Part shown: one piece after another, positions 1-64,000 of the stretch
How the letters are laid out: the number at the start of each line of letters is the position of its first letter
Numbering within the stretch: position 1 is the first letter of the stretch
DNA from: a virus
Length of the DNA: 64,000 bases
Direction: 5' to 3' (one strand)
Virus record (IMG/VR): IMGVR_UViG_3300020170_000003
Coordinates: 2,267-66,266 of that record
Notes under the pieces: generated by a model
What the model was told of the DNA's origin: nothing
Seen by the model: the letters and a program-made list of their open reading frames with translations, nothing else
Databases searched by the model: none
Position numbers and translations under genes: made by a program

Positions 1-34
1 AGCGGCTTGTTCGCGAAGAAGGAGGGTTGCCCGT

Positions 35-430
35 ATGAACCGAGATGAAGCCAAACAGAACCGCGAAGGTATCGACATACTCAAAGAAAAGAGCGAACAA
101 CACGGTGCGAAGGTATGCACTCTCAGTGGCAAACCGCCTGATCCTGCTTATGCCGAACTACATAACGCTCCGCAGCCCGTACAGAGCAACGGCCAACACG
201 AGGACTATTATGTGCTCTGCCCAGAAGAACGGGCTAAGGGATTCGTTCGCCCTATACGGCAAGAGTACATCCATGACAAATGTCACTCCAAAACTCACAT
301 GGGACTCGCCCTGTCTGAAACCTATGCGCGTGACCCACATTTTTACGGAGCAACGTTTTGCTGCGCTTGTGGTGGGCACTTTCCAGTTGCGGAGTTTAAA
401 TGGTTAGATGGAGAAGTGCTAGGAACATAA
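35..430 (+). CDS. Conserved phage hypothetical protein, Cys/His-rich (probable Zn-binding)
   Basis: YYVLCPEERAKGFVRP...ETYARDPHFYGATFCCACGGHFP resembles a widespread small phage family; GGAGG RBS upstream. Confidence 0.6.
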   Translation: MNRDEAKQNREGIDILKEKSEQHGAKVCTLSGKPPDPAYAELHNAPQPVQSNGQHEDYYVLCPEERAKGFVRPIRQEYIHDKCHSKTHMGLALSETYARDPHFYGATFCCACGGHFPVAEFKWLDGEVLGT

Positions 431-433
431 TCC

Positions 434-1123
434 ATGTCCACTACCCCGATAGTCGTAGAAATTCCGCTCCAGCCGACTCCGCAACAGTTAGGAGTTACGC
501 TGAATTCTGTGGACTACAAGCTTAAAGTAGTGTGGAACGAGCAAAATCTATCATGGGTAATGGATATAGCTAATGTAAATGGAAACGCAATAGCTTCAGG
601 ATTGCCGCTGGTAACCGCCGATGACTTACTTGAGCAACTAGGATACCTTGGAATCGGCGGTCAAATGATTGTACAGACAGATTTCGATACTACTCAGGTT
701 CCGACATTTGCCAATCTTGGGAGTACAGGGCATCTTTATTTCGTATCAAGCTCAAGCATCGCCGCTCCTACCATTGCCGCGTTAACTCAAGTCTCCGCGC
801 CTTCAACGCAGGGAAAGCCATTCCTGTTCAATATAATTCCATTTTCGACTACTCCAGCCTTTGTAGGTGCGCCGAATACGAACATGGTTTTCCAGATTAC
901 CTTGGCTGGAAACGTAACAACTCCTACATTGACAGGATTGACGGCTGGCGCACATGTAACATTCATAATTATTCAAGATGCTACGGGGAATAGATTGTTT
1001 CCTTGGCCAGCGAATGTGCGCGATGCCCAGACTGTAGGAACTACTGCTAACGAAAGAGACGTGCAAGAGTTTATCTGGGATGGAACGAATGCATGGCCAA
1101 CCACGACTATGACGAACAACTAA
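434..1123 (+). CDS. Baseplate plug-like protein with extra C-terminal beta domain
   Basis: N-half (EIPLQPTPQQLGVTLNSVDYKLKVVWN...GLPLVTADDLLEQ) matches the small protein preceding the hub in this myovirus class; C-half is homologous to the C-half of 10609..11184. Confidence 0.65.
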   Translation: MSTTPIVVEIPLQPTPQQLGVTLNSVDYKLKVVWNEQNLSWVMDIANVNGNAIASGLPLVTADDLLEQLGYLGIGGQMIVQTDFDTTQVPTFANLGSTGHLYFVSSSSIAAPTIAALTQVSAPSTQGKPFLFNIIPFSTTPAFVGAPNTNMVFQITLAGNVTTPTLTGLTAGAHVTFIIIQDATGNRLFPWPANVRDAQTVGTTANERDVQEFIWDGTNAWPTTTMTNN

Positions 1124-1124
1124 T

Positions 1125-2294
1125 ATGAAAATACTGTGCCTGATTGTATGTTTCGTCGCGCTTCAGCTATCAGCCCAGACGAATATCAGCGTCAATAACA
1201 TCAAGGCTACTGGTAATGTCGCAGCAAATGGAACAGTAACAGGATCGAACATTCCAGCAACTATTTCAGGGACAGGGGCATGTGTAAGTCAGTTTGTAAG
1301 AATCCTTAATTCAGGATTACCTCCAACCTGCGCAACCGTGGGGTCAGGCGATCTAGCGTCTTCACTTGCCCTAATAACGCCTTCCATTGATGTTGCATCG
1401 GGCATAAGCCTGAATCTTTCGGGAAGCGAAATTATAGGTACAACGCTGGGAGTATCAGGAACATCTTCATTCGCTGCTATATCAGCAACGCAGGTAACGA
1501 ATACTGGTGATGAACTTTTGTCTTCTGGTAAGGTCGTAAAATGGAACGCCGATACTGGATTATCCAGAGACTCGGCAGGCGTAGTTGATGTGGGGAACGG
1601 AGCACAGGGAAATGCTAGCGGAACTCTTAACGCTGCAAATGTTACTGGGTTGACTGGACAGATTAGCCCAAATGTGGCCGGTGGTATTGATGTTGGAACC
1701 ACAGCATTACCATTTTCTGGTATACGTATAGGTGCGGCTGCAACAAATAATGTTCGCGTCACGGCTACAGCTACGGCTGGCCGCACGGCGACGCTACCAG
1801 ATAATACAGGTACTATTGCAGAACTTAACCTTGCGCAAACATGGAGTGCAGCGCAGGGGTTTAACGGGGGCATGACCACCAGCGCGGGTAGCTTGATGAC
1901 GAATTACAACGGTAATTCTACGGCAGGGGCAGGAATACTTTCTATCGTGGGGTATGACCGTCAAGTTTCGAAGACGACGGCGCAGGGCGCGACAACTCTT
2001 TTAACTACAGGCGCTGGCACCACACTTTATATGGTAATGTCGGGCACAGCATGCACAACCACTTCATCTGGTGCGACCGTTCAAATCAATCTTATTTACA
2101 CGGATACAAGTAACACGGTGCAAACTGTTAGTGGAGCTTCATCCATATGCACTACGTTGGGAGCCAACAGCGCGGCATCGCTACAGTTCTCATTCATGGC
2201 GAAGAATGGAACGGCTATAAATTACAGCACGACCATCGGTAGTACGCCGACATATGATATGAGGATTGCTATTATTCAAGTAGGAATAAACTAA
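1125..2294 (+). CDS. Signal-peptide-bearing Thr/Ser/Gly-rich fibre-like protein
   Basis: MKILCLIVCFVALQLSA|Q N-terminus; low-complexity beta-rich shaft, paired Cys, C-terminal beta-sandwich-like region. Confidence 0.6.
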   Translation: MKILCLIVCFVALQLSAQTNISVNNIKATGNVAANGTVTGSNIPATISGTGACVSQFVRILNSGLPPTCATVGSGDLASSLALITPSIDVASGISLNLSGSEIIGTTLGVSGTSSFAAISATQVTNTGDELLSSGKVVKWNADTGLSRDSAGVVDVGNGAQGNASGTLNAANVTGLTGQISPNVAGGIDVGTTALPFSGIRIGAAATNNVRVTATATAGRTATLPDNTGTIAELNLAQTWSAAQGFNGGMTTSAGSLMTNYNGNSTAGAGILSIVGYDRQVSKTTAQGATTLLTTGAGTTLYMVMSGTACTTTSSGATVQINLIYTDTSNTVQTVSGASSICTTLGANSAASLQFSFMAKNGTAINYSTTIGSTPTYDMRIAIIQVGIN

Positions 2295-2425
2295 TCGCCG
2301 CCCCACTTCTGCATCGTGTCAATATGTTCCCCCTCATCTTTAAGGCGCGAGAAGCGGGCTTTGACGATGACCAGAGAAACTGCTGGCCAGAGCAAAAGTG
2401 AAGCGACGACGATAAATATATTCAT
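2291..2425 (-). CDS. Small single-pass membrane protein (44 aa, below ORF-track cutoff)
   Basis: Hand translation MNIFIVVASLLLWPAVSLVIVKARFSRLKDEGEHIDTMQKWGGD; starts 16 nt after the lipoprotein stop. Confidence 0.45.
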   Translation of the reverse strand: MNIFIVVASLLLWPAVSLVIVKARFSRLKDEGEHIDTMQKWGGD

Positions 2426-2440
2426 TTGCGAAATTCTATA

Positions 2441-3097
2441 TCACTGATGGAAGTTGAATGTCACAGTAGCTTGCCCAGATACCCCGAAAGCCGAGCCGTC
2501 ACTCAGGCGATACCTAGAAATCCAAACGGTTATACCTGTACCAGGAGCGATGGTTCTTGGAACGGTCAAATCGCAAGTTTCATTCCAGCAACGTTTAATT
2601 CCGTTTGGGTTAGGTGCGTCAAGATTGGTGTAATTGAAGCCGCCGCCGCTGAGCGGAATGCCATATGCCAAGCCATGAGGCGTACAGGGTTGCATCTGAA
2701 CATGGGCCTGAGTATCAGTGGAGGTAGTTGTCAGCGAGAGGCCGGAAGTAACCCGAGTGCTGTCATCCCAGAAGATAGTTCCACTTTGACATTGATCCTC
2801 TTCGGCGTTAGAAAGGCCGTAGCCCCAGCCGATATAGCCCTGAGTGGCAGGGTCGTAATTAACCGCAGGGCCAACAGAAGCGGCCACAGCATCAAGATAA
2901 ATCGGCGTTGTGCCTTTGTTGAAGATGCCAGCGACAATGCCATATGGCGGGTTGATGACGCTCACCGTAGAAGTAAAAATACCCGGTGTGGAAGCGTGAA
3001 CAACGGAAGGCGGATTTGCGTAAGTCAAAGTCATTGACGATCCGCAACCGAGCAGGACGGCGAGATAAAGTAGAGAGAGTACAATATTCTTAACCAT
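2441..3097 (-). CDS. Lipoprotein moron (candidate superinfection exclusion)
   Basis: MVKNIVLSLLYLAVLLGC lipobox; opposite strand to the tail operon; own promoter and GGAG RBS. Confidence 0.65.
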   Translation of the reverse strand: MVKNIVLSLLYLAVLLGCGSSMTLTYANPPSVVHASTPGIFTSTVSVINPPYGIVAGIFNKGTTPIYLDAVAASVGPAVNYDPATQGYIGWGYGLSNAEEDQCQSGTIFWDDSTRVTSGLSLTTTSTDTQAHVQMQPCTPHGLAYGIPLSGGGFNYTNLDAPNPNGIKRCWNETCDLTVPRTIAPGTGITVWISRYRLSDGSAFGVSGQATVTFNFHQ

Positions 3098-3124
3098 GAT
3101 TTTAGCGCTCCATACGCTCCTGCA

Positions 3125-3152
3125 ATTATAATTATTATGATAACCTTGTCAA
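3125..3152 (-). promoter_or_regulatory. Sigma70-like promoter with operator in spacer, driving the lipoprotein operon
   Basis: Reverse strand TTGACA-aggttatcataataat(16)-TATAAT; 25 bp identical to the promoter at 22094-22118. Confidence 0.75.
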
Positions 3153-3237
3153 GAGGAAAAACATGGATAAAACCCGTTGTTTTGGCTATCATTTAGCAAT
3201 GACGACAAATACCCTATCCAAGTCCCAAAAGTCGCCT

Positions 3238-3268
3238 ATAGGGCAATTGTGGCCCATTGCGGGGCATT
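3238..3268 (-). repeat. Triple ~10-bp phased repeat upstream of promoter (copy 1 of 3)
   Basis: Reverse complement AATGCCCCGC AATGGGCCAC AATTGCCCTA matches 21990-22019 and 13058-13088. Confidence 0.65.
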
Positions 3269-4282
3269 GTGGGGAGTAGTTCAAATGCCCTATTCGGGCG
3301 ATCAGCCACGCTCATTGTTTCAAATGAGCAGCCCATAATTGATCAAAGCACTGGAGTAACAACGCAGCCATCGGGACATGGCTTAGACCTGTCGGGATTG
3401 CGATTCACTTTCGATATAAAAAATGGCGATACTGAAAGTCCAAACACTTCAATAATCCGTGTCTACAATCTCAGTAAAGACAAAAGAAAACAAATCATCA
3501 GAGAATACGATACGGTTTCACTTCAGGCTGGATATCAGAATAATATTGGAATAATATTTCGTGGAACGATTAAACAGTTTGTATCCGGGAGAGAAAGAAA
3601 TATTGATAGCTTTCTAGAAATCAGGGCAGCGGATGGCGATCCAAACTACAACTTCGGATTATTTGGATCAAACGGGCAAGGCGTAACGCTGAATGCGCCA
3701 TATACAAGAGCGCAAGTTTTAAATCATATTTCTACCGCTATGGGAATTCCGCTGGATAGCAATGCAAATGATGTGACGACGGGGAGTGGCGGTGTTAATT
3801 TAGCGCAAGTCAGAGGTAAGACATTATTCGGTTTGGCCAGAACACAAGCGGTTAATCTCGCCACTACTTCCAGCGCAAGATTCTCAATTCAAAACGGAGT
3901 AGTTACCTATGTCCCATTGACCGGATATTTACCGGGAGAGGCTGTGCAGATTAATAGCTTGACGGGAATGGTGGGAATACCGGAAACAACGGACAACGGA
4001 ATCCAGGTAACATGCTTCCTGAATCCGCTTATTAAAATAGGCAGTCAAATCCAGATCAATGAAGGCGACATAACGCAAACGATCATCCGCGAAAGAGTTG
4101 GATTCCCGAATATTGCAGGCATAGCGCCATATGTAGCGGATGCAACGGAAAAAGGATTTTATAGAGTATTGGTAGCTGAGCATTCAGGCGATACGCGAGG
4201 GCAGGACTGGTATACCACAATCACCGCGTTGAGTCTTGATCCATCGGCTAATGTTAAAAATTCAGTGAAGGCATTCGGATAA
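3257..4282 (+). CDS. Baseplate hub protein (start codon uncertain)
   Basis: DLSGLRFTFDIK...IRVYNLS...LQAGYQ...IIF.GTI...GD.RGQDWYT pattern; sits between plug and spike. Confidence 0.7.
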   Translation: MRGIVGSSSNALFGRSATLIVSNEQPIIDQSTGVTTQPSGHGLDLSGLRFTFDIKNGDTESPNTSIIRVYNLSKDKRKQIIREYDTVSLQAGYQNNIGIIFRGTIKQFVSGRERNIDSFLEIRAADGDPNYNFGLFGSNGQGVTLNAPYTRAQVLNHISTAMGIPLDSNANDVTTGSGGVNLAQVRGKTLFGLARTQAVNLATTSSARFSIQNGVVTYVPLTGYLPGEAVQINSLTGMVGIPETTDNGIQVTCFLNPLIKIGSQIQINEGDITQTIIRERVGFPNIAGIAPYVADATEKGFYRVLVAEHSGDTRGQDWYTTITALSLDPSANVKNSVKAFG

Positions 4283-4287
4283 AAGTC

Positions 4288-4322
4288 TTGCAGTAAGACT
4301 GTCTCTTAGTTAAAATGATAAC
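4288..4322 (+). promoter_or_regulatory. Internal promoter whose -35 lies inside a 17-bp dyad and whose -10 lies inside a GTTA-N6-TAAC site
   Basis: TTGCAG(4288)-17 nt-TAAAAT(4311); GTTAAAATGATAAC at 4309-4322. Confidence 0.55.
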
Positions 4323-4328
4323 TAAACC

Positions 4329-5234
4329 ATGAATACAGAAATTATCAGGGTATTTCCAGATAGGAATAAATGGACTCCAGACGATGAATGGGCGTTTGTA
4401 GGAGATTTACCGCTCGACTCAATGCGCCCCGGAACACCAGATACCCCAGTAATGATAAGCGTTACTTTTACATGGTGGAGACGTAGAGCAGAACAAATTG
4501 CTGAATCATGGCGAACTCATTATAGAAACGTAAAAGTAGGTGGCCCTGCTTACGATGATCCAGGAGCGGAATTTATACCCGGAATGTTCATTAAAAAGGG
4601 TTGCACTATTACCACTAGGGGATGTCCTAAAAAATGTGGATGGTGTAGCGTACCAAAACGTGAGGGCGCATTGAGGATACTTCCAATTCGTCCCGGATGG
4701 ATAGTGCAAGACAATAATCTTTTAGCAAGCTCTCTGCCGTCGCTCTTATACTCAGAAATAGACGCAAGAGAACATTTTGATTCCGTATTTAAGATGTTAC
4801 GGGAACAAGAAAGATCATGCTCATTCAATGGTGGCCTAGATAAACACTTTCTCAAAGAATGGCATGTCCAATATTTTGATTCAATTCCTGTAGCTGAATT
4901 ATGGTGGGCTGCTGATGTGCCAGATGATTTTAGATGGCTTGAAAGAGTCAGGGAATTATTCTCCCATTTTCCTAATCATAAAATGCGCTGCTACACGATG
5001 ATAGGCTACGAAGGTGAAACGTTGGCCGAAGCTGAAAAGCGCATAGAGCGCGTATTTGAAATGGGCTTTATGCCTTTTAGTCAGCTTTATCAGCCACCAT
5101 ACGCGGATGTTCCAATGAAAGTTTATGGGGCAGACTGGAAAGCGATAAACCGCAAATGGAGTAGACCTGCTATCTATAAAGCGAAAAAGGCAGAAACTAC
5201 AGAGAATAATCTGTTCTCAAATGCAGCAATCTGA
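4329..5234 (+). CDS. Radical SAM superfamily protein
   Basis: TTRGCPKKCGWCSVP = CxxxCxxC [4Fe-4S] motif; FNGGLD strand; phage radical-SAM family pattern. Confidence 0.75.
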   Translation: MNTEIIRVFPDRNKWTPDDEWAFVGDLPLDSMRPGTPDTPVMISVTFTWWRRRAEQIAESWRTHYRNVKVGGPAYDDPGAEFIPGMFIKKGCTITTRGCPKKCGWCSVPKREGALRILPIRPGWIVQDNNLLASSLPSLLYSEIDAREHFDSVFKMLREQERSCSFNGGLDKHFLKEWHVQYFDSIPVAELWWAADVPDDFRWLERVRELFSHFPNHKMRCYTMIGYEGETLAEAEKRIERVFEMGFMPFSQLYQPPYADVPMKVYGADWKAINRKWSRPAIYKAKKAETTENNLFSNAAI

Positions 5235-5892
5235 GCGCGTAAACGATTTCGAGGAATCCCTAAGGCTAGCCCTCAAAGGCCAAAGCCTAATTACATGGGT
5301 ATCTCTGCCTGTAATTATTCAGTCGTTTGATCCTGTAAAATGCACATGCACAGCGCAACCTGCTATTCAAGCTTTAGTGAGACAGAAAGACGGAACGCAG
5401 CAGTACGTAAACATGCCGCTACTAGTTGATGTTCCGGTATGCTTCCCGAACGCGGGGGATTTTGTCCTCACGTTTCCAGTAGCACAAGGCGACGAAGCTC
5501 TGATAGTTTTTGGCGACAGATGTATTGACAATTGGTGGAACTCAAGCGGAATCCAGCCCCAAGTTACAACACAAGGCGTAGGAGAATTACGCTTCCACGA
5601 TCTTAGCGACGGATTCGCAATCATCGGGCCTTTCAGTAAGCCGAATGCGCCAAGCGGAATTAGCACAAGCACAGTTCAATTGAGAACTAAAGACGGCGCA
5701 ACGTATCTGGAAATTGATTCATCGGGAAACTGCAATATCGTGGCGAACGTAAACATCTCAGGGAACCTCACGGTAAGCGGTATGACCACGGGAACGGGCG
5801 ATGGCCAATTTGCAGGAATCCACGTAGCCCACCATCGACATACTGGAGTGCAATCTGGCGGCGGTACGACAGGGGAACCAGTGGACGGATAA
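5221..5892 (+). CDS. Baseplate central spike (Gp138-like)
   Basis: OB-fold region (P.LVDVPV.FP...LTFPVAQGDEALIVF.DRCID.WW), HDLSDGFAIIG, C-terminal HxH iron-binding HRHTGVQSGGGTTGEP. Confidence 0.85.
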   Translation: MQQSERVNDFEESLRLALKGQSLITWVSLPVIIQSFDPVKCTCTAQPAIQALVRQKDGTQQYVNMPLLVDVPVCFPNAGDFVLTFPVAQGDEALIVFGDRCIDNWWNSSGIQPQVTTQGVGELRFHDLSDGFAIIGPFSKPNAPSGISTSTVQLRTKDGATYLEIDSSGNCNIVANVNISGNLTVSGMTTGTGDGQFAGIHVAHHRHTGVQSGGGTTGEPVDG

Positions 5893-6026
5893 AAAGTCTT
5901 GCAGTAAGACTCTTTGGTGACATACAATTCAAATCAATTCGCCATGAGTGAAAACAACAAGGGGACAACCCAAAGACAGACTCACAGCAAAACAAGGCTT
6001 GAGTCTGCTTTGTTTTATAATTCACT

Positions 6027-6416
6027 ATGCGCGTGAGAGCACTAACAGCCAACTTGGATTTTGCGTACGGGCAGGGTTCGTCTAATTATCTTGTGGATTC
6101 CGTGGAAGCTGTAGCACAAGAAGTTTTAACTACTCTTCTGGTATTTCAGGGAGAATGGTTTCTGGATACTACTGCTGGAGTGCCATGGTTTACGCAGGTG
6201 GCTGGAGTCGGAACAATTCCGCTGTACGATCAAGTAATTAAGCAGGCGATTGAAGGTGTTCAAGGTGTAACAGGAATCGTGAGTTATTCAAGCAGCCTGA
6301 ATCGCGCAACAAGAGCACTTACGGTATCGGCCACGATTGATACTCAATTTGGGACTACTCAGATATCTGCTACGCTGCCAACTGTGCCTATAGTTTTTCC
6401 TTCAATAAGTTTCTGA
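6027..6416 (+). CDS. Baseplate wedge / gp25-like sheath initiator
   Basis: MRVRAL...AVAQ.V.T.L..FQGEWFLDT.AGVPW motif; follows spike. Confidence 0.75.
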   Translation: MRVRALTANLDFAYGQGSSNYLVDSVEAVAQEVLTTLLVFQGEWFLDTTAGVPWFTQVAGVGTIPLYDQVIKQAIEGVQGVTGIVSYSSSLNRATRALTVSATIDTQFGTTQISATLPTVPIVFPSISF

Positions 6417-6441
6417 AAGTCAATGCTATAATCCACTCACG

Positions 6442-7629
6442 ATGAGCGGAGTTCTTACTACTTATGCCTGTACAGTAACTTCTACGGGAATAACTTCGCC
6501 ATCCTACAATGACATTCTGCAAAGCCGGATTGCTCAAATGCAGTCAATCTTTGGTTCCGATATTTCCCTGAATCCGGGAGACCAAGATTTTCAAATGCTT
6601 GCGATATGGGCCTTAGCGCAGTTCGATACAAACCAGATGGCAATAGCTACTTACAACAGCTTCATGCCAACATTCGCGCAGGGAATAAGCCTGAGTATTT
6701 TGGTCAAGATAAATGGGCTTATGCGGTTGAATTCCAGCGCGAGTACAGCGGTAGTAACGGTAATTGGAACAGTAGGAGCGCAGATAATAAATGGAGTTGC
6801 GCAAGATGTAAATGGATTTCTGTGGAATTTGCCCGTTCTGGTAGTGATTCCCTTGAGTGGAAGTATAAGTGTAACCGCAACCTGTCAAACGTCGGGATCA
6901 ATCGGCGCATCCGCGAACACGATCAATCAAATTTTTAATCCGCAACTAGGCTGGCAGTCAGTTAATAACGTAGCAGGAGCGATTATAGGGGCACCAGTGG
7001 AAACGGATGCCGCCCTACGTCAGAGACAGACTATTAGCGTTGCCTTGCCAGCCTTGACGCCATTACAGAGCATCTCAGCGGCTATTGCTCAAGTGTCTGG
7101 GGTATCGGAATCAATAGTTTATGAAAATCCGACCAACATAACCGATAGCAATGGAATACCGTCGCACTCAATTTCTGCCGTAGTAGCAGGCGGCGATGCA
7201 ATGGCAATAGCTACTGTAATCGAGAAAACGAAATCTCTTGGTACAGGAACCTATGGAACAACAAGCATAGTAGTGATTGATCCTGTAGGCTTGCCGATAA
7301 CAATTAACTACTTTGTTCTGGTTCAAGTTAATATTTTTGTATCGCTCACGATTAAAGCATTAACGGGCTACGTAAGTTCAACTGGATTGGCGATACAGAA
7401 CGCAATAGTAAGTTTCATCAACTCTCTCAGTATTGGGCAGGCAGTAAGAATAAATTGGGTGAATGCCGCTGCGCAGATGATAAGTAACCCAGCCCTAGGA
7501 GAGACATTCGAAGTAATAGCCCTGACGCAGGGATTTTCGGCTAGTCCAGTCGGCACAATAGATTTAGCTATCCCATTTAATCAACAAGCGGTATGCTTGA
7601 CTGTGAACGTTCTGCTAACCGTAACTTAG
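6442..7629 (+). CDS. Baseplate J / gp47 family protein
   Basis: DFQMLA...GISLSILVKING...ETDAALRQR...VSESIVYEN.T..TD.NG.PSHSI motifs. Confidence 0.85.
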   Translation: MSGVLTTYACTVTSTGITSPSYNDILQSRIAQMQSIFGSDISLNPGDQDFQMLAIWALAQFDTNQMAIATYNSFMPTFAQGISLSILVKINGLMRLNSSASTAVVTVIGTVGAQIINGVAQDVNGFLWNLPVLVVIPLSGSISVTATCQTSGSIGASANTINQIFNPQLGWQSVNNVAGAIIGAPVETDAALRQRQTISVALPALTPLQSISAAIAQVSGVSESIVYENPTNITDSNGIPSHSISAVVAGGDAMAIATVIEKTKSLGTGTYGTTSIVVIDPVGLPITINYFVLVQVNIFVSLTIKALTGYVSSTGLAIQNAIVSFINSLSIGQAVRINWVNAAAQMISNPALGETFEVIALTQGFSASPVGTIDLAIPFNQQAVCLTVNVLLTVT

Positions 7630-7662
7630 TCTCACCGTAAGACAAAAAGAGGGCAAAGCGAA

Positions 7663-8340
7663 ATGATGGATCATGTAGCAAAACCAGATTCCACAATGGC
7701 CACGTCAATGACAATGAATAGTGGTATGGGATTGATGTCATCGTTTCATAACGTCTATCGTTTTGAGTGCCTGAGGCGGCCAAAGGGATGTCGCTGTATA
7801 GGCTGCAAAAACTATCGTGCTTTACTTCCCTTAGGTACCCCAGCACCACTTTCGGATGTGGCCTATACGGAATTAATACGGTGCCAGAATGCTACCATAG
7901 CATGGGTCGAAGAAATCTGTAATTTGGTTACTACGGAAGGAAAGAACGATCAATTAACGCAATACTTCAAAGGTTCTGCCTATACGGCTGCATTCTTTAT
8001 TGGACTAGTTAACAATGCGGGATTTACAGCCTATTCCACTGGTGACACAGCCGCGCAAATAGGTGGAACGAATGGCTGGGCCGAAGGAACGCCTTATTCC
8101 AATGCAACGCGGGTGGCATGGGTGGGTGGAACGGCATCAGGTGGATCAATTGACAATAGCGCATCGGTAGGTGTGTTCGCGATTAATGCAACCCTTACTG
8201 TACGCGGCGGCTTTATAGCGACTGCTAGCGCAAAGAATGCTACTACTGGAAAGCTATATGGGGCAGTTGATTTCTCCGCTGCTCGTTCCGTGGTAAGTGG
8301 GGATACGCTACAGGTCACGTCGTCATTTACCTTGGTATAA
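7663..8340 (+). CDS. Putative virion structural protein
   Basis: Gly/Ala/Thr-rich beta domain (NLVTTEGKN...FSAARSVVSGDTLQVT) seen in phage tail regions; Cys-rich N-terminus. Confidence 0.45.
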   Translation: MMDHVAKPDSTMATSMTMNSGMGLMSSFHNVYRFECLRRPKGCRCIGCKNYRALLPLGTPAPLSDVAYTELIRCQNATIAWVEEICNLVTTEGKNDQLTQYFKGSAYTAAFFIGLVNNAGFTAYSTGDTAAQIGGTNGWAEGTPYSNATRVAWVGGTASGGSIDNSASVGVFAINATLTVRGGFIATASAKNATTGKLYGAVDFSAARSVVSGDTLQVTSSFTLV

Positions 8341-8342
8341 AA

Positions 8343-8990
8343 ATGTTTAAAGATTTAACTAGGGAAAAATTCGGAAGACTAACTGTAGTAAACCGTAACG
8401 GTTCTCGCCTTGTAGGTAATCACGGAAAATATAGGGCTTTATGGTTATGTAGATGTGATTGTGGTAAGGAAATAAATATAGCAACTATTTCCCTAACTAC
8501 GTCGCATACTAGATCATGTGGATGTATCCGAGAAGACCACCCTAACAGATTGCGCCATGGCAAGGCCCGTAACAGCGAAAGATCGAAGGCCTACCAAGCA
8601 TGGATTGGGATGAAAGCACGGTGTCGCAATAATCCAAAAGAAAGAGCTTACAGCAATTATGCAGGTAGGGGCATATTGGTATGCCAAGGATGGCTTGAAT
8701 CATTCGAGAATTTATTTGAGGATATGGGTGAGCCACTAAGCAGTGGAAGGAAAATTCACCTAGACCGTATCAATAACGACCTAGGCTACTTCAAGGAAAA
8801 TTGCAGATGGACAACGGCTAAAATTAACGCCCGTAATCGTTCTATTACTGTAAAAATAGAAGGCGTTCCTCTTGCTGAAATAGCCGAAAATAATTGCCTT
8901 GATTACCATGCACTATACCATCAGGTAGTAACTAGAAAACAAGGACTATCGGAAACTCTTGCCAAGTTAATCGCACAAATGAATCCATAG
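8343..8990 (+). CDS. Free-standing HNH homing-endonuclease-like protein
   Basis: KFGRLTV...WLCRCDCG...SCGC...W..MK.RC.N...YAGRGI.VC..W...LDRINND..Y..ENCRW.T signature. Confidence 0.7.
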   Translation: MFKDLTREKFGRLTVVNRNGSRLVGNHGKYRALWLCRCDCGKEINIATISLTTSHTRSCGCIREDHPNRLRHGKARNSERSKAYQAWIGMKARCRNNPKERAYSNYAGRGILVCQGWLESFENLFEDMGEPLSSGRKIHLDRINNDLGYFKENCRWTTAKINARNRSITVKIEGVPLAEIAENNCLDYHALYHQVVTRKQGLSETLAKLIAQMNP

Positions 8991-9012
8991 GCTTGAACGG
9001 AAGGATAAAATA

Positions 9013-10551
9013 TTGTCATCTTCAGGCCCAAGATTTCCTACCATAGCATCAGGAAATTCCAGTAGCTTCGGTGCATCGATAGCATGGCTTAACCCTCAAA
9101 ACATTGAAGCGGCAGACGGTAACGTAGCGACGTGTTTACCAGGAGTTGCCATAACCGATGATCTAATCGGGCAAGGCTTCGGGTTCTCACTTCCTTCCAC
9201 GGCAATTATTGATGGCATACTGCTAGAGGTGAATGCAGCAGCAGTTGTTGGTGGAATAGAATCTTATGCGAACGTATTACTATTAAAAAACGGTTCAATC
9301 GCAGGATCAAATAGAGCTGCCGGTACCCTAGCCTCTTCTCTGACTACAAATAGCTTCGGGGGATCATCTGACAAGTGGGGAACTACGTGGCTATATTCCG
9401 ATATAAACGATATAAACTTCGGGGCACTTGTAAACTTTCAAAGTAGTGCAGGTGGGCCGGGAACTATTCAAGTTGATTTCTACCGAATAACAGTTTTCTT
9501 CCATAATGTGTTTAACGATAGCCTATCGTTTAGTTCCACTACCTCTATAGCCGATACCCCAGTCAACATAATGAATGCGGCTATTTCGATTTCTTCGACA
9601 TCTGGGTTAACGATTATAGAAACCCTTACCATGGCCGCATCTTTAAGTTTCCAGAACATAGCAGGATTCAGCGATTTAACGGCAGACATTCCCGGCCCAC
9701 CATTACTAGGGTTTTCCATAACTGCCGGAATGTCCATGTCCGCTTCGAACGCTATCCGTACTCAATTGTCAATGAGTATGACTGCCGGGATTGGCGGGGA
9801 TGGAGGAATAAGCGGATCGAGGGGAATGCAGTTTGGATTACAGGCTGGCGTATTTATGAACGCCACAATTGGGGGCAGACCGTTACTTACGGCTACGGAT
9901 TATACAAGTCTTGTAACCAGTGAGCATAACAAGCGACCAAATTTCATGGCGATGATCGCCCAAGATGTGCAGGGATATGTCGATACCATCAATCTTCTGA
10001 GAAGCTTTAGTACGTTATTTGATATAGACCAAGCGCGAGGCCAGCAGTTAGATATGATTGGGGTGTGGATAGGAATAAGCAGAAATATTCTTATCCCGCT
10101 ATCAGGGGTTTACTTTGCTTTCAATACTACTAGCCTTGGATTCAATCAAGGGACATGGTTCGGGATTGGGGATTCTACTTCAGGTGTAACTACGTTAAGT
10201 GATGGCGATTACCTGATTTTACTGAAGGCCAAAATTGCCTCAAACCACTGGAATGGAACGATACCGGGAGCCTATGCGATATGGGCGATAGTATTTCAGT
10301 TTCAAGGATTTATTCTATTGATTCAGGATGGCCAAGACATGACGATGGCAATAATCATAATTGGCACGGTAACTTCGGCTGTAACGCTATCGCTCATCAC
10401 GAATGGATACATTGCACTCAGGCCAGCGGGAGTCCAGATTAGTGGGTACTATCAAAATACAGTAGCTAATTTTCCTGTATTTGGGTTTGGGATAGAGAAT
10501 TCTACTATCGCTGGATTTAACGATGGCGCATGGGTTGCAAAAATAGGATAG
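9013..10551 (+). CDS. DUF2612-type baseplate wedge protein with ~290-aa N-terminal extension
   Basis: C-half TSEHNKRPNF...FDIDQARGQQLDMIG.WIG.SR...LLKAKI..NHWNGT; N-half is a lectin/jelly-roll-like domain; TTG start after AAGGA. Confidence 0.75.
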   Translation: MSSSGPRFPTIASGNSSSFGASIAWLNPQNIEAADGNVATCLPGVAITDDLIGQGFGFSLPSTAIIDGILLEVNAAAVVGGIESYANVLLLKNGSIAGSNRAAGTLASSLTTNSFGGSSDKWGTTWLYSDINDINFGALVNFQSSAGGPGTIQVDFYRITVFFHNVFNDSLSFSSTTSIADTPVNIMNAAISISSTSGLTIIETLTMAASLSFQNIAGFSDLTADIPGPPLLGFSITAGMSMSASNAIRTQLSMSMTAGIGGDGGISGSRGMQFGLQAGVFMNATIGGRPLLTATDYTSLVTSEHNKRPNFMAMIAQDVQGYVDTINLLRSFSTLFDIDQARGQQLDMIGVWIGISRNILIPLSGVYFAFNTTSLGFNQGTWFGIGDSTSGVTTLSDGDYLILLKAKIASNHWNGTIPGAYAIWAIVFQFQGFILLIQDGQDMTMAIIIIGTVTSAVTLSLITNGYIALRPAGVQISGYYQNTVANFPVFGFGIENSTIAGFNDGAWVAKIG

Positions 10552-10608
10552 CAATTACAAAAACATCAATGTTAGTATGACGGTGAGACTTTTGGAGAGT
10601 AGCTAGAG

Positions 10609-11184
10609 ATGGCCAACACGAATGATTTCTTAGCGTTTGCGATAGCTGGTGGGGCGAATGTGGACTCACAGGCAACCTATGCCGCTTCTGGTTACGTTGG
10701 GCCGGGATTTAATACAGGGACGGCATTCGCCAATCAGTTAAACAAAGTCTGGCGGCAGTCGTCCACATGGGCAAATGTACTAGGGTTATTTCTAAATCAG
10801 GCGCAATTGGACGCGCTGGACACTGGCACCCCAGCGACTCTACTAACAAGTCTCACTACGGCAGTTAAGGCAGCTTCAGGACAAACGGCCCAGGTAGTAG
10901 CATTTTCTGCTACTCCGATATTCGATTGCTCCAAGGGGCTAAAATTTGAAATCACCCTTACAGGAAATGTGACAAGTTCCACGCTCATCAATGTCCCTAA
11001 TGGAGTAACTATTGTATTAACCACCAAACAGGATGCTACAGGGAACAGAACATTCGTACCGCCTGCCGGAGTCCCATTGGATACGATTGATCCAGCGGCC
11101 AATTCCGTTAGTATCCAAAAATTCGAAATCAGTTCTACTGGCGTAATTCGCGTAGCCGGGCCAATGACGAGCAGCGCAGCATAA
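10609..11184 (+). CDS. Short tail-fibre base protein
   Basis: MA.TNDF.AFA...GANV.SQA.Y...NQLNKVWRQSS baseplate-attachment N-terminus. Confidence 0.7.
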   Translation: MANTNDFLAFAIAGGANVDSQATYAASGYVGPGFNTGTAFANQLNKVWRQSSTWANVLGLFLNQAQLDALDTGTPATLLTSLTTAVKAASGQTAQVVAFSATPIFDCSKGLKFEITLTGNVTSSTLINVPNGVTIVLTTKQDATGNRTFVPPAGVPLDTIDPAANSVSIQKFEISSTGVIRVAGPMTSSAA

Positions 11185-11198
11185 AAAGAGGGAGTTAG

Positions 11199-11774
11199 AT
11201 GTCCACAAAGTTACGTCAGGTAGCGTTAGTTAGTTCAACAATCGATAGTTCCCCTATTGGTGGAACTGCTCCCAGTACGGGGGCATTCAGTGGGCTTACT
11301 GGCAATATCAATATGCCAGCCGAAACACCACAGCAAGGGCCAGCGACGGCCATAGTAGGAACAGGAGCAGACGTAGCGCTGTTTACGTTCCCTGCATTAG
11401 CGGCTGGAAGAGTTCAGTCATCCAAGGGGATTAGGATCACGCTATCTACGCAGCATACGGTTGGTACGGCTTCGGTATCGTATAAGTTGAAGTTTGGCGC
11501 AACAGTGGTGGAGACGTTTAGCATTGTGCCATTCAGTAACGTTTTAACCGATGTCAACGTCTACAACTTTTTCAATAATGCTGGGGTTCAGAACGCTCAG
11601 AATTGGCTAAGGACTGGAATCGTAAATCAAGGTGCCGGAAATCAGGGAGCAACAGCAACCAGCGGAACGGCGGCTATAGATATGACGGCAACGCAGGTTA
11701 TCACGTTCACTTTCAATGTTGCCAGCACTGATCAGGTAAAACCAGTATTTGCAATGATCGAGCTAATACAGTAA
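11199..11774 (+). CDS. Putative tail-fibre distal/receptor-binding protein
   Basis: Beta-rich Thr/Ala composition, GGAG RBS, directly after the tail-fibre base. Confidence 0.4.
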   Translation: MSTKLRQVALVSSTIDSSPIGGTAPSTGAFSGLTGNINMPAETPQQGPATAIVGTGADVALFTFPALAAGRVQSSKGIRITLSTQHTVGTASVSYKLKFGATVVETFSIVPFSNVLTDVNVYNFFNNAGVQNAQNWLRTGIVNQGAGNQGATATSGTAAIDMTATQVITFTFNVASTDQVKPVFAMIELIQ

Positions 11775-11791
11775 ATTGCAGATAACAGTTT

Positions 11792-12163
11792 GTGTTTAGA
11801 GTATCAAGGGAAAAGGTAACGCCAACGGCAACAGAAAGTCAGGATATGCTGCATGGACTATGGAATGCTATCAGGGATAATGCTGATAAGATATTCGACA
11901 ATGTTTTGGGTTTATGCAGGGATGCGTTTATTCTTGTGCTTGGCATTCATTATCGGCATCATATGGCTAAGCGCAACGATGAATCAAAGGATTCACAAAG
12001 GCGCCATCAAGAAGCAGAGGACGCGATTCGAGAGCTTCAAAAATGGATGGATTCCGAGCATGACGGAGAACATGCCCGAAGTGCGGCGGCGGGGAAAGAC
12101 AACGGTGTGGATATCAAGCCTGACATTGATACTAGGCATCGGAATAGGGTACGCAAGCCGTGA
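11792..12163 (+). CDS. Hypothetical, possible holin-like protein (true start may be ATG 11846)
   Basis: One hydrophobic segment (LGLCRDAFILVLGI) plus charged tail; upstream of the endolysin. Confidence 0.35.
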   Translation: MFRVSREKVTPTATESQDMLHGLWNAIRDNADKIFDNVLGLCRDAFILVLGIHYRHHMAKRNDESKDSQRRHQEAEDAIRELQKWMDSEHDGEHARSAAAGKDNGVDIKPDIDTRHRNRVRKP

Positions 12164-12425
12164 CCATCAACTCGTAAAAAACACGCATACATATTTGGAT
12201 GTTTTAGTGATAGAGCGTTATTCCGCTGATAAGTATTTACTCAAGCCAGCGCGAATGCAGCCGTGGATTTCGAAAACATGTGAGCCTGTAGATTTATCGA
12301 CTGGCCACACCATGAAGTTTTACACGTTTGAACAAATGACGGATTGCCATAGGGTAAAGTCATTTGAATTCTATGCCAACACTAAAGGAGAGAGAATAAA
12401 TGCTTCAACAATACAGATGCGGTGA
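12060..12425 (+). CDS. Membrane-anchored hypothetical protein
   Basis: ATG 12060 in frame with track ORF 11853; RRRGK then TM VWISSLTLILGIGIGYA. Confidence 0.4.
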   Translation: MTENMPEVRRRGKTTVWISSLTLILGIGIGYASRDHQLVKNTHTYLDVLVIERYSADKYLLKPARMQPWISKTCEPVDLSTGHTMKFYTFEQMTDCHRVKSFEFYANTKGERINASTIQMR

Positions 12426-12565
12426 TCGCCCGCCACCCCAGCCGGGATGGAAAGAAGATGAAAAACCCAGCAAGCCTGAGTATCCAGAGAAACCAGAAGA
12501 CGAAAGGGAAACTCCAGAGCAAGAACAATAGTCTCACTGCAAGACTTTTAGGGGAAAAAGAAAAC

Positions 12566-13057
12566 ATGACCCCAAACGAATTCCTTTTGGCAGCTTTTCA
12601 GGCGGCAATTTCAGCGAAGCACATTTTCCCTGAGTATGCGGCTTGTGAAGCTGCGCTTGAGAGCGCGTGGGGAAAGAGTCAGCTTGCGATTAAAGCTCAG
12701 AATCTTTTTGGAAGAAAACAAAGTCACCCTCCAGTATTTGACACGCTTGATATGCCAACGCATGAATACGTTCACGGGGAGATGGTTCCAGTAATGGCTC
12801 ATTGGGTTAAGTATCCAGATTGGGCATCGTGCTTTGATGATCGCATGGCTCTATTACGTCGATTGAGCGTAGTGACAAATGAAGATGGTTCTTTAAAGTT
12901 TCCCGAATATCTTGACGCGCTGAATTCACAAATCGGAGAATCGTTCGTAGTTAACGTATCAAAAAAATGGAGTACCGATCCATTGCGCGCAACGAAGGTT
13001 TTACAGATTTATGCAGCGCATAAAACAGTGTTTCCTGCCCTGTCTGCCACGTCCTAA
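12566..13057 (+). CDS. Endolysin, glucosaminidase (GH73/FlgJ-like)
   Basis: EAALESAWGKSQLA...NLFG.K...THEY..G...STDP...KV motifs; ATG 12566 with RBS after the dyad at 12530. Confidence 0.85.
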   Translation: MTPNEFLLAAFQAAISAKHIFPEYAACEAALESAWGKSQLAIKAQNLFGRKQSHPPVFDTLDMPTHEYVHGEMVPVMAHWVKYPDWASCFDDRMALLRRLSVVTNEDGSLKFPEYLDALNSQIGESFVVNVSKKWSTDPLRATKVLQIYAAHKTVFPALSATS

Positions 13058-13088
13058 AATGCCCTGTAATCGCCCATAAATGCCCGTC
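13058..13088 (+). repeat. Triple ~10-bp phased repeat upstream of promoter (copy 2 of 3)
   Basis: AATGCCCTGT AATCGCCCAT AAATGCCCGT; begins 107 bp before TTGACA. Confidence 0.6.
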
Positions 13089-13164
13089 ATGCTATCGCTG
13101 TATTCCTTGTCAGCCCTTCCCGTATCTGAGCCAAATCGAGCGTTTCTAGCGATAAAAATAACTC

Positions 13165-13193
13165 TTGACACTGGTTAACAAAATAACTATAGT
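13165..13193 (+). promoter_or_regulatory. Early sigma70-like promoter with operator in spacer
   Basis: TTGACA-17-TATAGT; GTTAACAAAATAAC at 13174-13187. Confidence 0.8.
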
Positions 13194-13232
13194 GTGCGCT
13201 GTACGGTAATCAACCGTAAAAAGGGAGAGCAA

Positions 13233-13981
13233 ATGACGCTTATGCAATTATCGCCCTTCGCCATTGAAAGAATGAACGCGGCGATCAAACGGGGAGCACA
13301 CCCGATTTACGCAGAGATGTGGGCAGCATGGCGCACATTGCAGGATAAGATTACTGGGCATCCCCAATACCGATATCCTGCTCCGTACTTACTTCTTAAC
13401 CTCGCTCAATTCAATCAACACCAAATGGGAATCTACAATGATTTGATGTGGAAAAACCGCAGCGCCCCCATACCACCCGCTGCAACTCTTTAACTGCCGG
13501 GGATGAAAATGGAGAGAAAAGGGAGAAAATAGCATGTCAATACTCAGCTACGCTCAGAAACTCAAGTCACAGGTAACTAATTTCTTCTGGCCGGAAGAGA
13601 CGAAATTTGAGCCGCTTATACCTAAACACATTTACGCTTTAGCCTTCGACAAGGCACCCATGAAATGCGCTAGTGTCAGGGTGAAAAGATCGAAGGCCAT
13701 TCGCACAATTCGTCGCCACAAAAGACAACAGAGGTATGCGATTTAGTCTCACGGTAAGACTTTTCCAAAACGGAGAAACTATGTTTCTTGCAAAGGCGTG
13801 GAATAATTATCCTAACTCTGAATTCCTGGTATCTCTAGTTGGAACTGGAGTTAGGATAATCCCATTAAACCACAAAGCAATAGCCATCATGCTTGTTGTG
13901 GACGATGAAGGCGAACCAGTTGACATGAGTTTCGAGCATGCTGCCATTATTATGTATGACGAAACCAGAGCGTTGAATTAG
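13233..13981 (+). other. Three small early hypothetical CDS (13233..13493, 13534..13746, 13736..13981)
   Basis: Contiguous ORFs, RBS-like purine runs before the first two; no recognisable family. Confidence 0.45.
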
Positions 13982-13982
13982 A

Positions 13983-14011
13983 TTGAAATGGTTATCATAA
14001 TAATGTAAAAT
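13983..14011 (+). promoter_or_regulatory. Early sigma70-like promoter with operator in spacer
   Basis: TTGAAA-17-TAAAAT; GTTATCATAATAAT at 13991-14004. Confidence 0.7.
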
Positions 14012-14020
14012 AGGGGAACC

Positions 14021-15718
14021 ATGACGAAACCTGAAGACATGACGAAAGAAGAATTGCAACAAAAGATAGCCGATATTGGGCGCTTTTTGACGGGCCCTTA
14101 CGTATCGCAGCCGGGGTACCTAAAGGGATGGGGCGTCGAATTAGAAGTGTACTCCGCAGAACTTCTCCGCCGTCTAGCCGAAGGCGAGCGTGGCACGATT
14201 GAAGTGCCGCATGAGCGTCTCTGCGGGAAAGAAAACCATCCCGATACGCCACACGTTTGCGATGAGCCGCAAGCCTTGACTGAACGAAGCAGGGCCGCTG
14301 GGTCAGGCTCTCCGCAAGGGGATTTGCTAGCCGCGCTAAAGGGCTATGAGCAATGGGAAGTTGATCTACTTAATTCATCTGAGGCGTGGCACAACGGTGG
14401 TAGAGACTTACCTGAGATCACGCAAGAGCTATGGGACAAACTGCTGGCCTTGCAAGCTATACGTAACGCATCTATCGCTAACTACGAATCGGGCGGCTCA
14501 GGGGAGCAGGGGCCGCGTCCGAATGCGCTTGAGTGGCTGAATGACTTCTTGGGTGTGCAGCCGCATGAAACGGTAGGCGCATCTGTCCGCTTCGTTACGA
14601 CAGAAAACAATGGTGCGTTCCTGCTGGGCAAGGATGACAAACGCTGGCGGCTATCTGAAGTCTTGGAAGCATACGCCGCGCAATCCTCTCTGGGGCCGCG
14701 TCCGGTCTGCCCGAAGTGCTCCGGAAATGATTTAACGATTTGGGTGCGAGGCAGCGACAACGCGGTTATTGTTCAATGCCCCTGCCATAAAACATCTGAC
14801 GATGGGATATGCAATAGCATTTCCGACTTCGCGCAATTCTTTGCTCCCTCTCAGGTCGTGAGCGAACTGGAAAAAGCCGTTGCTAAAGCTGCACGCTTGA
14901 TTCCCAGCGAAGAAGAGCCTGAAGAAAATGCGCCGTGGATGGTCGAAGCCGAGCCGGAACCAATGGGGCCGTTTTCACTTGTCGAGGCAATCACGGCAAT
15001 GATGGAACTGTTCGACCGAGAATTCAGTAAGGCCGATAAACGCGCTGAAGACCCCGGCGTGCTGGTGGATGTGGACGCCGACCCAGAGAAATTGATTGGT
15101 GACGTGCTTGATGGAATGTATTACCCGGTCGAAAGCGACAGAAAGTGGTACGACGAGCACAATGCCGCCGTGTCGAAACTTCTTGTAATTTTGCGCCGCG
15201 CCATACCTCAGCCCGTGGTGGATGTGGAGCGAGAGAAACGGATTCGAGAGATAAGGGAGCGCGAGAGCAAGGCTACCACAGGCCCATGGTGCTGGGATAA
15301 TCGCGGCGAAAAGTGCAACGACATTCAGATAGGAGTAGCTCTCGATGCAAATGATACCGCTCTTGAGGGCAGCATAAATAATTTTGAAGTTGATGAAGTT
15401 GATTACTGCGAGAGCATTGCCGGAGAAGTTAAATCGCCACTCGACGCTGATTTTATTGCCCACGCCAGAGCCGACATCCCATTTCTACTCGAGCAACTGG
15501 CCGTACCACAGAAGGGGGCGGAACCGTGCCCAGTTTGCCATTCGCCCCACCCCTGTCAACACTCGGAGCCAACGGTTCACGCTCTGATTACGTCCGTTCT
15601 GGAGTCTCGCGGGGCCGCACCAGTAGCCACGCCGGAGCCAGGCAGGCCGAGCCGAACAAAGCTACTCATGAAATTTTGGTCGGCAATGCATCTCGCCGGG
15701 TTTGCCAAAAACGCATGA
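14021..15718 (+). CDS. Mosaic multi-module protein with Ead/Ea22-like C-terminal module
   Basis: ATTGPW...DADFIAHARADIPFLLEQL motif; CPKC Zn module; Pro/Gly linkers. Confidence 0.5.
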   Translation: MTKPEDMTKEELQQKIADIGRFLTGPYVSQPGYLKGWGVELEVYSAELLRRLAEGERGTIEVPHERLCGKENHPDTPHVCDEPQALTERSRAAGSGSPQGDLLAALKGYEQWEVDLLNSSEAWHNGGRDLPEITQELWDKLLALQAIRNASIANYESGGSGEQGPRPNALEWLNDFLGVQPHETVGASVRFVTTENNGAFLLGKDDKRWRLSEVLEAYAAQSSLGPRPVCPKCSGNDLTIWVRGSDNAVIVQCPCHKTSDDGICNSISDFAQFFAPSQVVSELEKAVAKAARLIPSEEEPEENAPWMVEAEPEPMGPFSLVEAITAMMELFDREFSKADKRAEDPGVLVDVDADPEKLIGDVLDGMYYPVESDRKWYDEHNAAVSKLLVILRRAIPQPVVDVEREKRIREIRERESKATTGPWCWDNRGEKCNDIQIGVALDANDTALEGSINNFEVDEVDYCESIAGEVKSPLDADFIAHARADIPFLLEQLAVPQKGAEPCPVCHSPHPCQHSEPTVHALITSVLESRGAAPVATPEPGRPSRTKLLMKFWSAMHLAGFAKNA

Positions 15719-15772
15719 GGCGAAAAGGATTCAGCGAGAGCTGAAAATTAGAAGAAGAAAAGAGAAGAAGAA

Positions 15773-18700
15773 ATGTTCACAGTGAAACTTATCAGAGGCA
15801 ACGTCACGAAATTGGTGGCGGCAACCACAATTGTTATCTATCCCGCTGGCAAGCCAGAAGAAGCTAATGAGTCTCCTGCACCTCCAGTCGTTATGACGAA
15901 CAAGATGCGCGAAATATCGGTGGAAACATCTAGCGGGCAGAAGCAGGCTTTTTACATTGGGGACGACGCCAGCAGAGAGGCCGCGGGGATTCCAGTTCAA
16001 GAGCTTTGGGATCACGCTTTCATCGAAAACGCCAATGGGGCAACCACGGAGCGTGTCTATGCATACTGAACCGACTCCAGACGAAAGAGATAGAGTCTTC
16101 TCCCATTTCAATATTTGCACTTGGGAGTGCTCTTCCTGTGGCGAGAAGTATCTTTCCAGCATTGCCCCTTCGTTCTGTCCAAAGTGCGGAGTAAGCCATG
16201 ATGCAGGGCTTGACGGGGCGATTAAAGACGTACAGCGAGCCGGACAAATCATTGCAGCTGCTAGAGACGGCAACGGGCCTCCCGTTAATCCGCCGTCGAT
16301 GCTCTGGAGTGCATTGTGTAGCATGTGCGATCACTTAGACACTCTTCAGCGAGCTATTGCCGCTGGAGAGTATTCAGAAGCAAGTTAACCGTTCCGCCCC
16401 CGCTGAGTGTGACAGCGGGGCATATTTGAAAAGAGGAGAGGAACAACCATGACTCCCAAGCCCCAGAGCGTTTGTAAGTGCGGACAGCGCAGTAATCAAC
16501 ACTATGAGTTAACAGGCTGGTGTTATGTATGCCCATGCGAGAAATTCGAACCCGTGGCCGAACCCGCAGAGCCGAGCGTATCGCCAGTTACTAAACGCAT
16601 GATGGTCAAACCATATGGTGGCGAAGTACATGAAGAATGTCCTGATTGTCGTGGTGTGTGTTCAGAATACAAGAGCGCAGAGCCTACAGCAGAGCTTTGC
16701 GATAAACCGCAAATACCTGGGCCTGCTGATATTCCATGTGTTTTAGATAAAGGCCATTACGGATTCTGCCAGCCGGACTATGAACATCGCAGGAAAGTCG
16801 CCGCCCCGCAGCCAGTAGCCGGGCCATATGCGAACTGGAAGCCGGGAGATGCCGTTCCATCTCCAGCGGGTAAATATGCGCCAGCGCAGCCAGTAGCCGG
16901 AGAGGGGCCGCAGCCAGAGGAAGGAATAGATTTCGCTTGCGGCTGTTTTATTCGCTATTGGGTGCAGGATGGAGTTATCCGCTCGGGCTTGGCGTGCTGC
17001 GCTACGCATGAAAAGCCTAATCAGACATTGGCCAACCTGCTCAAGCATCGCCAGATTGAATTTACCCACAAGGCTGGCCTTGTAGAGATTGGGAATTGCT
17101 CTTGTAAAACTCCGATCATGCGCAAATGGTCTTTTGGTCAATGGAGCAGCTGGATTCACAACGACCCGCTAAAAGCTAACTATCAAAAACATTCATGTAG
17201 CGAAAGAGGCGCGAGTCCACATTCATCTACCGTCCCAACAGCCAATCCAATTCTAGGGAGCACGCGCTATGCAGAATGAAATTAAAGCCGAGGGAACGCC
17301 GAAGCTGGAAGAGGCGGCTAGACAATGCGCCGTATTAGTCGTCACCAAACCGCCGCTATCGAATGACTTGATCGTAAAGTTGTACGAGCAAAATGTGGCG
17401 AACATGACCGCAAGATTCTCCGACATTCTCCGCCCCTTCTTCCCCCCAGCCAGCACGCCGCGACCGTGTGTGATCCGTGGATGTAGAAATCTAGCGATGA
17501 TGGAAGGTTTCGCATGTCCAAGCCATACCGAACTGGACGCGGCTTGGAACGAAATTCATTGCTGCGATGATGTGAGATTAGATCAAGGCTTGGCTGTAGC
17601 TATTGGCGATTTACAGAAGGCTCGTGCCATCGCGGAACAGACCAAGGCTGGATTTTTAGCGGCTGCGCTCAAGCGGCTGTACGAAGAAACTGCCGAGTAT
17701 ATTCGCATCAACAATCTTGGCGACGTTCATCACAATCAGGCAATGAAAGATGCGCGTGACATTCTGGCTACCTCAGCCAGCACAGGAGAGGCGAACGGGT
17801 GGGAGCGTGGAACTTAACGAAAAGGAGATCACCACAATGAGTGAACACCAAACTACAGAATGTGGGCAGTCCGAACGAGACAAGAGACTGCTCGAAGGGC
17901 TTGAAAATCCAACAATCATCTACTACGGCCCTCATCCATGTGACCTATGCGACGATGGCTTTATCGTTCGCGGATCAGTGGAGCAGGGATTCGGCGATAT
18001 TCGGTTTGATTATCCCAACAAAAATGATTCCGTAATTTACCCCAACCGTAACTGGAAATGGCACCAATGTACGTTATTATCCGCAAGCGAGGTTATAGGT
18101 GACTAATCGTAGAGTTGCCGTTTCTGTTACGGATGCTCATATCGAGAGTGGTATTCGCGGCCATGCCGCCCGAGGTGCCTTAGCGCTGGCCTTACGAGAT
18201 GCGGGGTTCCGTGCTCCATTGGTGTTTCCAGCGTCCATTGAAGCGACAGTAATCGTGTTGGACGGGCAGCAAGTTGATGTTTCCAAGCTACCCCGTAAGG
18301 TAATTGATTTTGACTGTGACTTCGAAGAAGGAAAGCCAGTTAAGCCCTTTACGTTCGTATTGCGTATTGCAGCGGTCAGGCAAACAGCAGTTCGGCTAAA
18401 AGTGCAGAAGATAAAGCTAATTAACACGCCGAAGGCCAGAGAGCGAGTGCGCGATTGGTTACTTAAGCAATGCGACACCGCCCGTAATACTAGAAATGAT
18501 TTGCTACAAAACTGGTATTTCGATTGATGGTGGTTGTTGGCCCTTATGGATGTTCCGCAAATACACGCACCTGATTTTTGGTTGCTTAGGAAGGGAAAAA
18601 TGAGAGGCTACATGGGAGTAAGAGGACAGTTTGACGCTGGAGATGAAGATCTAGATATACAGACTGAGGAATGTGGTCAATTCACGGGCAAATCGCTCGA

Positions 18701-19025
18701 CGGTGCAGAATCGCATTGCAGGAAACCCAAAGGCCATGGAGGAAGCTGTAATCCGTTGCATGGCATGACATTCCTGGCCCCCACCAGCGTATTCCCAAGC
18801 GGAGCCGCCAAAAGAGGAGAGCAAATGACGTGTCGTAAATGTGGTTCGGCTGACATCCATACCAGTTTCCACGAAGATGAGTATGCCTGCCGCAACATCC
18901 TGCACTCTCAATATCGCTTTAATGGCGAACATCTTCACAGGTACTGTCGAGGTTGCCAGTATCAATGGTTTACTTCATGCGAGGATGCGGCCCAAGCGGA
19001 GCCGAAGGGAGAAAACGCGAAGTGA
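15773..19025 (+). other. Cluster of early hypothetical CDS (15773..16069, 16059..16388, 16449..17279, 17269..17817, ~17837..18106, 18099..18527, 18534..19025)
   Basis: Overlapping start/stop junctions; several CxxC-type Zn modules. Confidence 0.45.
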
Positions 19026-19582
19026 CGATGGAAGATCGTGGAATGCCATCAAGTGTAGATGTGGAGAGAGCGATACTTGGGGCTGTCCTTTTAGATAATT
19101 CCTGCTTCTGGCAGACGGAACGGTTATCGGCGTCTGATTTTTCCGTAGAAAGGCACCGAATAATATATGGCTCAATCTGCTCTTTATGGGGCGATGGAAA
19201 GCCGATTGACTTTGTAACTATTACGGAAGTCCTGACGCAAGACGACAAGCTAGAAAAAGCTGGCGGGGTTATTTATGTAACGTCTCTTACAGACGGACTC
19301 CCGCGAGTTAAGAATATCGAACAGTACGTCAAGATCGTGATGGAAAAGTCCCGGCGGAGGCAATTTATTACACTGACCGCCGCTGCACTGGAAGAAGCCT
19401 ACGGCAACTCAGGCCCGATAGAAGAGTTGATTACCAGGACGGAGCGAAATCTTTTAGACGTAGAAACGAATAAAAACTCAGAGCCGAAGCATATCAGCGA
19501 CATTATTCCCGAAGCTGACGCGCAGATAAAAGCCGACGAAAAGCAGCTGGCGAGGAGAAACATGGAAATCCCTCAAGAATGA
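19022..19582 (+). CDS. Stand-alone DnaB N-terminal domain protein (no ATPase domain)
   Basis: ERAILGAVLLDN...GKPIDFVT...SLTDGLPRVKNIEQYVKIV; ends before any RecA-like domain; GTG overlaps upstream stop. Confidence 0.8.
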   Translation: MTMEDRGMPSSVDVERAILGAVLLDNSCFWQTERLSASDFSVERHRIIYGSICSLWGDGKPIDFVTITEVLTQDDKLEKAGGVIYVTSLTDGLPRVKNIEQYVKIVMEKSRRRQFITLTAAALEEAYGNSGPIEELITRTERNLLDVETNKNSEPKHISDIIPEADAQIKADEKQLARRNMEIPQE

Positions 19583-19618
19583 AACTTTTGATATCGCAAA
19601 AAGGATGGGTCTAATCTA

Positions 19619-20590
19619 ATGACAGAACCACTAAAACAGGATGCAATAGCTCACTACTTAGATGAGGATGTACTTCTGAGTCTAGCAGATGCGCCAGAGA
19701 ACGCTATTCAACAAGCCTCACAAGCCGCTTCTGCCATCATGGGCGTGATTGAGGGTAAACCCAAGGTAGTCACTTTTAATTCGGAAATTTACTTCGAGAA
19801 CGAAGATTGGGTTTTCATAGGTAAATTCTACGGAGTAACGGTTCGCATTGTGGCTGATAGGTATGTCGAGTTCGGAACGGCCAAAGGATTTGAAGCGGAA
19901 GCCGAAGCGGTGCTTTCCTCTACCGGGCAAGTGGTAGGGCGCGCCTTTATGATGTGCCTTGATGACGAAGAAAATTGGGGTGCAGTTCCCAAATACGAAT
20001 GGCAGGATGTGCTTGACGATAAAGGTAATAAAATTTGGGAAGAAAAGATTATTAAAGGGAAAAAGAAAAATCTTCCCAAGAGTGTCAAAGTGAAAGTGGG
20101 AGAGGTCAAAAAGCCGCTATTTCAGTTGCGCTCAATGGCCCAAACAAGATCGTCAAGCAAGGTTCTTAGCATGGTTTTCAAATTCATTCCTGTACTGGCC
20201 AGTAGGGGGGGTAGGAAAGTTTCTTCTACTCCGGCAGATGAGGCAAGCGAAGGCTTCACTAATTCAAATGAAACAGAGCAATCCAATCAGCCCACTCGCG
20301 CCAAGCGTAAGGAAACTCCAGTTGAAGAAAAACCCTATGATCCTGATTGCATTACGCGAGACGACCAAACATTTTTGTACACTGTATCAACAAAATGCAA
20401 ATTGTCTCACGATGAAGTGAAGGCCAAACTTCAAGCGGAATTTAAGGGAAAGGATGGCAAACCACTTAAATCGAGTAGTGATATGTTGAAAAAAGATTTA
20501 CAAGTATACCTTGATTCGGTAGATCAGAAATTCCAATTTCACCCCCCCGCGCCAACCGAAGGACAAGAAGAGCCAGGAGCGAACGGATGA
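19619..20590 (+). CDS. Putative single-strand annealing / recombination protein
   Basis: YFE.EDW..IG.FYG...FEAEAEAV...C..DE.NW...PLFQLRSMAQTR pattern typical of genes next to phage exonucleases. Confidence 0.45.
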   Translation: MTEPLKQDAIAHYLDEDVLLSLADAPENAIQQASQAASAIMGVIEGKPKVVTFNSEIYFENEDWVFIGKFYGVTVRIVADRYVEFGTAKGFEAEAEAVLSSTGQVVGRAFMMCLDDEENWGAVPKYEWQDVLDDKGNKIWEEKIIKGKKKNLPKSVKVKVGEVKKPLFQLRSMAQTRSSSKVLSMVFKFIPVLASRGGRKVSSTPADEASEGFTNSNETEQSNQPTRAKRKETPVEEKPYDPDCITRDDQTFLYTVSTKCKLSHDEVKAKLQAEFKGKDGKPLKSSSDMLKKDLQVYLDSVDQKFQFHPPAPTEGQEEPGANG

Positions 20591-21243
20591 GCCTAGACTC
20601 AGAAGAGTGTTTATCGAGAGAAGAAAAAATATTATCGGCAAAGTTTGTCCAGATTCAATTAATGCCAGCCGAAGTTGCAACTCATCCTATGGCATTGATG
20701 GCTCTTGATGAAAATGGGCATGTTTGGGATTACAACTTTGAGCACAAGTTATGGCATCCGCTTGGCACAAATAGAGCATTGCCAGAGTAAAAGTATCGCG
20801 GTAAGACAAACCGAGGTAGCCATGCCGTTTTATATTAAGCCTGAGAGATTCTGCGAAGACTGCGGGTATCCAATAGATCAATGCGAATGCCTATATCCAG
20901 ACGAGGAAGAAGTTGAATCGGATGAAGAAGTGAGAGACGAGGATTACCTGTAATGTCAATTCGTAAGATTGAAGTTGATTTCGCTTTGCCAGTCGAACTG
21001 ACCGATGACGAGATGCGCGGTTTGTGTGACATAGTGCAGCAGGTGGCCAAACGCCATCAACCTGAAGGAATGGTTCACTGGCAGTTTGGCTGTGGTTCAA
21101 AACCGGTATTCTCTCAGGCAGACTCTTTATTTCTCGGTAAACCAATTGATGATTCCGCTCCAGAAAGCGGCGAACCAACTTATAACGATGAAGTGTTTTA
21201 CATCGAAACAGCTGCCCGTGAATCGTATCCAGGTGATAAATGA
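20587..21243 (+). other. Small hypothetical CDS (20587..20790, ~20822..20953, 20953..21243)
   Basis: Coupled ORFs, no family recognised. Confidence 0.4.
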
Positions 21244-21947
21244 CTCACTCTCTCCAATTCCACGAAGCCGATTCCACTGGAAAGCCTATACATGAATACA
21301 GTGTAGGAGGAATGCGAGTTCCGTATGTGACCTATGTGTTGGATAAGCGCGGGTTCTGTAATTATGCGGACTGCCCAGAAGATTACATGGAAGCCGCAAG
21401 AGAACGCGGCAACATAGGCCATGAAGTAACGCGCTGGTTCGATGAGAAGTATCCAGACTTAACATCAGCAATAAACCTGCTAGGTAATTCCCCTATTGAA
21501 GTTGTGATCGATTATCTGGCAGAACAGTTTGTTAAGGTGTGGCTAGATGAGTCTTTACATCCTTGGTCTATGACTATACTAAAGGCGTGGATATTATTTC
21601 GTTTTGATTTTGAATTCACGCCTTTATTAATCGAAAAGCCGATGGCCTGGAAATTAAACGGGATGATGGTATGTGGAACACTGGATAGATTCGGAACATC
21701 CAAGCTCGGTAATATGGTTATTGACCTGAAATTTACATCCAAGATAGAACGGTCAGTAAAGTATCAATTGGCCGGATACGCTTCCAATCCCGAGCTACAT
21801 GCAAACGGAAAGCGACCACTGCGTTATGCTGCCCATTTCAAGAATGAAAAGTGCATCCCAGTTCCATTCACGCGCACGAAGGATGAGAGTATATTCTCTG
21901 CCGCGTTAGCAATCACTCATGATTTGTGGAATGGTGGCGGTAAATAA
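21240..21947 (+). CDS. PD-(D/E)XK exonuclease (Cas4/lambda-exo-like)
   Basis: ERGNIGHE...IEK...CGTLDR...IDLK...YQLAGY. Confidence 0.75.
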   Translation: MTHSLQFHEADSTGKPIHEYSVGGMRVPYVTYVLDKRGFCNYADCPEDYMEAARERGNIGHEVTRWFDEKYPDLTSAINLLGNSPIEVVIDYLAEQFVKVWLDESLHPWSMTILKAWILFRFDFEFTPLLIEKPMAWKLNGMMVCGTLDRFGTSKLGNMVIDLKFTSKIERSVKYQLAGYASNPELHANGKRPLRYAAHFKNEKCIPVPFTRTKDESIFSAALAITHDLWNGGGK

Positions 21948-21989
21948 AGTCTTTCGGTAAGACTTCCGCCATATTGGGGCATCGCCTAG

Positions 21990-22019
21990 AATGCCTCACA
22001 ATGGGCCACAATTGCCCGT
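21990..22019 (+). repeat. Triple ~10-bp phased repeat upstream of promoter (copy 3 of 3)
   Basis: AATGCCTCAC AATGGGCCAC AATTGCCCGT; begins 107 bp before TTGACA. Confidence 0.65.
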
Positions 22020-22096
22020 AGAGCCATCCGTAGGGGTCGGGGGTGGGGTTCCCAATACCCGCTAAATTTAGCATTTTCCAGAGGCTGAAATAACTC

Positions 22097-22125
22097 TTGA
22101 CAAGGTTATCATAATAATCTAAAGT
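22097..22125 (+). promoter_or_regulatory. Early sigma70-like promoter with operator in spacer
   Basis: TTGACA-17-TAAAGT; GTTATCATAATAAT at 22105-22118. Confidence 0.8.
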
Positions 22126-22409
22126 GTATTCACCGTTAATCAAACGGACAGGGAGAAATTAGCAATGATTCACGTACAAAAAGACCCCCATAGTCATCCC
22201 GATAATATTAGTTATCAGGTTATGGATGGGAGCAAGGTTATTTGCGACAACCTAACAAAAACAGAAGCTAGTGAAATGAGCGCTAGGCTTGAATACAGCG
22301 GCGATACCGAAGGTTACTAAAGACTAAAAAGTCTTACCGCAAGACTTTTAACATCAGGCAAACCAGAAGTAGCGGGCTAAGACAGCGCGCAAGAAAGGGA
22401 GGAAATGAG

Positions 22410-23729
22410 ATGGCGAATGAAAATCAGGTTCCTAAAATTAGGATTCTGGGCACCTTGGCAACATCGAATGCGACATTGGCAGCAGTCACGGCGGATACAT
22501 GCGCTTGCTGGGATGGCCCTGAGTTCGAGAAGGCCAAAAAACTGCTGCGATATGGCACGGAAGTTCAATGTAATGACGCGACAGCCTATGTCGCAGTGAC
22601 GGCATTAGCCTTGGAGATGCTCACACTGGGTCGGAAAGTAAAAGCCAATATCGTAAAAAACTGGTAAACCAGGTGCGCAGGCGGGGCGCACCTGGAAAGG
22701 GGAAATGATGGATAACGATTGGAACGGTATTACTAACGACGGTCAGCCCGTGAGTATGACAACGGCGCAGATGTCGGAATATGCACTGGCGACTAACAAA
22801 CAGTTTCAAATTGGCTGGTCAGATCAGTACACCTTCCCTGATGATTGCTCGACGCTAAGACTACGCGGAGCAAGATTCGTTCGCACTCGCGGAAATGAAA
22901 GTTATGCTGCCTCTGCCGAACGTGCAGGCTGGAAAGACTTGGCTGAAAAATTTAAAGAATACGGGCTGTGAACCGTAGGGGCGCACACGCGCTAAGGGGG
23001 ATTTAATGGCGACACAAATGTCAAATCTGGTTGTGTTAGATCGCTTAGACGAAATCGGAGAGATGGTTTGTCCGTTTTGTGGCGAGGGCGATCATGACAG
23101 GATTGGGCTTAAGTTGCATCTCGAACAGTGGTGCGAGGCTTTCATCAACACGCCGAGAAGTTAATCGGGAGCGGAGTAGGGGGAACAATGGCAACCAGGG
23201 AAGATGCTTTCGAGATTCTAACTGTCGCGCAAAAGCGGTTGTTGGTAAAACTCGCGGATGAGGGGCAGAAATCATTTAACCGCCGCGTGCAGAAGCCTCT
23301 TGAGTTTCTTGAATCGCTCGGCTACGTGACGATTGACTTTCTCCCGCATCCGGGCAATGGCTTTACGATCACAGTTGATATTACTGATCTAGGCTTGGCT
23401 ATAACAAACAAGCACTGGAAGGCTCCAGCGTGGGCCATGCCAAGTAAGCGGAGAGGTATTGCTGTTTGAGCGGCTCCCTGGCCCCACCACCAAAGAGAGG
23501 GAGAAGAAACGTGACGTTTGAAGTTGATTGGGAAGCTCTGATAATGCAGGAGATTGGCAATCAAAAATGCACACGCAAAGAGGTTGCCCATACCTACTCG
23601 GTTCTGCTGCGCTCTCATCCAGCACCACGTTTCGCGCCAATTAATAAGGCAATCGTTGACCGCTGGAGCCTTAGCGGGCTGGAATACATCAAGGAATTAG
23701 CTTGGAAAACAGCGGAAAGACGCGCTTAA
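22410..23729 (+). other. Small hypothetical CDS (22410..22667, 22705..22971, ~23188..23469, 23466..23729)
   Basis: GGAG/GGGG RBS sequences; intergenic 10-bp perfect hairpin at 22669-22695. Confidence 0.45.
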
Positions 23730-23746
23730 ATCGGGGGAGAAACGCG

Positions 23747-24079
23747 ATGACAGAGAGTAAGCACACGCCAGGGCCGTGGAATCTAGAGACGGTCAAGACT
23801 TCTATTGGGGTATGTCATAAGATAGGGCCTCTAGGTGCGTCCACAAAGATCAATTCAGCCTGCCTATACGACGATTGCTATTCGGATAAGCCACGCGACT
23901 TACAACTGTTAGCCGATGCTCACCTAATCGCAGCAGCACCCGAGCTTGTCAAGGCTCTGGAGGCCATCCAGGATGAGTGCGAACATCAGGACTCTTCGGT
24001 TGACCGGGTAATTTACAGGCGCATAGGCTCTGTAGCAAAGGCCGCACTCACCGCAGCCGGGAGAATAGAAGAGAAATGA
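23747..24079 (+). CDS. Conserved phage HTPGPW-family hypothetical protein
   Basis: SKHTPGPW...ADAHLIAAAPELVKALE. Confidence 0.6.
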   Translation: MTESKHTPGPWNLETVKTSIGVCHKIGPLGASTKINSACLYDDCYSDKPRDLQLLADAHLIAAAPELVKALEAIQDECEHQDSSVDRVIYRRIGSVAKAALTAAGRIEEK

Positions 24080-24774
24080 ATCAAGAATTAACTATCCAAA
24101 ATCCCAGCGTTTTTAAACTATTGGCCGACAAGATAAAGCAGAACGTTTCTTCATTCGGAACTAAGCTAGTCAATGTTGAATCTTACAGAGATATATGTGG
24201 AATAATCGCCGGGATTGCCTCATCCAAAAACCGAGTTTCTGAGCATTACGATCCTAAGATCGCCGATGCCCGTGTGCCATACCAAAATTTACTGAATGAG
24301 CGCAAGGAAATACTAGATGCAATGGATCAAGGTCAGACTATGGCCAACCGCCTGAAGTACGATTACGAAGAAGACCAAGAGCGTGTTCGCCGTGCGGAAG
24401 AAATGCGACTTGAGGCAATTGAAAACAAACGTATTCAAGATGAGGCTAAACAATTGGCCGAAGATTTAAAGGCACAAGGTGATAAGGCTGGAGCAAAAGA
24501 AGTTTTGGCCGAAGCCAAGGTAACAACGGCAACTATTACCGTTCCATCTGCTGTCCCGTCCATAGCAGGAATGTATACAAAAAAGGCCACATGGGAATAC
24601 GAGATAATCGATGCGGGGAAAGTGAACGAATCCTATCTGCACAAGGTTCCAAATGAGGAAAAGATTGCGGAGTTGGTCAAGCGTTTGGGATTGGGTGCAG
24701 AGCAGTTAATCGGAAAAGGCTCAATCAGAATTACCAAGAAAATTCCTAAGACTGTCGTGAGGGGAGCGAGGTAA
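24076..24774 (+). CDS. Coiled-coil protein of recombination modules (Gam/Gp157-like role)
   Basis: Long charged helix plus C-terminal WEYEIID..KV.ESYL...NEEKI motif. Confidence 0.45.
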   Translation: MNQELTIQNPSVFKLLADKIKQNVSSFGTKLVNVESYRDICGIIAGIASSKNRVSEHYDPKIADARVPYQNLLNERKEILDAMDQGQTMANRLKYDYEEDQERVRRAEEMRLEAIENKRIQDEAKQLAEDLKAQGDKAGAKEVLAEAKVTTATITVPSAVPSIAGMYTKKATWEYEIIDAGKVNESYLHKVPNEEKIAELVKRLGLGAEQLIGKGSIRITKKIPKTVVRGAR

Positions 24775-25161
24775 TGAACGATCAGGAACGTACATGGTGC
24801 GCTAATGCGATTCATCGCGGCGGTAGCTTCGTACATGCTCTGGGCACTGCATGCTTACAGGCGGATGACAGCAACTTTATTATCCTTAGACCAGCCCTAA
24901 GGGAAATTATGGAAAAATATCCGAAGTATTCAGAGGAGTAATCATGCCTTGGGATGTACGAATAATCGCCAAATTCCCGCACCTTACTGATAACTCGGAT
25001 AACGCAGTAGCCATCCGTGCGCTAACTTGTAAGGCATATACGAATCACATGCCAGAGCATGATTGGGACGAAGTAAATCCAATGGTGCGAGATCACTGGT
25101 GCACGATTACTGCATCATTGCTTCAGGTTATGGGAAAGCAAAAAGTCTCGCCGTAAGACTA

Positions 25162-25191
25162 TTGACAATGTGGCATCGGGTGAAATAGTAT
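25162..25191 (+). promoter_or_regulatory. Promoter of the replication operon, immediately preceded by a 17-bp dyad
   Basis: TTGACA-18-TAGTAT; dyad at 25144-25160. Confidence 0.65.
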
Positions 25192-25197
25192 TTCTTT

Positions 25198-25291
25198 ACG
25201 GCTTCCACGCCTAAATGGGTTTCCACGGGCCAGAGCGGTCACTCTGGCTCACCCTTTTGACCGAAAGGGAACTTTTATGGATTTACAATCC
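25198..25291 (+). ncRNA. Putative structured leader RNA with complementary loops
   Basis: Hairpin 25227-25250 (9-bp stem, loop CGGUCA) and hairpin 25252-25269 (6-bp stem, loop UGACCG); flanking mini-hairpins GGC-UUCCAC-GCC and GGAUU-UAC-AAUCC. Confidence 0.5.
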
Positions 25292-25448
25292 GACGCTTAT
25301 TTTCTCGAAGAATCCCCTATAGTAAGTGATAGTAATCAGCTCATTCATAGTCCTCCTTCTATTGTTGCCCTGTAGCTTATTCCTAATAAATTGCAAGAGT
25401 TGTAAGACTTTTATTTTTTTGTTTTCAAGATAAGGACGAGTTCCCGCC

Positions 25449-26399
25449 ATGACAGACGGTATGAAGGATTCTCTTGAGCAGGTAGTGGATTTGATAGGAG
25501 ACATTCTCTCCGACAGGACAATAGCTTTCCGTAGAGACTTCGTGGAAATAGCAGGCAGCGCCGCAGGTGCTCTATTTTTATCCCAGGCAGTTTATTGGAC
25601 AGGAACTAAATTAGATGGATGGTTCTACAAAAGCCGGGATGAATGGACATCCGAAACTGGACTTACAAGGTATGAGCAGGAATCGGCTAGGGTAGCACTT
25701 AAGAAGATCGGAGTGCTGGAGGAAATAAGAAAGGGATGCCCCTTTCAGCTTCATTTTAAGATTAATGTAAAAGAGATTTATCGCATACTATCCGCTAAAT
25801 CCAGCATAAAGCATTCGGGTAATAACAGCCGTCATTCGGTTGGAAGTAACCTGATGGATGGTGGTAGTGCACCCGTCCATTCGGTTGAAAACAACCAACC
25901 CTATAAGGAAGCAGAGATTACTACAGAGAATACTTCAAAGATTACACATAAGACCATCAATGAAGATTTTTCTTTAGTAGGAGAGGAAAGTAACGGGAAA
26001 CCCAAAAAACGTACAAGGGTGTTAAATATAGAACTCCCGCCGTGGCTTCCCCTCGAAGAATGGAATGGATGGCTTGAAATGCGCATCAAGATGCGTAAGG
26101 CCGCTACCGATCTTGCTAAAAAGTATGCACTTGAAGAGTTGGATACCCTGAGAATACAGGGCGAGAATGTGCGCGAGGTAATTAGGAAGGCAATATCAAA
26201 AAACTGGCTTTCTTTTTATGCTGTGAATAACGGCTATTTCAACGGCAACGGCTCCCACAATGGCCAGCAATCGCTCACAAATGGCGCAGGAGCGACAACT
26301 AGGCTACTAGACCACCTACCGGGGCCTGAAGAGACACAGAGGCGTAGGGAAGCCGACAACAAGCGATTGGAAGAAAAAAGAATGGCAAGGGGAATATGA
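25449..26399 (+). CDS. Replication initiator (lambda O-like, N-terminal wHTH)
   Basis: AGALFLSQAVYW...WFYKS..EW..ETGLTRYEQESAR..L N-domain; LPPWLP.EEW..W..MR C-domain; upstream of DnaB. Confidence 0.75.
   Translation: MTDGMKDSLEQVVDLIGDILSDRTIAFRRDFVEIAGSAAGALFLSQAVYWTGTKLDGWFYKSRDEWTSETGLTRYEQESARVALKKIGVLEEIRKGCPFQLHFKINVKEIYRILSAKSSIKHSGNNSRHSVGSNLMDGGSAPVHSVENNQPYKEAEITTENTSKITHKTINEDFSLVGEESNGKPKKRTRVLNIELPPWLPLEEWNGWLEMRIKMRKAATDLAKKYALEELDTLRIQGENVREVIRKAISKNWLSFYAVNNGYFNGNGSHNGQQSLTNGAGATTRLLDHLPGPEETQRRREADNKRLEEKRMARGI
25812..25888 (+). repeat. Possible origin iterons inside the initiator gene
   Basis: CATTCGG at 25812, CATTCGGTTG at 25833 and 25878, in the low-complexity linker. 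Confidence 0.3.
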
Positions 26400-27106
26400 C
26401 ACTAGAACAGCTCACAAAATTCTGTAATGGCCATCAAGGAATCACAAAAGAACCATTTGGTATCGACAAGTGGCGAGTAGCAACGGATGGCGTCGTGCTG
26501 ATTGCCGAAAATGGATTAAGCCCGATTAAACTGCCCGAACTTGAGGCATGCAACAACCGAGATTATATCCTGAAAATGCTTTCTGTTGAAATTCCAGATC
26601 AACTCTATTCCTTCGAGCATTTGAATGGATTTCTTAGCGGGGAAGAAACTGAGTTAGTTCACCCGGTATTTTTCAATGGCCATGCCATAGATAAATCCAG
26701 ACTGCGTAAAGTGTTTTCTGTCTGCATAGAGCGATACCGCTTTGCGGTGAGCAATCAAGGCTGCTATCATTGCTTCCATTTTTCATTTGGCAAAGTAACC
26801 GCGCTTGTCATGGGAATGAGGGACATTGTTAGTGCGATACGTTACGAGCCAATCAAGTATCCACTAGTCTCACAGTAAGACTTTATGGCTGAATTTCCCA
26901 AAACTTCCGAGGCTCTGTACACGGCTGGATATCGTTTCAAAAATAACAGCTATTGCAATAGCAGGGAATGTGCGGCTGAAATTCAGTGGTGGACAACGCC
27001 AGCGGGTAAAAGTATTCCGCTAGATCACGGAACGTTAGAACCTCATTGGGTCACATGTCGAGATGTAAAGAGATTTAGAAAGCAAGTCTTACCGCAAGAC
27101 AAATGA
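26396..27106 (+). other. Two hypothetical CDS (26396..26878; 26885..27106, Zn-finger-like)
   Basis: Second has C..REC.AEIQWW.T..GK.IPLD...HW.TC pattern. Confidence 0.5.
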
Positions 27107-28461
27107 AAAACGGAACCAAGAGAGCGCCCTCAAAATCCGATTACGAACTAGGCCCACAGTTGCCGCATAGCTTAGACGCGGAAAGGGCCATACTGGGAGC
27201 AGTAATCCTTAAAAATGAGTGCTGGTTCCAAGCTGAAATCATGTCATATCTGGATTTTTATTTACACGCTAACCAGATAGTTTATCTGCGGATGGCGGAA
27301 GTGATTAGCAGTGGCAAGCCGGTAGACTTCATAACTCTTGGAGAGTGTATTTCGTCGCATAAAGAACTAGCGGAAATCGGCGGCGACAATTATTTGATGT
27401 CCCTGACCGATGGACTTCCAAGAGTAGGCAACATTGAGCAGTATGTAAATATCGTTAAAGACAAAGCGGCACTACGTAGGCTGATAAGCGTTTCGCAAAC
27501 CGCAATCCAATCAGCTTACGATCAGGCGCAGCCAGCAGAAGAAATAATGGCCGAAGCAGATCGCGCTATATGTGAAATTCAGGGGCACGGTAAGAGTAAG
27601 CCTAGCCACGCTTCCGAGATAGCAATAGAAATCAAGCAAGAATTTACGAGGGTAAGAAGCATTGATCCATCCAATGCGGCCATCGGGTTATCGGCGGGGT
27701 TAGCCGGACTGGACAAAGAAATACTTGGATACCATAAAGGCGAGATGGTACTGATAGCGGGGGAAACCAGTAGCGGTAAGTCCACGCTTATGCGTCAAGG
27801 CGTGCTCAGTAACATATTGCTGAAAATTCCTACGCTCATCTTTAGTTTTGAAGTCAAGCGCAGGCAGCTCATTACGAATTTGTTAAGCCCCATATCGAAT
27901 ATCAGCGGAATGAAGCTGAGGGATTTTCGTGAGTTGGACGATCAGGCCCATGTTTTAGGTAAGAAATCCGAAGTTGAAACATTTTTTTCTTACCTTGCAG
28001 ACACGGCAATTTGGCCTCTATGGATCGAAGACGATGTGAGGAATAGCCACATCTCGAAAATATGTTCCATAGCTCGAATGATGATACGCAAGCATGGAAT
28101 TGAAAGCGTGTGGCTGGATCAGGCGAGTCTTGCGCGGGGAACGGGCGATTCAGAAACGGAAAGATATGAAGATATTTCCAAGGGCATGGTCGGGCTAGCA
28201 CGGTCGGAAAATGTACAGGTAGGGGTATTGTCACAGCTGACATCCGACAAAGAGCGGCAATCGTTAAAACGGCCACCTCGTACAGGCGACGTTAAATGGG
28301 CAAAGAGACTTGAAGAAGATTCAGCTACGGAGATATTTCCATGGAAAGACGAAAACGGAAATCGCTGGTTAATAATCGGGAAGCAGAGAAATGGGCCGCT
28401 CAGTAAAATTCCGGTAACGCTGGACAGGGCAATATTATTGTTCGAGGATGGGCATAAATGA
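27103..28461 (+). CDS. dnaB: Replicative DNA helicase, DnaB family
   Basis: DnaB NTD; Walker A AGETSSGKST; FSFE; LSQL; KQRNGP arginine finger; Walker B region divergent (WLDQASL). Confidence 0.9.
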   Translation: MKNGTKRAPSKSDYELGPQLPHSLDAERAILGAVILKNECWFQAEIMSYLDFYLHANQIVYLRMAEVISSGKPVDFITLGECISSHKELAEIGGDNYLMSLTDGLPRVGNIEQYVNIVKDKAALRRLISVSQTAIQSAYDQAQPAEEIMAEADRAICEIQGHGKSKPSHASEIAIEIKQEFTRVRSIDPSNAAIGLSAGLAGLDKEILGYHKGEMVLIAGETSSGKSTLMRQGVLSNILLKIPTLIFSFEVKRRQLITNLLSPISNISGMKLRDFRELDDQAHVLGKKSEVETFFSYLADTAIWPLWIEDDVRNSHISKICSIARMMIRKHGIESVWLDQASLARGTGDSETERYEDISKGMVGLARSENVQVGVLSQLTSDKERQSLKRPPRTGDVKWAKRLEEDSATEIFPWKDENGNRWLIIGKQRNGPLSKIPVTLDRAILLFEDGHK

Positions 28462-28610
28462 AAAAGTGGGAATGCTCTCAAGTCGAATATGCTATTTCCG
28501 ACCTAGAGGCACTACGTGATTTTAACCCGCCAGAAGAAGTGCATAAACCTAAACTTGATAGGGTCATAGATAGGCTTTATAAGTTATTGTCAAAGGTTAG
28601 CAAATAACTC

Positions 28611-28673
28611 TTGACATCCTGTTTTATATAATGATAACGTGCGAGAGTAGACTAAAAGTCTTACTGTAATACT
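28611..28673 (+). promoter_or_regulatory. Promoter carrying both operator types
   Basis: TTGACA(28611)-18-TAACGT; reverse GTTA-N6-TAAC-like site 28625-28638; 17-bp dyad 28657-28673. Confidence 0.6.
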
Positions 28674-28704
28674 CCAAAAATGAAAGGGTGTGAAGGTTAA
28701 GGTT

Positions 28705-29745
28705 ATGGCGACGAAGAAATCAAAGAAAAATAAATCAAGCAAATCGGACGCAATGCGACGTATGCGCGAAGGTGCTCCAGCGGCGGGTGAGGAAACTGAA
28801 CCACGTGAAACCAAGGCGCAAAAAAGGAAGCGCGAATCCGCAGAAAAAAAAGAAGCGCTCAAAGAAGCAAAGAGAATCGAGAAAGAAGCGATTAAGCTTC
28901 AACACGAAGCCAATAAACTCGCTAAAAAGACAGAACGTGAGCAAAAAGCCGCTGCACGTAAGGTCGAGAAAGAAGCCAAGCGCAAACCTAAGACTGGCGC
29001 ACTCACGATTGAGCAAGTCGTATCGTTAGGCGATAGCGCGATTGTGCAAACTCTGCCTGAATTGAATGAAGAGCAGAGGATTTCCTTAGCTGACAAGGGC
29101 GATGCCGAGATCAGGAAGCTTGAAGGGCGCTTCATTTCGGCGGCGATTATCATTCGTCAGTTCATGGTCTATGAACTATGGAAACTGGCGCAAAATCCAG
29201 AAACCGGAAATCGCGGATTCAAGTCCATCGAAAAGTGGGCAGCGTCAGCAATGCCAATGTCGCGCTCCGAAAGATTCAAGGCGATCAAGGTTGCTGAGAA
29301 TCTTGTGCCACACATTCCCGAAGAGGACTTAAAGAAAATGTCCTCTCGCAACCTACAATTGCTGGTGAGTGTGCCTAAGGCTAAATTGGCTGACCCCGAA
29401 ATTATCAGCGCGGCCAAAGGGTCAGAAACCAAACTTCGCAAGACTGTAAATAAAAAGGCACCAGAATCCGGCATCGAAGAATCCGAGCACATTTTAGTAC
29501 CTAAGTCCATCCGTGCCTCATTTAATGAGGCCATTGAAGCGATTACTGCCCTACATGAGCTTGGCGATAGATATGAAGCCATGGAAGGACTGGCGATTTA
29601 CTTCATGCAGGGACAGACCGAGCATCCTGATTTTGCGGGAATGAGCAACCGAGATGCCTATAACGCGCTGAAGGATCGAGAAGAGGATGGCGATCCCAAT
29701 CCGGAAGAACAAGAGCTGCACGTCAATGGCGAGAAGACGGCTTAA
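28705..29745 (+). CDS. Putative DNA-binding protein (Lys/Glu-rich N-terminus, central HTH-like region)
   Basis: ELWKL...GFKSIEKWA...MSRSERFKAIKVAE..V..I.EE.L..M resembles DUF3102/ParB-associated HTH regions. Confidence 0.45.
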   Translation: MATKKSKKNKSSKSDAMRRMREGAPAAGEETEPRETKAQKRKRESAEKKEALKEAKRIEKEAIKLQHEANKLAKKTEREQKAAARKVEKEAKRKPKTGALTIEQVVSLGDSAIVQTLPELNEEQRISLADKGDAEIRKLEGRFISAAIIIRQFMVYELWKLAQNPETGNRGFKSIEKWAASAMPMSRSERFKAIKVAENLVPHIPEEDLKKMSSRNLQLLVSVPKAKLADPEIISAAKGSETKLRKTVNKKAPESGIEESEHILVPKSIRASFNEAIEAITALHELGDRYEAMEGLAIYFMQGQTEHPDFAGMSNRDAYNALKDREEDGDPNPEEQELHVNGEKTA

Positions 29746-30024
29746 CAAATAATTCGCATGTCCCAGACACGGCTTGCGAACGATAGGCGGGGTAGGTCAA
29801 TTTCCCAAGAGTTGATTTATCCCGCTTTAAATCTTGGGAGAAAACTAGATGCAAAAAGTCTTACCGCAAGACTCTGTGTTATTCCAGCCATCTTTAAATG
29901 GTCTACGGGCCAAATCGACAGGAAAATACCGCGAAAGTGCCGAGCCAATCATAAAATTATTACTATCCCTAGCGGAAGATGAGCGCATGATTCAGTTCTT
30001 CTTGCTTTTGTCCCGGAGCACGAA

Positions 30025-30768
30025 ATGACAAAGTCCAAAAAGCTATTGTGGCGCAGCGGAGTAATCGGTATTGGATTTCTTTGGAGTGCGGTATTGTGGC
30101 ATCAGCAAGTAGTCGTGGACAGGGCGGCTAGAGAAGACCAAGAAAGAATAGTCACAACGGCGGTCTCTCAATCTAACCAACATGCCGACCAGCAGATAGG
30201 AAATGTCAGAGAGGACGTTAAGGGCGTAAAAGGGGATGTGCGAGAAGTGAAGGGCGATTTGGCTACCACAACGCACGATATACGGGATGCGCTAAGTCAA
30301 TCCGGGATCGAAATCGGCCATAGCATTGAAAAGGTCAATAAGCCAGCGCCACCAGAATTGGCCCAACTGGAATTCAGTTTTTTTTCGCCGAACACTACCA
30401 CCTTTCCCTTTAGGACGACATCAATCATTCCGGACAAAGATGGAAATTACCCAGTGGAAGTGTATTTCACCAATATGACAGATGTAACAGCGGAGGAAAT
30501 TGATATTTGGCTGGCGGTCTGTGACGACTGTTCGTTCGTGGCCGAACCTGCTGGATTTGATAGACCAAAAGGAACCAGTGAGCAAATGCGGCATCTCACA
30601 ATTCATGGACTTAATCCTGGAACTTCGTGGGAAAGAATATCGCTGCTGGTGAAATCTCCAATTGTAGTTACGCCCAGTACTTATTTCTCATTGGCCTTTT
30701 TGTATTCCTGTAAAACGTGCGGAAAGAAAAAACCAGCTCAGATAGCGAAAGTATATGGCAGGCCCTAG
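30025..30768 (+). CDS. Membrane-anchored hypothetical protein, probable IS1595 passenger gene
   Basis: N-terminal TM plus coiled coil; converges tail-to-tail (10 nt apart) on the transposase. Confidence 0.5.
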   Translation: MTKSKKLLWRSGVIGIGFLWSAVLWHQQVVVDRAAREDQERIVTTAVSQSNQHADQQIGNVREDVKGVKGDVREVKGDLATTTHDIRDALSQSGIEIGHSIEKVNKPAPPELAQLEFSFFSPNTTTFPFRTTSIIPDKDGNYPVEVYFTNMTDVTAEEIDIWLAVCDDCSFVAEPAGFDRPKGTSEQMRHLTIHGLNPGTSWERISLLVKSPIVVTPSTYFSLAFLYSCKTCGKKKPAQIAKVYGRP

Positions 30769-30778
30769 GGGCTGGCTT

Positions 30779-31246
30779 TTACGCTGCTTTCGTAAGCTCT
30801 TTATATTCGACGTTGTCTGATTCGATCATTTTCAGAAGAGTATCACGGAAAAGAAAAGAGTTTTTACGGTTATTAAAACGGAAGCACATTTCGTCAAGGT
30901 ATGCCGCAAGATGCTTTGCGCTGATCTTGTGCCACGTTCCCATGATGCCGCGTTTGAGCAGATAAAATGCGGACTCAACCGTATTGGTATAGATGTCCCC
31001 TTGCACGTAAACATGCTTAGAGTGATTGATGGTTTTGTGCTTCGCCGCATCCTGTCCAGCGCGTTTCATCGCATTAGGATATGCGCCAAAATCATCGGTT
31101 ACCAGCACGTCCACATCCGCGCTCACGTTTTCTTTAATGTACTTCGCCAGAGTGCCAGACTTGCAATCTTCCGCGTGGAAGAAACGGAGATCGCCGCCGC
31201 GCTGCCGAATGCCAATAACGATTTCTTTGTTGTTTTTTGCGCGTCC
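30779..31246 (-). mobile_element. IS1595-family (ISXO2-like) transposase, 5'-truncated
   Basis: IVIGIRQRGG...VLVTDD.GAY...HKTINHS..YV.GD.YTNTVES...LKRGI.GTWH.IS.KHL..YLDE..FRFNNR; Zn ribbon and first catalytic Asp are missing. Confidence 0.85.
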
Positions 31247-31248
31247 AC

Positions 31249-31650
31249 TTATGGCTGTACCACATCCTTGAGCCAGAAACATGGTTTAAGCTTGTGGCCA
31301 GAGTTAATGGGGCAAACTCAGGTGCACTTTATGTACAAGAGAGAGGAAATATTGCGGGGTACGGGAAGATAAGTTTGCCACCTAACCATACGTGGAAAAG
31401 TTTCTGCAATTTACTTTTGCAAACTCTACCCAAGAAAACGCGAGATCATTACCTGATTCGCTTTAAGAAATTTATTAAGGGTTGGCGAGATAGAGGCTAT
31501 ACGCAGATACCGGACGAAGCCCCACCCGAGCTGGAGGCAAAATGCTGGGCACCGTCCTGGCGAAGGATGTGTAAGGTGCTGCTAAGGTCGGATTGGTGGT
31601 GTCATGGGCTGGGAAGAAGTGCGGCAAGAGAGCTAAAAAGTCAGAGATAA
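31249..31650 (+). pseudogene. C-terminal fragment of a DUF3440 / YbdN(IbrA)-like PAPS-reductase-family gene
   Basis: LWLYHILEPETW.KL.ARV.GANSG..Y...PSWRRMCKVLLRSDWWC.GLG; no start, abuts the IS breakpoint. Confidence 0.75.
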
Positions 31651-31749
31651 ATGGAATAGCTAGAATAAAAACCAATCTCTGCTGGAGACACAGAAAAACA
31701 TTGACTGAGGAATACATTGCTGACATACTTAGTTTAGAAAGTTAGCAAA

Positions 31750-32241
31750 ATGACTAATCCACTCATCGCGATAGACAGCATTTCATTTACGGCGTACGTT
31801 ACGCCCGAGCCGCAGGGTAGCATGAAAGCGTTTATCCCTAAGGGATGGAATCGGGCAATCATTACCAGCGACAACAAGGATTTAAAATCATATCGCCAAG
31901 AGGTATCGAAAGCGGCACTTGAGCAGAGAGCCAAGATTGGTTTTTATGATGTTATGTTTGGCAAACATTCGCCAGTATCGGCGGTTTTCAATTTCTATTT
32001 TGCCAAACCAGATTCGGTTTCAAAGAAAAGAACGCAACATGTAGTTAGACCAGACCTCTCGAAGCTTATCCGGGCTACCGAGGACGCGCTAACGGGAATC
32101 ATCTACACGGATGATGCGCAGATTGTTTCAATCAAGGCAGAAAAGTTCTATGGCTTGCCGGAGAGGGTAGAGGTTACGGTAAGCGGGAAGGTGTCGGAAA
32201 TACCGCAATCTCTTTTTATGACGAGCGAAGATGGATTCTAG
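31750..32241 (+). CDS. rusA: RusA-family Holliday junction resolvase
   Basis: PEPQGS...RPDLSKLIRATEDALTGIIYTDDAQIV. Confidence 0.85.
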   Translation: MTNPLIAIDSISFTAYVTPEPQGSMKAFIPKGWNRAIITSDNKDLKSYRQEVSKAALEQRAKIGFYDVMFGKHSPVSAVFNFYFAKPDSVSKKRTQHVVRPDLSKLIRATEDALTGIIYTDDAQIVSIKAEKFYGLPERVEVTVSGKVSEIPQSLFMTSEDGF

Positions 32242-32491
32242 CCAAGCAAATACGAAAGAAGAAATTATGGAATTTGCGATGCGCGATGAAATATTCGCGG
32301 CTGAATCTATCTCTCTTGAACCATGCAGCCAAAGTCTCACGGTAAGACTGCCAGATAAGTTCAAGCACTTCAACAGTAAATATTTTGCGATTATTCCAGC
32401 ATGGAGCGAAGACATTGATTTAGAAAAGGAATGCTTGCTACTTTGATTTGTGGGTGTAATAATAATTTTGCTAATCAAAGGAGAACAGTGA

Positions 32492-32983
32492 ATGAGACAT
32501 AAAACAAAAGCTACGGCAATGTTTTTGGCAATCGCTTTGCTAGTAGGATGCGCTAAGTTGCATCGCACTCCGAATGCTGATAACACTCCAACCGCGCCTG
32601 TAACGCAACTAGAAAAGGTTAACGTTGACAATGCCCAAATCAGCGTACATAACCATGCCGTAGCCGAAAGCCTTGTTGCAGCTCATCAAAGTGGTTTCAT
32701 TGAAACGGAATACTTCGATAAACTCTCCGCTGGACAAATCAGGATCACGCGTATTCACGAGCAGCTTACTCCGCTGCTAGCTCAACCCGTAGCCGCGAAC
32801 CCTGCCCAAATTAAAGGGCTATTAAAAGAAATTGGCGATATTGGGGCGCAGATGGTGAGCGACGGAACTGCTGGAGTAAAAAATCCAACGGCGCAGCAGC
32901 GTGTTGTGAGTGAGATTCAATCCATTATCACGCTGGCTAATTCAATCGGTTCCACGCTCACGGCTGCTGGAGTGTTGAAGTAG
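32492..32983 (+). CDS. Lipoprotein
   Basis: MRHKTKATAMFLAIALLVGC lipobox; GGAG RBS. Confidence 0.65.
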   Translation: MRHKTKATAMFLAIALLVGCAKLHRTPNADNTPTAPVTQLEKVNVDNAQISVHNHAVAESLVAAHQSGFIETEYFDKLSAGQIRITRIHEQLTPLLAQPVAANPAQIKGLLKEIGDIGAQMVSDGTAGVKNPTAQQRVVSEIQSIITLANSIGSTLTAAGVLK

Positions 32984-33027
32984 TTAAGACTCAAGCGGTA
33001 ATTCATTAAGCGAAAAAGGAGCAATAA

Positions 33028-34169
33028 ATGAGCTGGAGTTTATCGGCAGTCGGCAAACCGTCACCTGTAGCCACCAAACTGGCAAAAGAGTTTGCCAAGA
33101 ATACATACCTTGGCAAAGAGGAATCCGAACTTAAGGACATGGCAGCGGAATTAGTAGCTAAAACCTTGGCAGCGACTACCCGTAAAGACATAGCCTTGCA
33201 AGTAGATTGCAGTGGTAGTGGTTCTACGCATCCAGTAGACGGCAATCTGCAAACTGTGTCCGTGGTTATAAGGCAAATATACGGATTTGTCGAGTAAGGA
33301 TTCCAAAAATTAAGGAGAAATATATGGCATCTCTCTCAAGCGATACAGCATTAAAACTTGCAGCACTTCTATCCGCCCTTACCGCTATCGGAGTAGAAGA
33401 CTTGGCTGCCATCAGGTCACTTGATACTCTAGGCCCTGTAGTGGCCGATAATGTTGCAAGCCTTCAGGCTACGGCGCAGCAGCTTGACAAATCCACGATT
33501 GACGCATTGAATGCCGAGCGTGTAGCGGCGGGACTACCGGCACTCTAATGCATAGCGTTCAACTCATTGCCGCAATAACTCTTAATGCTGTAACCGCTGG
33601 CAAGATATTAGGCGAAGTATCAGCAGTCTATGCGGTACTGCAAGGACTAAAGAAAGCTTTCCCCGCACTGGCAGGGCGATGGATGATTGTATTAAATATT
33701 GCTCTGTCGTTGTGTGGGGCTGCTACGATCATCCCGCCTGATAGTTTATTTTCAACGGGAACGCTTGTCATAGTATTACTAGCTGGTATTCAGGCCGCTG
33801 GGTCTGCTGGAATACATGGAACTGTGCAGAACGTAGCTCCAGTGGCTTTGCAAGCGGTATTAGGTCAAGCTCCAAAGGCTGATGCGACATTGCCATCGGA
33901 TAGGACAGCGGTAAAATAAAATGTCAAGAGAGACAAAGCATCTGGAATTTGTAGCACTCGAAAGGATACGCAGAATCATGGTCGAATTCGAAGCTCTCCA
34001 AGCCGCCGTCCCAAAGTTAATCCAAGCCTATAGAGACGAAGTAGCCAAAAACGCAGACCTGACAAAACAGCTCGGGAACCCGCCGCCACCTGACCCGGCT
34101 CCGGCAGATGTGGCCGCATTGACAACTGAAATCACTGATGTATTGAATCCGCCTGCTCCTACGACGTAA
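33028..34169 (+). other. Four small CDS (33028..33297, 33324..33548, 33548..33919 multi-TM, 33921..34169 coiled coil with Pro-rich tail)
   Basis: Tight coupling; 33548 ORF has 2-3 hydrophobic segments (holin-like). Confidence 0.5.
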
Positions 34170-34192
34170 ATCCTTCCCAAAATCCATCTACG

Positions 34193-34230
34193 AGGGCCAG
34201 AATGTAATCAGTTTCTGGCCCTTTCTTTTG
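34193..34230 (+). terminator. Rho-independent terminator
   Basis: AGGGCCAGAA / TTCTGGCCCT 10-bp stem followed by TTCTTTT. Confidence 0.8.
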
Positions 34231-34244
34231 CCATAAAATAATGC

Positions 34245-34273
34245 TTGACATAGGTTATCAAAATAACTAATAT
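34245..34273 (+). promoter_or_regulatory. Sigma70-like promoter with perfect operator in spacer
   Basis: TTGACA-17-TAATAT; GTTATCAAAATAAC at 34254-34267. Confidence 0.8.
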
Positions 34274-34282
34274 TATATCCAA

Positions 34283-35352
34283 ATGTTAAGGATTGGAGTG
34301 GCTATGGAAACCCAAACGTGTACACGCGATGAATTAAAAAAGGCATGTCAGGATGCATCTAAAGAACCAGAAAATGCCGTGCGTCTGTTGAATGGCTGGT
34401 TTGTAGTTGCACGGAAGATTTACCCGCAACCTGCTCGCGTCGGCCCTGCATGGACAATGCATTATTACCTCTATTCTCCTACCGGAAAGAGTTTCGGTGG
34501 AATGACTAACGTGCAGTCATTCGCCAGTCACTTCAGTAATCTTTATGGATGGCAATGGCTAGACGATTATAGGGCAAATGGATTCGTAGCCGCATCCGAT
34601 AAAATTGAATGCGTAGTGACCTATTTTGAGCGCGGAAGATATAAGGGATTCGGTAAATAAGTCCGCGCCAAAATCTAGTGACATAATGGAGTTCCATGTG
34701 AGTGAAATAAAAACATTTCTCGATCTTGATATGTGGGGCGAACCACGACGCTACACTCCCCGCCCGATTGACAAAGAAAGCGAAGGCGAAGAGATTGATG
34801 CACTAAGCAGTGACACAATGAACGGGAACGAACTGGACAGGGCGCATGGAGGTAAACAGTGAGCGCATTACTTTCGATTATTTTTATGGCTGCAATGACA
34901 CCTTGGCGGGCGTTTGTGCTATTTAAGATTTGGTTCTGGTTTCTGGTTCCAGTATGGCCAATGTTGGCCGCTCCAAAGTGGAACATTTACGGGATTGGAA
35001 TTATTGTTGGCTGGCTAACGATGAACGGGAAGCGCGACAAAGAAAAAACTCAGGCAGATGATTGGGGCTACTATGCGACAGCCTCTTTTTTGTCGCCAGC
35101 AATTATTCTGTTTATTGCTTGGGTAATAAAAGCGATTTGCCTATGAAAGCCAAGCTTATTCCGATGCCATGTCGAGAAGATTGCTATGAAGCATGGTTTC
35201 AGGAATATCGTGAGCGTAGGAAATATGAGCGCATTCTTGAAGCCGAAGAGAATCGTATGAAATGGCAGTCAATCCGTAATGGAGTATTGATATCGGGAAT
35301 CATATTCCTTATTGGCTTTGGGATGTACTGGATTGTGAGATTAGAGATGTAG
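34283..35352 (+). other. Small hypothetical CDS (34283..34660, 34626..34862, 34859..35146 membrane, ~35143..35352 C-terminal TM)
   Basis: Coupled ORFs downstream of the promoter. Confidence 0.45.
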
Positions 35353-35513
35353 GATAAAGTATTACAGTTAAAGAGTTAATGGACAAACTTAAGTCAATGC
35401 CGAAGGATTCCAATGTTCTATTGGAGTGCTCCAATTGTGGCTATCGCACAGATTCAGGCGATGCTTAAGATTACGTTAAGTCATTCCAGGATGGCTCGAT
35501 AACAATCTCTTAA

Positions 35514-35566
35514 AGTCTCACCGTAATACTATTTTGTTTGCCATAGTTTGATAACCAAACTACAAT
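35514..35566 (+). promoter_or_regulatory. Promoter of the HTH regulator carrying both operator types
   Basis: 17-bp dyad 35514-35530; TTGCCA(35538)-17-TACAAT(35561); TTTGATAACC half-operator in spacer. Confidence 0.65.
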
Positions 35567-35573
35567 AATCAAT

Positions 35574-35849
35574 ATGGTAAACAAGGCAGTAGCGGCGACA
35601 AAGACAAAGCGGCCACCTGGAAGGCCAAGAGAATCCTTCAGGGACAATACGGCCAAGGCTCAAGCTTTTGGTTTTAAATTGCGCCGGTACAGGGCCGAAA
35701 AGAGACTGACGCAGCAGCAAATGGGGAAGTTGATGCGGATCAATGGCGATGCAATTCCAAGCAAGATTGTAATAGCGCGGTGGGAAGCTGGGAAGCATGC
35801 TCCGCAGAGGCGATACGTAGAGCGATTGGATCATTTGATTAACGCCTAG
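35574..35849 (+). CDS. XRE/Cro-type HTH transcriptional regulator
   Basis: LRRYRAEKRLTQQQMGKLM...IARWEAGKHAP. Confidence 0.8.
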   Translation: MVNKAVAATKTKRPPGRPRESFRDNTAKAQAFGFKLRRYRAEKRLTQQQMGKLMRINGDAIPSKIVIARWEAGKHAPQRRYVERLDHLINA

Positions 35850-35895
35850 GATGGCCAGCGAGCCTATAAACAAAACGCAAGAGGAAAATAAATAA

Positions 35896-36402
35896 ATGAA
35901 ATGCTTTAATGGTAAACGTCAAGATGTCCACTTCGAGAAAGTCCAGCTCAAGCGTCTAAAAACCAAAACAGTTGAGCGCACAGCCACACTATTCTTTCGG
36001 CTAAAACTCACCCAAGCCAATATCAAATCCGCGCCTAAGTTCATTCAGGAAGCCTATGCTTCAATCAAGAATGTAGCGGCGTCCATCGAAAAGAGCACCT
36101 TACTGCAAGAGATTGAAGAGCAGGACATAGATATTTTCTATCTACCTGAAGATGCTACGGCCAATCTCAGGATTCAATCGGTAGACATTGCCAAGATCGT
36201 GCTGGAGCGCGGGGAGAATGCGGATATTTTCATGCTGTTTCGCGTGGTAGTACCGATGGACAAAGTAATCGGGGAGTTCTGTGTAGCGGAGTTTGGTACG
36301 GATAAATGGCTGGAATTTTCCGAGACGCAAGCCGAATTATTTGAAGAGGAAAACACAGAAAAACCAGTAAAGTCTCGCAGTAAGACTGCCAACGTAAATT
36401 AG
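35896..36402 (+). CDS. Hypothetical protein
   Basis: Clean ORF with AGAGG RBS. Confidence 0.5.
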   Translation: MKCFNGKRQDVHFEKVQLKRLKTKTVERTATLFFRLKLTQANIKSAPKFIQEAYASIKNVAASIEKSTLLQEIEEQDIDIFYLPEDATANLRIQSVDIAKIVLERGENADIFMLFRVVVPMDKVIGEFCVAEFGTDKWLEFSETQAELFEEENTEKPVKSRSKTANVN

Positions 36403-36532
36403 TTATGGCTGACATGTGTTCTGGATGTGGCAAACACCCTGCTTTAACGAAGCTTTCAGGCCGAAGAGTAAACAGGCAAGCGCCACGATCTTTGTCAAAG
36501 ATGTTTCAGGAGTGGGAACGATAGCAGACGAA

Positions 36533-37099
36533 ATGAAGCCACGAAAACCGCTCAAGAAAATATCGGACAAACGGCTGAAGATGTTGAAAGAAGCGAATGG
36601 GAATATTTTCTCTTTGCAGCACAATAGTACGATTAGGAGGAAGCTATGCAATGCGCAGAGTGCGGAACAGAAATTACTAGTTCCGACATATACCCAAACG
36701 CCTACGGCTTCGCATTCTGTGAATCTACATCGGTTCCGATTGAACAAGAAGCATGCGAAGACAAATTTGAGCGCAAACGTTGGCAAGCAGCGCAAACCCG
36801 TAAACAAACAGAGCACAAAACAGAAAGCAAGACTCCAGAAGCTAGCGGCAACAAGACAGAGATGGTGGGACGAAGCGCAAGCTAGTGGCAAACCCCTTAA
36901 CTGTGGAATATGCGACGAAGAAATTAGGATGCAAGAAGAGTTGGCGAGTGATCACATCGAACCCGGAAACGGAAAGTCTGACAGTGAGACTAATTTACAG
37001 CCAACTCACGGCATTTGTAACGTAATAAAAGGGTCGAAAAGGAATTTTAAGATTGTGTGCGGGGACAGGAATTGGCGGTTGATTCACGGGTTGTTATGA
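36533..37099 (+). CDS. HNH endonuclease (NinG-like basic N-terminus)
   Basis: CGIC...DHIEP...NLQPTHGICNVIKG. Confidence 0.7.
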   Translation: MKPRKPLKKISDKRLKMLKEANGNIFSLQHNSTIRRKLCNAQSAEQKLLVPTYTQTPTASHSVNLHRFRLNKKHAKTNLSANVGKQRKPVNKQSTKQKARLQKLAATRQRWWDEAQASGKPLNCGICDEEIRMQEELASDHIEPGNGKSDSETNLQPTHGICNVIKGSKRNFKIVCGDRNWRLIHGLL

Positions 37100-37951
37100 G
37101 CGAACAGACTTCATATCGTTGCGATATATGTAATATCGAAAAACAGCAAAGCAATCATTGGCTGAAGGGGTATCTGCTCTATGCGGAATCTGCTGTTTCA
37201 AGCGGAATAATTATAGTTCCATGGTTAAGTGATGATGTAGCGATGACAGATGAAGGGCAGGTAAGACTAAGGCTATTAAAACCAGGCGCGCATCTATGCG
37301 GTGAGGCCCATGCAATCAAGTGGGCAAGTAAGAATCTGGCGAAGGGGAAATATGAGCACTAATTTAATAAGCATGGAAATGAAACAACTTCCACGTATCA
37401 ACAAGCTGGTATCAACGATAAAGGGTAAGACGATCCAGCAATGTGAAGTAATCGATTTCAATCCAAAATGGATGCTTGCTATAACCTCAGATAGTTCACG
37501 CTACTGGATACATCCTGATTCCGGCAAAGTGCTAGTGATTGTGGAGAAATAATTGAGCCTAGAAAAACAAGTCCGACTTGCTATTGAAGAGCTGAAAGCC
37601 AAGACTGGATATCCTGCTCACTTCATTAACGCTCCTCATATCAGAGCAATTGGCGACAAGCTGGAAATGGCTTTAGGCGAAAATCAATCCGCAAACTTGC
37701 GCGATGATGTGTTAATGTTTGCCCAGAAAATGTCAGCAGTAATGGACGTGAAAGAACAGGACAAGGGAAGTGTAGAGCAACTGCCAATATCCGAGCCGCT
37801 AATGAAATTGGATTATCATGTAAACAGGCTGAAGGAATTTGGGGCATTTAATAATCCGGAAGAGTTAAGAAAAACGCTTATCCACATCGCAAACTTTGCA
37901 ATGATCGCAGAGGAGAAAATAGAACACACAGCAATTAAAGTTTCACCGTAA
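37096..37951 (+). other. Three small hypothetical CDS (~37096..37362, ~37352..37552, 37553..37951)
   Basis: Overlapping start/stop junctions; first has CxxC...HLC. Confidence 0.45.
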
Positions 37952-38015
37952 TACTTGAGTTAACGAAACAATCAAGCTACCATGGAAACGTCAAAGGCAA
38001 TAACCGGAAACCTCA

Positions 38016-38471
38016 ATGGCTGATACTCACGCAATACTAAAAATCCAAAAGGTGTCATTCCCTAAAAAGAAGAAGCCACGAGGTAAAGGTAAGCCTTTTG
38101 AGAAAGGGAATCAGCATGCGATCACTAAAGGTGAAAAGAGAAATCCCAAAGGATTAAATCAGTGGGGTAATGGAGCAACGCTAATCAGCGAAGCCTCTAG
38201 ACAGCATTTAGTAAGAAAAGTTCCAAAGCATATAGCAAAAGCTCTTGGGTGCGCAGAGGGCATTACATTCGCAGAGGCTCTAGCTATCAGCGCAAGTCTA
38301 CACGGCATTAATGGTAATATCGCAGCAGCCAAGGAATTGCGCGAGATCACAGAAGGTAAGACGCCGGAAACGATATATCTCTCAGGCGGGAAAGATAAAG
38401 ACGGAGAAACGCTTCCGGTAGCTACGACCACAACGCTTAACATCATGTTTGTTGATCCACCAAAGAAGTAA
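38016..38471 (+). CDS. terS: Terminase small subunit
   Basis: GKPFEKGNQ...RNPKG motif, helical core, upstream of TerL. Confidence 0.65.
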   Translation: MADTHAILKIQKVSFPKKKKPRGKGKPFEKGNQHAITKGEKRNPKGLNQWGNGATLISEASRQHLVRKVPKHIAKALGCAEGITFAEALAISASLHGINGNIAAAKELREITEGKTPETIYLSGGKDKDGETLPVATTTTLNIMFVDPPKK

Positions 38472-38694
38472 GGTCTATAGAAAATGGAAACTATTAGCGT
38501 TACTAGTTGTCCGACTTGTGGTGCGCTGGCGCAATCTCTCCCGGACAATAAATGGAGAAGCGTGGAACATGTCCATACTGTATATGATTTTATTAGAATG
38601 TTGTACAGCATGGAATTCAATAAATCATCAGAAGATTTAAGTATTCCGGAAGTCATGAATAGTCTTATGGATAAGGCAGAAAATAAAAAGGTAA

Positions 38695-40020
38695 GTGTCC
38701 TTTCCTAGTATTCAGTTCCCCCGCAAAGCTCAGATACTTTTTAGGCCCGCCCGATACAAGGTGCTCTATTCGGGGCGAGGGGCTGCGAAGAGCTGGTCAG
38801 TAGCTAGAGCGTTATTACTGAAGGCTCACACGACGCAGAGGGATAAAGACGGACTCCCATTCCGTATACTCTGTGCTAGAGAAATACAGACATCGATCAA
38901 GGATTCAGTCCATGCATTACTTAAGGCGCAAATCGTAAAACTTGGGCTAGCCAACCATTTCAAGATCACAGATATATCCATCGTGAGCCGCGTAACGGGC
39001 GCGGAGTTCATCTTCAAAGGGTTGCGTTCAAACATTAACGAAGTAAAGTCGATGGAAGACATCGATATATGTTGGGTGGAAGAAGCGCAGAGTGTAAGCA
39101 AGGCATCGTGGGACGTGCTAGGGCCGACGATCAGGAAACCAGGAAGCGAGATTTGGATAACGTTTAATCCAGACGAAGAGAAAGACGATACCTTCCAGAG
39201 GTTCATAGTCCATCCTTCAGGCGATATCGCATCGGTAAAAATGTATTGGTGGGAAAATCCATGGTTTACCGATGAGCTGGAAAAAGAGAGGATGGCGCTC
39301 AAGAAAAAGGCGGACGAAAATCCAGAACTATACGCAGCGGACTATGCGCACATATGGGAGGGAGACTGCAAGCAATTTTCGGATGCTGTGATATTCAAGG
39401 GCCGTTACGACATACTTAGTTTCGACTGGAAACAGGTATTAGCGGAACGCGGAATAGACGAAGGGAACCAGAGATGGTTCCATGGAAACGACTTCGGATT
39501 TGCCAACGATCCAAATTACCTTGGAAGATCTTTTGTCACTGAAGGCATTGACAGAATAACCGGAGCAAAAGAAGAAGAACTTTGGGTGGAAGGAGAGGTC
39601 TTTGGATACGGAGTGGAAATCGACAATCTGCCTGATTTGTTTGACGGTAAAGTGCCGAACAAAAAAGGGATGGACACGGCGCGAACGTGGCCAATAAAGG
39701 CGGACTGCGCCAGGCCGGAAATAATCAGCTACCTGGCGAGGCAAGGATTCAATATTACGGCGGCGGACAAATGGCCCGGAAGCGTAGAGGATGGAATCGC
39801 GCACCTCAAGATGTTCAAGAAGATTCATTTGCATAGGGAGAATACGCCGCTTGCCCAAACGCAAATGAGGCTCTATTCGTACAAGGTGGACAAGAATGGA
39901 GACATCTTGCCGATCATTCTCGACAAGCATAACGATTACATCGACCAACAACGTTATGCCCTAGACGGCTTTATCCAGCGTAGGGGAACGGGCGCAATAT
40001 GGGCCAAATTGGGGCAGTAA
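38695..40020 (+). CDS. terL: Terminase large subunit, PBSX family
   Basis: RYKVLYSGRGAAKS, ILCAREIQTSIKDSV, FKGL, WVEEAQ, TIRKPGSEIW.TFNP, DFGF..DP, HYID..RYAL-like end. Confidence 0.95.
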   Translation: MSFPSIQFPRKAQILFRPARYKVLYSGRGAAKSWSVARALLLKAHTTQRDKDGLPFRILCAREIQTSIKDSVHALLKAQIVKLGLANHFKITDISIVSRVTGAEFIFKGLRSNINEVKSMEDIDICWVEEAQSVSKASWDVLGPTIRKPGSEIWITFNPDEEKDDTFQRFIVHPSGDIASVKMYWWENPWFTDELEKERMALKKKADENPELYAADYAHIWEGDCKQFSDAVIFKGRYDILSFDWKQVLAERGIDEGNQRWFHGNDFGFANDPNYLGRSFVTEGIDRITGAKEEELWVEGEVFGYGVEIDNLPDLFDGKVPNKKGMDTARTWPIKADCARPEIISYLARQGFNITAADKWPGSVEDGIAHLKMFKKIHLHRENTPLAQTQMRLYSYKVDKNGDILPIILDKHNDYIDQQRYALDGFIQRRGTGAIWAKLGQ

Positions 40021-40028
40021 AATAACTC

Positions 40029-40057
40029 TTGACAGCGGTTATCAAAATAATTATAGT
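40029..40057 (+). promoter_or_regulatory. Sigma70-like promoter with operator, driving morons between terL and portal
   Basis: TTGACA-17-TATAGT; GTTATCAAAATAAT at 40038-40051. Confidence 0.8.
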
Positions 40058-40082
40058 GTGTGTAGATTTTAAGGAGGGTAAT

Positions 40083-40307
40083 ATGACAAATATAACCAAT
40101 TGGAATGATTACGCGGCCAAATTCAAGAAATGTTTTGTTCGTAAAGAAGTTTCAGTTATTCAGGCTACTCGACATGAATCCAGCCGAGAAATAGAGCAAT
40201 GGGTTGTTTTTGTTCCTTCGCCTGCTGTTGTTGGCACAGTATCCTGTAAGGATATCGATCAAGCTCGTTCTGTTGCGGCGCAGTACGGATGTACGATAAT
40301 TCTTTAA
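40083..40307 (+). CDS. Hypothetical moron
   Basis: AAGGAGG RBS, ATG 40083. Confidence 0.5.
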   Translation: MTNITNWNDYAAKFKKCFVRKEVSVIQATRHESSREIEQWVVFVPSPAVVGTVSCKDIDQARSVAAQYGCTIIL

Positions 40308-40640
40308 ATTGGAGGTATAAATAACCATGACACGTTCTGAAGCTGAAACCAAAGTTGCTACCTGGGCAAGACTTGGCAAGTTAAATCCTGATCACAAAAC
40401 CTGTCCATTGTCAGCCAACCAAAAGTCTTACCGTGAGACAATTGGCGAATGCGGTCGTAATGTTCCGCAGTACTCCGATCCAGCGCGATAAATAATATGA
40501 GTATTTGTCCACTATGTAACAAGACAACAGAAGGCATCGGCAAATGGTTAATCTGTACCCTTTGCTATCTGACGCCAGCACATCTGATTGCTCGTTCAGA
40601 ATCTCTTCTTGGCATCGTAAGAAGTTGGATTCAGTGAATC

Positions 40641-40961
40641 ATGGGACAACATAAAGGCTGTACATTCTTCGGAGCAACGCGCAGAGGGGTTAAAGTTAAA
40701 CCTGCCCCTAAGCTATCCTTGCGCCAAAGACTGCAAGAGATCGTGGCCGAAGCAATGGGAATAGATGCCGCTGACGTGACGGACTCTTATGAAATCAAAG
40801 CGGAAGCGGATTTAATGCACGATGGCTTAATTGAGTTGGTAGAAATATCAGTAGCAATTGAGTACGAGTACGAGTTAGAAGAAATATTCACATACGACAA
40901 TGAGCATGTGTTTGAAAGCTTCGGGACACTGCTCCAATTTGTAAAATCTTACGTAATTTAA
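40641..40961 (+). CDS. Acyl-carrier-protein-like protein lacking the phosphopantetheine Ser
   Basis: RLQEIVAEAMGIDAADVT...DLMHDGLIELVEISVAIEYEY aligns with the AcpP pattern RVKKII.EQLGV..EEVT...DLGADSLD.VELVMALEEEF; DSL is DGL. Confidence 0.6.
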   Translation: MGQHKGCTFFGATRRGVKVKPAPKLSLRQRLQEIVAEAMGIDAADVTDSYEIKAEADLMHDGLIELVEISVAIEYEYELEEIFTYDNEHVFESFGTLLQFVKSYVI

Positions 40962-41021
40962 ACATGCTATGCAATCCCCTGCCATTACTGTAAAGTAGAA
41001 AAGTCTCACGGTAATACTTTA

Positions 41022-42872
41022 ATGGCGGCGAAGAAAACCCCTAAAAAACCGAGCACAAAATCAAAGGCACAAGATATAAACGAAGCCCTTGATTCCTTCC
41101 GCAACTTTGCCGCTGGTATCGGTTACGGCACAAACAATATATCGACAGGTGGAACATACGGGTACAACCCGATAACCCTAATTCGTCCATTGCTGGAATG
41201 GATGCATCGAGGACAGGGGCTGTGTGGCACGATTGTCGATTGTGTAGCTGATGATATGACACGCGCTGGAGTGGATATCAAAGGCAAGATGAAGCCTGAG
41301 GATATCGAGAAAATAAACGAATCAGCTGTGACTCTGGGAATCTGGAATAGTCTAAATGAAACCATCAAGTGGTCAAGATTGTACGGCGGCTGCTTAGGAG
41401 TAATACTGATTGATGGTCAAGACCTGTCTACTCCATTCAGAATCGAATCAGTGGGCAAAGATCAATTCAAGGGAATACTCCCGTTAGATCGTTGGATGGT
41501 TACTTGCGACATGGAGCGAACGGTAGATGATTTCGGGCCTAACTTCGGACTGCCTAAGTTCTATACCGTGATTCCAACAGCGCCAGGATTGATAGGAATG
41601 AGAATCCATCACTCGCGCTGTATCAGGCTAGGTGGTATCAAGCTCCCTTATTGGCAGGCAATTACCCTGCAATTCTGGGGCGAGAGTATTTACGAAAGAA
41701 TCTGGGACATCCTGCTTGCTCTTAATAGCTCAACTCAGGGCATAGCGCAGTTGATGTACAAGCTGCATCTGAGAACCTACACAATTGAAGGGCTAAGGCA
41801 GCTAGTTGCTACTGGGGGAACGGCGTTAGCTGGGCTGATGGCGCAAGTTAACTTCATGCGATCTACTCAATCGAATGAAGGCATGACGCTGCTCGACAGT
41901 AAAGACAAATTTGAGCACTTCCAAAACAGCACAGTCAGTGGCGCTTCTGATGTGTTGATACATTTCCTTGAGCAAATAAGCGGAGCGGTGCAGATTCCAT
42001 TAGTAAGACTTTTGGGGCAGAGCCCGGCAGGATTGAATGCAACGGGTGAAAGCGATCTGCGAACCTACTATGACGAAATAGCGCGTCAACAAAAATCGGC
42101 TATGATGGTGCCAATTACAAACGTGTATCGCTGTATTGTGCAAAGTCTTGGGATGGAGTGGCCAGAGGGAACCACAATAGGATTTAAACCATTGTGGCAA
42201 TTGGATGCAACCGAGAAAGCGGATATATCGACAAAGCTAACTGATAATGTAGTTAAGCTTACCGAAGCTGGTATTTTGTCGAATCAAACCGCGCTAAAGG
42301 AAATCAGGCAATCAAGCGAAGAGACAGGATTCGGAACCAACATTAGCGATGAAGATATAAACAACGCTGAATCTGACCCTGCACCATTACCGCAAGCGGA
42401 AGAAGTAGCGGAGATTAAAAGCAAGAGCGAATCAGCTAAGGACAGCATAGAAAAAGTTATGGCTTTTGGCTTGAAGCACGGCCTGAATATAGTTACCGAA
42501 AATGAGCAAGGAACATACCGCGAAGGGCCAACGTGGAGAGCGTTGATGCCAGCGGATTATGGCTATATATTTGGGGCAGAAGGAAATGACGGTGACTATC
42601 TGGACTGCTTTGTAGGCCAGAATATTAACAGTAAAAAAGTGTTCGTTATTGCCCAGAATAAAATAGGGTCAAAGGACTTTGACGAGCACAAAGTAATGCT
42701 GGGATACGATTCACAAGATGCGGCAGTGAACGATTACGTTCGCAGTTTTGATCCGCCTGAGATGGGAATGCAGATAATTCGCGGAGTGGACGCCATGACG
42801 ATGGATCAATTCAAGCGAATGATGGCCAACGGTGATTTTGTAGAACCAATAATAATTTACGTTCCGGTATAA
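41022..42872 (+). CDS. Portal protein (DUF1073 type) fused to a C-terminal inorganic-pyrophosphatase-like domain
   Basis: IVDCVADDMTRAG, WSRLYGG, PLVRLLGQSPAGLNATGESDLRTYYD; C-term NI.TEN..G..R...MP.DYGYI.G..G.DGD..D.FVG...FDEHKVMLGY. Confidence 0.85.
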   Translation: MAAKKTPKKPSTKSKAQDINEALDSFRNFAAGIGYGTNNISTGGTYGYNPITLIRPLLEWMHRGQGLCGTIVDCVADDMTRAGVDIKGKMKPEDIEKINESAVTLGIWNSLNETIKWSRLYGGCLGVILIDGQDLSTPFRIESVGKDQFKGILPLDRWMVTCDMERTVDDFGPNFGLPKFYTVIPTAPGLIGMRIHHSRCIRLGGIKLPYWQAITLQFWGESIYERIWDILLALNSSTQGIAQLMYKLHLRTYTIEGLRQLVATGGTALAGLMAQVNFMRSTQSNEGMTLLDSKDKFEHFQNSTVSGASDVLIHFLEQISGAVQIPLVRLLGQSPAGLNATGESDLRTYYDEIARQQKSAMMVPITNVYRCIVQSLGMEWPEGTTIGFKPLWQLDATEKADISTKLTDNVVKLTEAGILSNQTALKEIRQSSEETGFGTNISDEDINNAESDPAPLPQAEEVAEIKSKSESAKDSIEKVMAFGLKHGLNIVTENEQGTYREGPTWRALMPADYGYIFGAEGNDGDYLDCFVGQNINSKKVFVIAQNKIGSKDFDEHKVMLGYDSQDAAVNDYVRSFDPPEMGMQIIRGVDAMTMDQFKRMMANGDFVEPIIIYVPV

Positions 42873-42896
42873 AGCCCACCGTGGGGACGAATAGAT

Positions 42897-43859
42897 ATGG
42901 AAATAATAAAAGATTTAATGGCTATGTATCCCGAGGTAAAGGTTGAAATAAAAAGCCAAAACAAAAACCGTATCACTCGGGACGCATTTTTATTTCTAAC
43001 TCCAAAAACCGATAACCAAAATGACTACTTTGCTCAGTGTGGCCCATGCAGAATGTTCGTTCCCGATAAGTACCTTGAAGGGAAGTTAAAGGGTGACAGG
43101 TGTATTATTCATGGCTCAAAGCAAGTAGTTAATGAGGGCATGTCATGCGGCTTTATGTGCTCATGGCCAACACCCAATGGATCGCCGGTTGAGCATGTCA
43201 TCAAGGATCACGCAGCTGAACTGTTAAAGATCATCCCAGGCTCAGTCACCGCTAAAGATTCTGGACTAGTTGATCGTAGAGTACAGTGCCATAGATGTAG
43301 GTTTAGTGATGGCAATAAATGCGGACTCTATCGAAGGCTAAATCAGGCCATGCCACAAATATTCGATCTGGACGAATCCATTACGCCCAATTCATGTTGC
43401 AATGCACAAGAGCCATAATAGTCTTACCGTGAGACAAAAATGAGAGGAAATAGATTCTGCTCTACGTTAGTTGATTGTCCTATCTGTAAGGCCCCACCCG
43501 AATTACAGTGTGGCGTGAACCAACCCGGCGATATTCCTAATCACACTGAAAGAGCGCGTCAATCAAGATGGCTGCAAATGTACGTGGAAAGTAGCGCAAG
43601 CAAGTTGGGCAATGTCTTCGATGAAGTATTCACAGAAATACAGTAATAGTTTATAATGATAACCATGAAACGAATCCTGATTGACTACGACGAAACAACC
43701 TGCAACATGGGAGTAAGGGCCGAAGGCTTCACGGATGCGGAAGTAATTGTAGTCTTGAGGGAAGCGCAAAAAAAGGCCGAAGAAGCGGTAATAGAAAACC
43801 TCAAGAAGAAGAAAGTTAGTCTTGTTAGTTCACTAGGAATAAACCTTCCGAGAATATAA
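42897..43859 (+). other. Morons between portal and MuF (42897..43418 Cys-rich; 43440..43646; 43656..43859)
   Basis: Internal promoter TTCACA(43629)-17-TATAAT(43652) overlapping an operator-like site. Confidence 0.45.
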
Positions 43860-43863
43860 AGTT

Positions 43864-44664
43864 ATGGGCGAGGCTCAAGCTATTATCCAGTATCCTACAG
43901 TCCACGAAGCGATTGCCTCCAAATTCTGTCAGCCCCATTATGTGACATTATTTGAAGTGCGTGATTCCACCGGGTTTGATTCGACGCGATCTGCTGATGC
44001 TTTATCCGTGGCTCTATATGGTACGCGTGGCCGCGAAATAACCGGATTCGAGATTAAGCGTTCTAGATCTGATTGGCTACGCGAATTAAAAATGCCAGAG
44101 AAAGCGGAAGAAATCGGTAAATTCTGCGACTGGTTTTACCTCGTGACAAATGATGAATCCGTGGCGCGACCAGATGAACTTCCAATGCCTTGGGGTTGGA
44201 TGGTGTTGAAGGGTGCGCGGCTCAAGACCATCAAGAAGCCAGAGAGAATGAAGCCGTTCCCTCTGGATCGGCACATGCTGTGTTCGCTGCTCTATTCCGT
44301 TCGCCAGCAGTGTCTTATAGAAATCGAAATGCAAATCAAGGCAGCCGTTGATAAGCGCATTAAATCTGAGGCCAGCGAGTTGAAGTATCAGGCCGAAGAA
44401 GGTGAGCGCAAATACAAAGAACTGCAAAAGGTAGTCAGAGAGTTTGAGGATGCCAGCGGTGTCTCGGTTCAAAGTCATTGGCTTGATAGGCCGAAGATCG
44501 GCGCGGCGGTGAGACGGGTTCTGAAAGAAGGCGACACACTCAAAGAGTACAAGCGCGATCTGGAATGGATTTGTAGTCGGGCGAAGACCGTAGCAAGCAA
44601 CATGGAAAGAGAATTACTGGAATTAGAAAAAGAAAACAATGCCAACCCCTCGCCAAATCCGTAA
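43864..44664 (+). CDS. MmcB-like PD-(D/E)XK nuclease-fold protein
   Basis: FEV...ADAL...GFEIKRSRSDWLREL..PEK...CD.FYLV...ELP..WG. Confidence 0.6.
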   Translation: MGEAQAIIQYPTVHEAIASKFCQPHYVTLFEVRDSTGFDSTRSADALSVALYGTRGREITGFEIKRSRSDWLRELKMPEKAEEIGKFCDWFYLVTNDESVARPDELPMPWGWMVLKGARLKTIKKPERMKPFPLDRHMLCSLLYSVRQQCLIEIEMQIKAAVDKRIKSEASELKYQAEEGERKYKELQKVVREFEDASGVSVQSHWLDRPKIGAAVRRVLKEGDTLKEYKRDLEWICSRAKTVASNMERELLELEKENNANPSPNP

Positions 44665-45391
44665 CCTTACCCGCCAGAGATTCAATCGCTCCCGTATTGC
44701 AGAATTAGGCTATCAGAGGCAGCTAGCGCAAGTGGGACGACATATCGGCAATCTCATCAAAGGAATGGCCCCAGAGGGCGTTATAAGCGATACAGGGGTA
44801 TTACAGCGTATCCTCTCACAGTATTCGGGCATCTTGCATCCATGGGCCAAAACGGTAGTTGAGAGGATGCAAGCCGAAGTCTCACAGCGAGACATACGTG
44901 CATGGGCTGAATTGGGGAGATCAATTGGACAATCGCTCAAGAAAGAAATACTTCATGCTCCTACAGGTGGAATGTTGCGAGAGCAGATGCAGGAACAAAT
45001 TAAGTCGATTACCAGTTTGCCGCTTGAGGCCGCGCAGAGATTAAATAAATTGACATTACGCGGAATTACCGAAGGAACCCGAACGCCTGAGATCGTGGAA
45101 GCAATAATGAACTCAGGGCATGTCAGTATCAGCCGAGCAAAACTAATTGCGCGAACACAGGTGGCTACCACGGCGAGTAAATTGACGGAAGTAAGGGCAG
45201 TTCATATTGGGAGTCCGGGATATTGGTGGCGTACAAGTTTGGATGTAGACGTAAGAAGTTATCATCGCAAACTCGAAGGAAAATTCATCGAATGGGACAA
45301 GCCGCCAATCGTGGATAAAGATGGACGTAGGGCGCATGCGGGACAGGACTTTCAATGTCGCTGCTATCAAGAGGTAGTAGTACCAGATTAA
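44639..45391 (+). CDS. MuF / SPP1 gp7-like minor head protein
   Basis: RAKLIARTQV...Y.W.TS.D..VR..H..L.GK...WD.PP...HAGQDFQCRCY. Confidence 0.9.
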   Translation: MPTPRQIRNLTRQRFNRSRIAELGYQRQLAQVGRHIGNLIKGMAPEGVISDTGVLQRILSQYSGILHPWAKTVVERMQAEVSQRDIRAWAELGRSIGQSLKKEILHAPTGGMLREQMQEQIKSITSLPLEAAQRLNKLTLRGITEGTRTPEIVEAIMNSGHVSISRAKLIARTQVATTASKLTEVRAVHIGSPGYWWRTSLDVDVRSYHRKLEGKFIEWDKPPIVDKDGRRAHAGQDFQCRCYQEVVVPD

Positions 45392-45789
45392 ACAATGTCG
45401 ATGATCGCTATATTTCGCATGACATGCTGCGGTAAAAGAGTTATCTCTGGGCGCTTCCAAGGTAACGATATGTACCCGCCTTCTGTCGCTAAATGCCATT
45501 ACGGGTGTAAACCTAAAAATCTCCCAAATGGCAGACAAGGAAGAATCCCGATGATATTCGAAGAGTACGCTAGCGAGGAATTGCAGCCTGAGGAATTAAT
45601 GCGAACATGGAAACATGGTCATAGTGTGGGTGATCTATGGCATAGGTATAATCGCGAATGGCTGAAAAAGAAAGCGTCCATAGATCAAGGGCGCGGTTGA
45701 TAGCTAGTTAACAAACAATTACACGTAAAAATAGTTTGCAATAATTACTTTCCCTTGTGCTACATTCATCCTTGACAAGAGGGAGATGA

Positions 45790-46251
45790 ATGAACATGAG
45801 AAAAGTAATTAGCTTGTTGGTGATTTATGCGGTGTTAGCAATCTCTTCTGTCCCTTCCCAAGCGCAATTTCAAGTCCCTCCTGTGACAACCACAGTGCGC
45901 GGAGCAGTAGCAAATCTTGTAGCTACCTGCACAACTACCGCCTGTCCTACGTATATTCTCGGTGGAACGGTGTGTACGGCTACGGTGCTTATAGGCGGTA
46001 CAAATTCAGCGGCAGTTATTACCGTAAGGGCATCTCACGATGGAGGAACTACATACAACACAATCACCCCTGTAGTTGTTGGCTTGTCTACCAACGGTAC
46101 CGTGACATCCTCTATTATTCAGGTCAAAGGAATTTATTCTATGACTTTACTGACGGCAAATCGTGTACGTTTTGAAGTCGGCACATTGACCGGAACAAAT
46201 GTAACTATCTCTCCCGTTTTTAGCAGTGCGTGTACTTCGCAAGCCCTGTAA
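45790..46251 (+). CDS. Signal-peptide-bearing small beta-sandwich protein
   Basis: MNMRKVISLLVIYAVLAISSVPSQA|Q; four Cys; directly before the head protease. Confidence 0.6.
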   Translation: MNMRKVISLLVIYAVLAISSVPSQAQFQVPPVTTTVRGAVANLVATCTTTACPTYILGGTVCTATVLIGGTNSAAVITVRASHDGGTTYNTITPVVVGLSTNGTVTSSIIQVKGIYSMTLLTANRVRFEVGTLTGTNVTISPVFSSACTSQAL

Positions 46252-46269
46252 GTCTTACGGGAAGACAAT

Positions 46270-47652
46270 GTGGAATTCTACACAGTCGAAAAACTCGGAA
46301 GGAACCAAGAGGAAACCCCTGAAGGATTTCTTCTGTGTAGAAACGTTCCTATTGCGCGAACTGGTACGCAGCTTTACGCAGCGCGTGAAGTACCGGAGCT
46401 TGAGCCTAGCGACGATGGAACAGTTGTCATGGAAAGGCCAGAAGATGAAGTATTTAGGCCAGATACAATTTGCAGTGTTAATGGGAAACCTGTCACAGTT
46501 GACCATCCTAATGATCTAGTCAGACCGCATAGCTGGAAAGACTTGACGGTAGGAACGGCGCTAAATGCAAGGCGCGGTGAAAACGGAGAAAGCGATTTAC
46601 TGTTAGCTGACTTACTGATTACAGACCATGAAGCAATTGATCAAGTACGAAAGACGCGAAGTCAGGAAGTCAGTGCAGGCTATAACTACGATGGAGTGCA
46701 AGTATCAAAAGGGCGCGGTAGGCAGACAAATATTTGGATCAATCACATCGCTCTAGTCGATTCGGCAAGATGTGGCATTCGGTGTAGTATCAAAGATAGT
46801 GAGCACAAAGAGGAGACAACAATGAACATCAAAGATATTGCAAAGAAATTAAAAGATGCGTGGGCAAGCAAGGACTGCAAAGCCTTTGATGAAACCGTAG
46901 CCTCTCTCAAGGACGAAGCCGGAACTGAAGTACATCTGCATACCGAAGGTAGTGGGCGTACTGCCTATGATGACGATACGCTCAAGCAGATATTTTCCGA
47001 CAACGATGCGAAACATGCAGCTATGGATGCTCGGATGAAAGATGCCGAATCGAAGTTCACCGCAATGGACGCCAAGACGAAAGACGCTGAAGAAGAAACA
47101 AAGAAAAAAGAAGAAGATGCCAAGGCCAAAGACGCAGAGAAAGAAAAAGAAGAAAATGAAATCAAGGATGCGTTGGCCGACGAAGCACCAGCAGGCGAAG
47201 AAGAGAAAGCCAAAGTAGCAAAGGATAGTAGCTATCTTGTAGAAAGTTTTCAGGCAACAAAATCAAAGGCTGAGATCATTGCGCCCGGAATTCACCTCCC
47301 GGCATTCGATAAAGCAGCCGCGCCAAAAGATACGTTCCTGTCAATCTGTGGCCTGAGGCGTAAAGCCTTACAGTCCGGAGCGCGAGATTCAGATACGCTA
47401 GCTATGTTGTTGAAATTGAGCGGCGGGAAAGCGTTTGATAGTGCATCGATGGACAAGATGCCATGCGGAAGAGTAAGAGTTATGTTCGATTCTCTGGCAG
47501 AGATGAAGCGTTTGGCCAACAATGCAAAAGCGACGGAACAAAAAACCGATAAATCCGCCCTACTGAATACTGATGGTGGGCCGATGAATGCTGAAAATTT
47601 TAGCAAGCTTCGGGATAAGGCGCGTAAAGATCGCGGCCAGAGAATCAATTAA
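46270..47652 (+). CDS. Prohead protease/scaffold (DUF2213 type)
   Basis: TPEGFLLC..VPIARTG.Q.Y, RPEDEVF, GKPVT.DHP, EVSAGY, NHIALVD..RCG..C.I.D; KD-rich scaffold tail. Confidence 0.85.
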   Translation: MEFYTVEKLGRNQEETPEGFLLCRNVPIARTGTQLYAAREVPELEPSDDGTVVMERPEDEVFRPDTICSVNGKPVTVDHPNDLVRPHSWKDLTVGTALNARRGENGESDLLLADLLITDHEAIDQVRKTRSQEVSAGYNYDGVQVSKGRGRQTNIWINHIALVDSARCGIRCSIKDSEHKEETTMNIKDIAKKLKDAWASKDCKAFDETVASLKDEAGTEVHLHTEGSGRTAYDDDTLKQIFSDNDAKHAAMDARMKDAESKFTAMDAKTKDAEEETKKKEEDAKAKDAEKEKEENEIKDALADEAPAGEEEKAKVAKDSSYLVESFQATKSKAEIIAPGIHLPAFDKAAAPKDTFLSICGLRRKALQSGARDSDTLAMLLKLSGGKAFDSASMDKMPCGRVRVMFDSLAEMKRLANNAKATEQKTDKSALLNTDGGPMNAENFSKLRDKARKDRGQRIN

Positions 47653-47685
47653 GGTTACTGTAAATAAAGTTTAGGAGGCAACACA

Positions 47686-48216
47686 ATGGGCGCAGCATTT
47701 ACATTCAGGGCAGGGGCAGGTTTCCCCGGCGCAATCACTCGCCAAGAAAACAGCATCGTTGAACCCTTTGTTATTAATGCCTCAACGCCGCCATTGCTAT
47801 ACGGTATCGCAATGATTGTTGATACCACAACTGGAATTGCGCGACCATATGCAGCAGCGGATACTGGAATTACTATTCCCTATGGAGTGCTGGTGCGCCC
47901 ATTTCCGACTTCGCAGGCATCCGTAACTAACTTCGGCAATACGCCGCTTGGTGGGGCAGGAGTTCCGCCAACATCAGGCCCTGCCGACTTGTTGGTTAGC
48001 GGATACATAAATGTCCAAGTTCCGACTGGTTCGACTGCGGCATTAAAGAATTGGCCCGTATTTGTTTGGGCTGCTGCAACTTCGGGAGTGCACATTCAGG
48101 GTGGATTTGAAACAGCTGCTAGCGGCGGCAATACTGCTGCTCTCTCCACCTCGCTGTGTCATTTCAATGGACAGCAGGACGCGAACGGGATCATTGAATT
48201 AATTTTTAACGTTTAA
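47686..48216 (+). CDS. Head decoration / cement protein
   Basis: AF..RAG.GFPG.ITR...G.LVRPFP...GYI.V pattern between protease and capsid. Confidence 0.7.
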   Translation: MGAAFTFRAGAGFPGAITRQENSIVEPFVINASTPPLLYGIAMIVDTTTGIARPYAAADTGITIPYGVLVRPFPTSQASVTNFGNTPLGGAGVPPTSGPADLLVSGYINVQVPTGSTAALKNWPVFVWAAATSGVHIQGGFETAASGGNTAALSTSLCHFNGQQDANGIIELIFNV

Positions 48217-48306
48217 AACTGGAATAGAAAACTGTAAGACTTGAATTTTTCCGACAGGTTAGTGGTCTGAAAATATGGCCACACCTAATTTTAGGAGGAA
48301 GCGCGT

Positions 48307-49368
48307 ATGTTGACTTACGATCAAAAGGCGTTCGATGGTAACGGCGTTCCCATGGGAAAGAAACTAGGTGGAACGTATACCAAAGACGGAAAGTCTTACG
48401 ACAACACAGGCGCGTTCCTTGAGAACGAACTATCCCGCATCGACCCCAAGATGCATATGCCTCTCATTGATATCCAGTATGACCGTGATATTGATATTCG
48501 AAGTGATGTCACGATGGGCGATGAATTTTCCAGCTTTACCGTGTCCACGTTTGGCGGGGCAGGTGGACTAGGAACTGGAAACTCAATCGGCAATGGTAAG
48601 CATTGGGTAGGCAAGAATTCCACGGCAATCAGTGGCGTATCCGTGGACATCGGGCTAATCACTAAGCCGCTACGTGCATGGGCGATTGAATTGGCCTATG
48701 ACATTTTTGAAATTGAATCCAGCGCAAAGCTAGGTAGGCCGATAGATCAACAGAAATTCTATGCCATGCAGAGAATGCACGAAATGGAAGCTGACGAACA
48801 GGCTTACATCGGTGATATTCCGAACGGTGATGCTGGACTAGTGAATCAGGCCAGCACCGTAGTTACTCCGGTTAACGTAGCCGTAGGAGCGGCAGGCAGT
48901 ACGACATGGGCACTGAAAACTCCTACTGAGATTCTTGCCGATGTGAACACGGCAGTAACGGCAGCATGGGCGGCAAGCGCATATGCTGTAATGCCGGAAA
49001 AACTTTTGCTCCCGCCAGCGCAATACGGCGCAATCAGCACAGCTTTGATTTCCAGTGCTGGTAATCAGTCCGTCCTAAAATACCTGAAAGAGAATTGGGT
49101 AGGCATGGCGAAGGAAGGAAAGACGCTGGACATTCAGCCAGTTAAGTGGTTGGCAGGTGCGGGTGTTGGTGGAACCATCGGCACAGCTGGAATCGATCGT
49201 ATGGTGGTCTATACCAAGCGCGAAGAATTTGTTAGGTTCCCCTATGTTCCAATGCAGCGCACTCCGGTAGAGTTCCGTGGTCTGTTTCATCTATCGAACT
49301 ACTACGGTAAAATGGGAGTAGTGGAACTCGTATACCCCCAGACAGTTTTTTACGCAGATTTAATCTAA
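48307..49368 (+). CDS. Major capsid protein (DUF2184 type, HK97 fold)
   Basis: GAFL..EL.RID...Y.RDI...GRPID.QK...KT..EIL.DVN...P..LLLPP; AGGAGG RBS. Confidence 0.9.
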   Translation: MLTYDQKAFDGNGVPMGKKLGGTYTKDGKSYDNTGAFLENELSRIDPKMHMPLIDIQYDRDIDIRSDVTMGDEFSSFTVSTFGGAGGLGTGNSIGNGKHWVGKNSTAISGVSVDIGLITKPLRAWAIELAYDIFEIESSAKLGRPIDQQKFYAMQRMHEMEADEQAYIGDIPNGDAGLVNQASTVVTPVNVAVGAAGSTTWALKTPTEILADVNTAVTAAWAASAYAVMPEKLLLPPAQYGAISTALISSAGNQSVLKYLKENWVGMAKEGKTLDIQPVKWLAGAGVGGTIGTAGIDRMVVYTKREEFVRFPYVPMQRTPVEFRGLFHLSNYYGKMGVVELVYPQTVFYADLI

Positions 49369-49408
49369 GTCTTACTGTAAGACTTTTACGACGAAAGGAA
49401 TTTGAGTA

Positions 49409-49669
49409 ATGAGCACAGAAAACTGGTTTTTCCCGAATCTAGTACATCTTAGAATGAGAGATCAATCATTGCTCAAGTTCGCCGTTGGGCCGCAACCTGT
49501 TCCTTCGGATTTGCCGGAAGAGGAAAGGGAAATCCTGAAACGTAACGGTGCAAAGCCGATTGAGGTTACATCTAAAACACCACCTGGTGCGCCAAAAACG
49601 CCCGCTAGCGCGTCGCCAGAGGGTAAGGGTACATCTGGGCAATCTGTAAAACCAGAGCCTCTTAAATAA
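49409..49669 (+). CDS. Small head-associated hypothetical protein
   Basis: Directly after MCP; Pro/Lys-rich tail. Confidence 0.5.
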   Translation: MSTENWFFPNLVHLRMRDQSLLKFAVGPQPVPSDLPEEEREILKRNGAKPIEVTSKTPPGAPKTPASASPEGKGTSGQSVKPEPLK

Positions 49670-49684
49670 GAGAGGAGCTAGCAG

Positions 49685-50140
49685 ATGGCTCTTCCGACTC
49701 CTACTACATTCCGCGCTGATTTCCCTGAATTTGTAGATACCACAACCTATTCCGATGGCCTGATTAACTTCTGGCTTGGGATAGGTGTTCTACGTTTGAA
49801 TCCAGTATGGGGAAACCTCTTAAATCAGGGGCTTGAATTATTCACAGCGCACTTCATTTCTATAAGCGCGATCAATCAATTATCGGTAAAGGCTGGGGGA
49901 ATACCTGGAATTCAGCGCGGGGTAGTAAGTAGCGAGCAAGCGGAAATATCCGTGAGTTACGATACGGCTGCTGCTACTCTGAAAGATATGGGCCACTGGA
50001 ACCTGACAAGCTACGGTACGCAGTTTCAGGAACTGGCCAACTTAGTTGGCATGGGGCCAATGCAGATTAGTCCATCATGGTGGAATGGTGATGATGGAAT
50101 AGTAACTAATGGTTTCGGATGGCCATTCTTCCCTAGCTAG
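49685..50140 (+). CDS. Head-tail adaptor (DUF4054 type)
   Basis: FRADFPEF.D...Y...L.TAH...VSVSYD...WNLT.YG..F. Confidence 0.85.
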   Translation: MALPTPTTFRADFPEFVDTTTYSDGLINFWLGIGVLRLNPVWGNLLNQGLELFTAHFISISAINQLSVKAGGIPGIQRGVVSSEQAEISVSYDTAAATLKDMGHWNLTSYGTQFQELANLVGMGPMQISPSWWNGDDGIVTNGFGWPFFPS

Positions 50141-50159
50141 GTGTTAGAATGATAACCAC

Positions 50160-50654
50160 ATGAAACCACAAGTTAATATTAATGTAAATATCACGGTAGA
50201 TAACCTTGAGCAATTCGGGAAAGCGATTGAACTACTCAAGCGTAAGCAGGTATTGGCTGGAGTACCAGAAGCCAAGGCAAGACGTAAAGGCGATCCTATA
50301 AACAATGCGACGCTGGCTTACATTCACGATAAAGGTAGTCCTAGTCAGAACATTCCAGCCCGGCCTTTTATGGAACCGGGAATCCATGATGTATCGGTAC
50401 AGATAGAACAAAAGCTGTTAAGTGCGGGGCAGTCTGTGCTGGAAAATGATCCCGTAAAAGCAGAGCAGAAACTAGAAGCGGTTGGGCTTATAGCGCAGAA
50501 CGGAATCAGGAACAAAATCAATTCCAACATCCCGCCTCCGTTAAAACCAGCAACTCTCGCGGCAAGACGAAGAAGAGGTAGGACAGGGAACCGGAGCTTA
50601 GTAGATACGGCCCAGATGCGAAACTCAATTACCTACATAGTGAAAGATAAATAA
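50160..50654 (+). CDS. Neck / tail-completion protein (HK97 gp10-like)
   Basis: NATLAYIH..G....IPARPF..PG...PL...T...R...LVDT.QMRNSITY. Confidence 0.75.
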   Translation: MKPQVNINVNITVDNLEQFGKAIELLKRKQVLAGVPEAKARRKGDPINNATLAYIHDKGSPSQNIPARPFMEPGIHDVSVQIEQKLLSAGQSVLENDPVKAEQKLEAVGLIAQNGIRNKINSNIPPPLKPATLAARRRRGRTGNRSLVDTAQMRNSITYIVKDK

Positions 50655-50655
50655 A

Positions 50656-50958
50656 ATGAAACAAGAAATTGAAGGGTACCAACCACTTCCTGTAAATAGA
50701 GAGTCTTCTTTGCAGTATATAGCTATGAAATTACATAGCAATCAATCTACCCTGGAAGATACTCTATTATGGATGAGAGATAGAGGTAGTTCTGTAGACC
50801 TGAATTACGGTGAAGACAATGATATCTGGGAAACTTCATGGATTACAAGTGGGGTTCGATATGTAGGAATAAGTAAAGAGATAAGGCTGTCGGTGTTAAG
50901 TAGCCTAAATAAATGCCTTACTGCCTGCGTTAAAAGAGATTATCCAGAATCCGCATAA
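50656..50958 (+). CDS. Hypothetical moron
   Basis: ORF between neck genes. Confidence 0.4.
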   Translation: MKQEIEGYQPLPVNRESSLQYIAMKLHSNQSTLEDTLLWMRDRGSSVDLNYGEDNDIWETSWITSGVRYVGISKEIRLSVLSSLNKCLTACVKRDYPESA

Positions 50959-50961
50959 TCT

Positions 50962-51621
50962 ATGTGTCCTCTATTGAATCCCGGTTTGTCTGTATTGAGT
51001 AACCCTCTATTACTTGATACCTTCAATGTCATACGCAGGACTGAAACTGTGAATACTTCAGGTGAATCAGTTCTATCTCTCTCGGCATCGACTGGAATTT
51101 ACGGAGTAGTTAAACCTATAGGCGATAGGTTAGACCGTAAAGCAGATGACGATACAGACCAAAAAGACCTGAGAATATTTACCAAGTTTGCCTTGAGAGG
51201 ATCGGCAAGAGATGGAGCACCTACAAACTGGAAACCCGATTTAATATTCTGGCATGGCAATAATTTCATTGTAATAAACGTGCGCGATTGGGGAGCGTAT
51301 GGAATTGGCTATGTCGTAGCTGAATGTAATGCTATTGATGTAATATCGGCACCGCCTCAGGTAAATTCAGGACTAGGTAATTATGGAGTGTTAAATCCAT
51401 TTATCCCGCCGCCATCGCCCAAGGGAAGGCTACAAGCATATGCAGCCACGATAGTATCCAGTAATCAAGCGGCAATGCCAGTAGATGTAGATGCGGCAAA
51501 TATGATCTTGTTTAAGAATGGAGTTCTACAAATTTCGCCAGATCAATTCTCTGTAGCATCGCAGGTTATAACTATGGTTACGCCATTTGAAGCAGGGGAT
51601 GTGCTGGTGTTTTTTGCATGA
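50962..51621 (+). CDS. Head-closure protein with extra C-terminal domain
   Basis: N-half F.V.RR.E.V...G...PD.I.W.G..F.V..V.DW; C-half LFKNGVLQ...F.V....IT...GD.L fibre-associated module. Confidence 0.7.
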   Translation: MCPLLNPGLSVLSNPLLLDTFNVIRRTETVNTSGESVLSLSASTGIYGVVKPIGDRLDRKADDDTDQKDLRIFTKFALRGSARDGAPTNWKPDLIFWHGNNFIVINVRDWGAYGIGYVVAECNAIDVISAPPQVNSGLGNYGVLNPFIPPPSPKGRLQAYAATIVSSNQAAMPVDVDAANMILFKNGVLQISPDQFSVASQVITMVTPFEAGDVLVFFA

Positions 51622-54600
51622 AAATAATCCCAAAAAGTCTCACGGTAATACTTTTCTGCCTGTCATGCTTCGGACAGAACCTTCCCAACATATCCACGCA
51701 AACTAAAGGACAGTTACCAACCTCGCGTCTGAGTGGTCAAGGGGTAGCGGGATTATGTTTGCAAACGGATGGGTTAGGTGGAATGTCATTACTACCTTGT
51801 CCTGGCGCTTCTTCGGGAACGGTAACGCTATTCAGCGCAGGCAGTCTCTCGCAGTTATTCACTACTTCGGTAAGTAATCCGGCAACTACGCCCACGCTTA
51901 ACTTCGCCCTAGCTAGTTTCACAGCCCATACGTTCTATGGAAACAACACGTCAGGAACGGCTATTCCTGGAGCACAAAGCATAGGCTTAAGCGATCTTCC
52001 GGGATCAGGAAGCGTTACCGTCAATACGGCAGGGCCGTTAGGTGGTGGTGGTTCGCTAGCTTTGGGCGCAAGCCTAAATTTGACATGCGCAAGTTGTATA
52101 ACCAGTATTCCGCAACTAGCTATAACAAAAACTTTAGTAGCATCGAATTGGATCAACTCTTATGATTCAACTACAGGGCTATTCACTGCTACAAGGCCAG
52201 CCTATACAGACCTGATAGGACTTCCACAGCTTGCAGTTACTAAGACTGCAATAGCTTCTAACTGGCTAAGAAGCTTTGATTCTACGACTGGATTATTTAC
52301 AGCAACGCAACCTGCTACTTCTGATTTAAGTGACTTCCCTTCTCAAGCAGGCAATTCAGGTAAATTCCTAAGCACTAATGGAACGGTATTAAGCTTTGCG
52401 GCTGGTGGAACTGGTACAGTAACGTCATTTAGTTCTGGCAATCTATCGCCTCTATTTACTACATCGGTTGCAACGGCTACGACTACTCCATCGCAATCAT
52501 TCTCTTTGTCCACGGCTTCAGCCCATACATTCTTTGGCAATAATACGGCTTCAACCACTACACCTGCCTATTCAGTAATTGGAAACGGGGACTTGCCGGG
52601 AACTGGAGCGGTCACGCTGAATACTACGGCACCCATAACAGGTGGCGGCTCGGTAGCTCTTGGCAATGCGCTTACGTTTGCTTGTGCATCCTGTTTAACC
52701 AGCGTTACTGCCCATAATCTTCTAAGTGCAACGCATGGCGATACTACAACGCACGCAGTCTTACGGGGAGACTTAATTGCCGGAATAGGCGTAGTCCCGA
52801 CATGGACGGCGGTGGCCAAAGGTGGAACCAATACCTATCCAAAATGGAATGCAAGCGGAGATGTTATTTCTTCGACTCTTGCAGCATCCGGTATAGGTTC
52901 GCCAACATCATGTACGAATCAGGCTGTTACAGCGTTTACGTTATCAGCTGATGCCGCACCCACTTCTACCTGTACAACAATCACCAGCACATTTACTTCA
53001 GGAACTTTCTCGCCAAACGCCCATAATATTCTTTCGGTTTCGCATGGTGATACTACAGCAGCATCAGCAGTAAGAGGCGATGGATTTTTTGCCATAGGTG
53101 CATCCTCTACATGGCAGAGACTAGCTCATCCTGTTGCTACTGGAGGTTATTTCAAGTGGAACGGTACCGATGTAGTTGCATCAACGGGCGCTGCATCGGG
53201 AACTGGATCATGCGCATCGCACAGTTTTGAAACTGCTGATAATTCGGATGCTGCCCCAACCTGTACTCAGCCATCAGCTTCGGATTTAAGTGATGGAACA
53301 ACGGGAACGGGCGCAGTCGTAAGAGCTATATCTCCGGCTTTAACCGGAACTCCTACCAGTCCTACGCAATCAACTGGAGACAATACAACTGCGATAGCTA
53401 CGGATCAATTTGTAACTACAGCAATTAACAACGCTATCGCTGGAGTCAATCCGGCAGTTGCCGTACAAGCGGCATCGGCAGCGGTATTGCCAAATTCTCC
53501 AACTTACCTGAATGGAGCTAGTGGCATAGGTGCTACATTGACGGCAGGAGTAACAAATACTGCATTGGTAGTTGATGGATATACGCCAGTATTACTAGAT
53601 CGTATTCTAGTTAAGAATCAAGCGTCTTCCTTTCAGAATGGCGTGTACTCTGTTTCTCAGGTATCTGGCATCGGACTAGCGTGGATATTAACTCGTGCTT
53701 TAGATTACGATCAACCGTCCGACATGAATAATACGGGAGCAATCCCAGTAGCTAATGGGATAGTTAATTTAGATACATCATGGGTACAGACTTCACAAGT
53801 CACTACGGTTGGAACCGATGCGGTTACTTTTACTCAATTTAGTTTGAATCCAACTACACTAGTTGTAAATACTAGAAACATAAATACTACGAGTCCTATC
53901 ACTGGCGGGGGTAACTTAACCGCCGATAGAACAATTGCATGTGCAACATGCGTGACATCTTCTTCTCCCGGACCCGGAATAGCTCACTTTTCCGGATCGA
54001 CTCAAGCGGTTACCAGTTCTCCAATAACGTCTACTGACACTACAGGGACGTTTCCGGCCACGGCCCACAACTTACTATCGGCAACTCATGGCGACAGCAC
54101 CACGGGCACTGTAGCGCGAGGGGATGTCATTACAGGGCAAGGTGTAAGCGCGGCATGGGCGCGATTGGCTAAAGGTGCTGCGAGTCAATGTCTTCAGATG
54201 GATGGTACGGCAACGGATGTTACTTGGGGATCATGTGCTACTGGAGGGACTGGGGCATCCACTGCCGATACTTTTATTACCGTGGCTCATGATGCAGATT
54301 TAACCGCCGAGAGAATCCTGTCCTGTACCTCTGGTGATCTTACGTGTACCGATGGTGGGGCGAATAATGCTTTCACTCTGGATACAGGCGCGAATATTCC
54401 CAAGACCACGACATCTAATACGTACTCCACTGGCACATCGCAAAATATGGATACGATCACCGCGAAGTATTGGGGTAGTGCTCCTATATTCGATGCCACT
54501 AAGTACACTGGAACGGACATGTGCGATAAGATTGCAGCCGTTTATTCCGATGCTGTTTATATCGCAACCGCCGTATCAATCATTGATGCCCGTGGATTTA

Positions 54601-57098
54601 CTGGAAATCAGAATTGCGCCACGACGAATCCATTTGGCACAACCCATTCAACCAAGTGGATATTCAATGCAGGTTTACATGTTAATTTGACTAGATTCGC
54701 GGCTACACTTGGCCCAGCAACCTCTAGCCTGATTGCACCACCATCAGCCCCAACATTGGCCACGTCTACTACTACTGGCTCACTGGGAGCGGCTATCGGT
54801 GTTGGCGTTAAGGTAGAGTATGGAAACTTCGCTGGCCCTACGACGCCATCTTCTGAAGCCACAATTACTACAGGCGCAGGTACGACTAATATCGTCACCG
54901 TAACGTCTCCAGCCGTGGCATTTGGTGCAACGTGTTATGACGTTTTTTCTGCTACTCCAGTCGGGTCAGGATGGAAGAAGAATAATACTACTGGGTGTAT
55001 TCCGCTAGGCACGAATTATGTCATTAAGAACATCGGAGCGGGCGCAATTCCAGATACAACTAATCTTGCGGCAAACGATCAGTATGAAGTGGACTTCGGT
55101 AATTCCACATGGTCAGCCGGTAATAGCTCCGGCGCAATTATTGCGGGTATTTCCAATACCTACATACATGACTTAAAGTTTGTAAACAATGGCACGGCTA
55201 ATAATGGAAATGCTCTTGTCTATGTAAATAGTAATCTAACTAACGTCATTCTAGATCGTATCGACGTATCAGGCGCATTACATGGAGTTGCTTCATTTAC
55301 GAGCGGTAATATCCAAATAAGTAATATCCGCTGTTCTAACCCCACGGTAAGCGGGAGTTGCGTATTTGTCCTAACTGGAGACCATGTTAAGGTTTCAAAC
55401 GTATCAATGTATTCTGGCGTGTGGCCCACTGGCGGCAATCTACAAGGTGTAGTTAATCTTAGCGGTTGTATCGATTGTAGCGTGGATGGTGTAACGGCAA
55501 ACAATCTTGACATTTCCAATCTGGTTAATGGCGCAGCCATAATCGTGCAGGGCAGCAGCTTGCGCACTAATATTAATGACGTGAGTTGTGACGGACTTAT
55601 AAATTCTGACTGTGTTCTTATTACTGCCATGTCGCTACAAACGAACATTACGAATGTGAACTGTGCCAATACGAAAGTAGGCACTGGGGCTGGCATCGGG
55701 GCCAATGCTAACAACGGTGATTGCCTGGACTTTTTTAGTGCGGGTCGCGTGAATGCTACCAGCATAAACTGCCAAAGTATGGGACTAGTCGGAGGTCAAC
55801 AATTCCCCTGTTATGAGGTATTTAACGTAAGCGAAGTAGCCCTTAATAACTTAAACGCATATGACTCATCTGGCATCGGCCTGCGATTATTTGGCACTAC
55901 GGGGGCCACGATCACGGGCGGGCATTTTAATCGCAATAAGGGCTCTGGCATTCAGGTTGAAGATACGTCTGCTGTAGTTACTTGTAATAACACTACCACG
56001 GTCACTTATGTCAGCGGCCAACCATTTGGCCCTTGGGCACCAGGAACCACGGTTCAAATAGGCGCTGGCCCTACTGCATTTCAATTGGCTTCCGTCCCTA
56101 CATCAAGCAACACAATCACGCTTACCGCAGCCTGTAACCTCGGTGCATCTCAGGCGTTCAGCGTATACTCACAAGATACGCATATTGTCGGAGTACAAGC
56201 AGACGATAACGGACAAGGATTAGGTGGAGCTAATACACAGAGTGGTATTAGTGTACTTGGTCATTCTCAGGTGGATGTAGTTGGCGGTAGCATGAACGAC
56301 AACCGCGCCACTGCTAGCAAGACCCAGCAATGGGGAATCAGCGCAACCCCAGCGGGTGGGCAGACGGCAAGGATGCGCGTGATAGGAGCAGATTTTACAA
56401 ATAATCTAGGTGCAACATGCTCCGGCACAGAATATGGTGCGAATGTTACTGGGAACCATGGGGCCTGCGACGGCAATAAACTTAGTGCATTCTTGTTTGA
56501 TGATAACGTGGGGCCGAAGTGGACAATCGGGGCAGCCTCAACAGTAGATGCTTCGCTAAATATTCCAGCTGGTACTACTCCTACAACTCCAGTAGCAGGT
56601 GATTTTTGGAACGATGCTACCTCAGTAACCTACCGTGATCCTACATCTGGTATCAATCAATATATCCCGAAGAAAATATATCTCACAGGGAATTATACGA
56701 ACTCAACCACTAGCTTAACGAATGTGACCAGTGGTAATACGCTAGCCTTCGCGGTTGCGGCAAACAAAGATTACGCAATCACATGCGAACTATTTTACCA
56801 AACTGCATCAACGGGTGGTTTGCAAATAGGATTTACTGGCCCTGCGTCTCCTACGGCGGTAAATTACTCTGTGATGGTTGGCACTACTGCGACAACAATA
56901 AATAACGGCGAAGCAACGGCATTCACCACAAAGATTCCCACTGTGGGTGTAGCCGCTACGGCAACGACTAACTTCCCGGCACATGTGGCCTTAATGCTTA
57001 GAAACGGAGCTAATGCGGGAACGGTGACACTTCAGGCAGCAAGCGTGGCAGCTGTCCAGTTAACTATCAATAACACATCATTCTGCACGGTACAGTGA
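51618..57098 (+). CDS. Giant (1826 aa) signal-peptide-bearing fibre/adhesin with right-handed beta-helix (depolymerase-like) region
   Basis: MKIIPKSLTVILFCLSCFG|Q; internal duplications; LVVDG...DRILVKNQ...QNGVY...W.LTRA.D.D virion module; Asn/Gly/Val beta-helix coils in the C-terminal part. Confidence 0.7.
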   Translation: MKIIPKSLTVILFCLSCFGQNLPNISTQTKGQLPTSRLSGQGVAGLCLQTDGLGGMSLLPCPGASSGTVTLFSAGSLSQLFTTSVSNPATTPTLNFALASFTAHTFYGNNTSGTAIPGAQSIGLSDLPGSGSVTVNTAGPLGGGGSLALGASLNLTCASCITSIPQLAITKTLVASNWINSYDSTTGLFTATRPAYTDLIGLPQLAVTKTAIASNWLRSFDSTTGLFTATQPATSDLSDFPSQAGNSGKFLSTNGTVLSFAAGGTGTVTSFSSGNLSPLFTTSVATATTTPSQSFSLSTASAHTFFGNNTASTTTPAYSVIGNGDLPGTGAVTLNTTAPITGGGSVALGNALTFACASCLTSVTAHNLLSATHGDTTTHAVLRGDLIAGIGVVPTWTAVAKGGTNTYPKWNASGDVISSTLAASGIGSPTSCTNQAVTAFTLSADAAPTSTCTTITSTFTSGTFSPNAHNILSVSHGDTTAASAVRGDGFFAIGASSTWQRLAHPVATGGYFKWNGTDVVASTGAASGTGSCASHSFETADNSDAAPTCTQPSASDLSDGTTGTGAVVRAISPALTGTPTSPTQSTGDNTTAIATDQFVTTAINNAIAGVNPAVAVQAASAAVLPNSPTYLNGASGIGATLTAGVTNTALVVDGYTPVLLDRILVKNQASSFQNGVYSVSQVSGIGLAWILTRALDYDQPSDMNNTGAIPVANGIVNLDTSWVQTSQVTTVGTDAVTFTQFSLNPTTLVVNTRNINTTSPITGGGNLTADRTIACATCVTSSSPGPGIAHFSGSTQAVTSSPITSTDTTGTFPATAHNLLSATHGDSTTGTVARGDVITGQGVSAAWARLAKGAASQCLQMDGTATDVTWGSCATGGTGASTADTFITVAHDADLTAERILSCTSGDLTCTDGGANNAFTLDTGANIPKTTTSNTYSTGTSQNMDTITAKYWGSAPIFDATKYTGTDMCDKIAAVYSDAVYIATAVSIIDARGFTGNQNCATTNPFGTTHSTKWIFNAGLHVNLTRFAATLGPATSSLIAPPSAPTLATSTTTGSLGAAIGVGVKVEYGNFAGPTTPSSEATITTGAGTTNIVTVTSPAVAFGATCYDVFSATPVGSGWKKNNTTGCIPLGTNYVIKNIGAGAIPDTTNLAANDQYEVDFGNSTWSAGNSSGAIIAGISNTYIHDLKFVNNGTANNGNALVYVNSNLTNVILDRIDVSGALHGVASFTSGNIQISNIRCSNPTVSGSCVFVLTGDHVKVSNVSMYSGVWPTGGNLQGVVNLSGCIDCSVDGVTANNLDISNLVNGAAIIVQGSSLRTNINDVSCDGLINSDCVLITAMSLQTNITNVNCANTKVGTGAGIGANANNGDCLDFFSAGRVNATSINCQSMGLVGGQQFPCYEVFNVSEVALNNLNAYDSSGIGLRLFGTTGATITGGHFNRNKGSGIQVEDTSAVVTCNNTTTVTYVSGQPFGPWAPGTTVQIGAGPTAFQLASVPTSSNTITLTAACNLGASQAFSVYSQDTHIVGVQADDNGQGLGGANTQSGISVLGHSQVDVVGGSMNDNRATASKTQQWGISATPAGGQTARMRVIGADFTNNLGATCSGTEYGANVTGNHGACDGNKLSAFLFDDNVGPKWTIGAASTVDASLNIPAGTTPTTPVAGDFWNDATSVTYRDPTSGINQYIPKKIYLTGNYTNSTTSLTNVTSGNTLAFAVAANKDYAITCELFYQTASTGGLQIGFTGPASPTAVNYSVMVGTTATTINNGEATAFTTKIPTVGVAATATTNFPAHVALMLRNGANAGTVTLQAASVAAVQLTINNTSFCTVQ

Positions 57099-57157
57099 TA
57101 GTTAGAATTTAAATGTATAGTAATAAAAGTTCTAAAGTCTTGCGGTAAGATAAATCT

Positions 57158-57829
57158 ATGAGCACATCGGCCACGGGTGGATACTTAATCCCGATAGCTA
57201 CTAATGCTATTGAAGACGAATCCCTACGTGTGTTCTTTCAGCAAATAGTTTCAGGGATAACTGGAATAAATGGAACTATGGTTAGACCACGCTGGCAGGT
57301 AGAGCCACCTAATATGCCATCATTCGGAACGGATTGGGCAAGTATAGGGGTGGTAAAAAGACAGCGCGACGTGAATGCCTACGTAAAGCATGTGAGCAGA
57401 AATGATACGAATGGAAATAATATTGGCACCGATTTTGTCCATCGCACTGAAGTCCTAGATATTCTCTGCTCTTTCTATGGACCTAACTGTGAAAGTAAGT
57501 CAGAATTACTGGCCATGGGGCTAGAGGTAGATCAAAACCGCGAAATCATGCAACAGTTGGGATATGGTCTAATCTGCGTTGAAGATGCTGTAATGCTGGC
57601 CGACTTACAGAACGATAGATGGCTGACAAGGATTGATCTTCCATTCCAGATGAGACGCGCACAACTCTACCAATATCCAGTCCTAGATATAATCGCAGCC
57701 CAAGGAACAATTGTAGAGGACATTGGCGGGGTCAATGTTACAATTCAGGTGGCACAGCAACCATCATTCGGATTTAACGTAAGCAATGGAATCGTGCAAG
57801 GGTTTGGTACTGGAAATTGGATGCCCTAA
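57158..57829 (+). CDS. Tail terminator / neck protein
   Basis: STSATGGYL...GI.GTMVRPRWQ.EPP...E...LCSFYGP...GL...QN...W..R.DL. Confidence 0.75.
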   Translation: MSTSATGGYLIPIATNAIEDESLRVFFQQIVSGITGINGTMVRPRWQVEPPNMPSFGTDWASIGVVKRQRDVNAYVKHVSRNDTNGNNIGTDFVHRTEVLDILCSFYGPNCESKSELLAMGLEVDQNREIMQQLGYGLICVEDAVMLADLQNDRWLTRIDLPFQMRRAQLYQYPVLDIIAAQGTIVEDIGGVNVTIQVAQQPSFGFNVSNGIVQGFGTGNWMP

Positions 57830-57861
57830 AAGTCTTGCGGTGAGACTAGGAGATTGAAAGT

Positions 57862-59352
57862 ATGGCGATACCTAACACATTACCAGTAAGCAGACTAATT
57901 AATGTCACGGTAAGTCTCCTACCTACAGCCGCGCAATCCCAAAATCTTAGTTCCTGTCTGGTAATCGGTAGCAGCACGGTAATTGATGTAGTTTCCAGAA
58001 TGAGAAGCTACAATACGCTTACTGCCGTGGCTACAGACTTCGGAACATCTGCACCAGAATATCTTGCAGCTAATCTCTGGTTTCAGCAAAACCCACAGCC
58101 CCAGCAATTGTTAATTGGAAGGTGGGCAAAGACTGCCAGCTCTGGGCAATTGTTTTGTGGCCCATTGTTGGCAGCGAATCTTCTGTTGACTGCATGGACT
58201 GGAATTACGACAGGGTCGTTCAAGGTGCAAGTTGATGGCGGCTCGCTGCAAAGCATACTCAGTCTGAATTTCTCCGCTGCCTTAAGTCTTTCTGGAGTGG
58301 CTGGAATCATTACAGCGGCAATCACGGGTGCAGTTTGTACTTATGATTCAGTGAACAGTCGATTCGTATTTACTAGTTCAACTACAGGCGCAACTAGCAG
58401 CGTATCCTTCCTTACGGCTGGAGCAAGCGGAGTCGATATCAGTAACCAGCTTAACGGAAGAAATACGGCTGGTAATGGGGCGTATGTCGCAAACGGAATT
58501 GTCGCAGAATCGGCTCTAGCAGCGGCCACGATATTCGATGGTATCTTTGGGCAGCAATGGTACGGACTGGTCGCTCCTGAGGCCGTAGACGCTGACCACA
58601 TAGCTGTTGCTGGGTTCATTGAAGGCACAAATACCAAGCATTACTATGGAGTAACCACGCAATCGGCTGGAGTATTGGTTCCGGCAACGACAAGCGATAT
58701 TGCATCAGTTCTACAAGCTCTCGGATACAACAAAACGGCAGTCCAGTACAGCAGCCAAAGCGCGTATGCGGTAATGAGTTATCTTGCGCGAATCCTGCCA
58801 ACGGACTACACCGGAAACCAGACAGTAATTACGTTGATGTACAAACAAGAGCCAGGAATCGTGGCCGAAAATTTGACGGCAACTCAGGCCAACAGCGTAG
58901 CGCAAAAGAATGCCAATGTGTTTGTGGCCTACAACAACAACACGGCCATTATTCAAAATGGTGTAAGCTGCTCAGGACAATTCACGGATACCATTGTAGG
59001 AGCAGATGCGTTTGCTATCGCAATCCAAACGGCACTCTACAATCAGTTATTCACGATTCCCACTAAGGTAGCGCAGACAGATAGAGGCATGCACATCTTG
59101 ACCACGGCTGTAACGGCGGTCTGCATTCAATATGTACAGGATGGATACCTTGCGCCTGGAACGTGGACATCAGCTGGTTTTGGGTCACTCAATACTAACG
59201 ATCTAATGCCGGGATATTATGTTTACGCCCCGCCAGTATCAACACAATCGGCAGCGGCAAGAGCTGCAAGAATTGCCGTACCGATTCAAGTGGCGGCGAA
59301 ACTAGCAGGGGCAGTGCATACGGCCAGCGTAGCGATAACGGTCAATCCGTAA
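57862..59352 (+). CDS. Contractile tail sheath (DUF3383 type)
   Basis: LPVSRLINV.V...PEY.AA...F.Q.PQP..L.IGRW, TLMYKQEPGI, GYYVYA...R.AR...PIQ.A.KLAGAVH. Confidence 0.9.
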   Translation: MAIPNTLPVSRLINVTVSLLPTAAQSQNLSSCLVIGSSTVIDVVSRMRSYNTLTAVATDFGTSAPEYLAANLWFQQNPQPQQLLIGRWAKTASSGQLFCGPLLAANLLLTAWTGITTGSFKVQVDGGSLQSILSLNFSAALSLSGVAGIITAAITGAVCTYDSVNSRFVFTSSTTGATSSVSFLTAGASGVDISNQLNGRNTAGNGAYVANGIVAESALAAATIFDGIFGQQWYGLVAPEAVDADHIAVAGFIEGTNTKHYYGVTTQSAGVLVPATTSDIASVLQALGYNKTAVQYSSQSAYAVMSYLARILPTDYTGNQTVITLMYKQEPGIVAENLTATQANSVAQKNANVFVAYNNNTAIIQNGVSCSGQFTDTIVGADAFAIAIQTALYNQLFTIPTKVAQTDRGMHILTTAVTAVCIQYVQDGYLAPGTWTSAGFGSLNTNDLMPGYYVYAPPVSTQSAAARAARIAVPIQVAAKLAGAVHTASVAITVNP

Positions 59353-59372
59353 AAGTTTTTATGATAATTAAA

Positions 59373-59504
59373 ATGAAACAATATTGGGAAGACTCAGAAG
59401 TACGAGGGCTAGCAACGGAACACACGTTTGTTTCTGCACAACGCGAAGATCATGCCTGTTCCATTTGTGGAATGCTTCATAAATTAAAGGCGCCAAAACG
59501 TTAA
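59373..59504 (+). CDS. Small moron (43 aa) between sheath and tube
   Basis: MKQYWEDSEVRGLATEHTFVSAQREDHACSICGMLHKLKAPKR; operator-like site at 59355-59368. Confidence 0.35.
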   Translation: MKQYWEDSEVRGLATEHTFVSAQREDHACSICGMLHKLKAPKR

Positions 59505-59522
59505 GGTTAGGAGATAAATACC

Positions 59523-59993
59523 ATGCCGGGACAGGTAGCGTTTACATACTCATTCAAAGACGTTCAAGCCACGCTTACGGGGCCGGGCGGTAGCATCTCT
59601 CTGGGCAATGGAGCGGGGAACGCGGAAGAAGGAATTACTTGTGAGCAGATTGAAGACAAGACTTCATGGCAGGTAGGAGCTGACGGTTCCGTAGCTTTTA
59701 GTCTTCATGCTGCCCAGATTTACCGCGTAACAATTCGGCTGCTTAAGACAAGTCCCACGAATCAGCAGTTATCGCAAATGCTCACGTTTCAAAGAACAAG
59801 CTCCCTATTCTGGGGGCAGAATACTATCGTAGTGAGCAACGTAATTACTGGCGATCAATACAACGGAGCACAGGCGGCATTCGTTAAATTCCCTGCCAAC
59901 AACTATGCTAAAGAAGCGAGAAACGTGGAATGGGAATTGGTCGTAGGCCACATGACGGAGATTCTTGGCGGGGCAGGATTGCTGATTACATAA
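59523..59993 (+). CDS. Tail tube protein (DUF3277 type)
   Basis: YSFKDV.ATL.GPGG...G.G.AEEGIT...GADG...VTIRLLKTSP.N..L. Confidence 0.85.
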   Translation: MPGQVAFTYSFKDVQATLTGPGGSISLGNGAGNAEEGITCEQIEDKTSWQVGADGSVAFSLHAAQIYRVTIRLLKTSPTNQQLSQMLTFQRTSSLFWGQNTIVVSNVITGDQYNGAQAAFVKFPANNYAKEARNVEWELVVGHMTEILGGAGLLIT

Positions 59994-60026
59994 AAGTCTT
60001 ACTGTAAGACTGCGAGGGACGAACAA

Positions 60027-60363
60027 TGGTGATATTTCTACCTTTCCTTGTGTGCATCATTGGGGCGATTATCGTCCTGATTACCTATCCCCAAAATAAC
60101 AGATGGACTGAAATAGGCAGGGCTATGCTTTGGATGGGGCTGGTAGCCTTCCTGCTCACATATCATGGGCAACCTTTCACGGTTACAAGGTAAGAAGAGG
60201 TAAAGATGGTTTCATTATGGCAGCAGTCAAGAAAACCCAAAAATGCCCCAAGTGCAGAGGATTCGGGCAAACTACTTGCCCGAAGTGCAAAGGCGAAGGT
60301 GAAATAGTTGTTGCCATAGACGGTAAACCGATAAATACCAAGAAAGCAGCAGCGGGAAAATGA
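60027..60363 (+). other. Two tiny morons: 2-TM protein (from 60027) and DnaJ-type Zn-finger peptide (~60217..60363)
   Basis: MVIFLPFLVCIIGAIIVLITY...; CPKCRGFG..CPKCKGEG. Confidence 0.45.
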
Positions 60364-61679
60364 GTATATTAATTAATACTGTTCCTCTGATATCCCTCAC
60401 GCAACATAATTGTTCTAACTCGCCAAGCTACAATAAGGAAAACTTCCCCAAGCTATTTACAGGGCGAACATTCAAGGATTTATCTCTTACTCCCTACCCA
60501 GTCGATTCGAGTGTGATGGACGATAGCCTTAATCCCGCGTCTCCCATGAACATCTGTAAAGACTCACTTCGTAAGTTGATGCCGCCAAGCTGGAAAGGTA
60601 AGCTTGTAAAATTCTGGCAAGCATTCTTGTACGATGGAATCTCTCATCCCGCAATCGGTTATCTCAATAACGATCCATCGGTAATCGCACGACAAGTTGA
60701 AGATAGCAGGGGATTCGATGTAAACACGGTCGATTTGTATGGAGCAAACTTCAAAGGGGCGGGGAATGATTTTGTAATGGATGCGCTTGCGGCATCCTGC
60801 TCCAAGAATAGTCAAACATTCTACGCAACATTCGATCAGCAGTGCTTAACATCAGCGACGAACGGAATTCAAGCGAGTCAATATCAAGCTGCACTTATTT
60901 CCTACATTAACCATATAGTAGATAAATACTTTGGTCATCCAGCGTATGAGAAGTATCAGGGAAGGCCATTGCTGGCGTTCTGGGGCTTCGGTAGGACACT
61001 GAGAGGGGTTACCCTTGATTGGCAGAAGATCAAGAGCGCAATACGCGGTAATCCGTGGATAGTTCTATATCAGGCAGAAGCATTCTCGATTCCAGGTTCC
61101 GATGGTGGAATGAGCTGGTTGCCTACTGGTGCTACGGCAACTAATCCGTCAGGGTCAAACTATCTCAAAAGTTATATGCTTCCGGCAATGGCCGCGCATC
61201 CCGATAAAATCGCCATAGGATCGGCATGGGCGAAGTTCAACGGCACAAATACTTTCTCTAAGGCATGGTCGCAAGGTAAATACTTGGATGGCATGGGTGG
61301 AATGACGCTACTGGAAACGATGGCAATCAATGCGGCATTTTCATCTCTTCATAACCTTCCCTACCTACAACTGGTTTGGGACGATAATCAAGAGGGAGAT
61401 GCGCTGATAAATGGCGTACAAAATGATGTTGCTATAGCCGCTAAAGTGACCGGAACGCAATTGACTTGGACGGTAACAGGGCATGAGCAGACCATTTCAT
61501 CCTATGATATTTATGCTTCGGCCACTGAAGCAGATGTATATAAGCTTGGATCAATTGCTACCGATGATCCCAAAGTATTTGATTTAAAGAACTCTCTAGT
61601 GGACTTTGGTTCACAGAATTTCTATGTCTACGCAGTGGGACAGCCATGTATTCAAAACCATTTAATTAAGGCAGCCTGA
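60360..61679 (+). CDS. Glycoside-hydrolase-like protein (GH99/GH71-like) with C-terminal beta domain
   Basis: GY..NDP.VI.RQ.ED...VDLYG...PAY.KY.GRP.L..W...WDDNQEG; FN3-like tail. Confidence 0.5.
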   Translation: MSILINTVPLISLTQHNCSNSPSYNKENFPKLFTGRTFKDLSLTPYPVDSSVMDDSLNPASPMNICKDSLRKLMPPSWKGKLVKFWQAFLYDGISHPAIGYLNNDPSVIARQVEDSRGFDVNTVDLYGANFKGAGNDFVMDALAASCSKNSQTFYATFDQQCLTSATNGIQASQYQAALISYINHIVDKYFGHPAYEKYQGRPLLAFWGFGRTLRGVTLDWQKIKSAIRGNPWIVLYQAEAFSIPGSDGGMSWLPTGATATNPSGSNYLKSYMLPAMAAHPDKIAIGSAWAKFNGTNTFSKAWSQGKYLDGMGGMTLLETMAINAAFSSLHNLPYLQLVWDDNQEGDALINGVQNDVAIAAKVTGTQLTWTVTGHEQTISSYDIYASATEADVYKLGSIATDDPKVFDLKNSLVDFGSQNFYVYAVGQPCIQNHLIKAA

Positions 61680-61685
61680 GGTAAG

Positions 61686-62084
61686 ATGAGCGAAGAACTA
61701 GAACAACTGAAGGTATTATCCGCACAGCAGCCATCATTGCAAATGCTTCAGGGTGCGCTTGAATCCATAAGCGATCCTGTAATTATCGTGGATGTGTCTT
61801 TCATTTTGACCTACGTTAACGATCAAGCGGCATTTGTATTTGGCTATCGCCAGCATGATTTAATTGGACAGCACATCAACATCCTGATTCCAGATGCGTT
61901 AAAAGAAGTGCATGTCCAACACTTAGCGGAATTCCGTAACCATCCCCATGCGAGGGCCATGAAGGGTGGGACGGAATTGACGGCAAGAAGGAAAGATGGG
62001 TCAGACGTAAAATGCCGAGTTCAAATTACCCCGTACTCGACTGACTTTGATAGCTATGTTTGCGCACAGATTAGGGTTTTGTGA
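61686..62084 (+). CDS. Stand-alone PAS domain protein
   Basis: LESISDPVIIVD...YVND.A..VFGY...DLIGQ.INILIP...H...G.ELTARRKDGS is a canonical PAS S-box pattern. Confidence 0.85.
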   Translation: MSEELEQLKVLSAQQPSLQMLQGALESISDPVIIVDVSFILTYVNDQAAFVFGYRQHDLIGQHINILIPDALKEVHVQHLAEFRNHPHARAMKGGTELTARRKDGSDVKCRVQITPYSTDFDSYVCAQIRVL

Positions 62085-62085
62085 A

Positions 62086-62313
62086 ATGGCATCTCAAAAA
62101 GACTTTCAGGAAAGTGTGATTGCCAATTTCACCAAACTGGAGCAATCCGTCTTGGCAGTTAACTTAAAGATCGATACGCTCAATAATCAGGACATTACCA
62201 ACCTGAAGCTAGCTATGGTAAGGCTGGAGACGCAGGTTAAAATCTATGCGGCGCTAGCTGGATTCATTGGTATGGCAATCGGCGGGGCATTAGTAAAGTT
62301 TGTTGTGCATTAA
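62086..62313 (+). CDS. XhlA/holin-like protein (coiled coil plus C-terminal TM)
   Basis: LKLAMVRLETQVK then YAALAGFIGMAIGGALV. Confidence 0.5.
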   Translation: MASQKDFQESVIANFTKLEQSVLAVNLKIDTLNNQDITNLKLAMVRLETQVKIYAALAGFIGMAIGGALVKFVVH

Positions 62314-62314
62314 A

Positions 62315-62530
62315 ATGAGCTATAAGAAATTAACAGCCATGCTTTCCGGTGCAGCCATGAGTTCCCTAGGGTTGCTTAGTCTAGCTGGATATTGCTTTCA
62401 TAATGTCGGAATGTATACATGGGGAGGAACTGGCAGACCGGGTATGGGATTAAATACTGCTCTCGGTTTCTTCTTAGGTGGGCTGGCAATAACCCTGTTG
62501 TCTCTTGAAAAAGTCTTACCGCAAGACTGA
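62315..62530 (+). CDS. Two-TM protein resembling the membrane input segment of sensor kinases
   Basis: LGLLSLAGY...MGLNTALGFFLGGLAITLL matches the G.L.L.GW...M..NTA..F.L.G.AL pattern. Confidence 0.5.
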   Translation: MSYKKLTAMLSGAAMSSLGLLSLAGYCFHNVGMYTWGGTGRPGMGLNTALGFFLGGLAITLLSLEKVLPQD

Positions 62531-62552
62531 AATATTTTGTATACTTGAATAT

Positions 62553-62996
62553 ATGCCAAGAGAACTAACTCTCCCTTCACCTGATGGACATACCTACCTA
62601 ATCGGAACGCTCGATGCCATGCAGCAATGGTCTATTGCCAAAAGATTCCTAAGCCAAGTACGCAAGGAACGCGATGCATGGGAATTTACATACGAGAGAA
62701 ACACTGGAAGAAAACCGGAAGAGGACAGCTACCGTGAGCCATCGCTTAACTTTATTCTCAGCGCAATGTCGGACGAGGATAGTAAACAGGTAATTGCCGT
62801 GGCATTGACAGCCGTACAGCGCAAGCACGATCAAGGCGGATATGCTCAAATAATTACTCCCGGAACCAACCGGCTGCAATTTTCCGACATGAAAATGGAA
62901 GCGTTAATTGCCCTGACGTTTGCGGTGATGAGGGACAACATCGACAGTTTTTTTACTACAGGGCAACCCGATTCGACAGCACCCAATCCGGCGTAG
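62553..62996 (+). CDS. Tail assembly chaperone
   Basis: Y.IG.LDAMQQ..IA.R...LS.MSDED...V...L..V pattern; position before TMP. Confidence 0.75.
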   Translation: MPRELTLPSPDGHTYLIGTLDAMQQWSIAKRFLSQVRKERDAWEFTYERNTGRKPEEDSYREPSLNFILSAMSDEDSKQVIAVALTAVQRKHDQGGYAQIITPGTNRLQFSDMKMEALIALTFAVMRDNIDSFFTTGQPDSTAPNPA

Positions 62997-63184
62997 ATGT
63001 TGCTCTAGTAAAGATGGATAGCGAAGAAGACTGGCTATTATCTTTAGTAAAAGAGGGGATGGTAAGATATAGCGATCTCAATGATGGAACGGTATCGCTT
63101 GCTGACTGTGCCAAGATGAGTGATTACCTAAATGTACTAGGCGAGAATAAGGCAAGGATTAACAAATCGCTGGAGAGAAAATGA
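62948..63184 (+). CDS. -1 frameshift extension of the tail assembly chaperone
   Basis: Slippery T-TTT-TTT at 62948-62954; -1 frame open to TGA 63182 (EEDWLL.LV..G...Y.DL.DGT.SLAD...M.DYL). Confidence 0.7.
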   Translation, partial: FFYYRATRFDSTQSGVDVALVKMDSEEDWLLSLVKEGMVRYSDLNDGTVSLADCAKMSDYLNVLGENKARINKSLERK

Positions 63185-63465
63185 AAGCAATGAAATTCCA
63201 TGGAATACAGGTAGAAATAGCCGATGATGTACCTTCTGGATTAGATAACCAGTTAATAATGGCTGCCTTGCAGTTTCATGCCTGTGAGATATGGGAACTA
63301 GCCAAAGAAATAGAAGCCAAGGGTTTTGATCCTAATAATTCAGAAGTTTCGCCAGCGGAAACCTACCATGCTGTATTTATAAAACATGAAGAAGAATGGA
63401 CTATTCGTACAGACTACAAAGGTAATATACTGCAAACAATAGTTTCTTCCTCTATACAGGTATAG
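63181..63465 (+). CDS. Hypothetical moron
   Basis: ATGA overlap with upstream stop. Confidence 0.45.
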   Translation: MKAMKFHGIQVEIADDVPSGLDNQLIMAALQFHACEIWELAKEIEAKGFDPNNSEVSPAETYHAVFIKHEEEWTIRTDYKGNILQTIVSSSIQV

Positions 63466-63474
63466 AATCCAAAA

Positions 63475-64000
63475 ATGGCCGACGATATCCTAAAATCGTA
63501 TCTAGTAGCCATCGGCTTTAAGCTGGACGAGCAAGACTATAAGAAGTTCAAAGATTCCCAACTAGATACAGAAAAAAGAACCAAGGATTTAAGTAAGGCA
63601 TTCTCTGATTTTGCCAAAGTAGGAATAGGGGCATCTGTAGCTCTAGGTGGAATGGTAATCAAGGTTTCCAATGATCTTGAGAAGCTGCACTTTCAGGCAC
63701 AAAAATCAGGCACATCGGCGCAAAATCTAAAAGCCTTCGGGGATGCTGCTGCCCAAATCGGCATTCAAGCTGAAGATGCTATGGGCATTGTCCAGCAGTT
63801 CAATAACAAGATCAAAGATAACCCAATAGGCATGGGCGCACTGCTGAGAAATTTAGGAGTAGATGCGAATCAAGACAAAGTAAAAGTCCTGATGGATTTG
63901 GTCGATAGCTTGTCCAAAATATCCGGCCCAAATGCGGAAACGCAACGCGTAGCCTATGGCGCACAATTCGGATTAAGTGGTGAGGACATTCGTACCCTGA
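63475..64000 (+). CDS. Tape measure protein, N-terminal part (runs off the window)
   Basis: MADDILKSYLVAIGFKLDE...LEKLHFQAQKSGTSAQNLKAFG; open to the window end. Confidence 0.85.
   Translation, partial: MADDILKSYLVAIGFKLDEQDYKKFKDSQLDTEKRTKDLSKAFSDFAKVGIGASVALGGMVIKVSNDLEKLHFQAQKSGTSAQNLKAFGDAAAQIGIQAEDAMGIVQQFNNKIKDNPIGMGALLRNLGVDANQDKVKVLMDLVDSLSKISGPNAETQRVAYGAQFGLSGEDIRTL

Follow-up and report, generated by a model that had tools for sequence, protein, structure and literature searches.

Dispersed arrays of 17-bp dyads in phages are already known from the Cluster O mycobacteriophages (Corndog and relatives), whose genomes of about 70 kb each carry more than 30 copies of TGTTCGG-N3-CCGAACA (PMC4351075). 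These dyads are found genome-wide, mostly between genes with about a third within genes, and have no assigned function; the phages have no integrase, no lysogens were obtained, and a dimeric binder was predicted by the authors (PMC4351075). Passages of the same paper describe the stoperators of L5 and Bxb1, about 30 sites in early and late regions that often occupy short intergenic gaps, are biased in orientation with respect to transcription and are proposed to block elongating RNA polymerase, as well as the SAS of Cluster K mycobacteriophages, a short conserved junction motif in fixed phase with a translation signal (PMC4351075).

Here we analyze a dyad array in a stretch of 64,000 nucleotides (the window) of the virus record IMGVR_UViG_3300020170_000003. 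The consensus AGTCTYRC-N-GYRAGACT has 32 matches in the window at up to two mismatches, 15 of them exact, and 100 dinucleotide-preserving shuffles of the window gave a mean of 0.13 matches and a maximum of 2. The whole genome, that of a soil myovirus of 66,588 bp, holds 33 dyads at the same threshold, the further copy lying just beyond the window edge at genome position 2005. An earlier note, made from the letters of the window, had counted about 31 genome-wide copies and expected far fewer than one per 64 kb by chance; both estimates agree with the scan, which recovered every dyad coordinate named there. The note also suggested searching related phages, and two further complete genomes (G001 and G002; about 73% nucleotide identity) were found with 33-34 dyads each, many of them at orthologous junctions. 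Copy numbers in the three genomes are 33, 34 and 33, with site centres outside gene cores in 22-25 of 33-34. Comparison of 38 pairs of orthologous sites shows the 12 fixed positions to be 95% identical, against 67% for the degenerate positions and 51% for the flanks. The dyads are real and conserved under selection.

Placement relative to genes is far from random. In the genome, 24 of 33 dyad centres fall outside called gene cores (expected 19%, p=3e-11), in early and late regions alike, which bears out the earlier claim of a genome-wide spread at gene junctions and supplies the measure of junction enrichment proposed with it. Among the 100 dyads of the three genomes, 33 begin at most 2 nt from the end of an open frame of at least 60 codons, compared with 1.3% of random positions, and in seven cases the stop codon is supplied by the dyad's own TAA (positions 11-13); this flush fit against stops may be no more than a consequence of intergenic spacers that are very short.

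More specifically, some copies directly follow a stop: 4284-4300 (exact; 1 nt past the stop of 3257-4282, with an internal TTGCAG that is a -35-like hexamer), 5895-5911 (exact; 2 nt past the stop of 5221-5892), 20792-20808 (two mismatches; 1 nt past the stop of 20587-20790) and 21948-21964 (one mismatch), which abuts the stop of 21240-21947. Others overlap it, namely 7628-7644 (one mismatch; TAG of 6442-7629, with an ATG at 7663, 18 nt on; orthologous in G001 and G002), 13745-13761 (exact; stop of 13534-13746), 46251-46267 (two mismatches; stop of 45790-46251, 2 nt before the GTG at 46270 of the head protease) and 49368-49384 (exact; major capsid gene stop, with the ATG at 49409 following after 24 nt); a dyad follows the major capsid gene in all three genomes. 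The dyad's TAA is itself the stop at 25144-25160 (exact; gene 24944-25156), which ends 1 nt upstream of the -35 TTGACA of the O-like initiator promoter, at 26866-26882 (exact; gene 26396-26878, with an ATG at 26885, 2 nt on) and at 37939-37955 (two mismatches; gene 37553-37951). Copies between a stop and the next start include 10574-10590 (two mismatches; stop at 10551, ATG at 10609; orthologous in G001 and G002), 43420-43436 (one mismatch; 1 nt past the stop at 43418 and 3 nt before the ATG at 43440; also in fragment L005), 57136-57152 (two mismatches; 37 nt past the stop at 57098 and 5 nt before the ATG at 57158), 57831-57847 (exact; 1 nt past the stop at 57829 and 14 nt before the tail sheath ATG at 57862) and 59995-60011 (exact; 1 nt past the stop at 59993 and 14 nt before the ATG at 60026). 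The exact copy at 12530-12546 is probably intergenic, with an SD-like sequence and an ATG (12566) downstream. Close to starts are 27085-27101 (one mismatch; 1 nt before the DnaB-like helicase ATG at 27103; orthologous in G001 and G002), 41002-41018 (one mismatch; 3 nt before the portal gene ATG at 41022; also in L005) and 51636-51652 (one mismatch; 14 nt past the stop at 51621, at the extreme start of a 1826-aa ORF; orthologous in G001 and G002).

The remaining copies include several within coding sequence. Those at 44878-44894 (one mismatch; within gene 44639-45391) and 32333-32349 (exact; within the conserved 71-aa ORF 32231-32446) are kept in all three genomes, and that at 52757-52773 (one mismatch; within the 1826-aa gene) is identical in all three. 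Further copies lie at 36975-36991 (one mismatch; within an HNH endonuclease gene), 50553-50569 (two mismatches, the weakest copy; within 50160-50654), 36371-36387 (exact; the stop of 35896-36402 comes 15 nt later; orthologous in G002) and 62512-62528 (exact; the 3' end of 62300-62530). A recurrent order of promoter, small gene or genes, and dyad is seen from 13165 to 13745, where the dyad closes the two-gene unit of an early promoter; from 22097 to 22330, where an exact copy (22330-22346) lies 9 nt past the stop of the small gene 22165-22320, itself preceded by an early promoter; and from 40029 to 40424, where a copy with one mismatch (40424-40440) lies about 400 nt downstream of an early promoter, past small ORFs. 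The O-like initiator gene (25449-26399) contains no dyad cluster, unlike origin iterons of the lambda O type, which cluster in or beside the initiator gene; the one repeat inside it is a 19-mer of different sequence, at 25833 and 25878.

Sites placed from stop to start are typical of terminators and processing hairpins. In this genome, ordinary terminators appear to be missing, terminator-like sites being no commoner than in shuffled sequence, and several genes begin 1-5 nt past a dyad without a clear SD sequence. These observations would fit a dyad that acts in mRNA, whether as a weak terminator, as a site of processing or as an element of translation between cistrons. The sites themselves point elsewhere. 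At pair 6-12 of the 100 sites, C-A occurs 39 times, T-A 33, T-G 15 and C-G 4 times, and at pair 7-11 the counts are 55 for A-T, 18 for A-C, 15 for G-T and 2 for G-C; mismatched combinations are favoured over compensated pairs. Folded as plus-strand hairpins, the dyads average -3.6 kcal/mol, 17 of 100 are fully paired, and the opposite strand folds better than the mRNA strand. No T-run follows the dyads, a terminator scan picked up none of them, and intrinsic (Rho-independent) terminators were rejected on these grounds. Since the two halves vary independently (C-A 39 versus C-G 4), the pattern is that of a double-stranded DNA site for a dimer and not of an RNA stem, as the earlier note had argued from the lack of RNA-type covariation; the shorter dyads of distant relatives described below, nearly all of the mismatching type, agree with this. 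We therefore give very little credence to an RNA hairpin.

The symmetry that had been described holds for the half-sites, which are equivalent, and is imperfect in that the ends and flanks differ. Position 1 is A in 98 of 100 sites and position 17 is T in just 69, A-richness is confined to the left flank, and the upstream half is the better conserved. The C-bearing half lies upstream in 39 sites and downstream in 15 (C..A versus T..G; three unidirectional genomes). In relatives whose genes lie on both strands, the split is 17 co-oriented sites to 6 others (p=0.035; Fisher by strand p=0.10), so that polarity outside this genus is statistically modest.

The dimer is most probably the product of the plus-strand gene 28705-29745, one of two binders suggested in the earlier note (the other is an XRE-family protein) and the best candidate, whose family co-occurs with dyad arrays. 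An early sigma-70-type promoter (28611-28645, plus strand; TTGACA ... GATAAC) precedes this gene, and the dyad 28657-28673 (one mismatch) lies in the leader, between the promoter and the ATG at 28705. This arrangement is found in all three genomes, with the leader dyad in the same place and a perfect palindrome in G001 and G002. The protein is early and probably autoregulated. The exact dyad 29857-29873, orthologous in G001, lies in small ORFs downstream. The 346-aa protein has no Pfam match and no sequence-level link to any family. Its AF2 model (mean pLDDT 87.7) combines a K/E-rich long N-terminal helix (residues 37-92) with a helical core (122-327) of ParB/Spo0J-like HTH fold. In structure comparisons the model comes closest to Spo0J (1vz0; Z 7.4 over 106 residues) and to the parS-bound ParB DNA-binding domain (6s6h), a weak resemblance with Foldseek E of at least 0.26 and a Z within the chance range for helical proteins; ParB/Spo0J-HTH and DUF3102 proteins are among its AlphaFold DB neighbours. 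The protein is predicted to be a symmetric homodimer: the homodimer model scored 0.57 against 0.00 for the best control, a mark that, when the tool was calibrated, 20 of 30 proteins with structures solved as pairs attained, as did 1 of 23 with single-chain structures. The three runs share at least 70% of contacts, with a partner pLDDT of 73 or more.

Dyad arrays go together with the 28705 family across distant phages, and many other phages from soil show this pairing. An HMM search yielded 163 representatives of the family. On seven contigs with homologues at 32-38% identity, the order of promoter, dyad and gene is retained, and the dyad is a different one, 14 bp long and of the GTCYAAYRTTRGAC type. 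These 14-bp dyads form arrays of 7-15 per about 20 kb (14 on L166, 11 on L170 and 7 on L172; shuffles about 0.05), and the putative recognition-helix segment of the protein differs between the 17-bp and 14-bp groups. Among 50,697 phage records searched by tblastn, the only cultured phages with a homologue are Tunturi_1 and Tunturi_2, which are lytic by description and have no annotated integrase (PMC11924767). The Tunturiibacter phage Tunturi_1 carries its homologue at 27% identity together with 11 dyads in 40 kb, none of them just upstream of the homologue gene. Three more distant homologues, on short contigs of higher GC, have no such dyad. The contigs in this comparison were picked for carrying a homologue, and the single negative control, phage ZHS, has neither a 28705-type gene nor dyads.

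That the dyad sequence shifts along with a phage-encoded protein family counts against another reading, in which the dyads are host-protein sites, or mobile or recombination-linker palindromes spread between junctions. Many homology blocks between the genomes have an edge exactly on a dyad, several orthologous dyads have flanking homology on a single side only, and the palindrome is also clustered on unrelated bacterial contigs, as this reading would have it. Against it, dyad positions are stable across species, synteny breakpoints are not enriched in dyads relative to collinear junctions (p=0.23-1.0), and among the matches listed in a bacterial genome scan there was no array-bearing genome, nearly all of the at least 120 stretches being single sites. 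We consider such an origin most improbable.

The earlier note had also named the XRE-family HTH protein (35574-35849, plus strand; 91 aa; apparently leaderless) as a protein to test for binding, and silencing of the whole genome as one possible role of the dyads. Taken together, the repressor would bind the dyads in a lysogen and silence the genome, as symmetric counterparts of the L5/Bxb1 stoperators. The protein is the sole clear HTH regulator found (Pfam HTH_31; weak RstR/DicA-like matches), its HTH region is invariant in the three genomes, its AT-hook-like PGRPR arm could read the A-rich flank, and a dyad kept in all three genomes (35514-35530; one mismatch, in the ATACT arm) lies 7 nt upstream of the -35 of its promoter. 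That location upstream of the -35 is a poor one for autorepression, and the promoter spacer holds a different inverted repeat, TAGTTTG-N5-CAAACTA, as the more natural operator. Moreover, no XRE homologue was found on the array-bearing contigs of distant relatives, and the protein was set aside as the less likely binder. Tyrosine integrase (PF00589), serine recombinase (PF00239) and ParA (PF13614) had no match in G000, G001 or G002, the three complete genomes, which makes both prophage silencing and ParA-driven partition unlikely; the lytic description of the Tunturi homologue carriers likewise speaks against a silencing network. Repression by the XRE protein is in our view improbable. A parS-like partition array, also raised in the earlier note, finds no support in its classical form because both ParA and the ParB N-terminal (CTPase) domain (PF02195; absent from G000 and G002) are lacking.

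With moderate confidence, we propose that the dyads are double-stranded DNA sites of a phage homodimer, likely the 28705 product, and serve as gene-boundary marks or DNA organisers. The homodimer would occupy about 33 sites in early and late regions, flush with upstream stops and just ahead of the next genes' ribosome-binding sites; it has a ParB/Spo0J-like HTH core and a lysine-rich N-terminal helix, and no ParB CTPase domain. Bound dimers may mark gene boundaries, acting as roadblocks or insulators in place of the missing intrinsic terminators and separating embedded early units from late genes; a roadblock would be most effective where the ribosome leaves the mRNA. Late genes could be expressed only if such roadblocks within their operons were overcome, and the analysis found no antiterminator. 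About as plausible, and compatible with a roadblock role, is that the lysine-rich helix bridges or organises DNA.

A purely architectural role of the same protein and sites, in which dimers spaced some 2 kb apart condense or bridge replicating phage DNA, or label it as self, without a direct effect on transcription, is possible though rather unlikely; self-marking would then serve packaging, replication or protection. The ParB-HTH-like fold and the long lysine-rich helix suit this role, as do the place that the gene family keeps beside DnaB in the replication module, a dyad spacing more even than random (CV 0.48-0.70) and the dyad-free 7-kb high-GC, lineage-specific segment 13745-20792. It leaves unexplained the tight phasing to stops, the polarity relative to transcription, and the dyads in the binder gene's leader and abutting promoters, and the CTPase domain for ParB-type spreading or clamping is lacking. 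Returning to the homodimer as boundary mark, a broader version can be entertained tentatively: a widespread unrecognised system in which a CTPase-less, ParB-HTH-like dimer and about 30 polar, stop-phased dyads per genome replace intrinsic terminators. If true, protein-DNA roadblocks, not RNA signals, would set the transcription-unit boundaries and the early-to-late timing of lytic soil phages, and protein and site would co-evolve between lineages, the dyad changing from 17 bp to 14 bp.

Several described systems share parts of this arrangement. ParB-parS, KorB-OB of plasmid RK2 and SopB of prophage N15 pair palindromic sites of 13-16 bp with a dimer that has a ParB-type HTH, and both KorB and N15 SopB affect transcription and work from several dispersed sites. 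The 28705 model matches ParB DNA-binding domains best, if weakly; unlike those systems, it comes without the ParB N-terminal domain, ParA or sequence similarity, and with about 33 sites rather than 1-12, in an apparently lytic phage. In Streptomyces phage phiC31, a phage regulator binds the CIRs, inverted repeats of 17 bp found in many intergenic gaps across the genome, but phiC31 is temperate, that regulator is its repressor, and sequence and host are unrelated. In L5 and Bxb1, which are temperate and integrate, a monomeric immunity repressor binds stoperators that are asymmetric 13-mers, whereas here a 17-bp dyad has equivalent half-sites and partial polarity, lysogeny genes are absent and the XRE repressor is not the likely binder. 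Cluster K SAS lack symmetry, contain the ribosome-binding site and take their phase from start codons, whereas the dyads are phased to the preceding stop. The earlier note cited only L5 and Bxb1 as precedent, and the Cluster O dyads are much closer (PMC4351075): both arrays consist of more than 30 copies of a dyad of about 17 bp, genome-wide, mostly intergenic and conserved among relatives. The two are unrelated in sequence, host phylum and virion type, and the Cluster O sites have no meaningful orientation, whereas the dyads described here are stop-phased and polar and have, through co-occurrence, a candidate binder family.

The 17-bp dyad is a conserved duplex-DNA site that recurs about every 2 kb along the phage genome; it is polar and in phase with the ends of genes. 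The pattern AGTCTYRC-N-GYRAGACT has 32 matches in the window at two mismatches or fewer, 15 of them exact, against a chance expectation of 0.13 from dinucleotide shuffles of the window, and a 33rd copy lies just upstream. The array of about 31 copies described in the earlier note is thus borne out, with all of its coordinates recovered by the pattern scan. Twelve positions of the dyad are near-invariant, positions 6, 7, 11 and 12 are Y, R, Y and R, respectively, and position 9 is free to vary. When IMG/VR was scanned with the pattern, two further complete genomes came up, G001 (67,068 bp, 34 copies) and G002 (64,904 bp, 33 copies), together with several fragments. Both are collinear with the genome of the window (G000) and about 73% identical to it across the half that aligns; many dyads occupy orthologous positions, for example those that follow the capsid gene, 7629 and 10551 or lie within a gene of 1826 aa. 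Across 38 orthologous site pairs, the fixed positions are 95% identical (somewhat inflated, as a pattern match was required of both members of a pair), the degenerate positions 67% and the 15-nt flanks 51%. The sites are spaced more evenly than random positions would be (CV 0.48-0.70). The sole long gap, 13745-20792, is a 7-kb block of high G+C (0.52-0.535 versus about 0.45) that has no counterpart in G001 or G002 and has the look of a tail-fibre or accessory segment gained recently.

The window spans positions 2267-66266 of a 66,588-bp record that is rated 100% complete in IMG/VR, and the assembly is effectively circular because the record ends share an overlap of about 135 bases. The phage is a myovirus, with genes for a lambda-O-like initiator (25449), a DnaB-like helicase (27103), RusA (31750), an XRE-type HTH protein (35574), an HNH protein (36416), large terminase (38695), portal (41022), head protease (46270), major capsid protein (48307) and tail sheath (57862). 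Gene calls were heuristic and place essentially all genes on the plus strand. A single convincing gene points leftward, a 218-aa ORF without family match (2441-3097, minus strand), which is preceded by a perfect TTGACA-16-TATAAT promoter (3152-3125, minus strand) in an otherwise one-directional tail region. Between the head and tail genes lies the 1826-aa ORF (51618-57098), which has no PHROG match and contains the dyads at 51636 and 52757, both kept in the sister genomes. A DNA-level search of published phages returned no close or distant relative; by capsid protein the nearest published phage is Edwardsiella phage ZHS (50% identity), and IMG/VR searches with TerL, XRE and capsid queries returned members of the same genus only. 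A search for expression data turned up no listed run of this phage.

Placement at gene junctions, as reported earlier, is upheld in all three complete genomes: the centres of 22-25 of the 33-34 sites per genome fall outside gene cores, where about 20% are expected (p ~1e-9 to 1e-11). Of the 100 sites pooled from these genomes, 33 have the end of a long open frame no more than 2 nt from the dyad's first base, as compared to 1.3% at random; at seven further sites the TAA of the dyad itself is the stop codon, and in many cases the following start codon lies 1-25 nt beyond the dyad. The sites also depart from full symmetry. Position 1 is A in 98 of the 100 sites and position 17 is T in 69, flanks are A-rich on the left and not on the right, and the C-bearing half is on the upstream side in 39 sites and on the downstream side in 15. 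Overlapping stop codons and the A-rich leader of the next gene can account for part of this asymmetry. In L166 and L172, two contigs carrying a related array (see below), nearly all sites combine a C-half with a T-half (GTCC...AGAC type), and the C-half tends to be upstream relative to local transcription, in 17 sites versus 6 (p=0.035; not significant in a strand-only test, p=0.10). We also considered dyads as recombination linkers at mosaic boundaries and rejected this reading, since the sites are not enriched at synteny breakpoints, which were called crudely.

The composition of the two halves distinguishes a duplex site from an RNA stem. At the pair 6-12 we counted C-A 39 times, T-A 33, T-G 15 and C-G 4; at the pair 7-11, A-T 55 times, A-C 18, G-T 15 and G-C 2. 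This is the reverse of the covariation expected of an RNA hairpin at these positions. Each half follows AGTCT[T>C][A>G]C independently of the other, and variants in both halves of one site are avoided, as expected from a dimer reading two half-sites in duplex DNA. The mRNA-strand hairpin averages -3.6 kcal/mol, with all seven pairs formed in 17 of 100 sites, and the non-coding strand folds slightly better. No T-run was found 3' of the dyads, and a terminator scan of the window revealed terminator-like sites no more often than in shuffles, none of them coinciding with dyads. On pair counts, folding energies and the missing T-run we therefore rejected an RNA stem, terminator or processing hairpin, and the preference of the earlier note for double-stranded recognition stands.

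Seven promoters form a near-identical, strong sigma-70-type family (13165, 13983, 22097, 28611, 34245 and 40029 on the plus strand; 3152-3125 on the minus strand) with the consensus AAATAACTCTTGACA, about 2 nt, GGTTATCAwAATAAy and then TAtAgT. With the palindrome GTTAT-N4-ATAAC in every spacer, this family constitutes a second, separate operator system alongside the 17-bp dyad. Relative to promoters, dyads often occupy the place expected of a terminator: promoter 13165 is followed by two small genes and dyad 13745, promoter 22097 by one small gene and dyad 22330, and promoter 40029 by small ORFs and dyad 40424. Elsewhere dyads lie directly upstream of a promoter (25144, 35514) or cover a -35-like hexamer (4284, 5895). 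No dyad-to-promoter distance is fixed and nothing is conserved around dyads past the A-rich left edge; these unconserved flanks and the varying distances to sigma-70-like promoters argue against the dyad as a fixed promoter part. Dyads as iterons of the lambda-O-like initiator were likewise rejected, because the initiator gene holds no dyad cluster. This gene does contain a 19-mer, CATTCGGTTGRAA..., twice (25833-25851 and 25878-25896, 45 nt apart), and the pair may represent origin iterons.

Two proteins had been suggested as binders, the XRE protein at 35574 and the 346-aa product of the gene at 28705-29745, and the stronger case is for the latter. In all three complete genomes a dyad lies between an early promoter and the start codon of this gene (in G001 and G002 it is a perfect palindrome), and its homologues accompany dyad arrays, in keeping with the earlier suggestion. 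The XRE protein is disfavoured: its own promoter bears a different inverted repeat, and no homologue was found in the examined parts of the array-bearing contigs of relatives. At first sight it is the obvious candidate, with an HTH that does not vary among the three genomes and a conserved dyad 7 nt ahead of the promoter of its gene. The XRE gene, which lies within 35538-35849, is seemingly leaderless, with its ATG about 7 nt past the -10 hexamer; the promoter spacer contains TAGTTTG-N5-CAAACTA, which is unlike the dyad and is a more natural XRE operator, and the protein has an AT-hook-like PGRPR arm. The leaderless start, inverted repeat and arm are all conserved in G001 and G002.

Sequence searches of the 28705 protein against Pfam, PHROGs, NCBIfam and PDB gave no match, and an ESM Atlas feature search gave no family assignment. 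A profile search of 1.84 billion representatives retrieved 163 relatives, 43 of them at E<1e-10. The AF2 model, built from a 78-row alignment, is confident (mean pLDDT 87.7) and predicts a long K/E-rich N-terminal helix (residues 37-92) and a helical core (122-327). Top Foldseek matches in PDB, none significant, were the ParB DNA-binding domain on parS (6s6h), Spo0J (1vz0), Noc and P1 ParB; structural alignment against representatives put Spo0J at the top (Z 7.4, 106 residues), followed by 6s6h (Z 6.4), and neighbours of the model in AlphaFold DB include DUF222, DUF3102 and a 'ParB/Spo0J HTH domain' protein. The 28705 protein is thus probably a ParB-type HTH protein without the N-terminal CTPase domain of ParB, a weak assignment by fold. 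Two-copy prediction of residues 100-346 gave a symmetric interface scoring 0.57 versus 0.00 for the best control, a mark that, when the tool was calibrated, 20 of 30 proteins with paired structures attained, as did 1 of 23 with single-chain structures; at least 70% of contacts are common to the runs, and the partner has a pLDDT of 73 or more. The prediction supports dimerisation.

Arrays of such dyads accompany this one protein family. Contigs of seven closer relatives (32-38% identity by tblastn) were fetched, and in all seven a TTGACA...TGATAACT promoter is followed by a dyad and then the 28705 homologue. Here the dyad is a different 14-mer: GTCCAACGTTGGAC in L165, GTCCAACGTTAGAC in L166, GTCCAATATTGGAC in L167, GTCTAATATTAGAC in L170 and further variants in L168, L169 and L172. 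The 14-mers form arrays of 14 copies in 21 kb (L166), 11 in 21 kb (L170), 7 in 18 kb (L172) and 3 in 4 kb (L165), where shuffles give about 0.05, and many copies sit at gene junctions. Common to both site types are the outer GTC...GAC and an AGTCT-type arm; proteins of the 17-bp group and those of the 14-bp group differ in the stretch that aligns to the ParB HTH. Among cultured phages, tblastn against 50,697 phage records found a homologue only in the Tunturiibacter phages Tunturi_1 (gp51) and Tunturi_2, and 11 GTCCAAnATTGGAC-like sites occur in a 40-kb piece of Tunturi_1. This co-occurrence set was picked via the protein itself, and the negative control is a single phage, ZHS, which has neither a 28705 homologue nor dyads. 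Three more distant homologues on short contigs have no GTC...GAC dyad, which limits the association to the closer sub-family. Upstream of one distant homologue (L174:680-842) are four alternating direct repeats, GAGAGAACC and GAGCGAGCCA, and no dyad. As to gene neighbourhood, the homologue sits directly after a DnaB-like helicase in L166, L170, L172 and L173; a gene for an N6/N4 DNA methyltransferase is often nearby, directly downstream in the case of Tunturi_1.

A host origin of the dyad, as a REP-like element or host-regulator site, was rejected: among the matches listed in a scan of bacterial genomes, almost all are single and scattered. Clusters of AGTCTCAC-N-GTGAGACT do occur on at least three unrelated bacterial MAG contigs (L117, L039, L113, L062), including five iteron-like copies spaced 22 bp apart in a 445-aa HTH/Rep-like ORF (L117:1523-1638), four beside an XRE gene (L039:2680-2887) and several on L113. 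ORF and six-frame comparison of these loci with the phage proteins gave no match.

The earlier note read the array as a stoperator-like silencer of the whole genome or a parS/MatP-like array for segregation, compaction or packaging. No tyrosine integrase, serine recombinase or ParA-type ATPase was found in the three complete genomes, and a ParB_N protein is present only in G001 (G001:C1:37735-37893), being absent from G000 and G002. The Tunturi phages are described as lytic, and among them Tunturi 3-5 alone have annotated integrase or recombinase genes (PMC11924767). These findings make both L5-type prophage silencing and partition driven by ParA unlikely. We favour dyad-bound 28705 dimers as protein roadblocks or insulators, because the genes are co-directional, early promoters are embedded among them, ordinary terminators are lacking and the sites lie exactly where ribosomes come off the message. 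The 28705 dimer, made early and probably autoregulated, would occupy the dyads; bound dimers would delimit transcription units and stop early transcription from entering late genes until a later event lifts the block. About as likely is a role in DNA bridging or self-marking through the lysine-rich helix of the 28705 protein, which could coexist with a roadblock.

These results tie the array to a conserved, uncharacterised protein family with which the site sequence shifts. A genomic pattern so far without explanation thereby becomes a protein-DNA system that can be tested and has a cultured member, Tunturi_1. If the sites do mark boundaries, they would constitute a new punctuation of long one-directional operons in lytic phages and a source of orthogonal protein/operator pairs. 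The dispersed pattern itself is not new. Temperate phage phiC31 has 17-bp repressor sites, the CIRs. The stoperators of L5/Bxb1 share with the present dyads a dispersed distribution and perhaps an orientation rule, but they are asymmetric, and in these temperate phages they serve the immunity repressor. Our system is similar in site type and possibly in fold to ParB-parS, KorB-OB and the dispersed SopB sites of N15, but lacks the CTPase domain and ParA. The closest described pattern is that of Cluster O mycobacteriophages, integrase-less phages with more than 30 17-bp dyads genome-wide, mostly intergenic and with binder and function unknown (PMC4351075). Compared with these systems, what is new here is the stop-codon phasing, the polarity and a candidate binder family whose site changes between lineages.

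What the first reader, a model, noticed from the sequence alone, without database searches (positions are those of the whole stretch)
25144..25550. Leader RNA with perfectly complementary hairpin loops (CGGUCA / UGACCG) upstream of the replication initiator
Seen: after the 25162 promoter, two adjacent hairpins (25227-25250, 25252-25269) have 6-nt loops that are exact reverse complements. GUUUCC (25219-24) can alternatively pair with GGGAAC (25267-72), which would open hairpin 2. UUCCACG occurs twice in the leader, and its complement CGTGGAAA lies at 25541 inside the initiator CDS. A 32-codon uORF follows. Known analogues: P4 CI and P1 C4 immunity RNAs, and the loop-loop oligomerisation of phi29 pRNA. 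Inference: a kissing-loop/pseudoknot switch or small RNA controlling replication-gene expression.
Basis: partly seen in the sequence, partly recalled or inferred. Interest (0 to 1): 0.7.

Follow-up and report, generated by a model that had tools for sequence, protein, structure and literature searches.

The report
Phage replication leader RNA switch
The mRNA leader in front of this soil phage's DNA-replication genes folds into two hairpins whose six-base loops have stayed exact complements through at least three paired mutations in ten related phages, so it is very likely a new RNA switch setting how much replication initiator is made.

Summary
A consensus promoter (25162-25191) is followed by hairpin 1 (25227-25250, loop CGGUCA) and hairpin 2 (25252-25269, loop UGACCG).

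I found nine more distinct versions of this leader in metagenomic phage contigs. All ten keep six Watson-Crick pairs between the two loops. The loops come in four different sequences (CGGUCA, CGGACA, CGGCAA, CGGUAA), each matched by its complement, which needs at least three compensatory double changes. Both stems also covary, with G-U pairs only on the + strand, so this is RNA.

Hairpin 2 buries the Shine-Dalgarno of a conserved 20-66 codon leader ORF. In most relatives that ORF ends on the initiator's ATG (ATGA), though not in this window.

The hairpins are only 1-5 nt apart, so the loops cannot kiss in cis with both stems intact. The best reading is a bistable double-hairpin/pseudoknot translational switch, like the E. 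coli rpsO operator or the IncI/IncB repZ leaders. The main rival is kissing in trans, as a dimer or a processed RNA.

There is no Rfam match, no conserved antisense promoter and no expression data. I class it as a new variant of a known kind.

The parts
25144..25160 (.). 17-bp dyad AGTCTC-N5-GTAAGACT abutting the -35. It is one copy of a genome-wide repeat and is probably an operator or other protein site.
   Evidence: Exact match, which found 45 strand-matches at about 30 sites against 0.29 expected. It sits in the same position next to the -35 in L002, L005, L056 and L004, but is replaced by another element in L006, L059 and L088.
25162..25191 (+). Sigma-70-type promoter: TTGACA, 18 nt, TAGTAT. 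The predicted start is the A at about 25198.
   Evidence: 10 of 12. A promoter at the same distance (-54/-55 from GGGUUUC) is present in seven of the eight leaders scanned and read by eye in L055 (19-nt spacer) and L088. An A lies 7 nt after the -10 in all eight leaders scanned (sequences). The start site is inferred, not measured.
25200..25211 (+). 5'-terminal mini-hairpin GGC-UUCCAC-GCC (hp0), with CCA(C) in the loop.
   Evidence: GGC and GCC are invariant in all 12 rows. There is no covariation, so the pairing is unproven.
25217..25226 (+). Conserved single-stranded block GGGUUUCYAC immediately 5' of hairpin 1.
   Evidence: Nearly invariant in 12 rows. Its role is unknown.
25227..25250 (+). 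Hairpin 1: a 9-bp stem with the 6-nt loop L1, CGGUCA (25236-25241).
   Evidence: dG -14.7 kcal/mol. 99% of cells paired. Four pairs changed on both sides. G-U and U-G pairs occur only when read on the + strand.
25252..25269 (+). Hairpin 2: a 6-bp stem with the 6-nt loop L2, UGACCG (25258-25263). Its 3' arm AAAGGG carries the Shine-Dalgarno.
   Evidence: dG -5.3 to -6.5 kcal/mol. Pair 68-77 is UA in 8 rows and CG in 4; pair 63-78 is CG in 10 and UA in 1. L005 has CUC/GAG in place of CCC/GGG.
25236..25263 (+). Loop-loop helix L1:L2: six Watson-Crick pairs between 25236-25241 and 25258-25263. It would form as pseudoknot stem 2 in cis, or as a kissing helix in trans.
   Evidence: 6 of 6 Watson-Crick pairs in all 12 leaders, with four loop sequences. 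Pair 47-72 is UA in 6, AU in 3, CG in 3. Pair 48-71 is AU in 7, CG in 5. No one-sided changes.
25277..25375 (+). Leader ORF of 32 codons. The GGGA of its ribosome-binding site lies 6 nt before the ATG.
   Evidence: The peptide is conserved (M-x-x-K/Q-S-D-A/S ... I/V-I/V-E/D/Q ... L) with synonymous differences between relatives.
25376..25448 (+). 73-nt spacer specific to the window/L002/L006/L064 clade. It contains a half-dyad GTAAGACT and a T-run. In this clade it separates the leader ORF from the initiator.
   Evidence: In the other relatives this spacer is absent and the ORF stop overlaps the initiator ATG.
25449..26399 (+). Replication initiator, O-like.
   Evidence: phrog_9773 'replication initiation O-like', E = 8e-34. 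A DnaB helicase lies at 27103-28461.

Best explanation
This is a cis-acting translational switch in the 5' leader of the phage's replication operon.

The transcript starts about 30 nt before hairpin 1. Hairpin 1 is stable and always present. Hairpin 2 is weak and hides the Shine-Dalgarno of a conserved leader ORF, which is the OFF state. Alternatively, the loop of hairpin 1 pairs with the six bases that form the loop of hairpin 2. That makes an H-type pseudoknot in which hairpin 2 is open and the Shine-Dalgarno is free, which is the ON state.

L2 is transcribed before the 3' arm of hairpin 2, so the pseudoknot can form first on the nascent RNA.

Ribosomes that translate the leader ORF then deliver expression to the initiator by termination-reinitiation. 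In most relatives the stop overlaps the initiator ATG. In this window a 73-nt spacer separates them, so any link here would be indirect.

Shown: the three helices, their covariation, the position of the Shine-Dalgarno, and the ORF overlaps.
Inferred: that the two folds alternate, which fold is ON, and what shifts the balance (a protein, an RNA, temperature or folding kinetics).
For: (1) L1:L2 is 6 of 6 Watson-Crick in 12 leaders with four loop sequences. That requires at least three double substitutions on any tree.

(2) Hairpin 1 and hairpin 2 each covary too. Hairpin 1 has G-U pairs on the + strand only, so the structure is RNA.

(3) The linker between the hairpins is 1-5 nt and the loops are exactly 6 nt, with covarying closing pairs. 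A coaxial kissing stack of about 19-22 bp cannot be closed in cis. This is a geometric inference. Hairpin 2 and L1:L2 therefore exclude each other within one molecule.

(4) A crude energy estimate puts the double hairpin and the pseudoknot within about 2 kcal/mol of each other in all eight leaders computed.

(5) The 3' arm of hairpin 2 is the purine-rich ribosome-binding site, 4-6 nt before the ATG, in every leader.

(6) The leader ORF is conserved as a peptide. Its stop overlaps the initiator ATG as ATGA in L005, L089, L059 and L056, and as ATGACTGA in L004. It overlaps out of frame in L088 and is in frame in L055.

(7) The leader precedes initiators with three different N-terminal domains. 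It therefore belongs to the promoter and leader module, not to one initiator.

(8) Precedent: the E. coli rpsO operator alternates between a double hairpin and a pseudoknot made by the hairpin-1 loop (PMC3985624). IncI1/IncB repZ needs a leader peptide plus a pseudoknot (PMC8053102).
Against: - There is no experimental or expression data; no RNA run was listed.
- Covariation in both hairpin 2 and L1:L2 is equally explained if both exist at once in a trans dimer.
- No effector is identified.
- In the window's own clade the leader ORF is not coupled to the initiator because of the 73-nt spacer, so control of the initiator here is less direct.
- The pseudoknot energy uses a penalty recalled from memory. 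All six loop bases would pair with no connecting nucleotides, which is unusual for an H-type pseudoknot.
- The strongly conserved GGGUUUCYAC block and hp0 have no role in this model.
- The family is small: 10 distinct leaders and four loop states.
Confidence: 0.5

Rival explanations
1. Kissing in trans. Both hairpins stay folded, and L1 of one RNA kisses L2 of another. The kiss stacks on hairpin 2 and locks the Shine-Dalgarno away. Initiator synthesis would then fall as leader RNA, and so genome copies, accumulate. The two variable loop positions would set specificity between related phages, as in P1/P7 C4 or plasmid incompatibility.
For: Hairpin 2 and L1:L2 both covary, and they can coexist only in trans. 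The loops are exactly 6 nt and fully complementary, which from my own knowledge is the geometry of TAR-TAR*-type kissing complexes. A closed two-fold dimer is geometrically possible with 1-5 nt linkers (inference). Variation is confined to the two central loop positions, and close relatives such as the window and L002 share an identical hairpin-1 stem but differ in the loops. Leader-derived RNAs that pair with the same operon's transcript are known: P4 CI (PMC4825925) and P1 c4 (PMC8546580).
Against: No bacterial or phage mRNA leader is known to regulate itself by sense-sense dimerisation. An intramolecular pseudoknot does not depend on concentration and should compete. There is no evidence of processing or of a short transcript: hairpin 2 has no conserved U-tract after it. 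No second copy of either loop hairpin exists in the genome. No integrase was found, so an immunity role is not obviously needed.
Confidence: 0.2
2. A constitutive structured 5' end. The pseudoknot or hairpins only protect the mRNA from 5'-end-dependent decay, or act as a fixed translational enhancer or standby site, with no regulated switching.
For: The structure starts within a few nucleotides of the predicted 5' end. Hairpin 1 is very stable. No effector was found.
Against: A protective hairpin needs neither a Shine-Dalgarno-sequestering hairpin 2 with its own covariation nor a loop complement kept through three double changes. The near-equal energies of the two folds in all variants suggest that bistability is selected.
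Confidence: 0.1
3. A transcription-level element. The folded leader would act on RNA polymerase, as a put-like processive antiterminator or a nut-like site, so that transcription reads through the many intergenic dyad hairpins of this one-strand genome.
For: It lies directly after a strong promoter at the head of a long co-directional gene block. A conserved single-stranded block precedes hairpin 1, like boxA before boxB. About 30 dyad hairpins lie at gene ends.
Against: Hairpin 2's 3' arm is the ribosome-binding site of an ORF that starts 8-10 nt later in every relative, which points to translation. No loop-loop pairing is known in put or nut. There is no sequence likeness to boxA or boxB (by eye) and no Rfam hit.
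Confidence: 0.07
4. A DNA-level signal. The complementary hexamers would be half-sites of a dimeric DNA-binding protein, or part of a cruciform or origin.
For: L1:L2 contains only Watson-Crick pairs, so on its own it cannot tell RNA from DNA. An operator-like dyad lies next to the promoter.
Against: The gap between the hexamers varies from 15 to 20 bp, which does not fit a rigid dimer. The stems that present them use G-U pairs valid only in + strand RNA. The hexamers are exactly the loops of those RNA hairpins.
Confidence: 0.03

Closest known systems
E. coli rpsO (ribosomal protein S15) translational operator
   Same: It has a stable hairpin 1 plus a weak hairpin 2 just before the start codon. 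The hairpin-1 loop pairs with downstream sequence to make a pseudoknot that excludes hairpin 2. The two folds interconvert, and hairpin-hairpin contact helps the change (PMC3985624).
   Different: There is no sequence likeness and no Rfam S15 hit. Here the loop's partner is exactly the loop of hairpin 2 and is a perfect 6-mer. The effector, S15 in rpsO, is unknown here. The gene controlled is a leader ORF of a phage replication operon. In rpsO the pseudoknot is the repressed, protein-bound form; here I infer it is the open form.
IncI1 (ColIb-P9) / IncB (pMU720) repY-repZ and repB-repA control
   Same: It controls a replication initiator. A short leader ORF has its end overlapping the initiator start. 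A hairpin loop pairs with a sequence next to a ribosome-binding site held in another hairpin, and that pseudoknot is needed for expression (PMC8053102 and its references 49-51).
   Different: In the plasmids the pseudoknot activates the initiator's own start and is opened by ribosomes ending the leader ORF. Here it sits before the leader ORF's start. The plasmids have a constitutive antisense RNA that competes for the loop. I found no conserved antisense promoter here. This is a phage, not a plasmid, and there is no Rfam hit.
P1/P7 C4 RNA and P4 CI RNA (leader-derived immunity RNAs)
   Same: An RNA element encoded in the leader of an operon is complementary to sequences further along the same transcript. 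In P1 the target covers the start of a small ORF on which the downstream gene depends, which I state from my own knowledge. In P4 the controlled genes are replication genes (PMC4825925; PMC8546580).
   Different: Those RNAs are processed, act in trans and, in P4, cause termination. None of this is shown here. There is no match to Rfam C4. No integrase was found.
phi29 pRNA and retroviral dimer-initiation hairpins (loop-loop oligomerisation)
   Different: pRNA is a packaging-motor RNA with two 4-nt interlocking loops and a different fold and location. The element here is an mRNA leader abutting a ribosome-binding site. Oligomerisation is untested.

Membership tests
Any Rfam 15 family (including S15 leader, C4 antisense RNA, the plasmid rep pseudoknots, riboswitches and small ribozymes) | A score at or near the family's covariance-model threshold | tested here: not met
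   cmscan of window 24000-27000 on both strands at E up to 10 gave only a chance CRISPR-DR41 hit in the CDS: 17.7 bits against a gathering score of 36.
Double-hairpin/pseudoknot translational operator (rpsO type; a mechanism class, not a homology family) | The hairpin-1 loop is complementary to downstream sequence that is part of hairpin 2, with both helices conserved | tested here: met
   L1:L2 100% paired with two covarying pairs; hairpin 2 pairs covary.
Double-hairpin/pseudoknot translational operator (rpsO type) | The ribosome-binding site lies within or next to the switching helices | tested here: met
   The Shine-Dalgarno is the 3' arm of hairpin 2, 4-6 nt before the ATG, in all leaders.
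Double-hairpin/pseudoknot translational operator (rpsO type) | The two folds actually interconvert and a factor selects one of them | not testable with these tools
   Only a crude energy estimate is available, with the two folds within about 2 kcal/mol.
Leader-peptide-coupled replication-initiator control (IncI1/IncB/R1 type) | A short ORF whose stop overlaps or abuts the initiator start codon | tested here: inconclusive
   Met in L005, L089, L059, L056 (ATGA), L004 (ATGACTGA) and L088 (overlap). L055 is in frame. Not met in the window, L002, L006 or L064, which have a spacer of about 70 nt.
Leader-peptide-coupled replication-initiator control (IncI1/IncB/R1 type) | A constitutive antisense RNA transcribed from the opposite strand of the leader | tested here: not met
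   There is no minus-strand promoter at 9 of 12 or better in the window. Only weak 8-of-12 matches were found, at inconsistent positions, in the 8 leaders scanned. A consensus scan cannot exclude an unusual promoter.
P1 C4 / P4 CI immunity RNA | A processed stable small RNA acting in trans | not testable with these tools
   No RNA run was listed. The Rfam C4 model gave no match.
HK022 put-type antiterminator RNA | Two hairpins that make RNA polymerase terminator-resistant in cis | not testable with these tools
   Only the two-hairpin layout is shared. The overlap with the ribosome-binding site argues for a translational role.

The most novel reading that the evidence does not exclude
The leader is a self-recognising RNA. 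This locks the Shine-Dalgarno hairpin and shuts off the leader ORF and initiator as transcripts accumulate. It would be a sense-sense, antisense-free copy-number sensor. Its two variable loop bases would define 'incompatibility' or heteroimmunity types among related phages.
Probability: 0.17. Interest if true: 0.85.

Novelty: new variant of a known kind. Interest (0 to 1): 0.62.

Why it matters
Hairpin/pseudoknot switches and leader-peptide coupling are textbook for ribosomal-protein operons and for plasmid copy-number control. A phage replication module using such a design, apparently without an antisense RNA, has not been described as far as I could check, and it has no Rfam family.

The element is small (about 80 nt), has a clean and already covariation-supported architecture, and makes sharp predictions that can be tested with single and compensatory mutants.

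If the pairing turns out to act between molecules, it would be a new way for a replicon to count itself and to tell self from close relatives.

It also gives annotators a marker, in the form of a covariance model, for the start of the replication operon in this group of uncultured soil phages.

Tried and rejected
- **Sequence and genome searches**
  - BLASTN of 24900-25700 against 50,697 phage records found no match.
  - The search for related loci with the initiator alone found nothing.
  - A pattern scan of genome contigs gave eight chance hits in GC-rich genomes and no prophage copy, so the host is unknown.
  - Most hits of the 16-base viral pattern were an unrelated coding family.
  - Extra viral scans with hairpin-1 patterns gave only unrelated terminator-like hairpins (L095, L098) or known loci.
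- **Relatives without the leader**
  - L086/L008, a relative sharing the upstream 233-aa gene, has a different long regulatory region there.
  - The more distant initiator homologues L054, L057, L103 and L110 also lack it.
- **Expression data**
  - For sequencing runs, none was listed and no RNA holder was listed.
- **Alignment problems**
  - MAFFT and the first covariance-model alignment mis-registered L2 in the L002 group.
  - I solved this with a second model built on the loop-loop helix, and checked it against a direct parse that does not use an alignment.
- **Ideas considered and dropped**
  - An upstream ORF from ATG 25215 crossing the hairpins: that ATG is absent in L002, L055, L056 and L059.
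  - Hairpin 2 as a terminator (flagged): the U-run is not conserved.
  - Cis kissing with both stems intact: the linker is too short.
  - An alternative nested hairpin made of L1:L2 alone: much weaker than the two hairpins.
  - Loop type following initiator N-domain type: no correlation.
Full report
**What is in the window**

The window is almost all of a 66.6-kb IMG/VR virus record with nearly every gene on the + strand.

- At 25162-25191 there is a near-consensus sigma-70 promoter: TTGACA, 18 nt, TAGTAT.
  - Hairpin 1 is 25227-25250, with a 9-bp stem and loop CGGUCA.
  - Hairpin 2 is 25252-25269, with a 6-bp stem and loop UGACCG.
  - The loops are exact reverse complements. No other hairpin in the 64 kb, or in the whole record, carries either loop.
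- A 32-codon ORF starts at 25277.
- The next large genes are an O-like replication initiator (25449-26399, phrog_9773, E = 8e-34) and a DnaB helicase (27103-28461).
- Nothing in Rfam 15 matches the region at E up to 10.
- The whole 266-nt leader is not more stable than shuffles (z = -0.29), so any signal is local.

**Relatives**

The phage BLAST collection holds nothing similar. Homologues of the initiator in the large protein collection led to contigs that carry the same leader: L002/L003, L004, L005, L055 and L056.

Pattern scans of viral and metagenome contigs added L006 (five copies), L059 and L064. A covariance model built from these (R1) then found two more that the pattern had missed, L088 and L089.

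That gives 10 distinct leaders plus two near-copies, all from uncultured, mostly soil or rhizosphere, phage contigs. More distant initiator homologues lack the leader. A scan of 185,579 prokaryote genomes gave only chance hits, so the host is unknown.

**Covariation**

In every leader the hairpin-1 loop has the form CGGNNA and the hairpin-2 loop is its exact complement:

| Leaders | L1 | L2 |
|---|---|---|
| window, L006 | CGGUCA | UGACCG |
| L002 group | CGGACA | UGUCCG |
| L004, L056, L088 | CGGCAA | UUGCCG |
| L005, L055, L059, L089 | CGGUAA | UUACCG |

The helices were counted on a structure-aware alignment (A8); results are.

- **Loop-loop helix:** 100% paired. Pair 47-72 is UA in 6 rows, AU in 3 and CG in 3. 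Pair 48-71 is AU in 7 and CG in 5. No one-sided changes occur. Three states at one pair and two at the other require at least three double substitutions on any tree.
- **Hairpin 1:** 99% paired, with four pairs changed on both sides. It has G-U and U-G pairs that are valid only for + strand RNA.
- **Hairpin 2:** pair 68-77 is UA in 8 and CG in 4. L005 has CUC/GAG where the others have CCC/GGG.
- **Control:** sliding the 3' partners by 1-3 columns drops pairing to 32-51%.

One caveat is that A8 was fitted to the loop-loop helix. The alignment-free parse gives the same answer, and L2 is defined independently as the loop of hairpin 2.

The distance between the hexamers varies from 15 to 20 nt. 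That variation, together with the G-U pairs, argues against a DNA dyad.

**Why the two loops cannot simply kiss in cis**

The hairpins are separated by 1-5 nt. The loops are exactly six bases, and their closing pairs are conserved or covarying.

A fully paired 6-nt/6-nt kissing complex stacks the two stems on either side of the loop helix. The stem ends would then be about 50-60 Å apart, too far for such a linker. This is inference from A-form geometry and from my knowledge of TAR-TAR*-type complexes; I did not model it.

Within one molecule, therefore, hairpin 2 and L1:L2 exclude each other. Since both are supported by covariation, there are two possibilities. Either they alternate, as a double hairpin and an H-type pseudoknot. 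Or they coexist between molecules.

A crude energy sum puts the two cis folds within about 2 kcal/mol in all eight leaders computed. It uses nearest-neighbour stacks and a pseudoknot penalty of 9.6 kcal/mol recalled from the Dirks-Pierce model. The component energies are:

| Helix | dG (kcal/mol) |
|---|---|
| Hairpin 1 | -14.7 to -18.1 |
| Hairpin 2 | -3.8 to -6.5 |
| L1:L2 duplex | -5.6 to -7.8 |

**What it controls**

The 3' arm of hairpin 2 (AAAGGG, AAGGG, AGGG or GAAGAG) is the purine-rich ribosome-binding site of the small ORF, 4-6 nt before its ATG, in all leaders.

The ORF is a real conserved coding frame. Its peptides share M-x-x-K/Q-S-D-A/S, a hydrophobic I/V-I/V-E/D/Q stretch and, in the longer forms, F-V-H-C/Y-P-K-G-C. 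There are synonymous differences between L002 and L004.

Its relation to the initiator start varies:

- In L005, L089, L059 and L056 its stop overlaps the initiator ATG as ATGA.
- In L004 the overlap is ATGACTGA.
- In L088 it overlaps out of frame.
- In L055 it is in frame with the initiator.
- In the window's own clade (window, L002, L006, L064) the ORF is shorter, and a spacer of about 70 nt with a T-run intervenes. Coupling is therefore not evident in this particular phage.

The initiators behind the leader have three unrelated N-terminal domains, and loop type does not follow initiator type. The leader is therefore a module of its own, not the binding site of one initiator's DNA-binding domain.

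**Most likely mechanism (confidence about 0.5)**

The best reading is a bistable translational switch. The double hairpin hides the Shine-Dalgarno. The pseudoknot, made of the hairpin-1 stem plus L1:L2, frees it.

L2 leaves the polymerase before the 3' arm of hairpin 2, so the open form can arise first on nascent RNA. Translation of the leader ORF then feeds the initiator by reinitiation in the coupled relatives.

What tips the balance is unknown. No conserved antisense promoter exists. The near-invariant GGGUUUCYAC block and the 5' mini-hairpin have no assigned role and may be a protein site.

**Rivals**

- **Trans kissing (about 0.2).** It would explain why both hairpin 2 and L1:L2 are conserved, and why only the two central loop bases vary between close relatives. 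There is no precedent for it in mRNA leaders and no sign of processing. I found no tyrosine integrase.
- **A merely protective or enhancing 5' structure (about 0.1).**
- **A put- or nut-like transcription element (about 0.07).**
- **A DNA-level site (about 0.03).**

- GUUUCC/GGGAAC can pair in 8 of 10 distinct leaders. It does so mostly through G-U, fails in L059 and L089, and shows no two-sided change. I rate it inconclusive.
- The UUCCACG duplication is not conserved.
- CGTGGAAA at 25541 encodes F-V-E-I and is lost in L005. It cannot exist in relatives with other initiator N-domains, although GGGUUUCYAC stays conserved there. CGTGGAA occurs 13 times in the window. I reject it as a partner.

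**Comparison with known systems**

- **By mechanism,** the closest is the E. coli rpsO operator, where a double hairpin alternates with a pseudoknot made by the hairpin-1 loop (PMC3985624).
- **By biology,** the closest are the IncI1/IncB repZ leaders, which combine a leader peptide with a loop-to-RBS pseudoknot but also have an antisense RNA (PMC8053102).
- **P4 CI and P1 c4** are leader-derived RNAs that pair with their own operon's transcript (PMC4825925; PMC8546580).

This element is a member of none of these by sequence or model. It differs from each in at least one defining feature: no antisense RNA, a target that is the loop of the Shine-Dalgarno hairpin, and a phage replication operon as context. 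I file it as a new variant of a known kind.

**Limits**

- The family is small, with only four loop states.
- There is no host, no transcript data (none listed) and no experiment.
- The steric and energetic arguments are estimates.

Noticed in passing
window, about 30 sites, for example 4284, 5895, 13745, 21948, 25144, 26866, 32333, 36371, 49368, 52757 (minus strand), 57831, 59995: The 17-bp dyad AGTCTY-N5-GTRAGACT occurs 45 times as strand-matches with up to 2 mismatches, against 0.29 expected. Most copies lie right at gene ends or next to a -35. One copy abuts the leader's promoter, and the same arrangement is kept in L002, L004, L005 and L056. It could be an operator for a phage regulator, an RNA hairpin at cistron boundaries, or both.
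   Followed up: partly
window 25449-26399; L004, L055, L056, L059, L088 initiators (alignment A1): Initiators downstream of the same leader share a C-terminal domain (NGNG...HLLDHLP) but carry three unrelated N-terminal domains. This suggests modular swapping of the origin-recognition part while the promoter and leader stay the same.
   Followed up: partly
window 25277-25375 and relatives (alignment A7): The leader ORF encodes a conserved micro-peptide (M-x-x-K/Q-S-D-A/S ... I-V-E-R-I-Q-L-G-P-P-F type). The conservation is more than a pure coupling device would need. In L004 it is 66 codons long with a Cys-rich middle.
   Followed up: partly
window 25376-25448; L002 3925-4000; L006 and L064 equivalents: A clade-specific conserved spacer lies between the leader ORF and the initiator. 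It contains a half-dyad GTAAGACT followed by a T-run and CAAGATAAGGAC. In L006 a further 10-codon mini-ORF overlaps the next start by ATGA.
   Followed up: no
L005 and L056 just before the initiator ATG; also L004, L055, L088, L089: The initiator's own ribosome-binding region, (U)CCGAAAGGAU, is conserved at the nucleotide level. It resembles the CCGAAAGGGA of hairpin 2 in the window, which may reflect a duplicated ribosome-binding-site context.
   Followed up: no
L086 5730-6290 (IMGVR_UViG_3300036855_000005): A relative that shares the upstream 233-aa gene and the dyad-plus-TTGACA promoter has a different non-coding region of about 550 bp instead of the leader. It contains several TTGAC repeats and a GGCCAGAG...CTCTGGCC hairpin.
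   Followed up: no
L003 3805-3870: This is a near-copy of the L002 leader from another sample. It has one mismatch in each hairpin stem but intact complementary loops. It could be a natural variant or an assembly error.
   Followed up: no

What the first reader, a model, noticed from the sequence alone, without database searches (positions are those of the whole stretch)
40641..40961. Acyl carrier protein mimic without the phosphopantetheine serine, in an early-type moron operon
Seen: an acidic protein matching the AcpP helix pattern, but with DGL where DSL is required, so it cannot be loaded. It lies downstream of the operator-controlled promoter at 40029, between terL and portal. Known: ACP is a hub bound by FAS enzymes, AcpS, SpoT and MukB. 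Inference: a decoy that blocks lipid synthesis, stringent-response signalling, or an ACP-dependent defence or toxin system.
Basis: partly seen in the sequence, partly recalled or inferred. Interest (0 to 1): 0.7.

Follow-up and report, generated by a model that had tools for sequence, protein, structure and literature searches.

The report
Phage serine-less acyl carrier look-alike
An uncultured phage keeps, between its DNA-packaging and portal genes, a small protein shaped like the bacterial fatty-acid carrier protein but lacking the serine that holds its cofactor, so it must work by binding other proteins; its partner is still unknown.

Summary
ORF 40641-40961 (+) encodes a 106-aa protein with a disordered basic N-terminal tail (residues 1-25, pI 11.2) and an acidic core (pI 4.05). 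The core is a true but very divergent acyl carrier protein (ACP) homologue. A family profile hits only ACPs in the PDB (best E 7e-8). An AlphaFold model matches only carrier proteins (Z 8-11, TM about 0.8). No curated ACP model reaches its cut-off.

None of 24 relatives has Ser or Thr at the phosphopantetheine site, and the Gly codon is conserved, so this is not a sequencing error. dN/dS is 0.10-0.27. The better-supported alignment puts Leu63, not Gly62, at the Ser position.

The gene is the one persistent member of a hypervariable accessory island between terL and portal. A divergent branch couples it to an HNH gene instead. The promoter at 40029 is real and recurs in one relative, but five relatives have no promoter there, and no terminator precedes portal.

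It is therefore a non-carrier binding module. A host ACP-client decoy is the leading reading but is untested (about 0.3). This scan has already noted serine-less ACP look-alikes in several other phages. This is a separate family with Gly/Leu at the site and a basic tail.

The parts
40029..40057 (+). Sigma-70-type promoter TTGACA-17-TATAGT with an operator-like spacer (GGTTATCAAAATAAT), immediately after the terL stop codon
   Evidence: 11 of 12 consensus. The same 29-bp pattern occurs at 13165 and 34245, with 0 of 100 shuffles matching. A near-identical promoter follows terL in relative L008 at 2835-2863.
40084..40307 (+). First small ORF of the island (74 aa from the ATG behind AAGGAGG). No family match and not conserved in relatives.
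40327..40491 (+). Second small ORF (54 aa). No family match and not conserved in relatives.
40497..40637 (+). Third small ORF (46 aa) with CPLC...CTLC, possibly a zinc ribbon. Its stop lies 3 nt before the ACP-like start.
   Evidence: no significant family
40641..40961 (+). Serine-less ACP-fold protein gene (106 aa, P0001)
40641..40715 (+). Residues 1-25: disordered basic N-terminal tail (pI 11.2) with the family motif MGxxKGxT[FY]FG. No counterpart in ACPs.
   Evidence: pLDDT below 50. Motif conserved in both subfamilies, G6 nearly invariant. Charge. pN/pS 0.16 against the closest relatives.
40716..40958 (+). Residues 26-106: acidic four-helix ACP core (pI 4.05), with helices at 27-39, 52-58, 62-76, 85-91 and 94-105
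40821..40829 (+). Codons GAT GGC TTA (Asp61-Gly62-Leu63) at the N-terminus of helix II, the place of the ACP Asp-Ser-Leu phosphopantetheine site. There is no hydroxyl residue.
40824..40868 (+). Helix II (residues 62-76), the counterpart of the ACP recognition helix. Glu68, Glu74 and Glu76 are nearly invariant in the family and align with AcpP E41, E47 and E49.
38695..40020 (+). Large terminase subunit (left flank of the accessory island)
   Evidence: PF04466, E 1.4e-34
41022..42872 (+). Portal protein with a C-terminal InPase domain (right flank). No terminator between it and the ACP-like gene.

Best explanation
**What is shown.** The gene encodes a selected, folded ACP homologue that cannot be phosphopantetheinylated. 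It is therefore not a carrier and must act purely by binding.

**What is inferred.**
- The conserved acidic face of helix II and the following loop (invariant Glu68, Glu74, Glu76, Glu81) docks on a basic patch of a partner, as ACPs do.
- The basic, disordered N-terminal tail gives a second contact.
- The most likely partner class, by a small margin, is a host protein that normally receives AcpP and tolerates its apo form (of the AcpS or PlsB type). The phage protein would then compete with host ACP.

**Odds.** I put about 0.85 on 'non-carrier binding module'. I put about 0.3 on the specific host-ACP-client decoy. The confidence given is for the decoy reading.
For: **Real, selected gene.** There are 24 relatives in 5.8 billion protein clusters. 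dN/dS is 0.10-0.27.

**ACP homology and fold.**. The only NCBIfam hits are ACP models.

**No Ser or Thr at the site** in any member that covers it.

**No partner enzymes found in the phage.** No phosphopantetheinyl transferase, Fab or acyltransferase gene turned up among the ORFs searched. No PF00550 match exists in the 66.6-kb genome, which CheckV rates complete.

**Docking surface.** The core has pI 4.05. Nearly invariant Glu68, Glu74, Glu76 and Glu81 align with AcpP E41, E47, E49 and E53, and the helix-II hydrophobic pattern is kept. Helix II is the docking site of ACP for its many partners (PMC3340395).

**Precedent.** Obligate apo-ACP (S39A) suppresses E. coli growth, and apo-ACP inhibits glycerol-3-phosphate acyltransferase (PMC4736557, citing Keating et al. 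1995).

**Accessory rather than core.**
- The gene is absent from 50,697 GenBank phage records, although 2,050 of them share the portal type.
- It sits in an island whose other genes differ in every relative.
- In the window and in L008 the island has its own regulated-looking promoter.
Against: **Only about 20% identical to any ACP.** There is no Pfam hit for this protein. The best ACP model scores 23.5 bits against a 71-bit cut-off.

**Docking residues differ.** Asp35 becomes Gly, Val43 becomes Ser (Ala in most relatives), Met44 becomes Val and Glu48 becomes Tyr. Loop I is four residues longer.

**AcpP partners are sensitive to such changes.** In E. coli, single changes at these positions abolish binding to SpoT, MukB, FabZ/FabA or PlsX. 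IscS needs D35, D38 and S36.

**Features with no ACP counterpart.** The conserved tails point to a new interaction.

**Expression context.** In five relatives the gene is embedded without a promoter gap in the terL-to-portal string, so it is probably expressed late there.

**Divergent branch.** There it overlaps an HNH gene and a nuclease-like gene, which points to phage DNA transactions.

**Host unknown.** No host partner could be tested.
Confidence: 0.3

Rival explanations
1. Phage-internal adaptor or chaperone. The acidic ACP core binds a very basic phage DNA-handling protein (HNH endonuclease, small terminase or a nuclease). It holds or regulates that protein during DNA processing and packaging.
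For: **Window-type phages.** The gene always lies in the packaging region, between terL and portal.

**Divergent branch (L009, L010, L011).**
- Its start overlaps the end of a roughly 90-aa HNH gene.
- In L010 and L011 its end overlaps a conserved 141-158-aa gene.
- In L009 that gene lies two small genes downstream.

**Basic candidate partners in the window.** The window's own HNH protein (36416-37099) and terS candidate (38016-38471) have strongly basic stretches.

**Expression.** In five relatives the gene has no promoter of its own and would be made together with the packaging genes.
Against: - Cultured phages with the same terminase, portal and MuF module lack the gene altogether, so it is not a core packaging factor.
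- In window-type phages it is not adjacent to HNH.
- Its neighbours change from phage to phage.
- The HNH adjacency comes from a single lineage with conserved gene order, so it may be inherited synteny.
Confidence: 0.25
2. Anti-defence protein acting as an acidic nucleic-acid mimic. The negatively charged surface blocks the DNA-binding site of a host restriction, SMC-type or other defence protein. The ACP fold is only the scaffold.
For: **Properties of the protein.** It is small and acidic (core pI 4.05).

**Island context.** It sits in a hypervariable island with its own strong, operator-bearing promoter inside a Mu-like head module.

**Neighbours in relatives are DNA-modification genes.**
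- PAPS_reduct.
- Dam and a helicase-N6_N4 methyltransferase.

**Precedent.** Acidic phage DNA mimics with tailored targets exist, for example T7 gp5.9 against RecBCD and MukBEF (PMC7617805).
Against: - It is the conserved anchor of the island, whereas anti-defence genes are usually the variable part.
- Nothing shows that the charge pattern imitates DNA.
- All structural neighbours are carrier proteins, and none is a known mimic.
- The basic tail is not expected in a DNA mimic.
Confidence: 0.2
3. It is still a carrier. A prosthetic group or acyl group would be attached at another residue or by an unusual transferase.
For: The ACP fold and hydrophobic core are intact.
Against: - No Ser, Thr or Cys is conserved anywhere near the N-terminus of helix II. 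Ser70 and Cys7 are not conserved.
- No transferase or acyl-handling enzyme was found in the genome.
Confidence: 0.03
4. Decaying relic of a phage ACP gene, without function.
For: It shows loss of the catalytic Ser and strong divergence from ACPs.
Against: - dN/dS is 0.10-0.27 over pairs with saturated synonymous sites.
- The reading frame is intact in 24 relatives, with 16 nearly invariant positions.
- A confident fold is predicted in two subfamilies.
Confidence: 0.02

Closest known systems
Bacterial type II fatty-acid-synthesis acyl carrier protein AcpP (PF00550 PP-binding; TIGR00517 / PRK00982)
   Same: - Same four-helix fold: Z up to 10.8 against E. coli AcpP in 4ihf, TM about 0.8.
- Detectable sequence homology.
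- Acidic helix II with Glu at the positions of E41, E47 and E49.
- Similar size of the core.
   Different: - No Ser36 and no Asp35.
- Four extra residues in loop I.
- Ser and Val in place of V43 and M44.
- A 25-residue basic N-terminal tail.
- Far below every curated family cut-off.
- Encoded by a phage with no FAS or PPTase genes found.
Phage-encoded orphan ACPs (PHROG 5934; for example Xanthomonas phage phiXF1 gene 111; 'acpP' counted as an auxiliary metabolic gene in prophages, PMC8224337)
   Same: - A small stand-alone ACP-fold gene in a phage without a full lipid pathway.
- hhalign probability 95.6% against the phiXF1 protein.
   Different: - The phiXF1 protein keeps GADSLD and scores 70 bits on ACP models.
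- This family has no Ser, and its PHROG 5934 match is only E 0.053.
- It carries an extra N-terminal tail.
Engineered obligate apo-ACPs (E. coli S36T, Synechococcus S39A)
   Same: - ACP fold that cannot be modified.
- Such proteins are growth-inhibitory and block glycerol-3-phosphate acyltransferase (PMC4736557). This shows that a serine-less ACP can act as an inhibitor.
   Different: - Those are point mutants, otherwise identical to the host ACP.
- This protein is about 20% identical to any ACP.
- S36T also loses binding to IscS.
Serine-less ACP look-alikes noted earlier in this scan in other phages (Ackermannviridae, jumbo and marine phages)
   Same: - Phage ACP-fold proteins with the cofactor Ser replaced in all relatives.
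- Partner unknown.
   Different: - No sequence look-alike of this protein was on record in the scan.
- Those families have Glu or Asp at the site.
- This one has Gly-Leu (or Lys-Trp in its second subfamily), a basic tail, and a terL-portal or HNH-linked position.
T7 gp5.9 and other small acidic phage inhibitors (works-like comparison only)
   Same: - A small acidic phage protein that could block a basic binding site.
- MukBEF, which carries AcpP as a subunit, is a proven phage target (PMC7617805; AcpP chains of the MukBEF entries appear among the PDB hits).
   Different: - Unrelated fold.
- No evidence here for DNA mimicry or for any target.

Membership tests
Acyl carrier protein superfamily (PP-binding, PF00550) | Four-helix carrier-protein fold | tested here: met
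   - AF2 core pLDDT about 90.
- Foldseek top 50 are all carrier proteins, TM by target 0.67-0.84.
- VIA-align over 48,161 chains: top 50 are all carrier proteins, Z 8.1-11.1.
- A model from the second subfamily shows the same core.
Acyl carrier protein superfamily (PP-binding, PF00550) | Statistically supported sequence homology to ACPs | tested here: met
   - The family profile against the PDB gave 75 hits, all ACPs, best E 7.3e-8.
- hhalign against a canonical phage ACP gave 95.6% probability, E 1.1e-8.
AcpP proper (TIGR00517 / PRK00982; Pfam gathering score) | Score above the curated family cut-off | tested here: not met
   - Pfam: no hit at E up to 1 for this protein.
- Only 9 of 24 relatives touch PF00550, best E 0.013.
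- NCBIfam best is 23.5 bits against a cut-off of 71.
AcpP proper / any functional carrier protein | Conserved Ser in the Asp-Ser-Leu motif at the N-terminus of helix II (phosphopantetheine attachment) | tested here: not met
   - The site reads Asp-Gly-Leu-Ile here.
- The Ser-equivalent column holds Leu, Gln, Phe, Glu, Trp or Gly in the 22 relatives that cover it, never Ser or Thr.
- The Gly codon is conserved.
AcpP proper | Acidic recognition helix II (D35, D38, E41, E47, E48) with a central Leu-Val-Met | tested here: inconclusive
   - Glu65, Glu68, Glu74 and Glu76 are kept.
- D35 is Gly, E48 is Tyr and LVM is Ile-Ser-Val.
- Whether it still docks on ACP clients cannot be judged from sequence alone.
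AcpP proper | Cognate transferase or acyl-handling enzymes encoded with it or available to it | tested here: inconclusive
   - None was found among 30 large ORFs searched with Pfam or PHROGs.
- No other PP-binding match exists in the genome.
- Small ORFs and the host remain unexamined.
Phage orphan ACP family PHROG 5934 | Significant match to the family profile | tested here: not met
   E 0.053, 14.7 bits, residues 26-80 only.
DNA-mimic anti-defence proteins (Ocr, gp5.9, ArdA type) | Surface charge array that imitates DNA and binds a DNA-binding defence or repair protein | not testable with these tools
   Only net acidity is shown. No mimic appears among the listed structural neighbours, and that absence does not exclude the family.
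Nuclease-immunity pairs (colicin DNase / Im type; works-like comparison) | Small acidic helical protein encoded immediately downstream of, and translationally coupled to, an HNH nuclease gene | tested here: inconclusive
   - Met in the divergent branch: L009, L010 and L011 have overlapping HNH and ACP-like genes.
- Not met in the window, where HNH lies 3.5 kb upstream.
- Binding is untested.

The most novel reading that the evidence does not exclude
A lineage of uncultured phages has turned an ACP into a dedicated, permanently apo inhibitor that displaces host AcpP from one essential or defensive client. Candidates include the AcpS/PlsB step of envelope lipid synthesis or an AcpP-dependent SMC complex of the MukBEF/Wadjet kind. 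This would be a natural counterpart of the toxic apo-ACP mutants and, together with the other serine-less phage ACPs seen in this scan, a convergent viral strategy.
Probability: 0.2. Interest if true: 0.75.

Novelty: new variant of a known kind. Interest (0 to 1): 0.45.

Why it matters
ACP is one of the most connected proteins of the bacterial cell. Unmodified ACP is known to be toxic. A phage protein that keeps the ACP fold and acidic docking helix, but can never be loaded, is a ready-made probe for which ACP contact matters during infection.

My literature searches found no description of serine-less phage ACPs. Public annotation calls some members simply 'acyl carrier protein', which is misleading for metabolic (AMG) inventories.

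This family is rare, comes only from uncultured phages with unknown hosts, and has no identified partner. For now it is a well-characterised lead rather than a mechanism.

Tried and rejected
1. **Complex prediction.** The HNH protein of L011 was folded with its overlapping ACP-like neighbour P0026. The verdict was 'no answer', score 0.00. This is neither for nor against binding.
2. **Sequencing runs.** No run holding window:39000-42000 was listed and no RNA holder was listed. This says nothing about expression.
3. **Host search.** Neither the protein nor terL found a relative in 185,579 species genomes.
4. **Fused or longer forms.** None was found, which is weak evidence.
5. **Three phmmer hits (P0006, P0007, P0009).** These are Cna_B or other repeat proteins and were discarded as spurious.
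6. **PAPS_reduct as a fixed partner: rejected.**
   - It follows the gene in L003, L013 and L014 but is absent from the window.
   - It is 95% identical between phages whose ACP-like genes are 66% identical, so it is a recently moved cassette.
7. **Small genes between terL and portal of Edwardsiella phage vB_EpM_ZHS.** They are unrelated to this protein.
8. **A shared C-terminal 'HGRL/HGR' ending.**
   - It looked like a motif, but in the ACP-like proteins it is imposed by the overlapping start of the next gene (ATGGCAGACTCTAA / ATGGAAGATGA).
   - An unrelated 91-aa protein in the L008 island also ends VSHGR without such an overlap. That one is left unexplained.
9. **N-terminal MGxxKG motif as a shared targeting signal.** It occurs on no other ORF of the genomes examined.
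10. **GenBank phages.** There was no DNA match. By protein, only a canonical ACP matched, at E 0.4.

Full report
**1. The object.**

ORF 40641-40961 (+) encodes 106 residues. It lies between the large terminase (38695-40020; Terminase_3, E 1.4e-34) and a portal-InPase fusion (41022-42872; Phage_portal_3, E 1.8e-97). The window is nearly all of a 66.6-kb viral contig that CheckV rates complete. The contig's nearest cultured relatives, at 44-49% portal identity, infect Proteobacteria. No prophage relative exists in the species genome set, so the host is unknown.

**2. Is it ACP-like?**

- Pfam gives no hit even at E 1, and PHROG 5934 'acyl carrier protein' only E 0.053.
- phmmer against all PDB sequences returns 35 hits, every one an ACP (best 1.8e-3).
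- A profile of eight relatives returns 75 hits, again all ACPs, best 7.3e-8.
- hhalign of the 24-member family against the canonical ACP of Xanthomonas phage phiXF1 gives 95.6% probability.
- NCBIfam matches only ACP models, but at 23.5 bits against a 71-bit cut-off. The phiXF1 ACP scores 70 bits.
- The AlphaFold model built on the family alignment has a core pLDDT of about 90 and a disordered tail at residues 1-21.
- The Foldseek top 50 PDB matches are all carrier proteins, TM by target 0.67-0.84.
- A search that does not depend on Foldseek, over 48,161 representative chains, lists 50 carrier proteins with Z 8.1-11.1.
- The ESM Atlas look-up agrees.

The fold and the homology are therefore established, while membership of AcpP proper is not.

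**3. The serine.**

Searching with the family profile raised the family to 24 clusters in 5.8 billion. They form two subfamilies. None of the 22 members that cover the site has Ser or Thr there.

Pairwise phmmer puts Gly62 opposite the Ser. The profile alignment and hhalign give a gap-free helix II in which Leu63 takes the place of Ser36 and Gly62 that of Asp35. The model's helix II starts at residue 62. In the second subfamily the corresponding residues are Lys-Trp.

The codons GAT-GGC-TTA are conserved as Asp/Asn-Gly-x in seven relatives, so a sequencing error is excluded. Pairwise dN/dS is 0.10-0.27. Nearly invariant positions include Arg30, Asp42, Asp48, Tyr50, Glu68, Glu74, Glu76, Glu81, Phe91, Phe94 and Leu97. 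The four Glu align with AcpP E41, E47, E49 and E53.

**4. What is not ACP-like.**

- Residues 1-25 form a basic tail (pI 11.2, against 4.05 for the core).
- The tail carries the motif MGxxKGxT[FY]FG, which is shared by both subfamilies.
- The tail is under constraint between close relatives (pN/pS 0.16).
- The second subfamily adds a disordered C-terminal extension.
- Loop I is four residues longer than in ACPs.
- The motif occurs on no other ORF of the genomes examined.

**5. Context.**

The promoter at 40029 is TTGACA-17-TATAGT. Its spacer GGTTATCAAAATAAT defines a class that also occurs at 13165 and 34245, with none in 100 shuffles. A near-identical promoter follows terL in relative L008. 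Three small ORFs without relatives precede the gene. No + strand terminator separates it from portal, so the transcript probably continues into the head genes.

The terL-portal interval was compared across L001, L003, L006, L008, L012 and L013/L014.
- It holds from two to nine accessory genes.
- The ACP-like gene is the only accessory gene shared by all of these islands.
- In L003, L006, L012 and L013/L014 there is no gap for a promoter after terL.
- A PAPS_reduct cassette follows the gene in three loci but is absent from the window.

In the divergent branch (L009, L010, L011) the gene overlaps the end of a roughly 90-aa HNH gene. It is followed by a conserved 141-158-aa gene, whose start it overlaps in L010 and L011; in L009 that gene lies two small genes downstream. 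All this sits downstream of a helicase-methyltransferase and upstream of Dam.

GenBank phages with the same portal type lack the gene. No lipid, PPTase or acyl-handling gene was found among 30 large ORFs of the window.

**6. Mechanism.**

Shown:
- The protein is a selected ACP-fold protein without an attachment site.
- It has a conserved acidic helix II.
- It has lineage-specific disordered tails.
- It is an accessory gene, not part of the core packaging module.

Inferred: it acts by binding.

| Reading | Probability | Main support | Main problem |
|---|---|---|---|
| Host ACP-client decoy | about 0.3 | ACP ancestry; toxicity of obligate apo-ACP and its inhibition of glycerol-3-phosphate acyltransferase (PMC4736557) | ACP partner binding is fragile: M44I or V43E abolish binding to SpoT, MukB, FabZ/FabA or PlsX, and D35G-P55Q came from the screen for loss of SpoT binding (PMC3340395); IscS needs D35, D38 and S36 (PMC13343975). 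This protein differs at exactly such positions. |
| Phage-internal adaptor for a basic DNA-handling protein | 0.25 | HNH coupling in the divergent branch; embedding in the late operon | Absent from cultured phages with the same packaging module |
| Acidic mimic or anti-defence protein | 0.2 | Island behaviour; DNA-modification neighbours; the gp5.9 precedent (PMC7617805) | It is the conserved anchor of the island, not a variable member |

A co-fold of the HNH with the ACP-like protein gave no verdict, and that result is not used as evidence.

**7. Comparison and novelty.**

Phage ACPs that keep the Ser are catalogued (PHROG 5934) and are counted as auxiliary metabolic genes (PMC8224337). My literature searches found no paper describing serine-less phage ACPs.

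Earlier notes of this scan report serine-less ACP look-alikes in several other phage groups, with Glu or Asp at the site. None is a sequence look-alike of this protein. These are unchecked AI notes. They suggest a recurrent theme but are not evidence here.

I rate this as a new variant of a known kind, with moderate interest.

Noticed in passing
window 40029-40057; L008 2835-2863; window 13165-13193 and 34245-34273: One promoter class (TTGACA, spacer GGTTAnCAAAATAA, TATAGT-like) sits directly after the terL stop codon both in the window and in a relative with 74% terL identity. It recurs elsewhere in the window. The conserved spacer suggests a phage-specific regulator site.
   Followed up: partly
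L003 2296-3018; L013 5318-6040; L014 5318-6040: A PAPS_reduct (adenine-nucleotide alpha-hydrolase) gene overlaps the end of the ACP-like gene in three relatives. It is 95% identical between phages whose ACP-like genes are only 66% identical, so it is a recently exchanged cassette. It is absent from the window.
   Followed up: partly
L009 5739-7214; L010 258-1363; L011 7742-9272: In a divergent phage group the order is HNH (about 90 aa), serine-less ACP-like gene, a conserved 141-158-aa protein, then Dam in L011. The HNH and ACP-like genes overlap in all three loci. The 141-158-aa protein looks by eye like a PD-(D/E)XK or resolvase-type nuclease but has no PHROG match. It overlaps the ACP-like gene in L010 and L011 and lies two small genes further on in L009. 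The whole block sits downstream of a helicase-N6_N4 methyltransferase fusion.
   Followed up: partly
L001 76-393 and L011 9269-9562: A second small accessory protein (about 100 aa, shared motif DDCMWM) is found near the ACP-like gene in both subfamilies (29% identity, E 1e-10). It is not in the window. It may travel with the ACP-like gene.
   Followed up: no
window 40497-40637: A 46-aa ORF with CPLC...CTLC, possibly a mini zinc ribbon, ends 3 nt before the ACP-like start. It has no relatives in the related loci.
   Followed up: no
window 41022-42872; L012 4281-5843; L013 6102-7520: The portal carries a C-terminal InPase domain (PF18823, E 1.9e-30) in the window, L001, L003 and L008. The portals of L012 and L013 are shorter and lack it, so the fusion is variable within the group.
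   Followed up: partly
window 42897-44664: Further accessory genes are inserted between portal and the MuF-like gene, including a Cys-rich 173-aa protein (42897-43418) and a 266-aa protein (43864-44664). A promoter-like site lies at 43629 (TTCACA-17-TATAAT). The head module of this phage is interrupted in several places.
   Followed up: no
P0006, P0007, P0009 (search hits, not in the window): Long Cna_B or other repeat proteins reached E 1e-13 to 4e-5 against residues 55-104 of the query, through many weak repeated stretches. They are unrelated and are a caution for counting family size from that search.
   Followed up: yes
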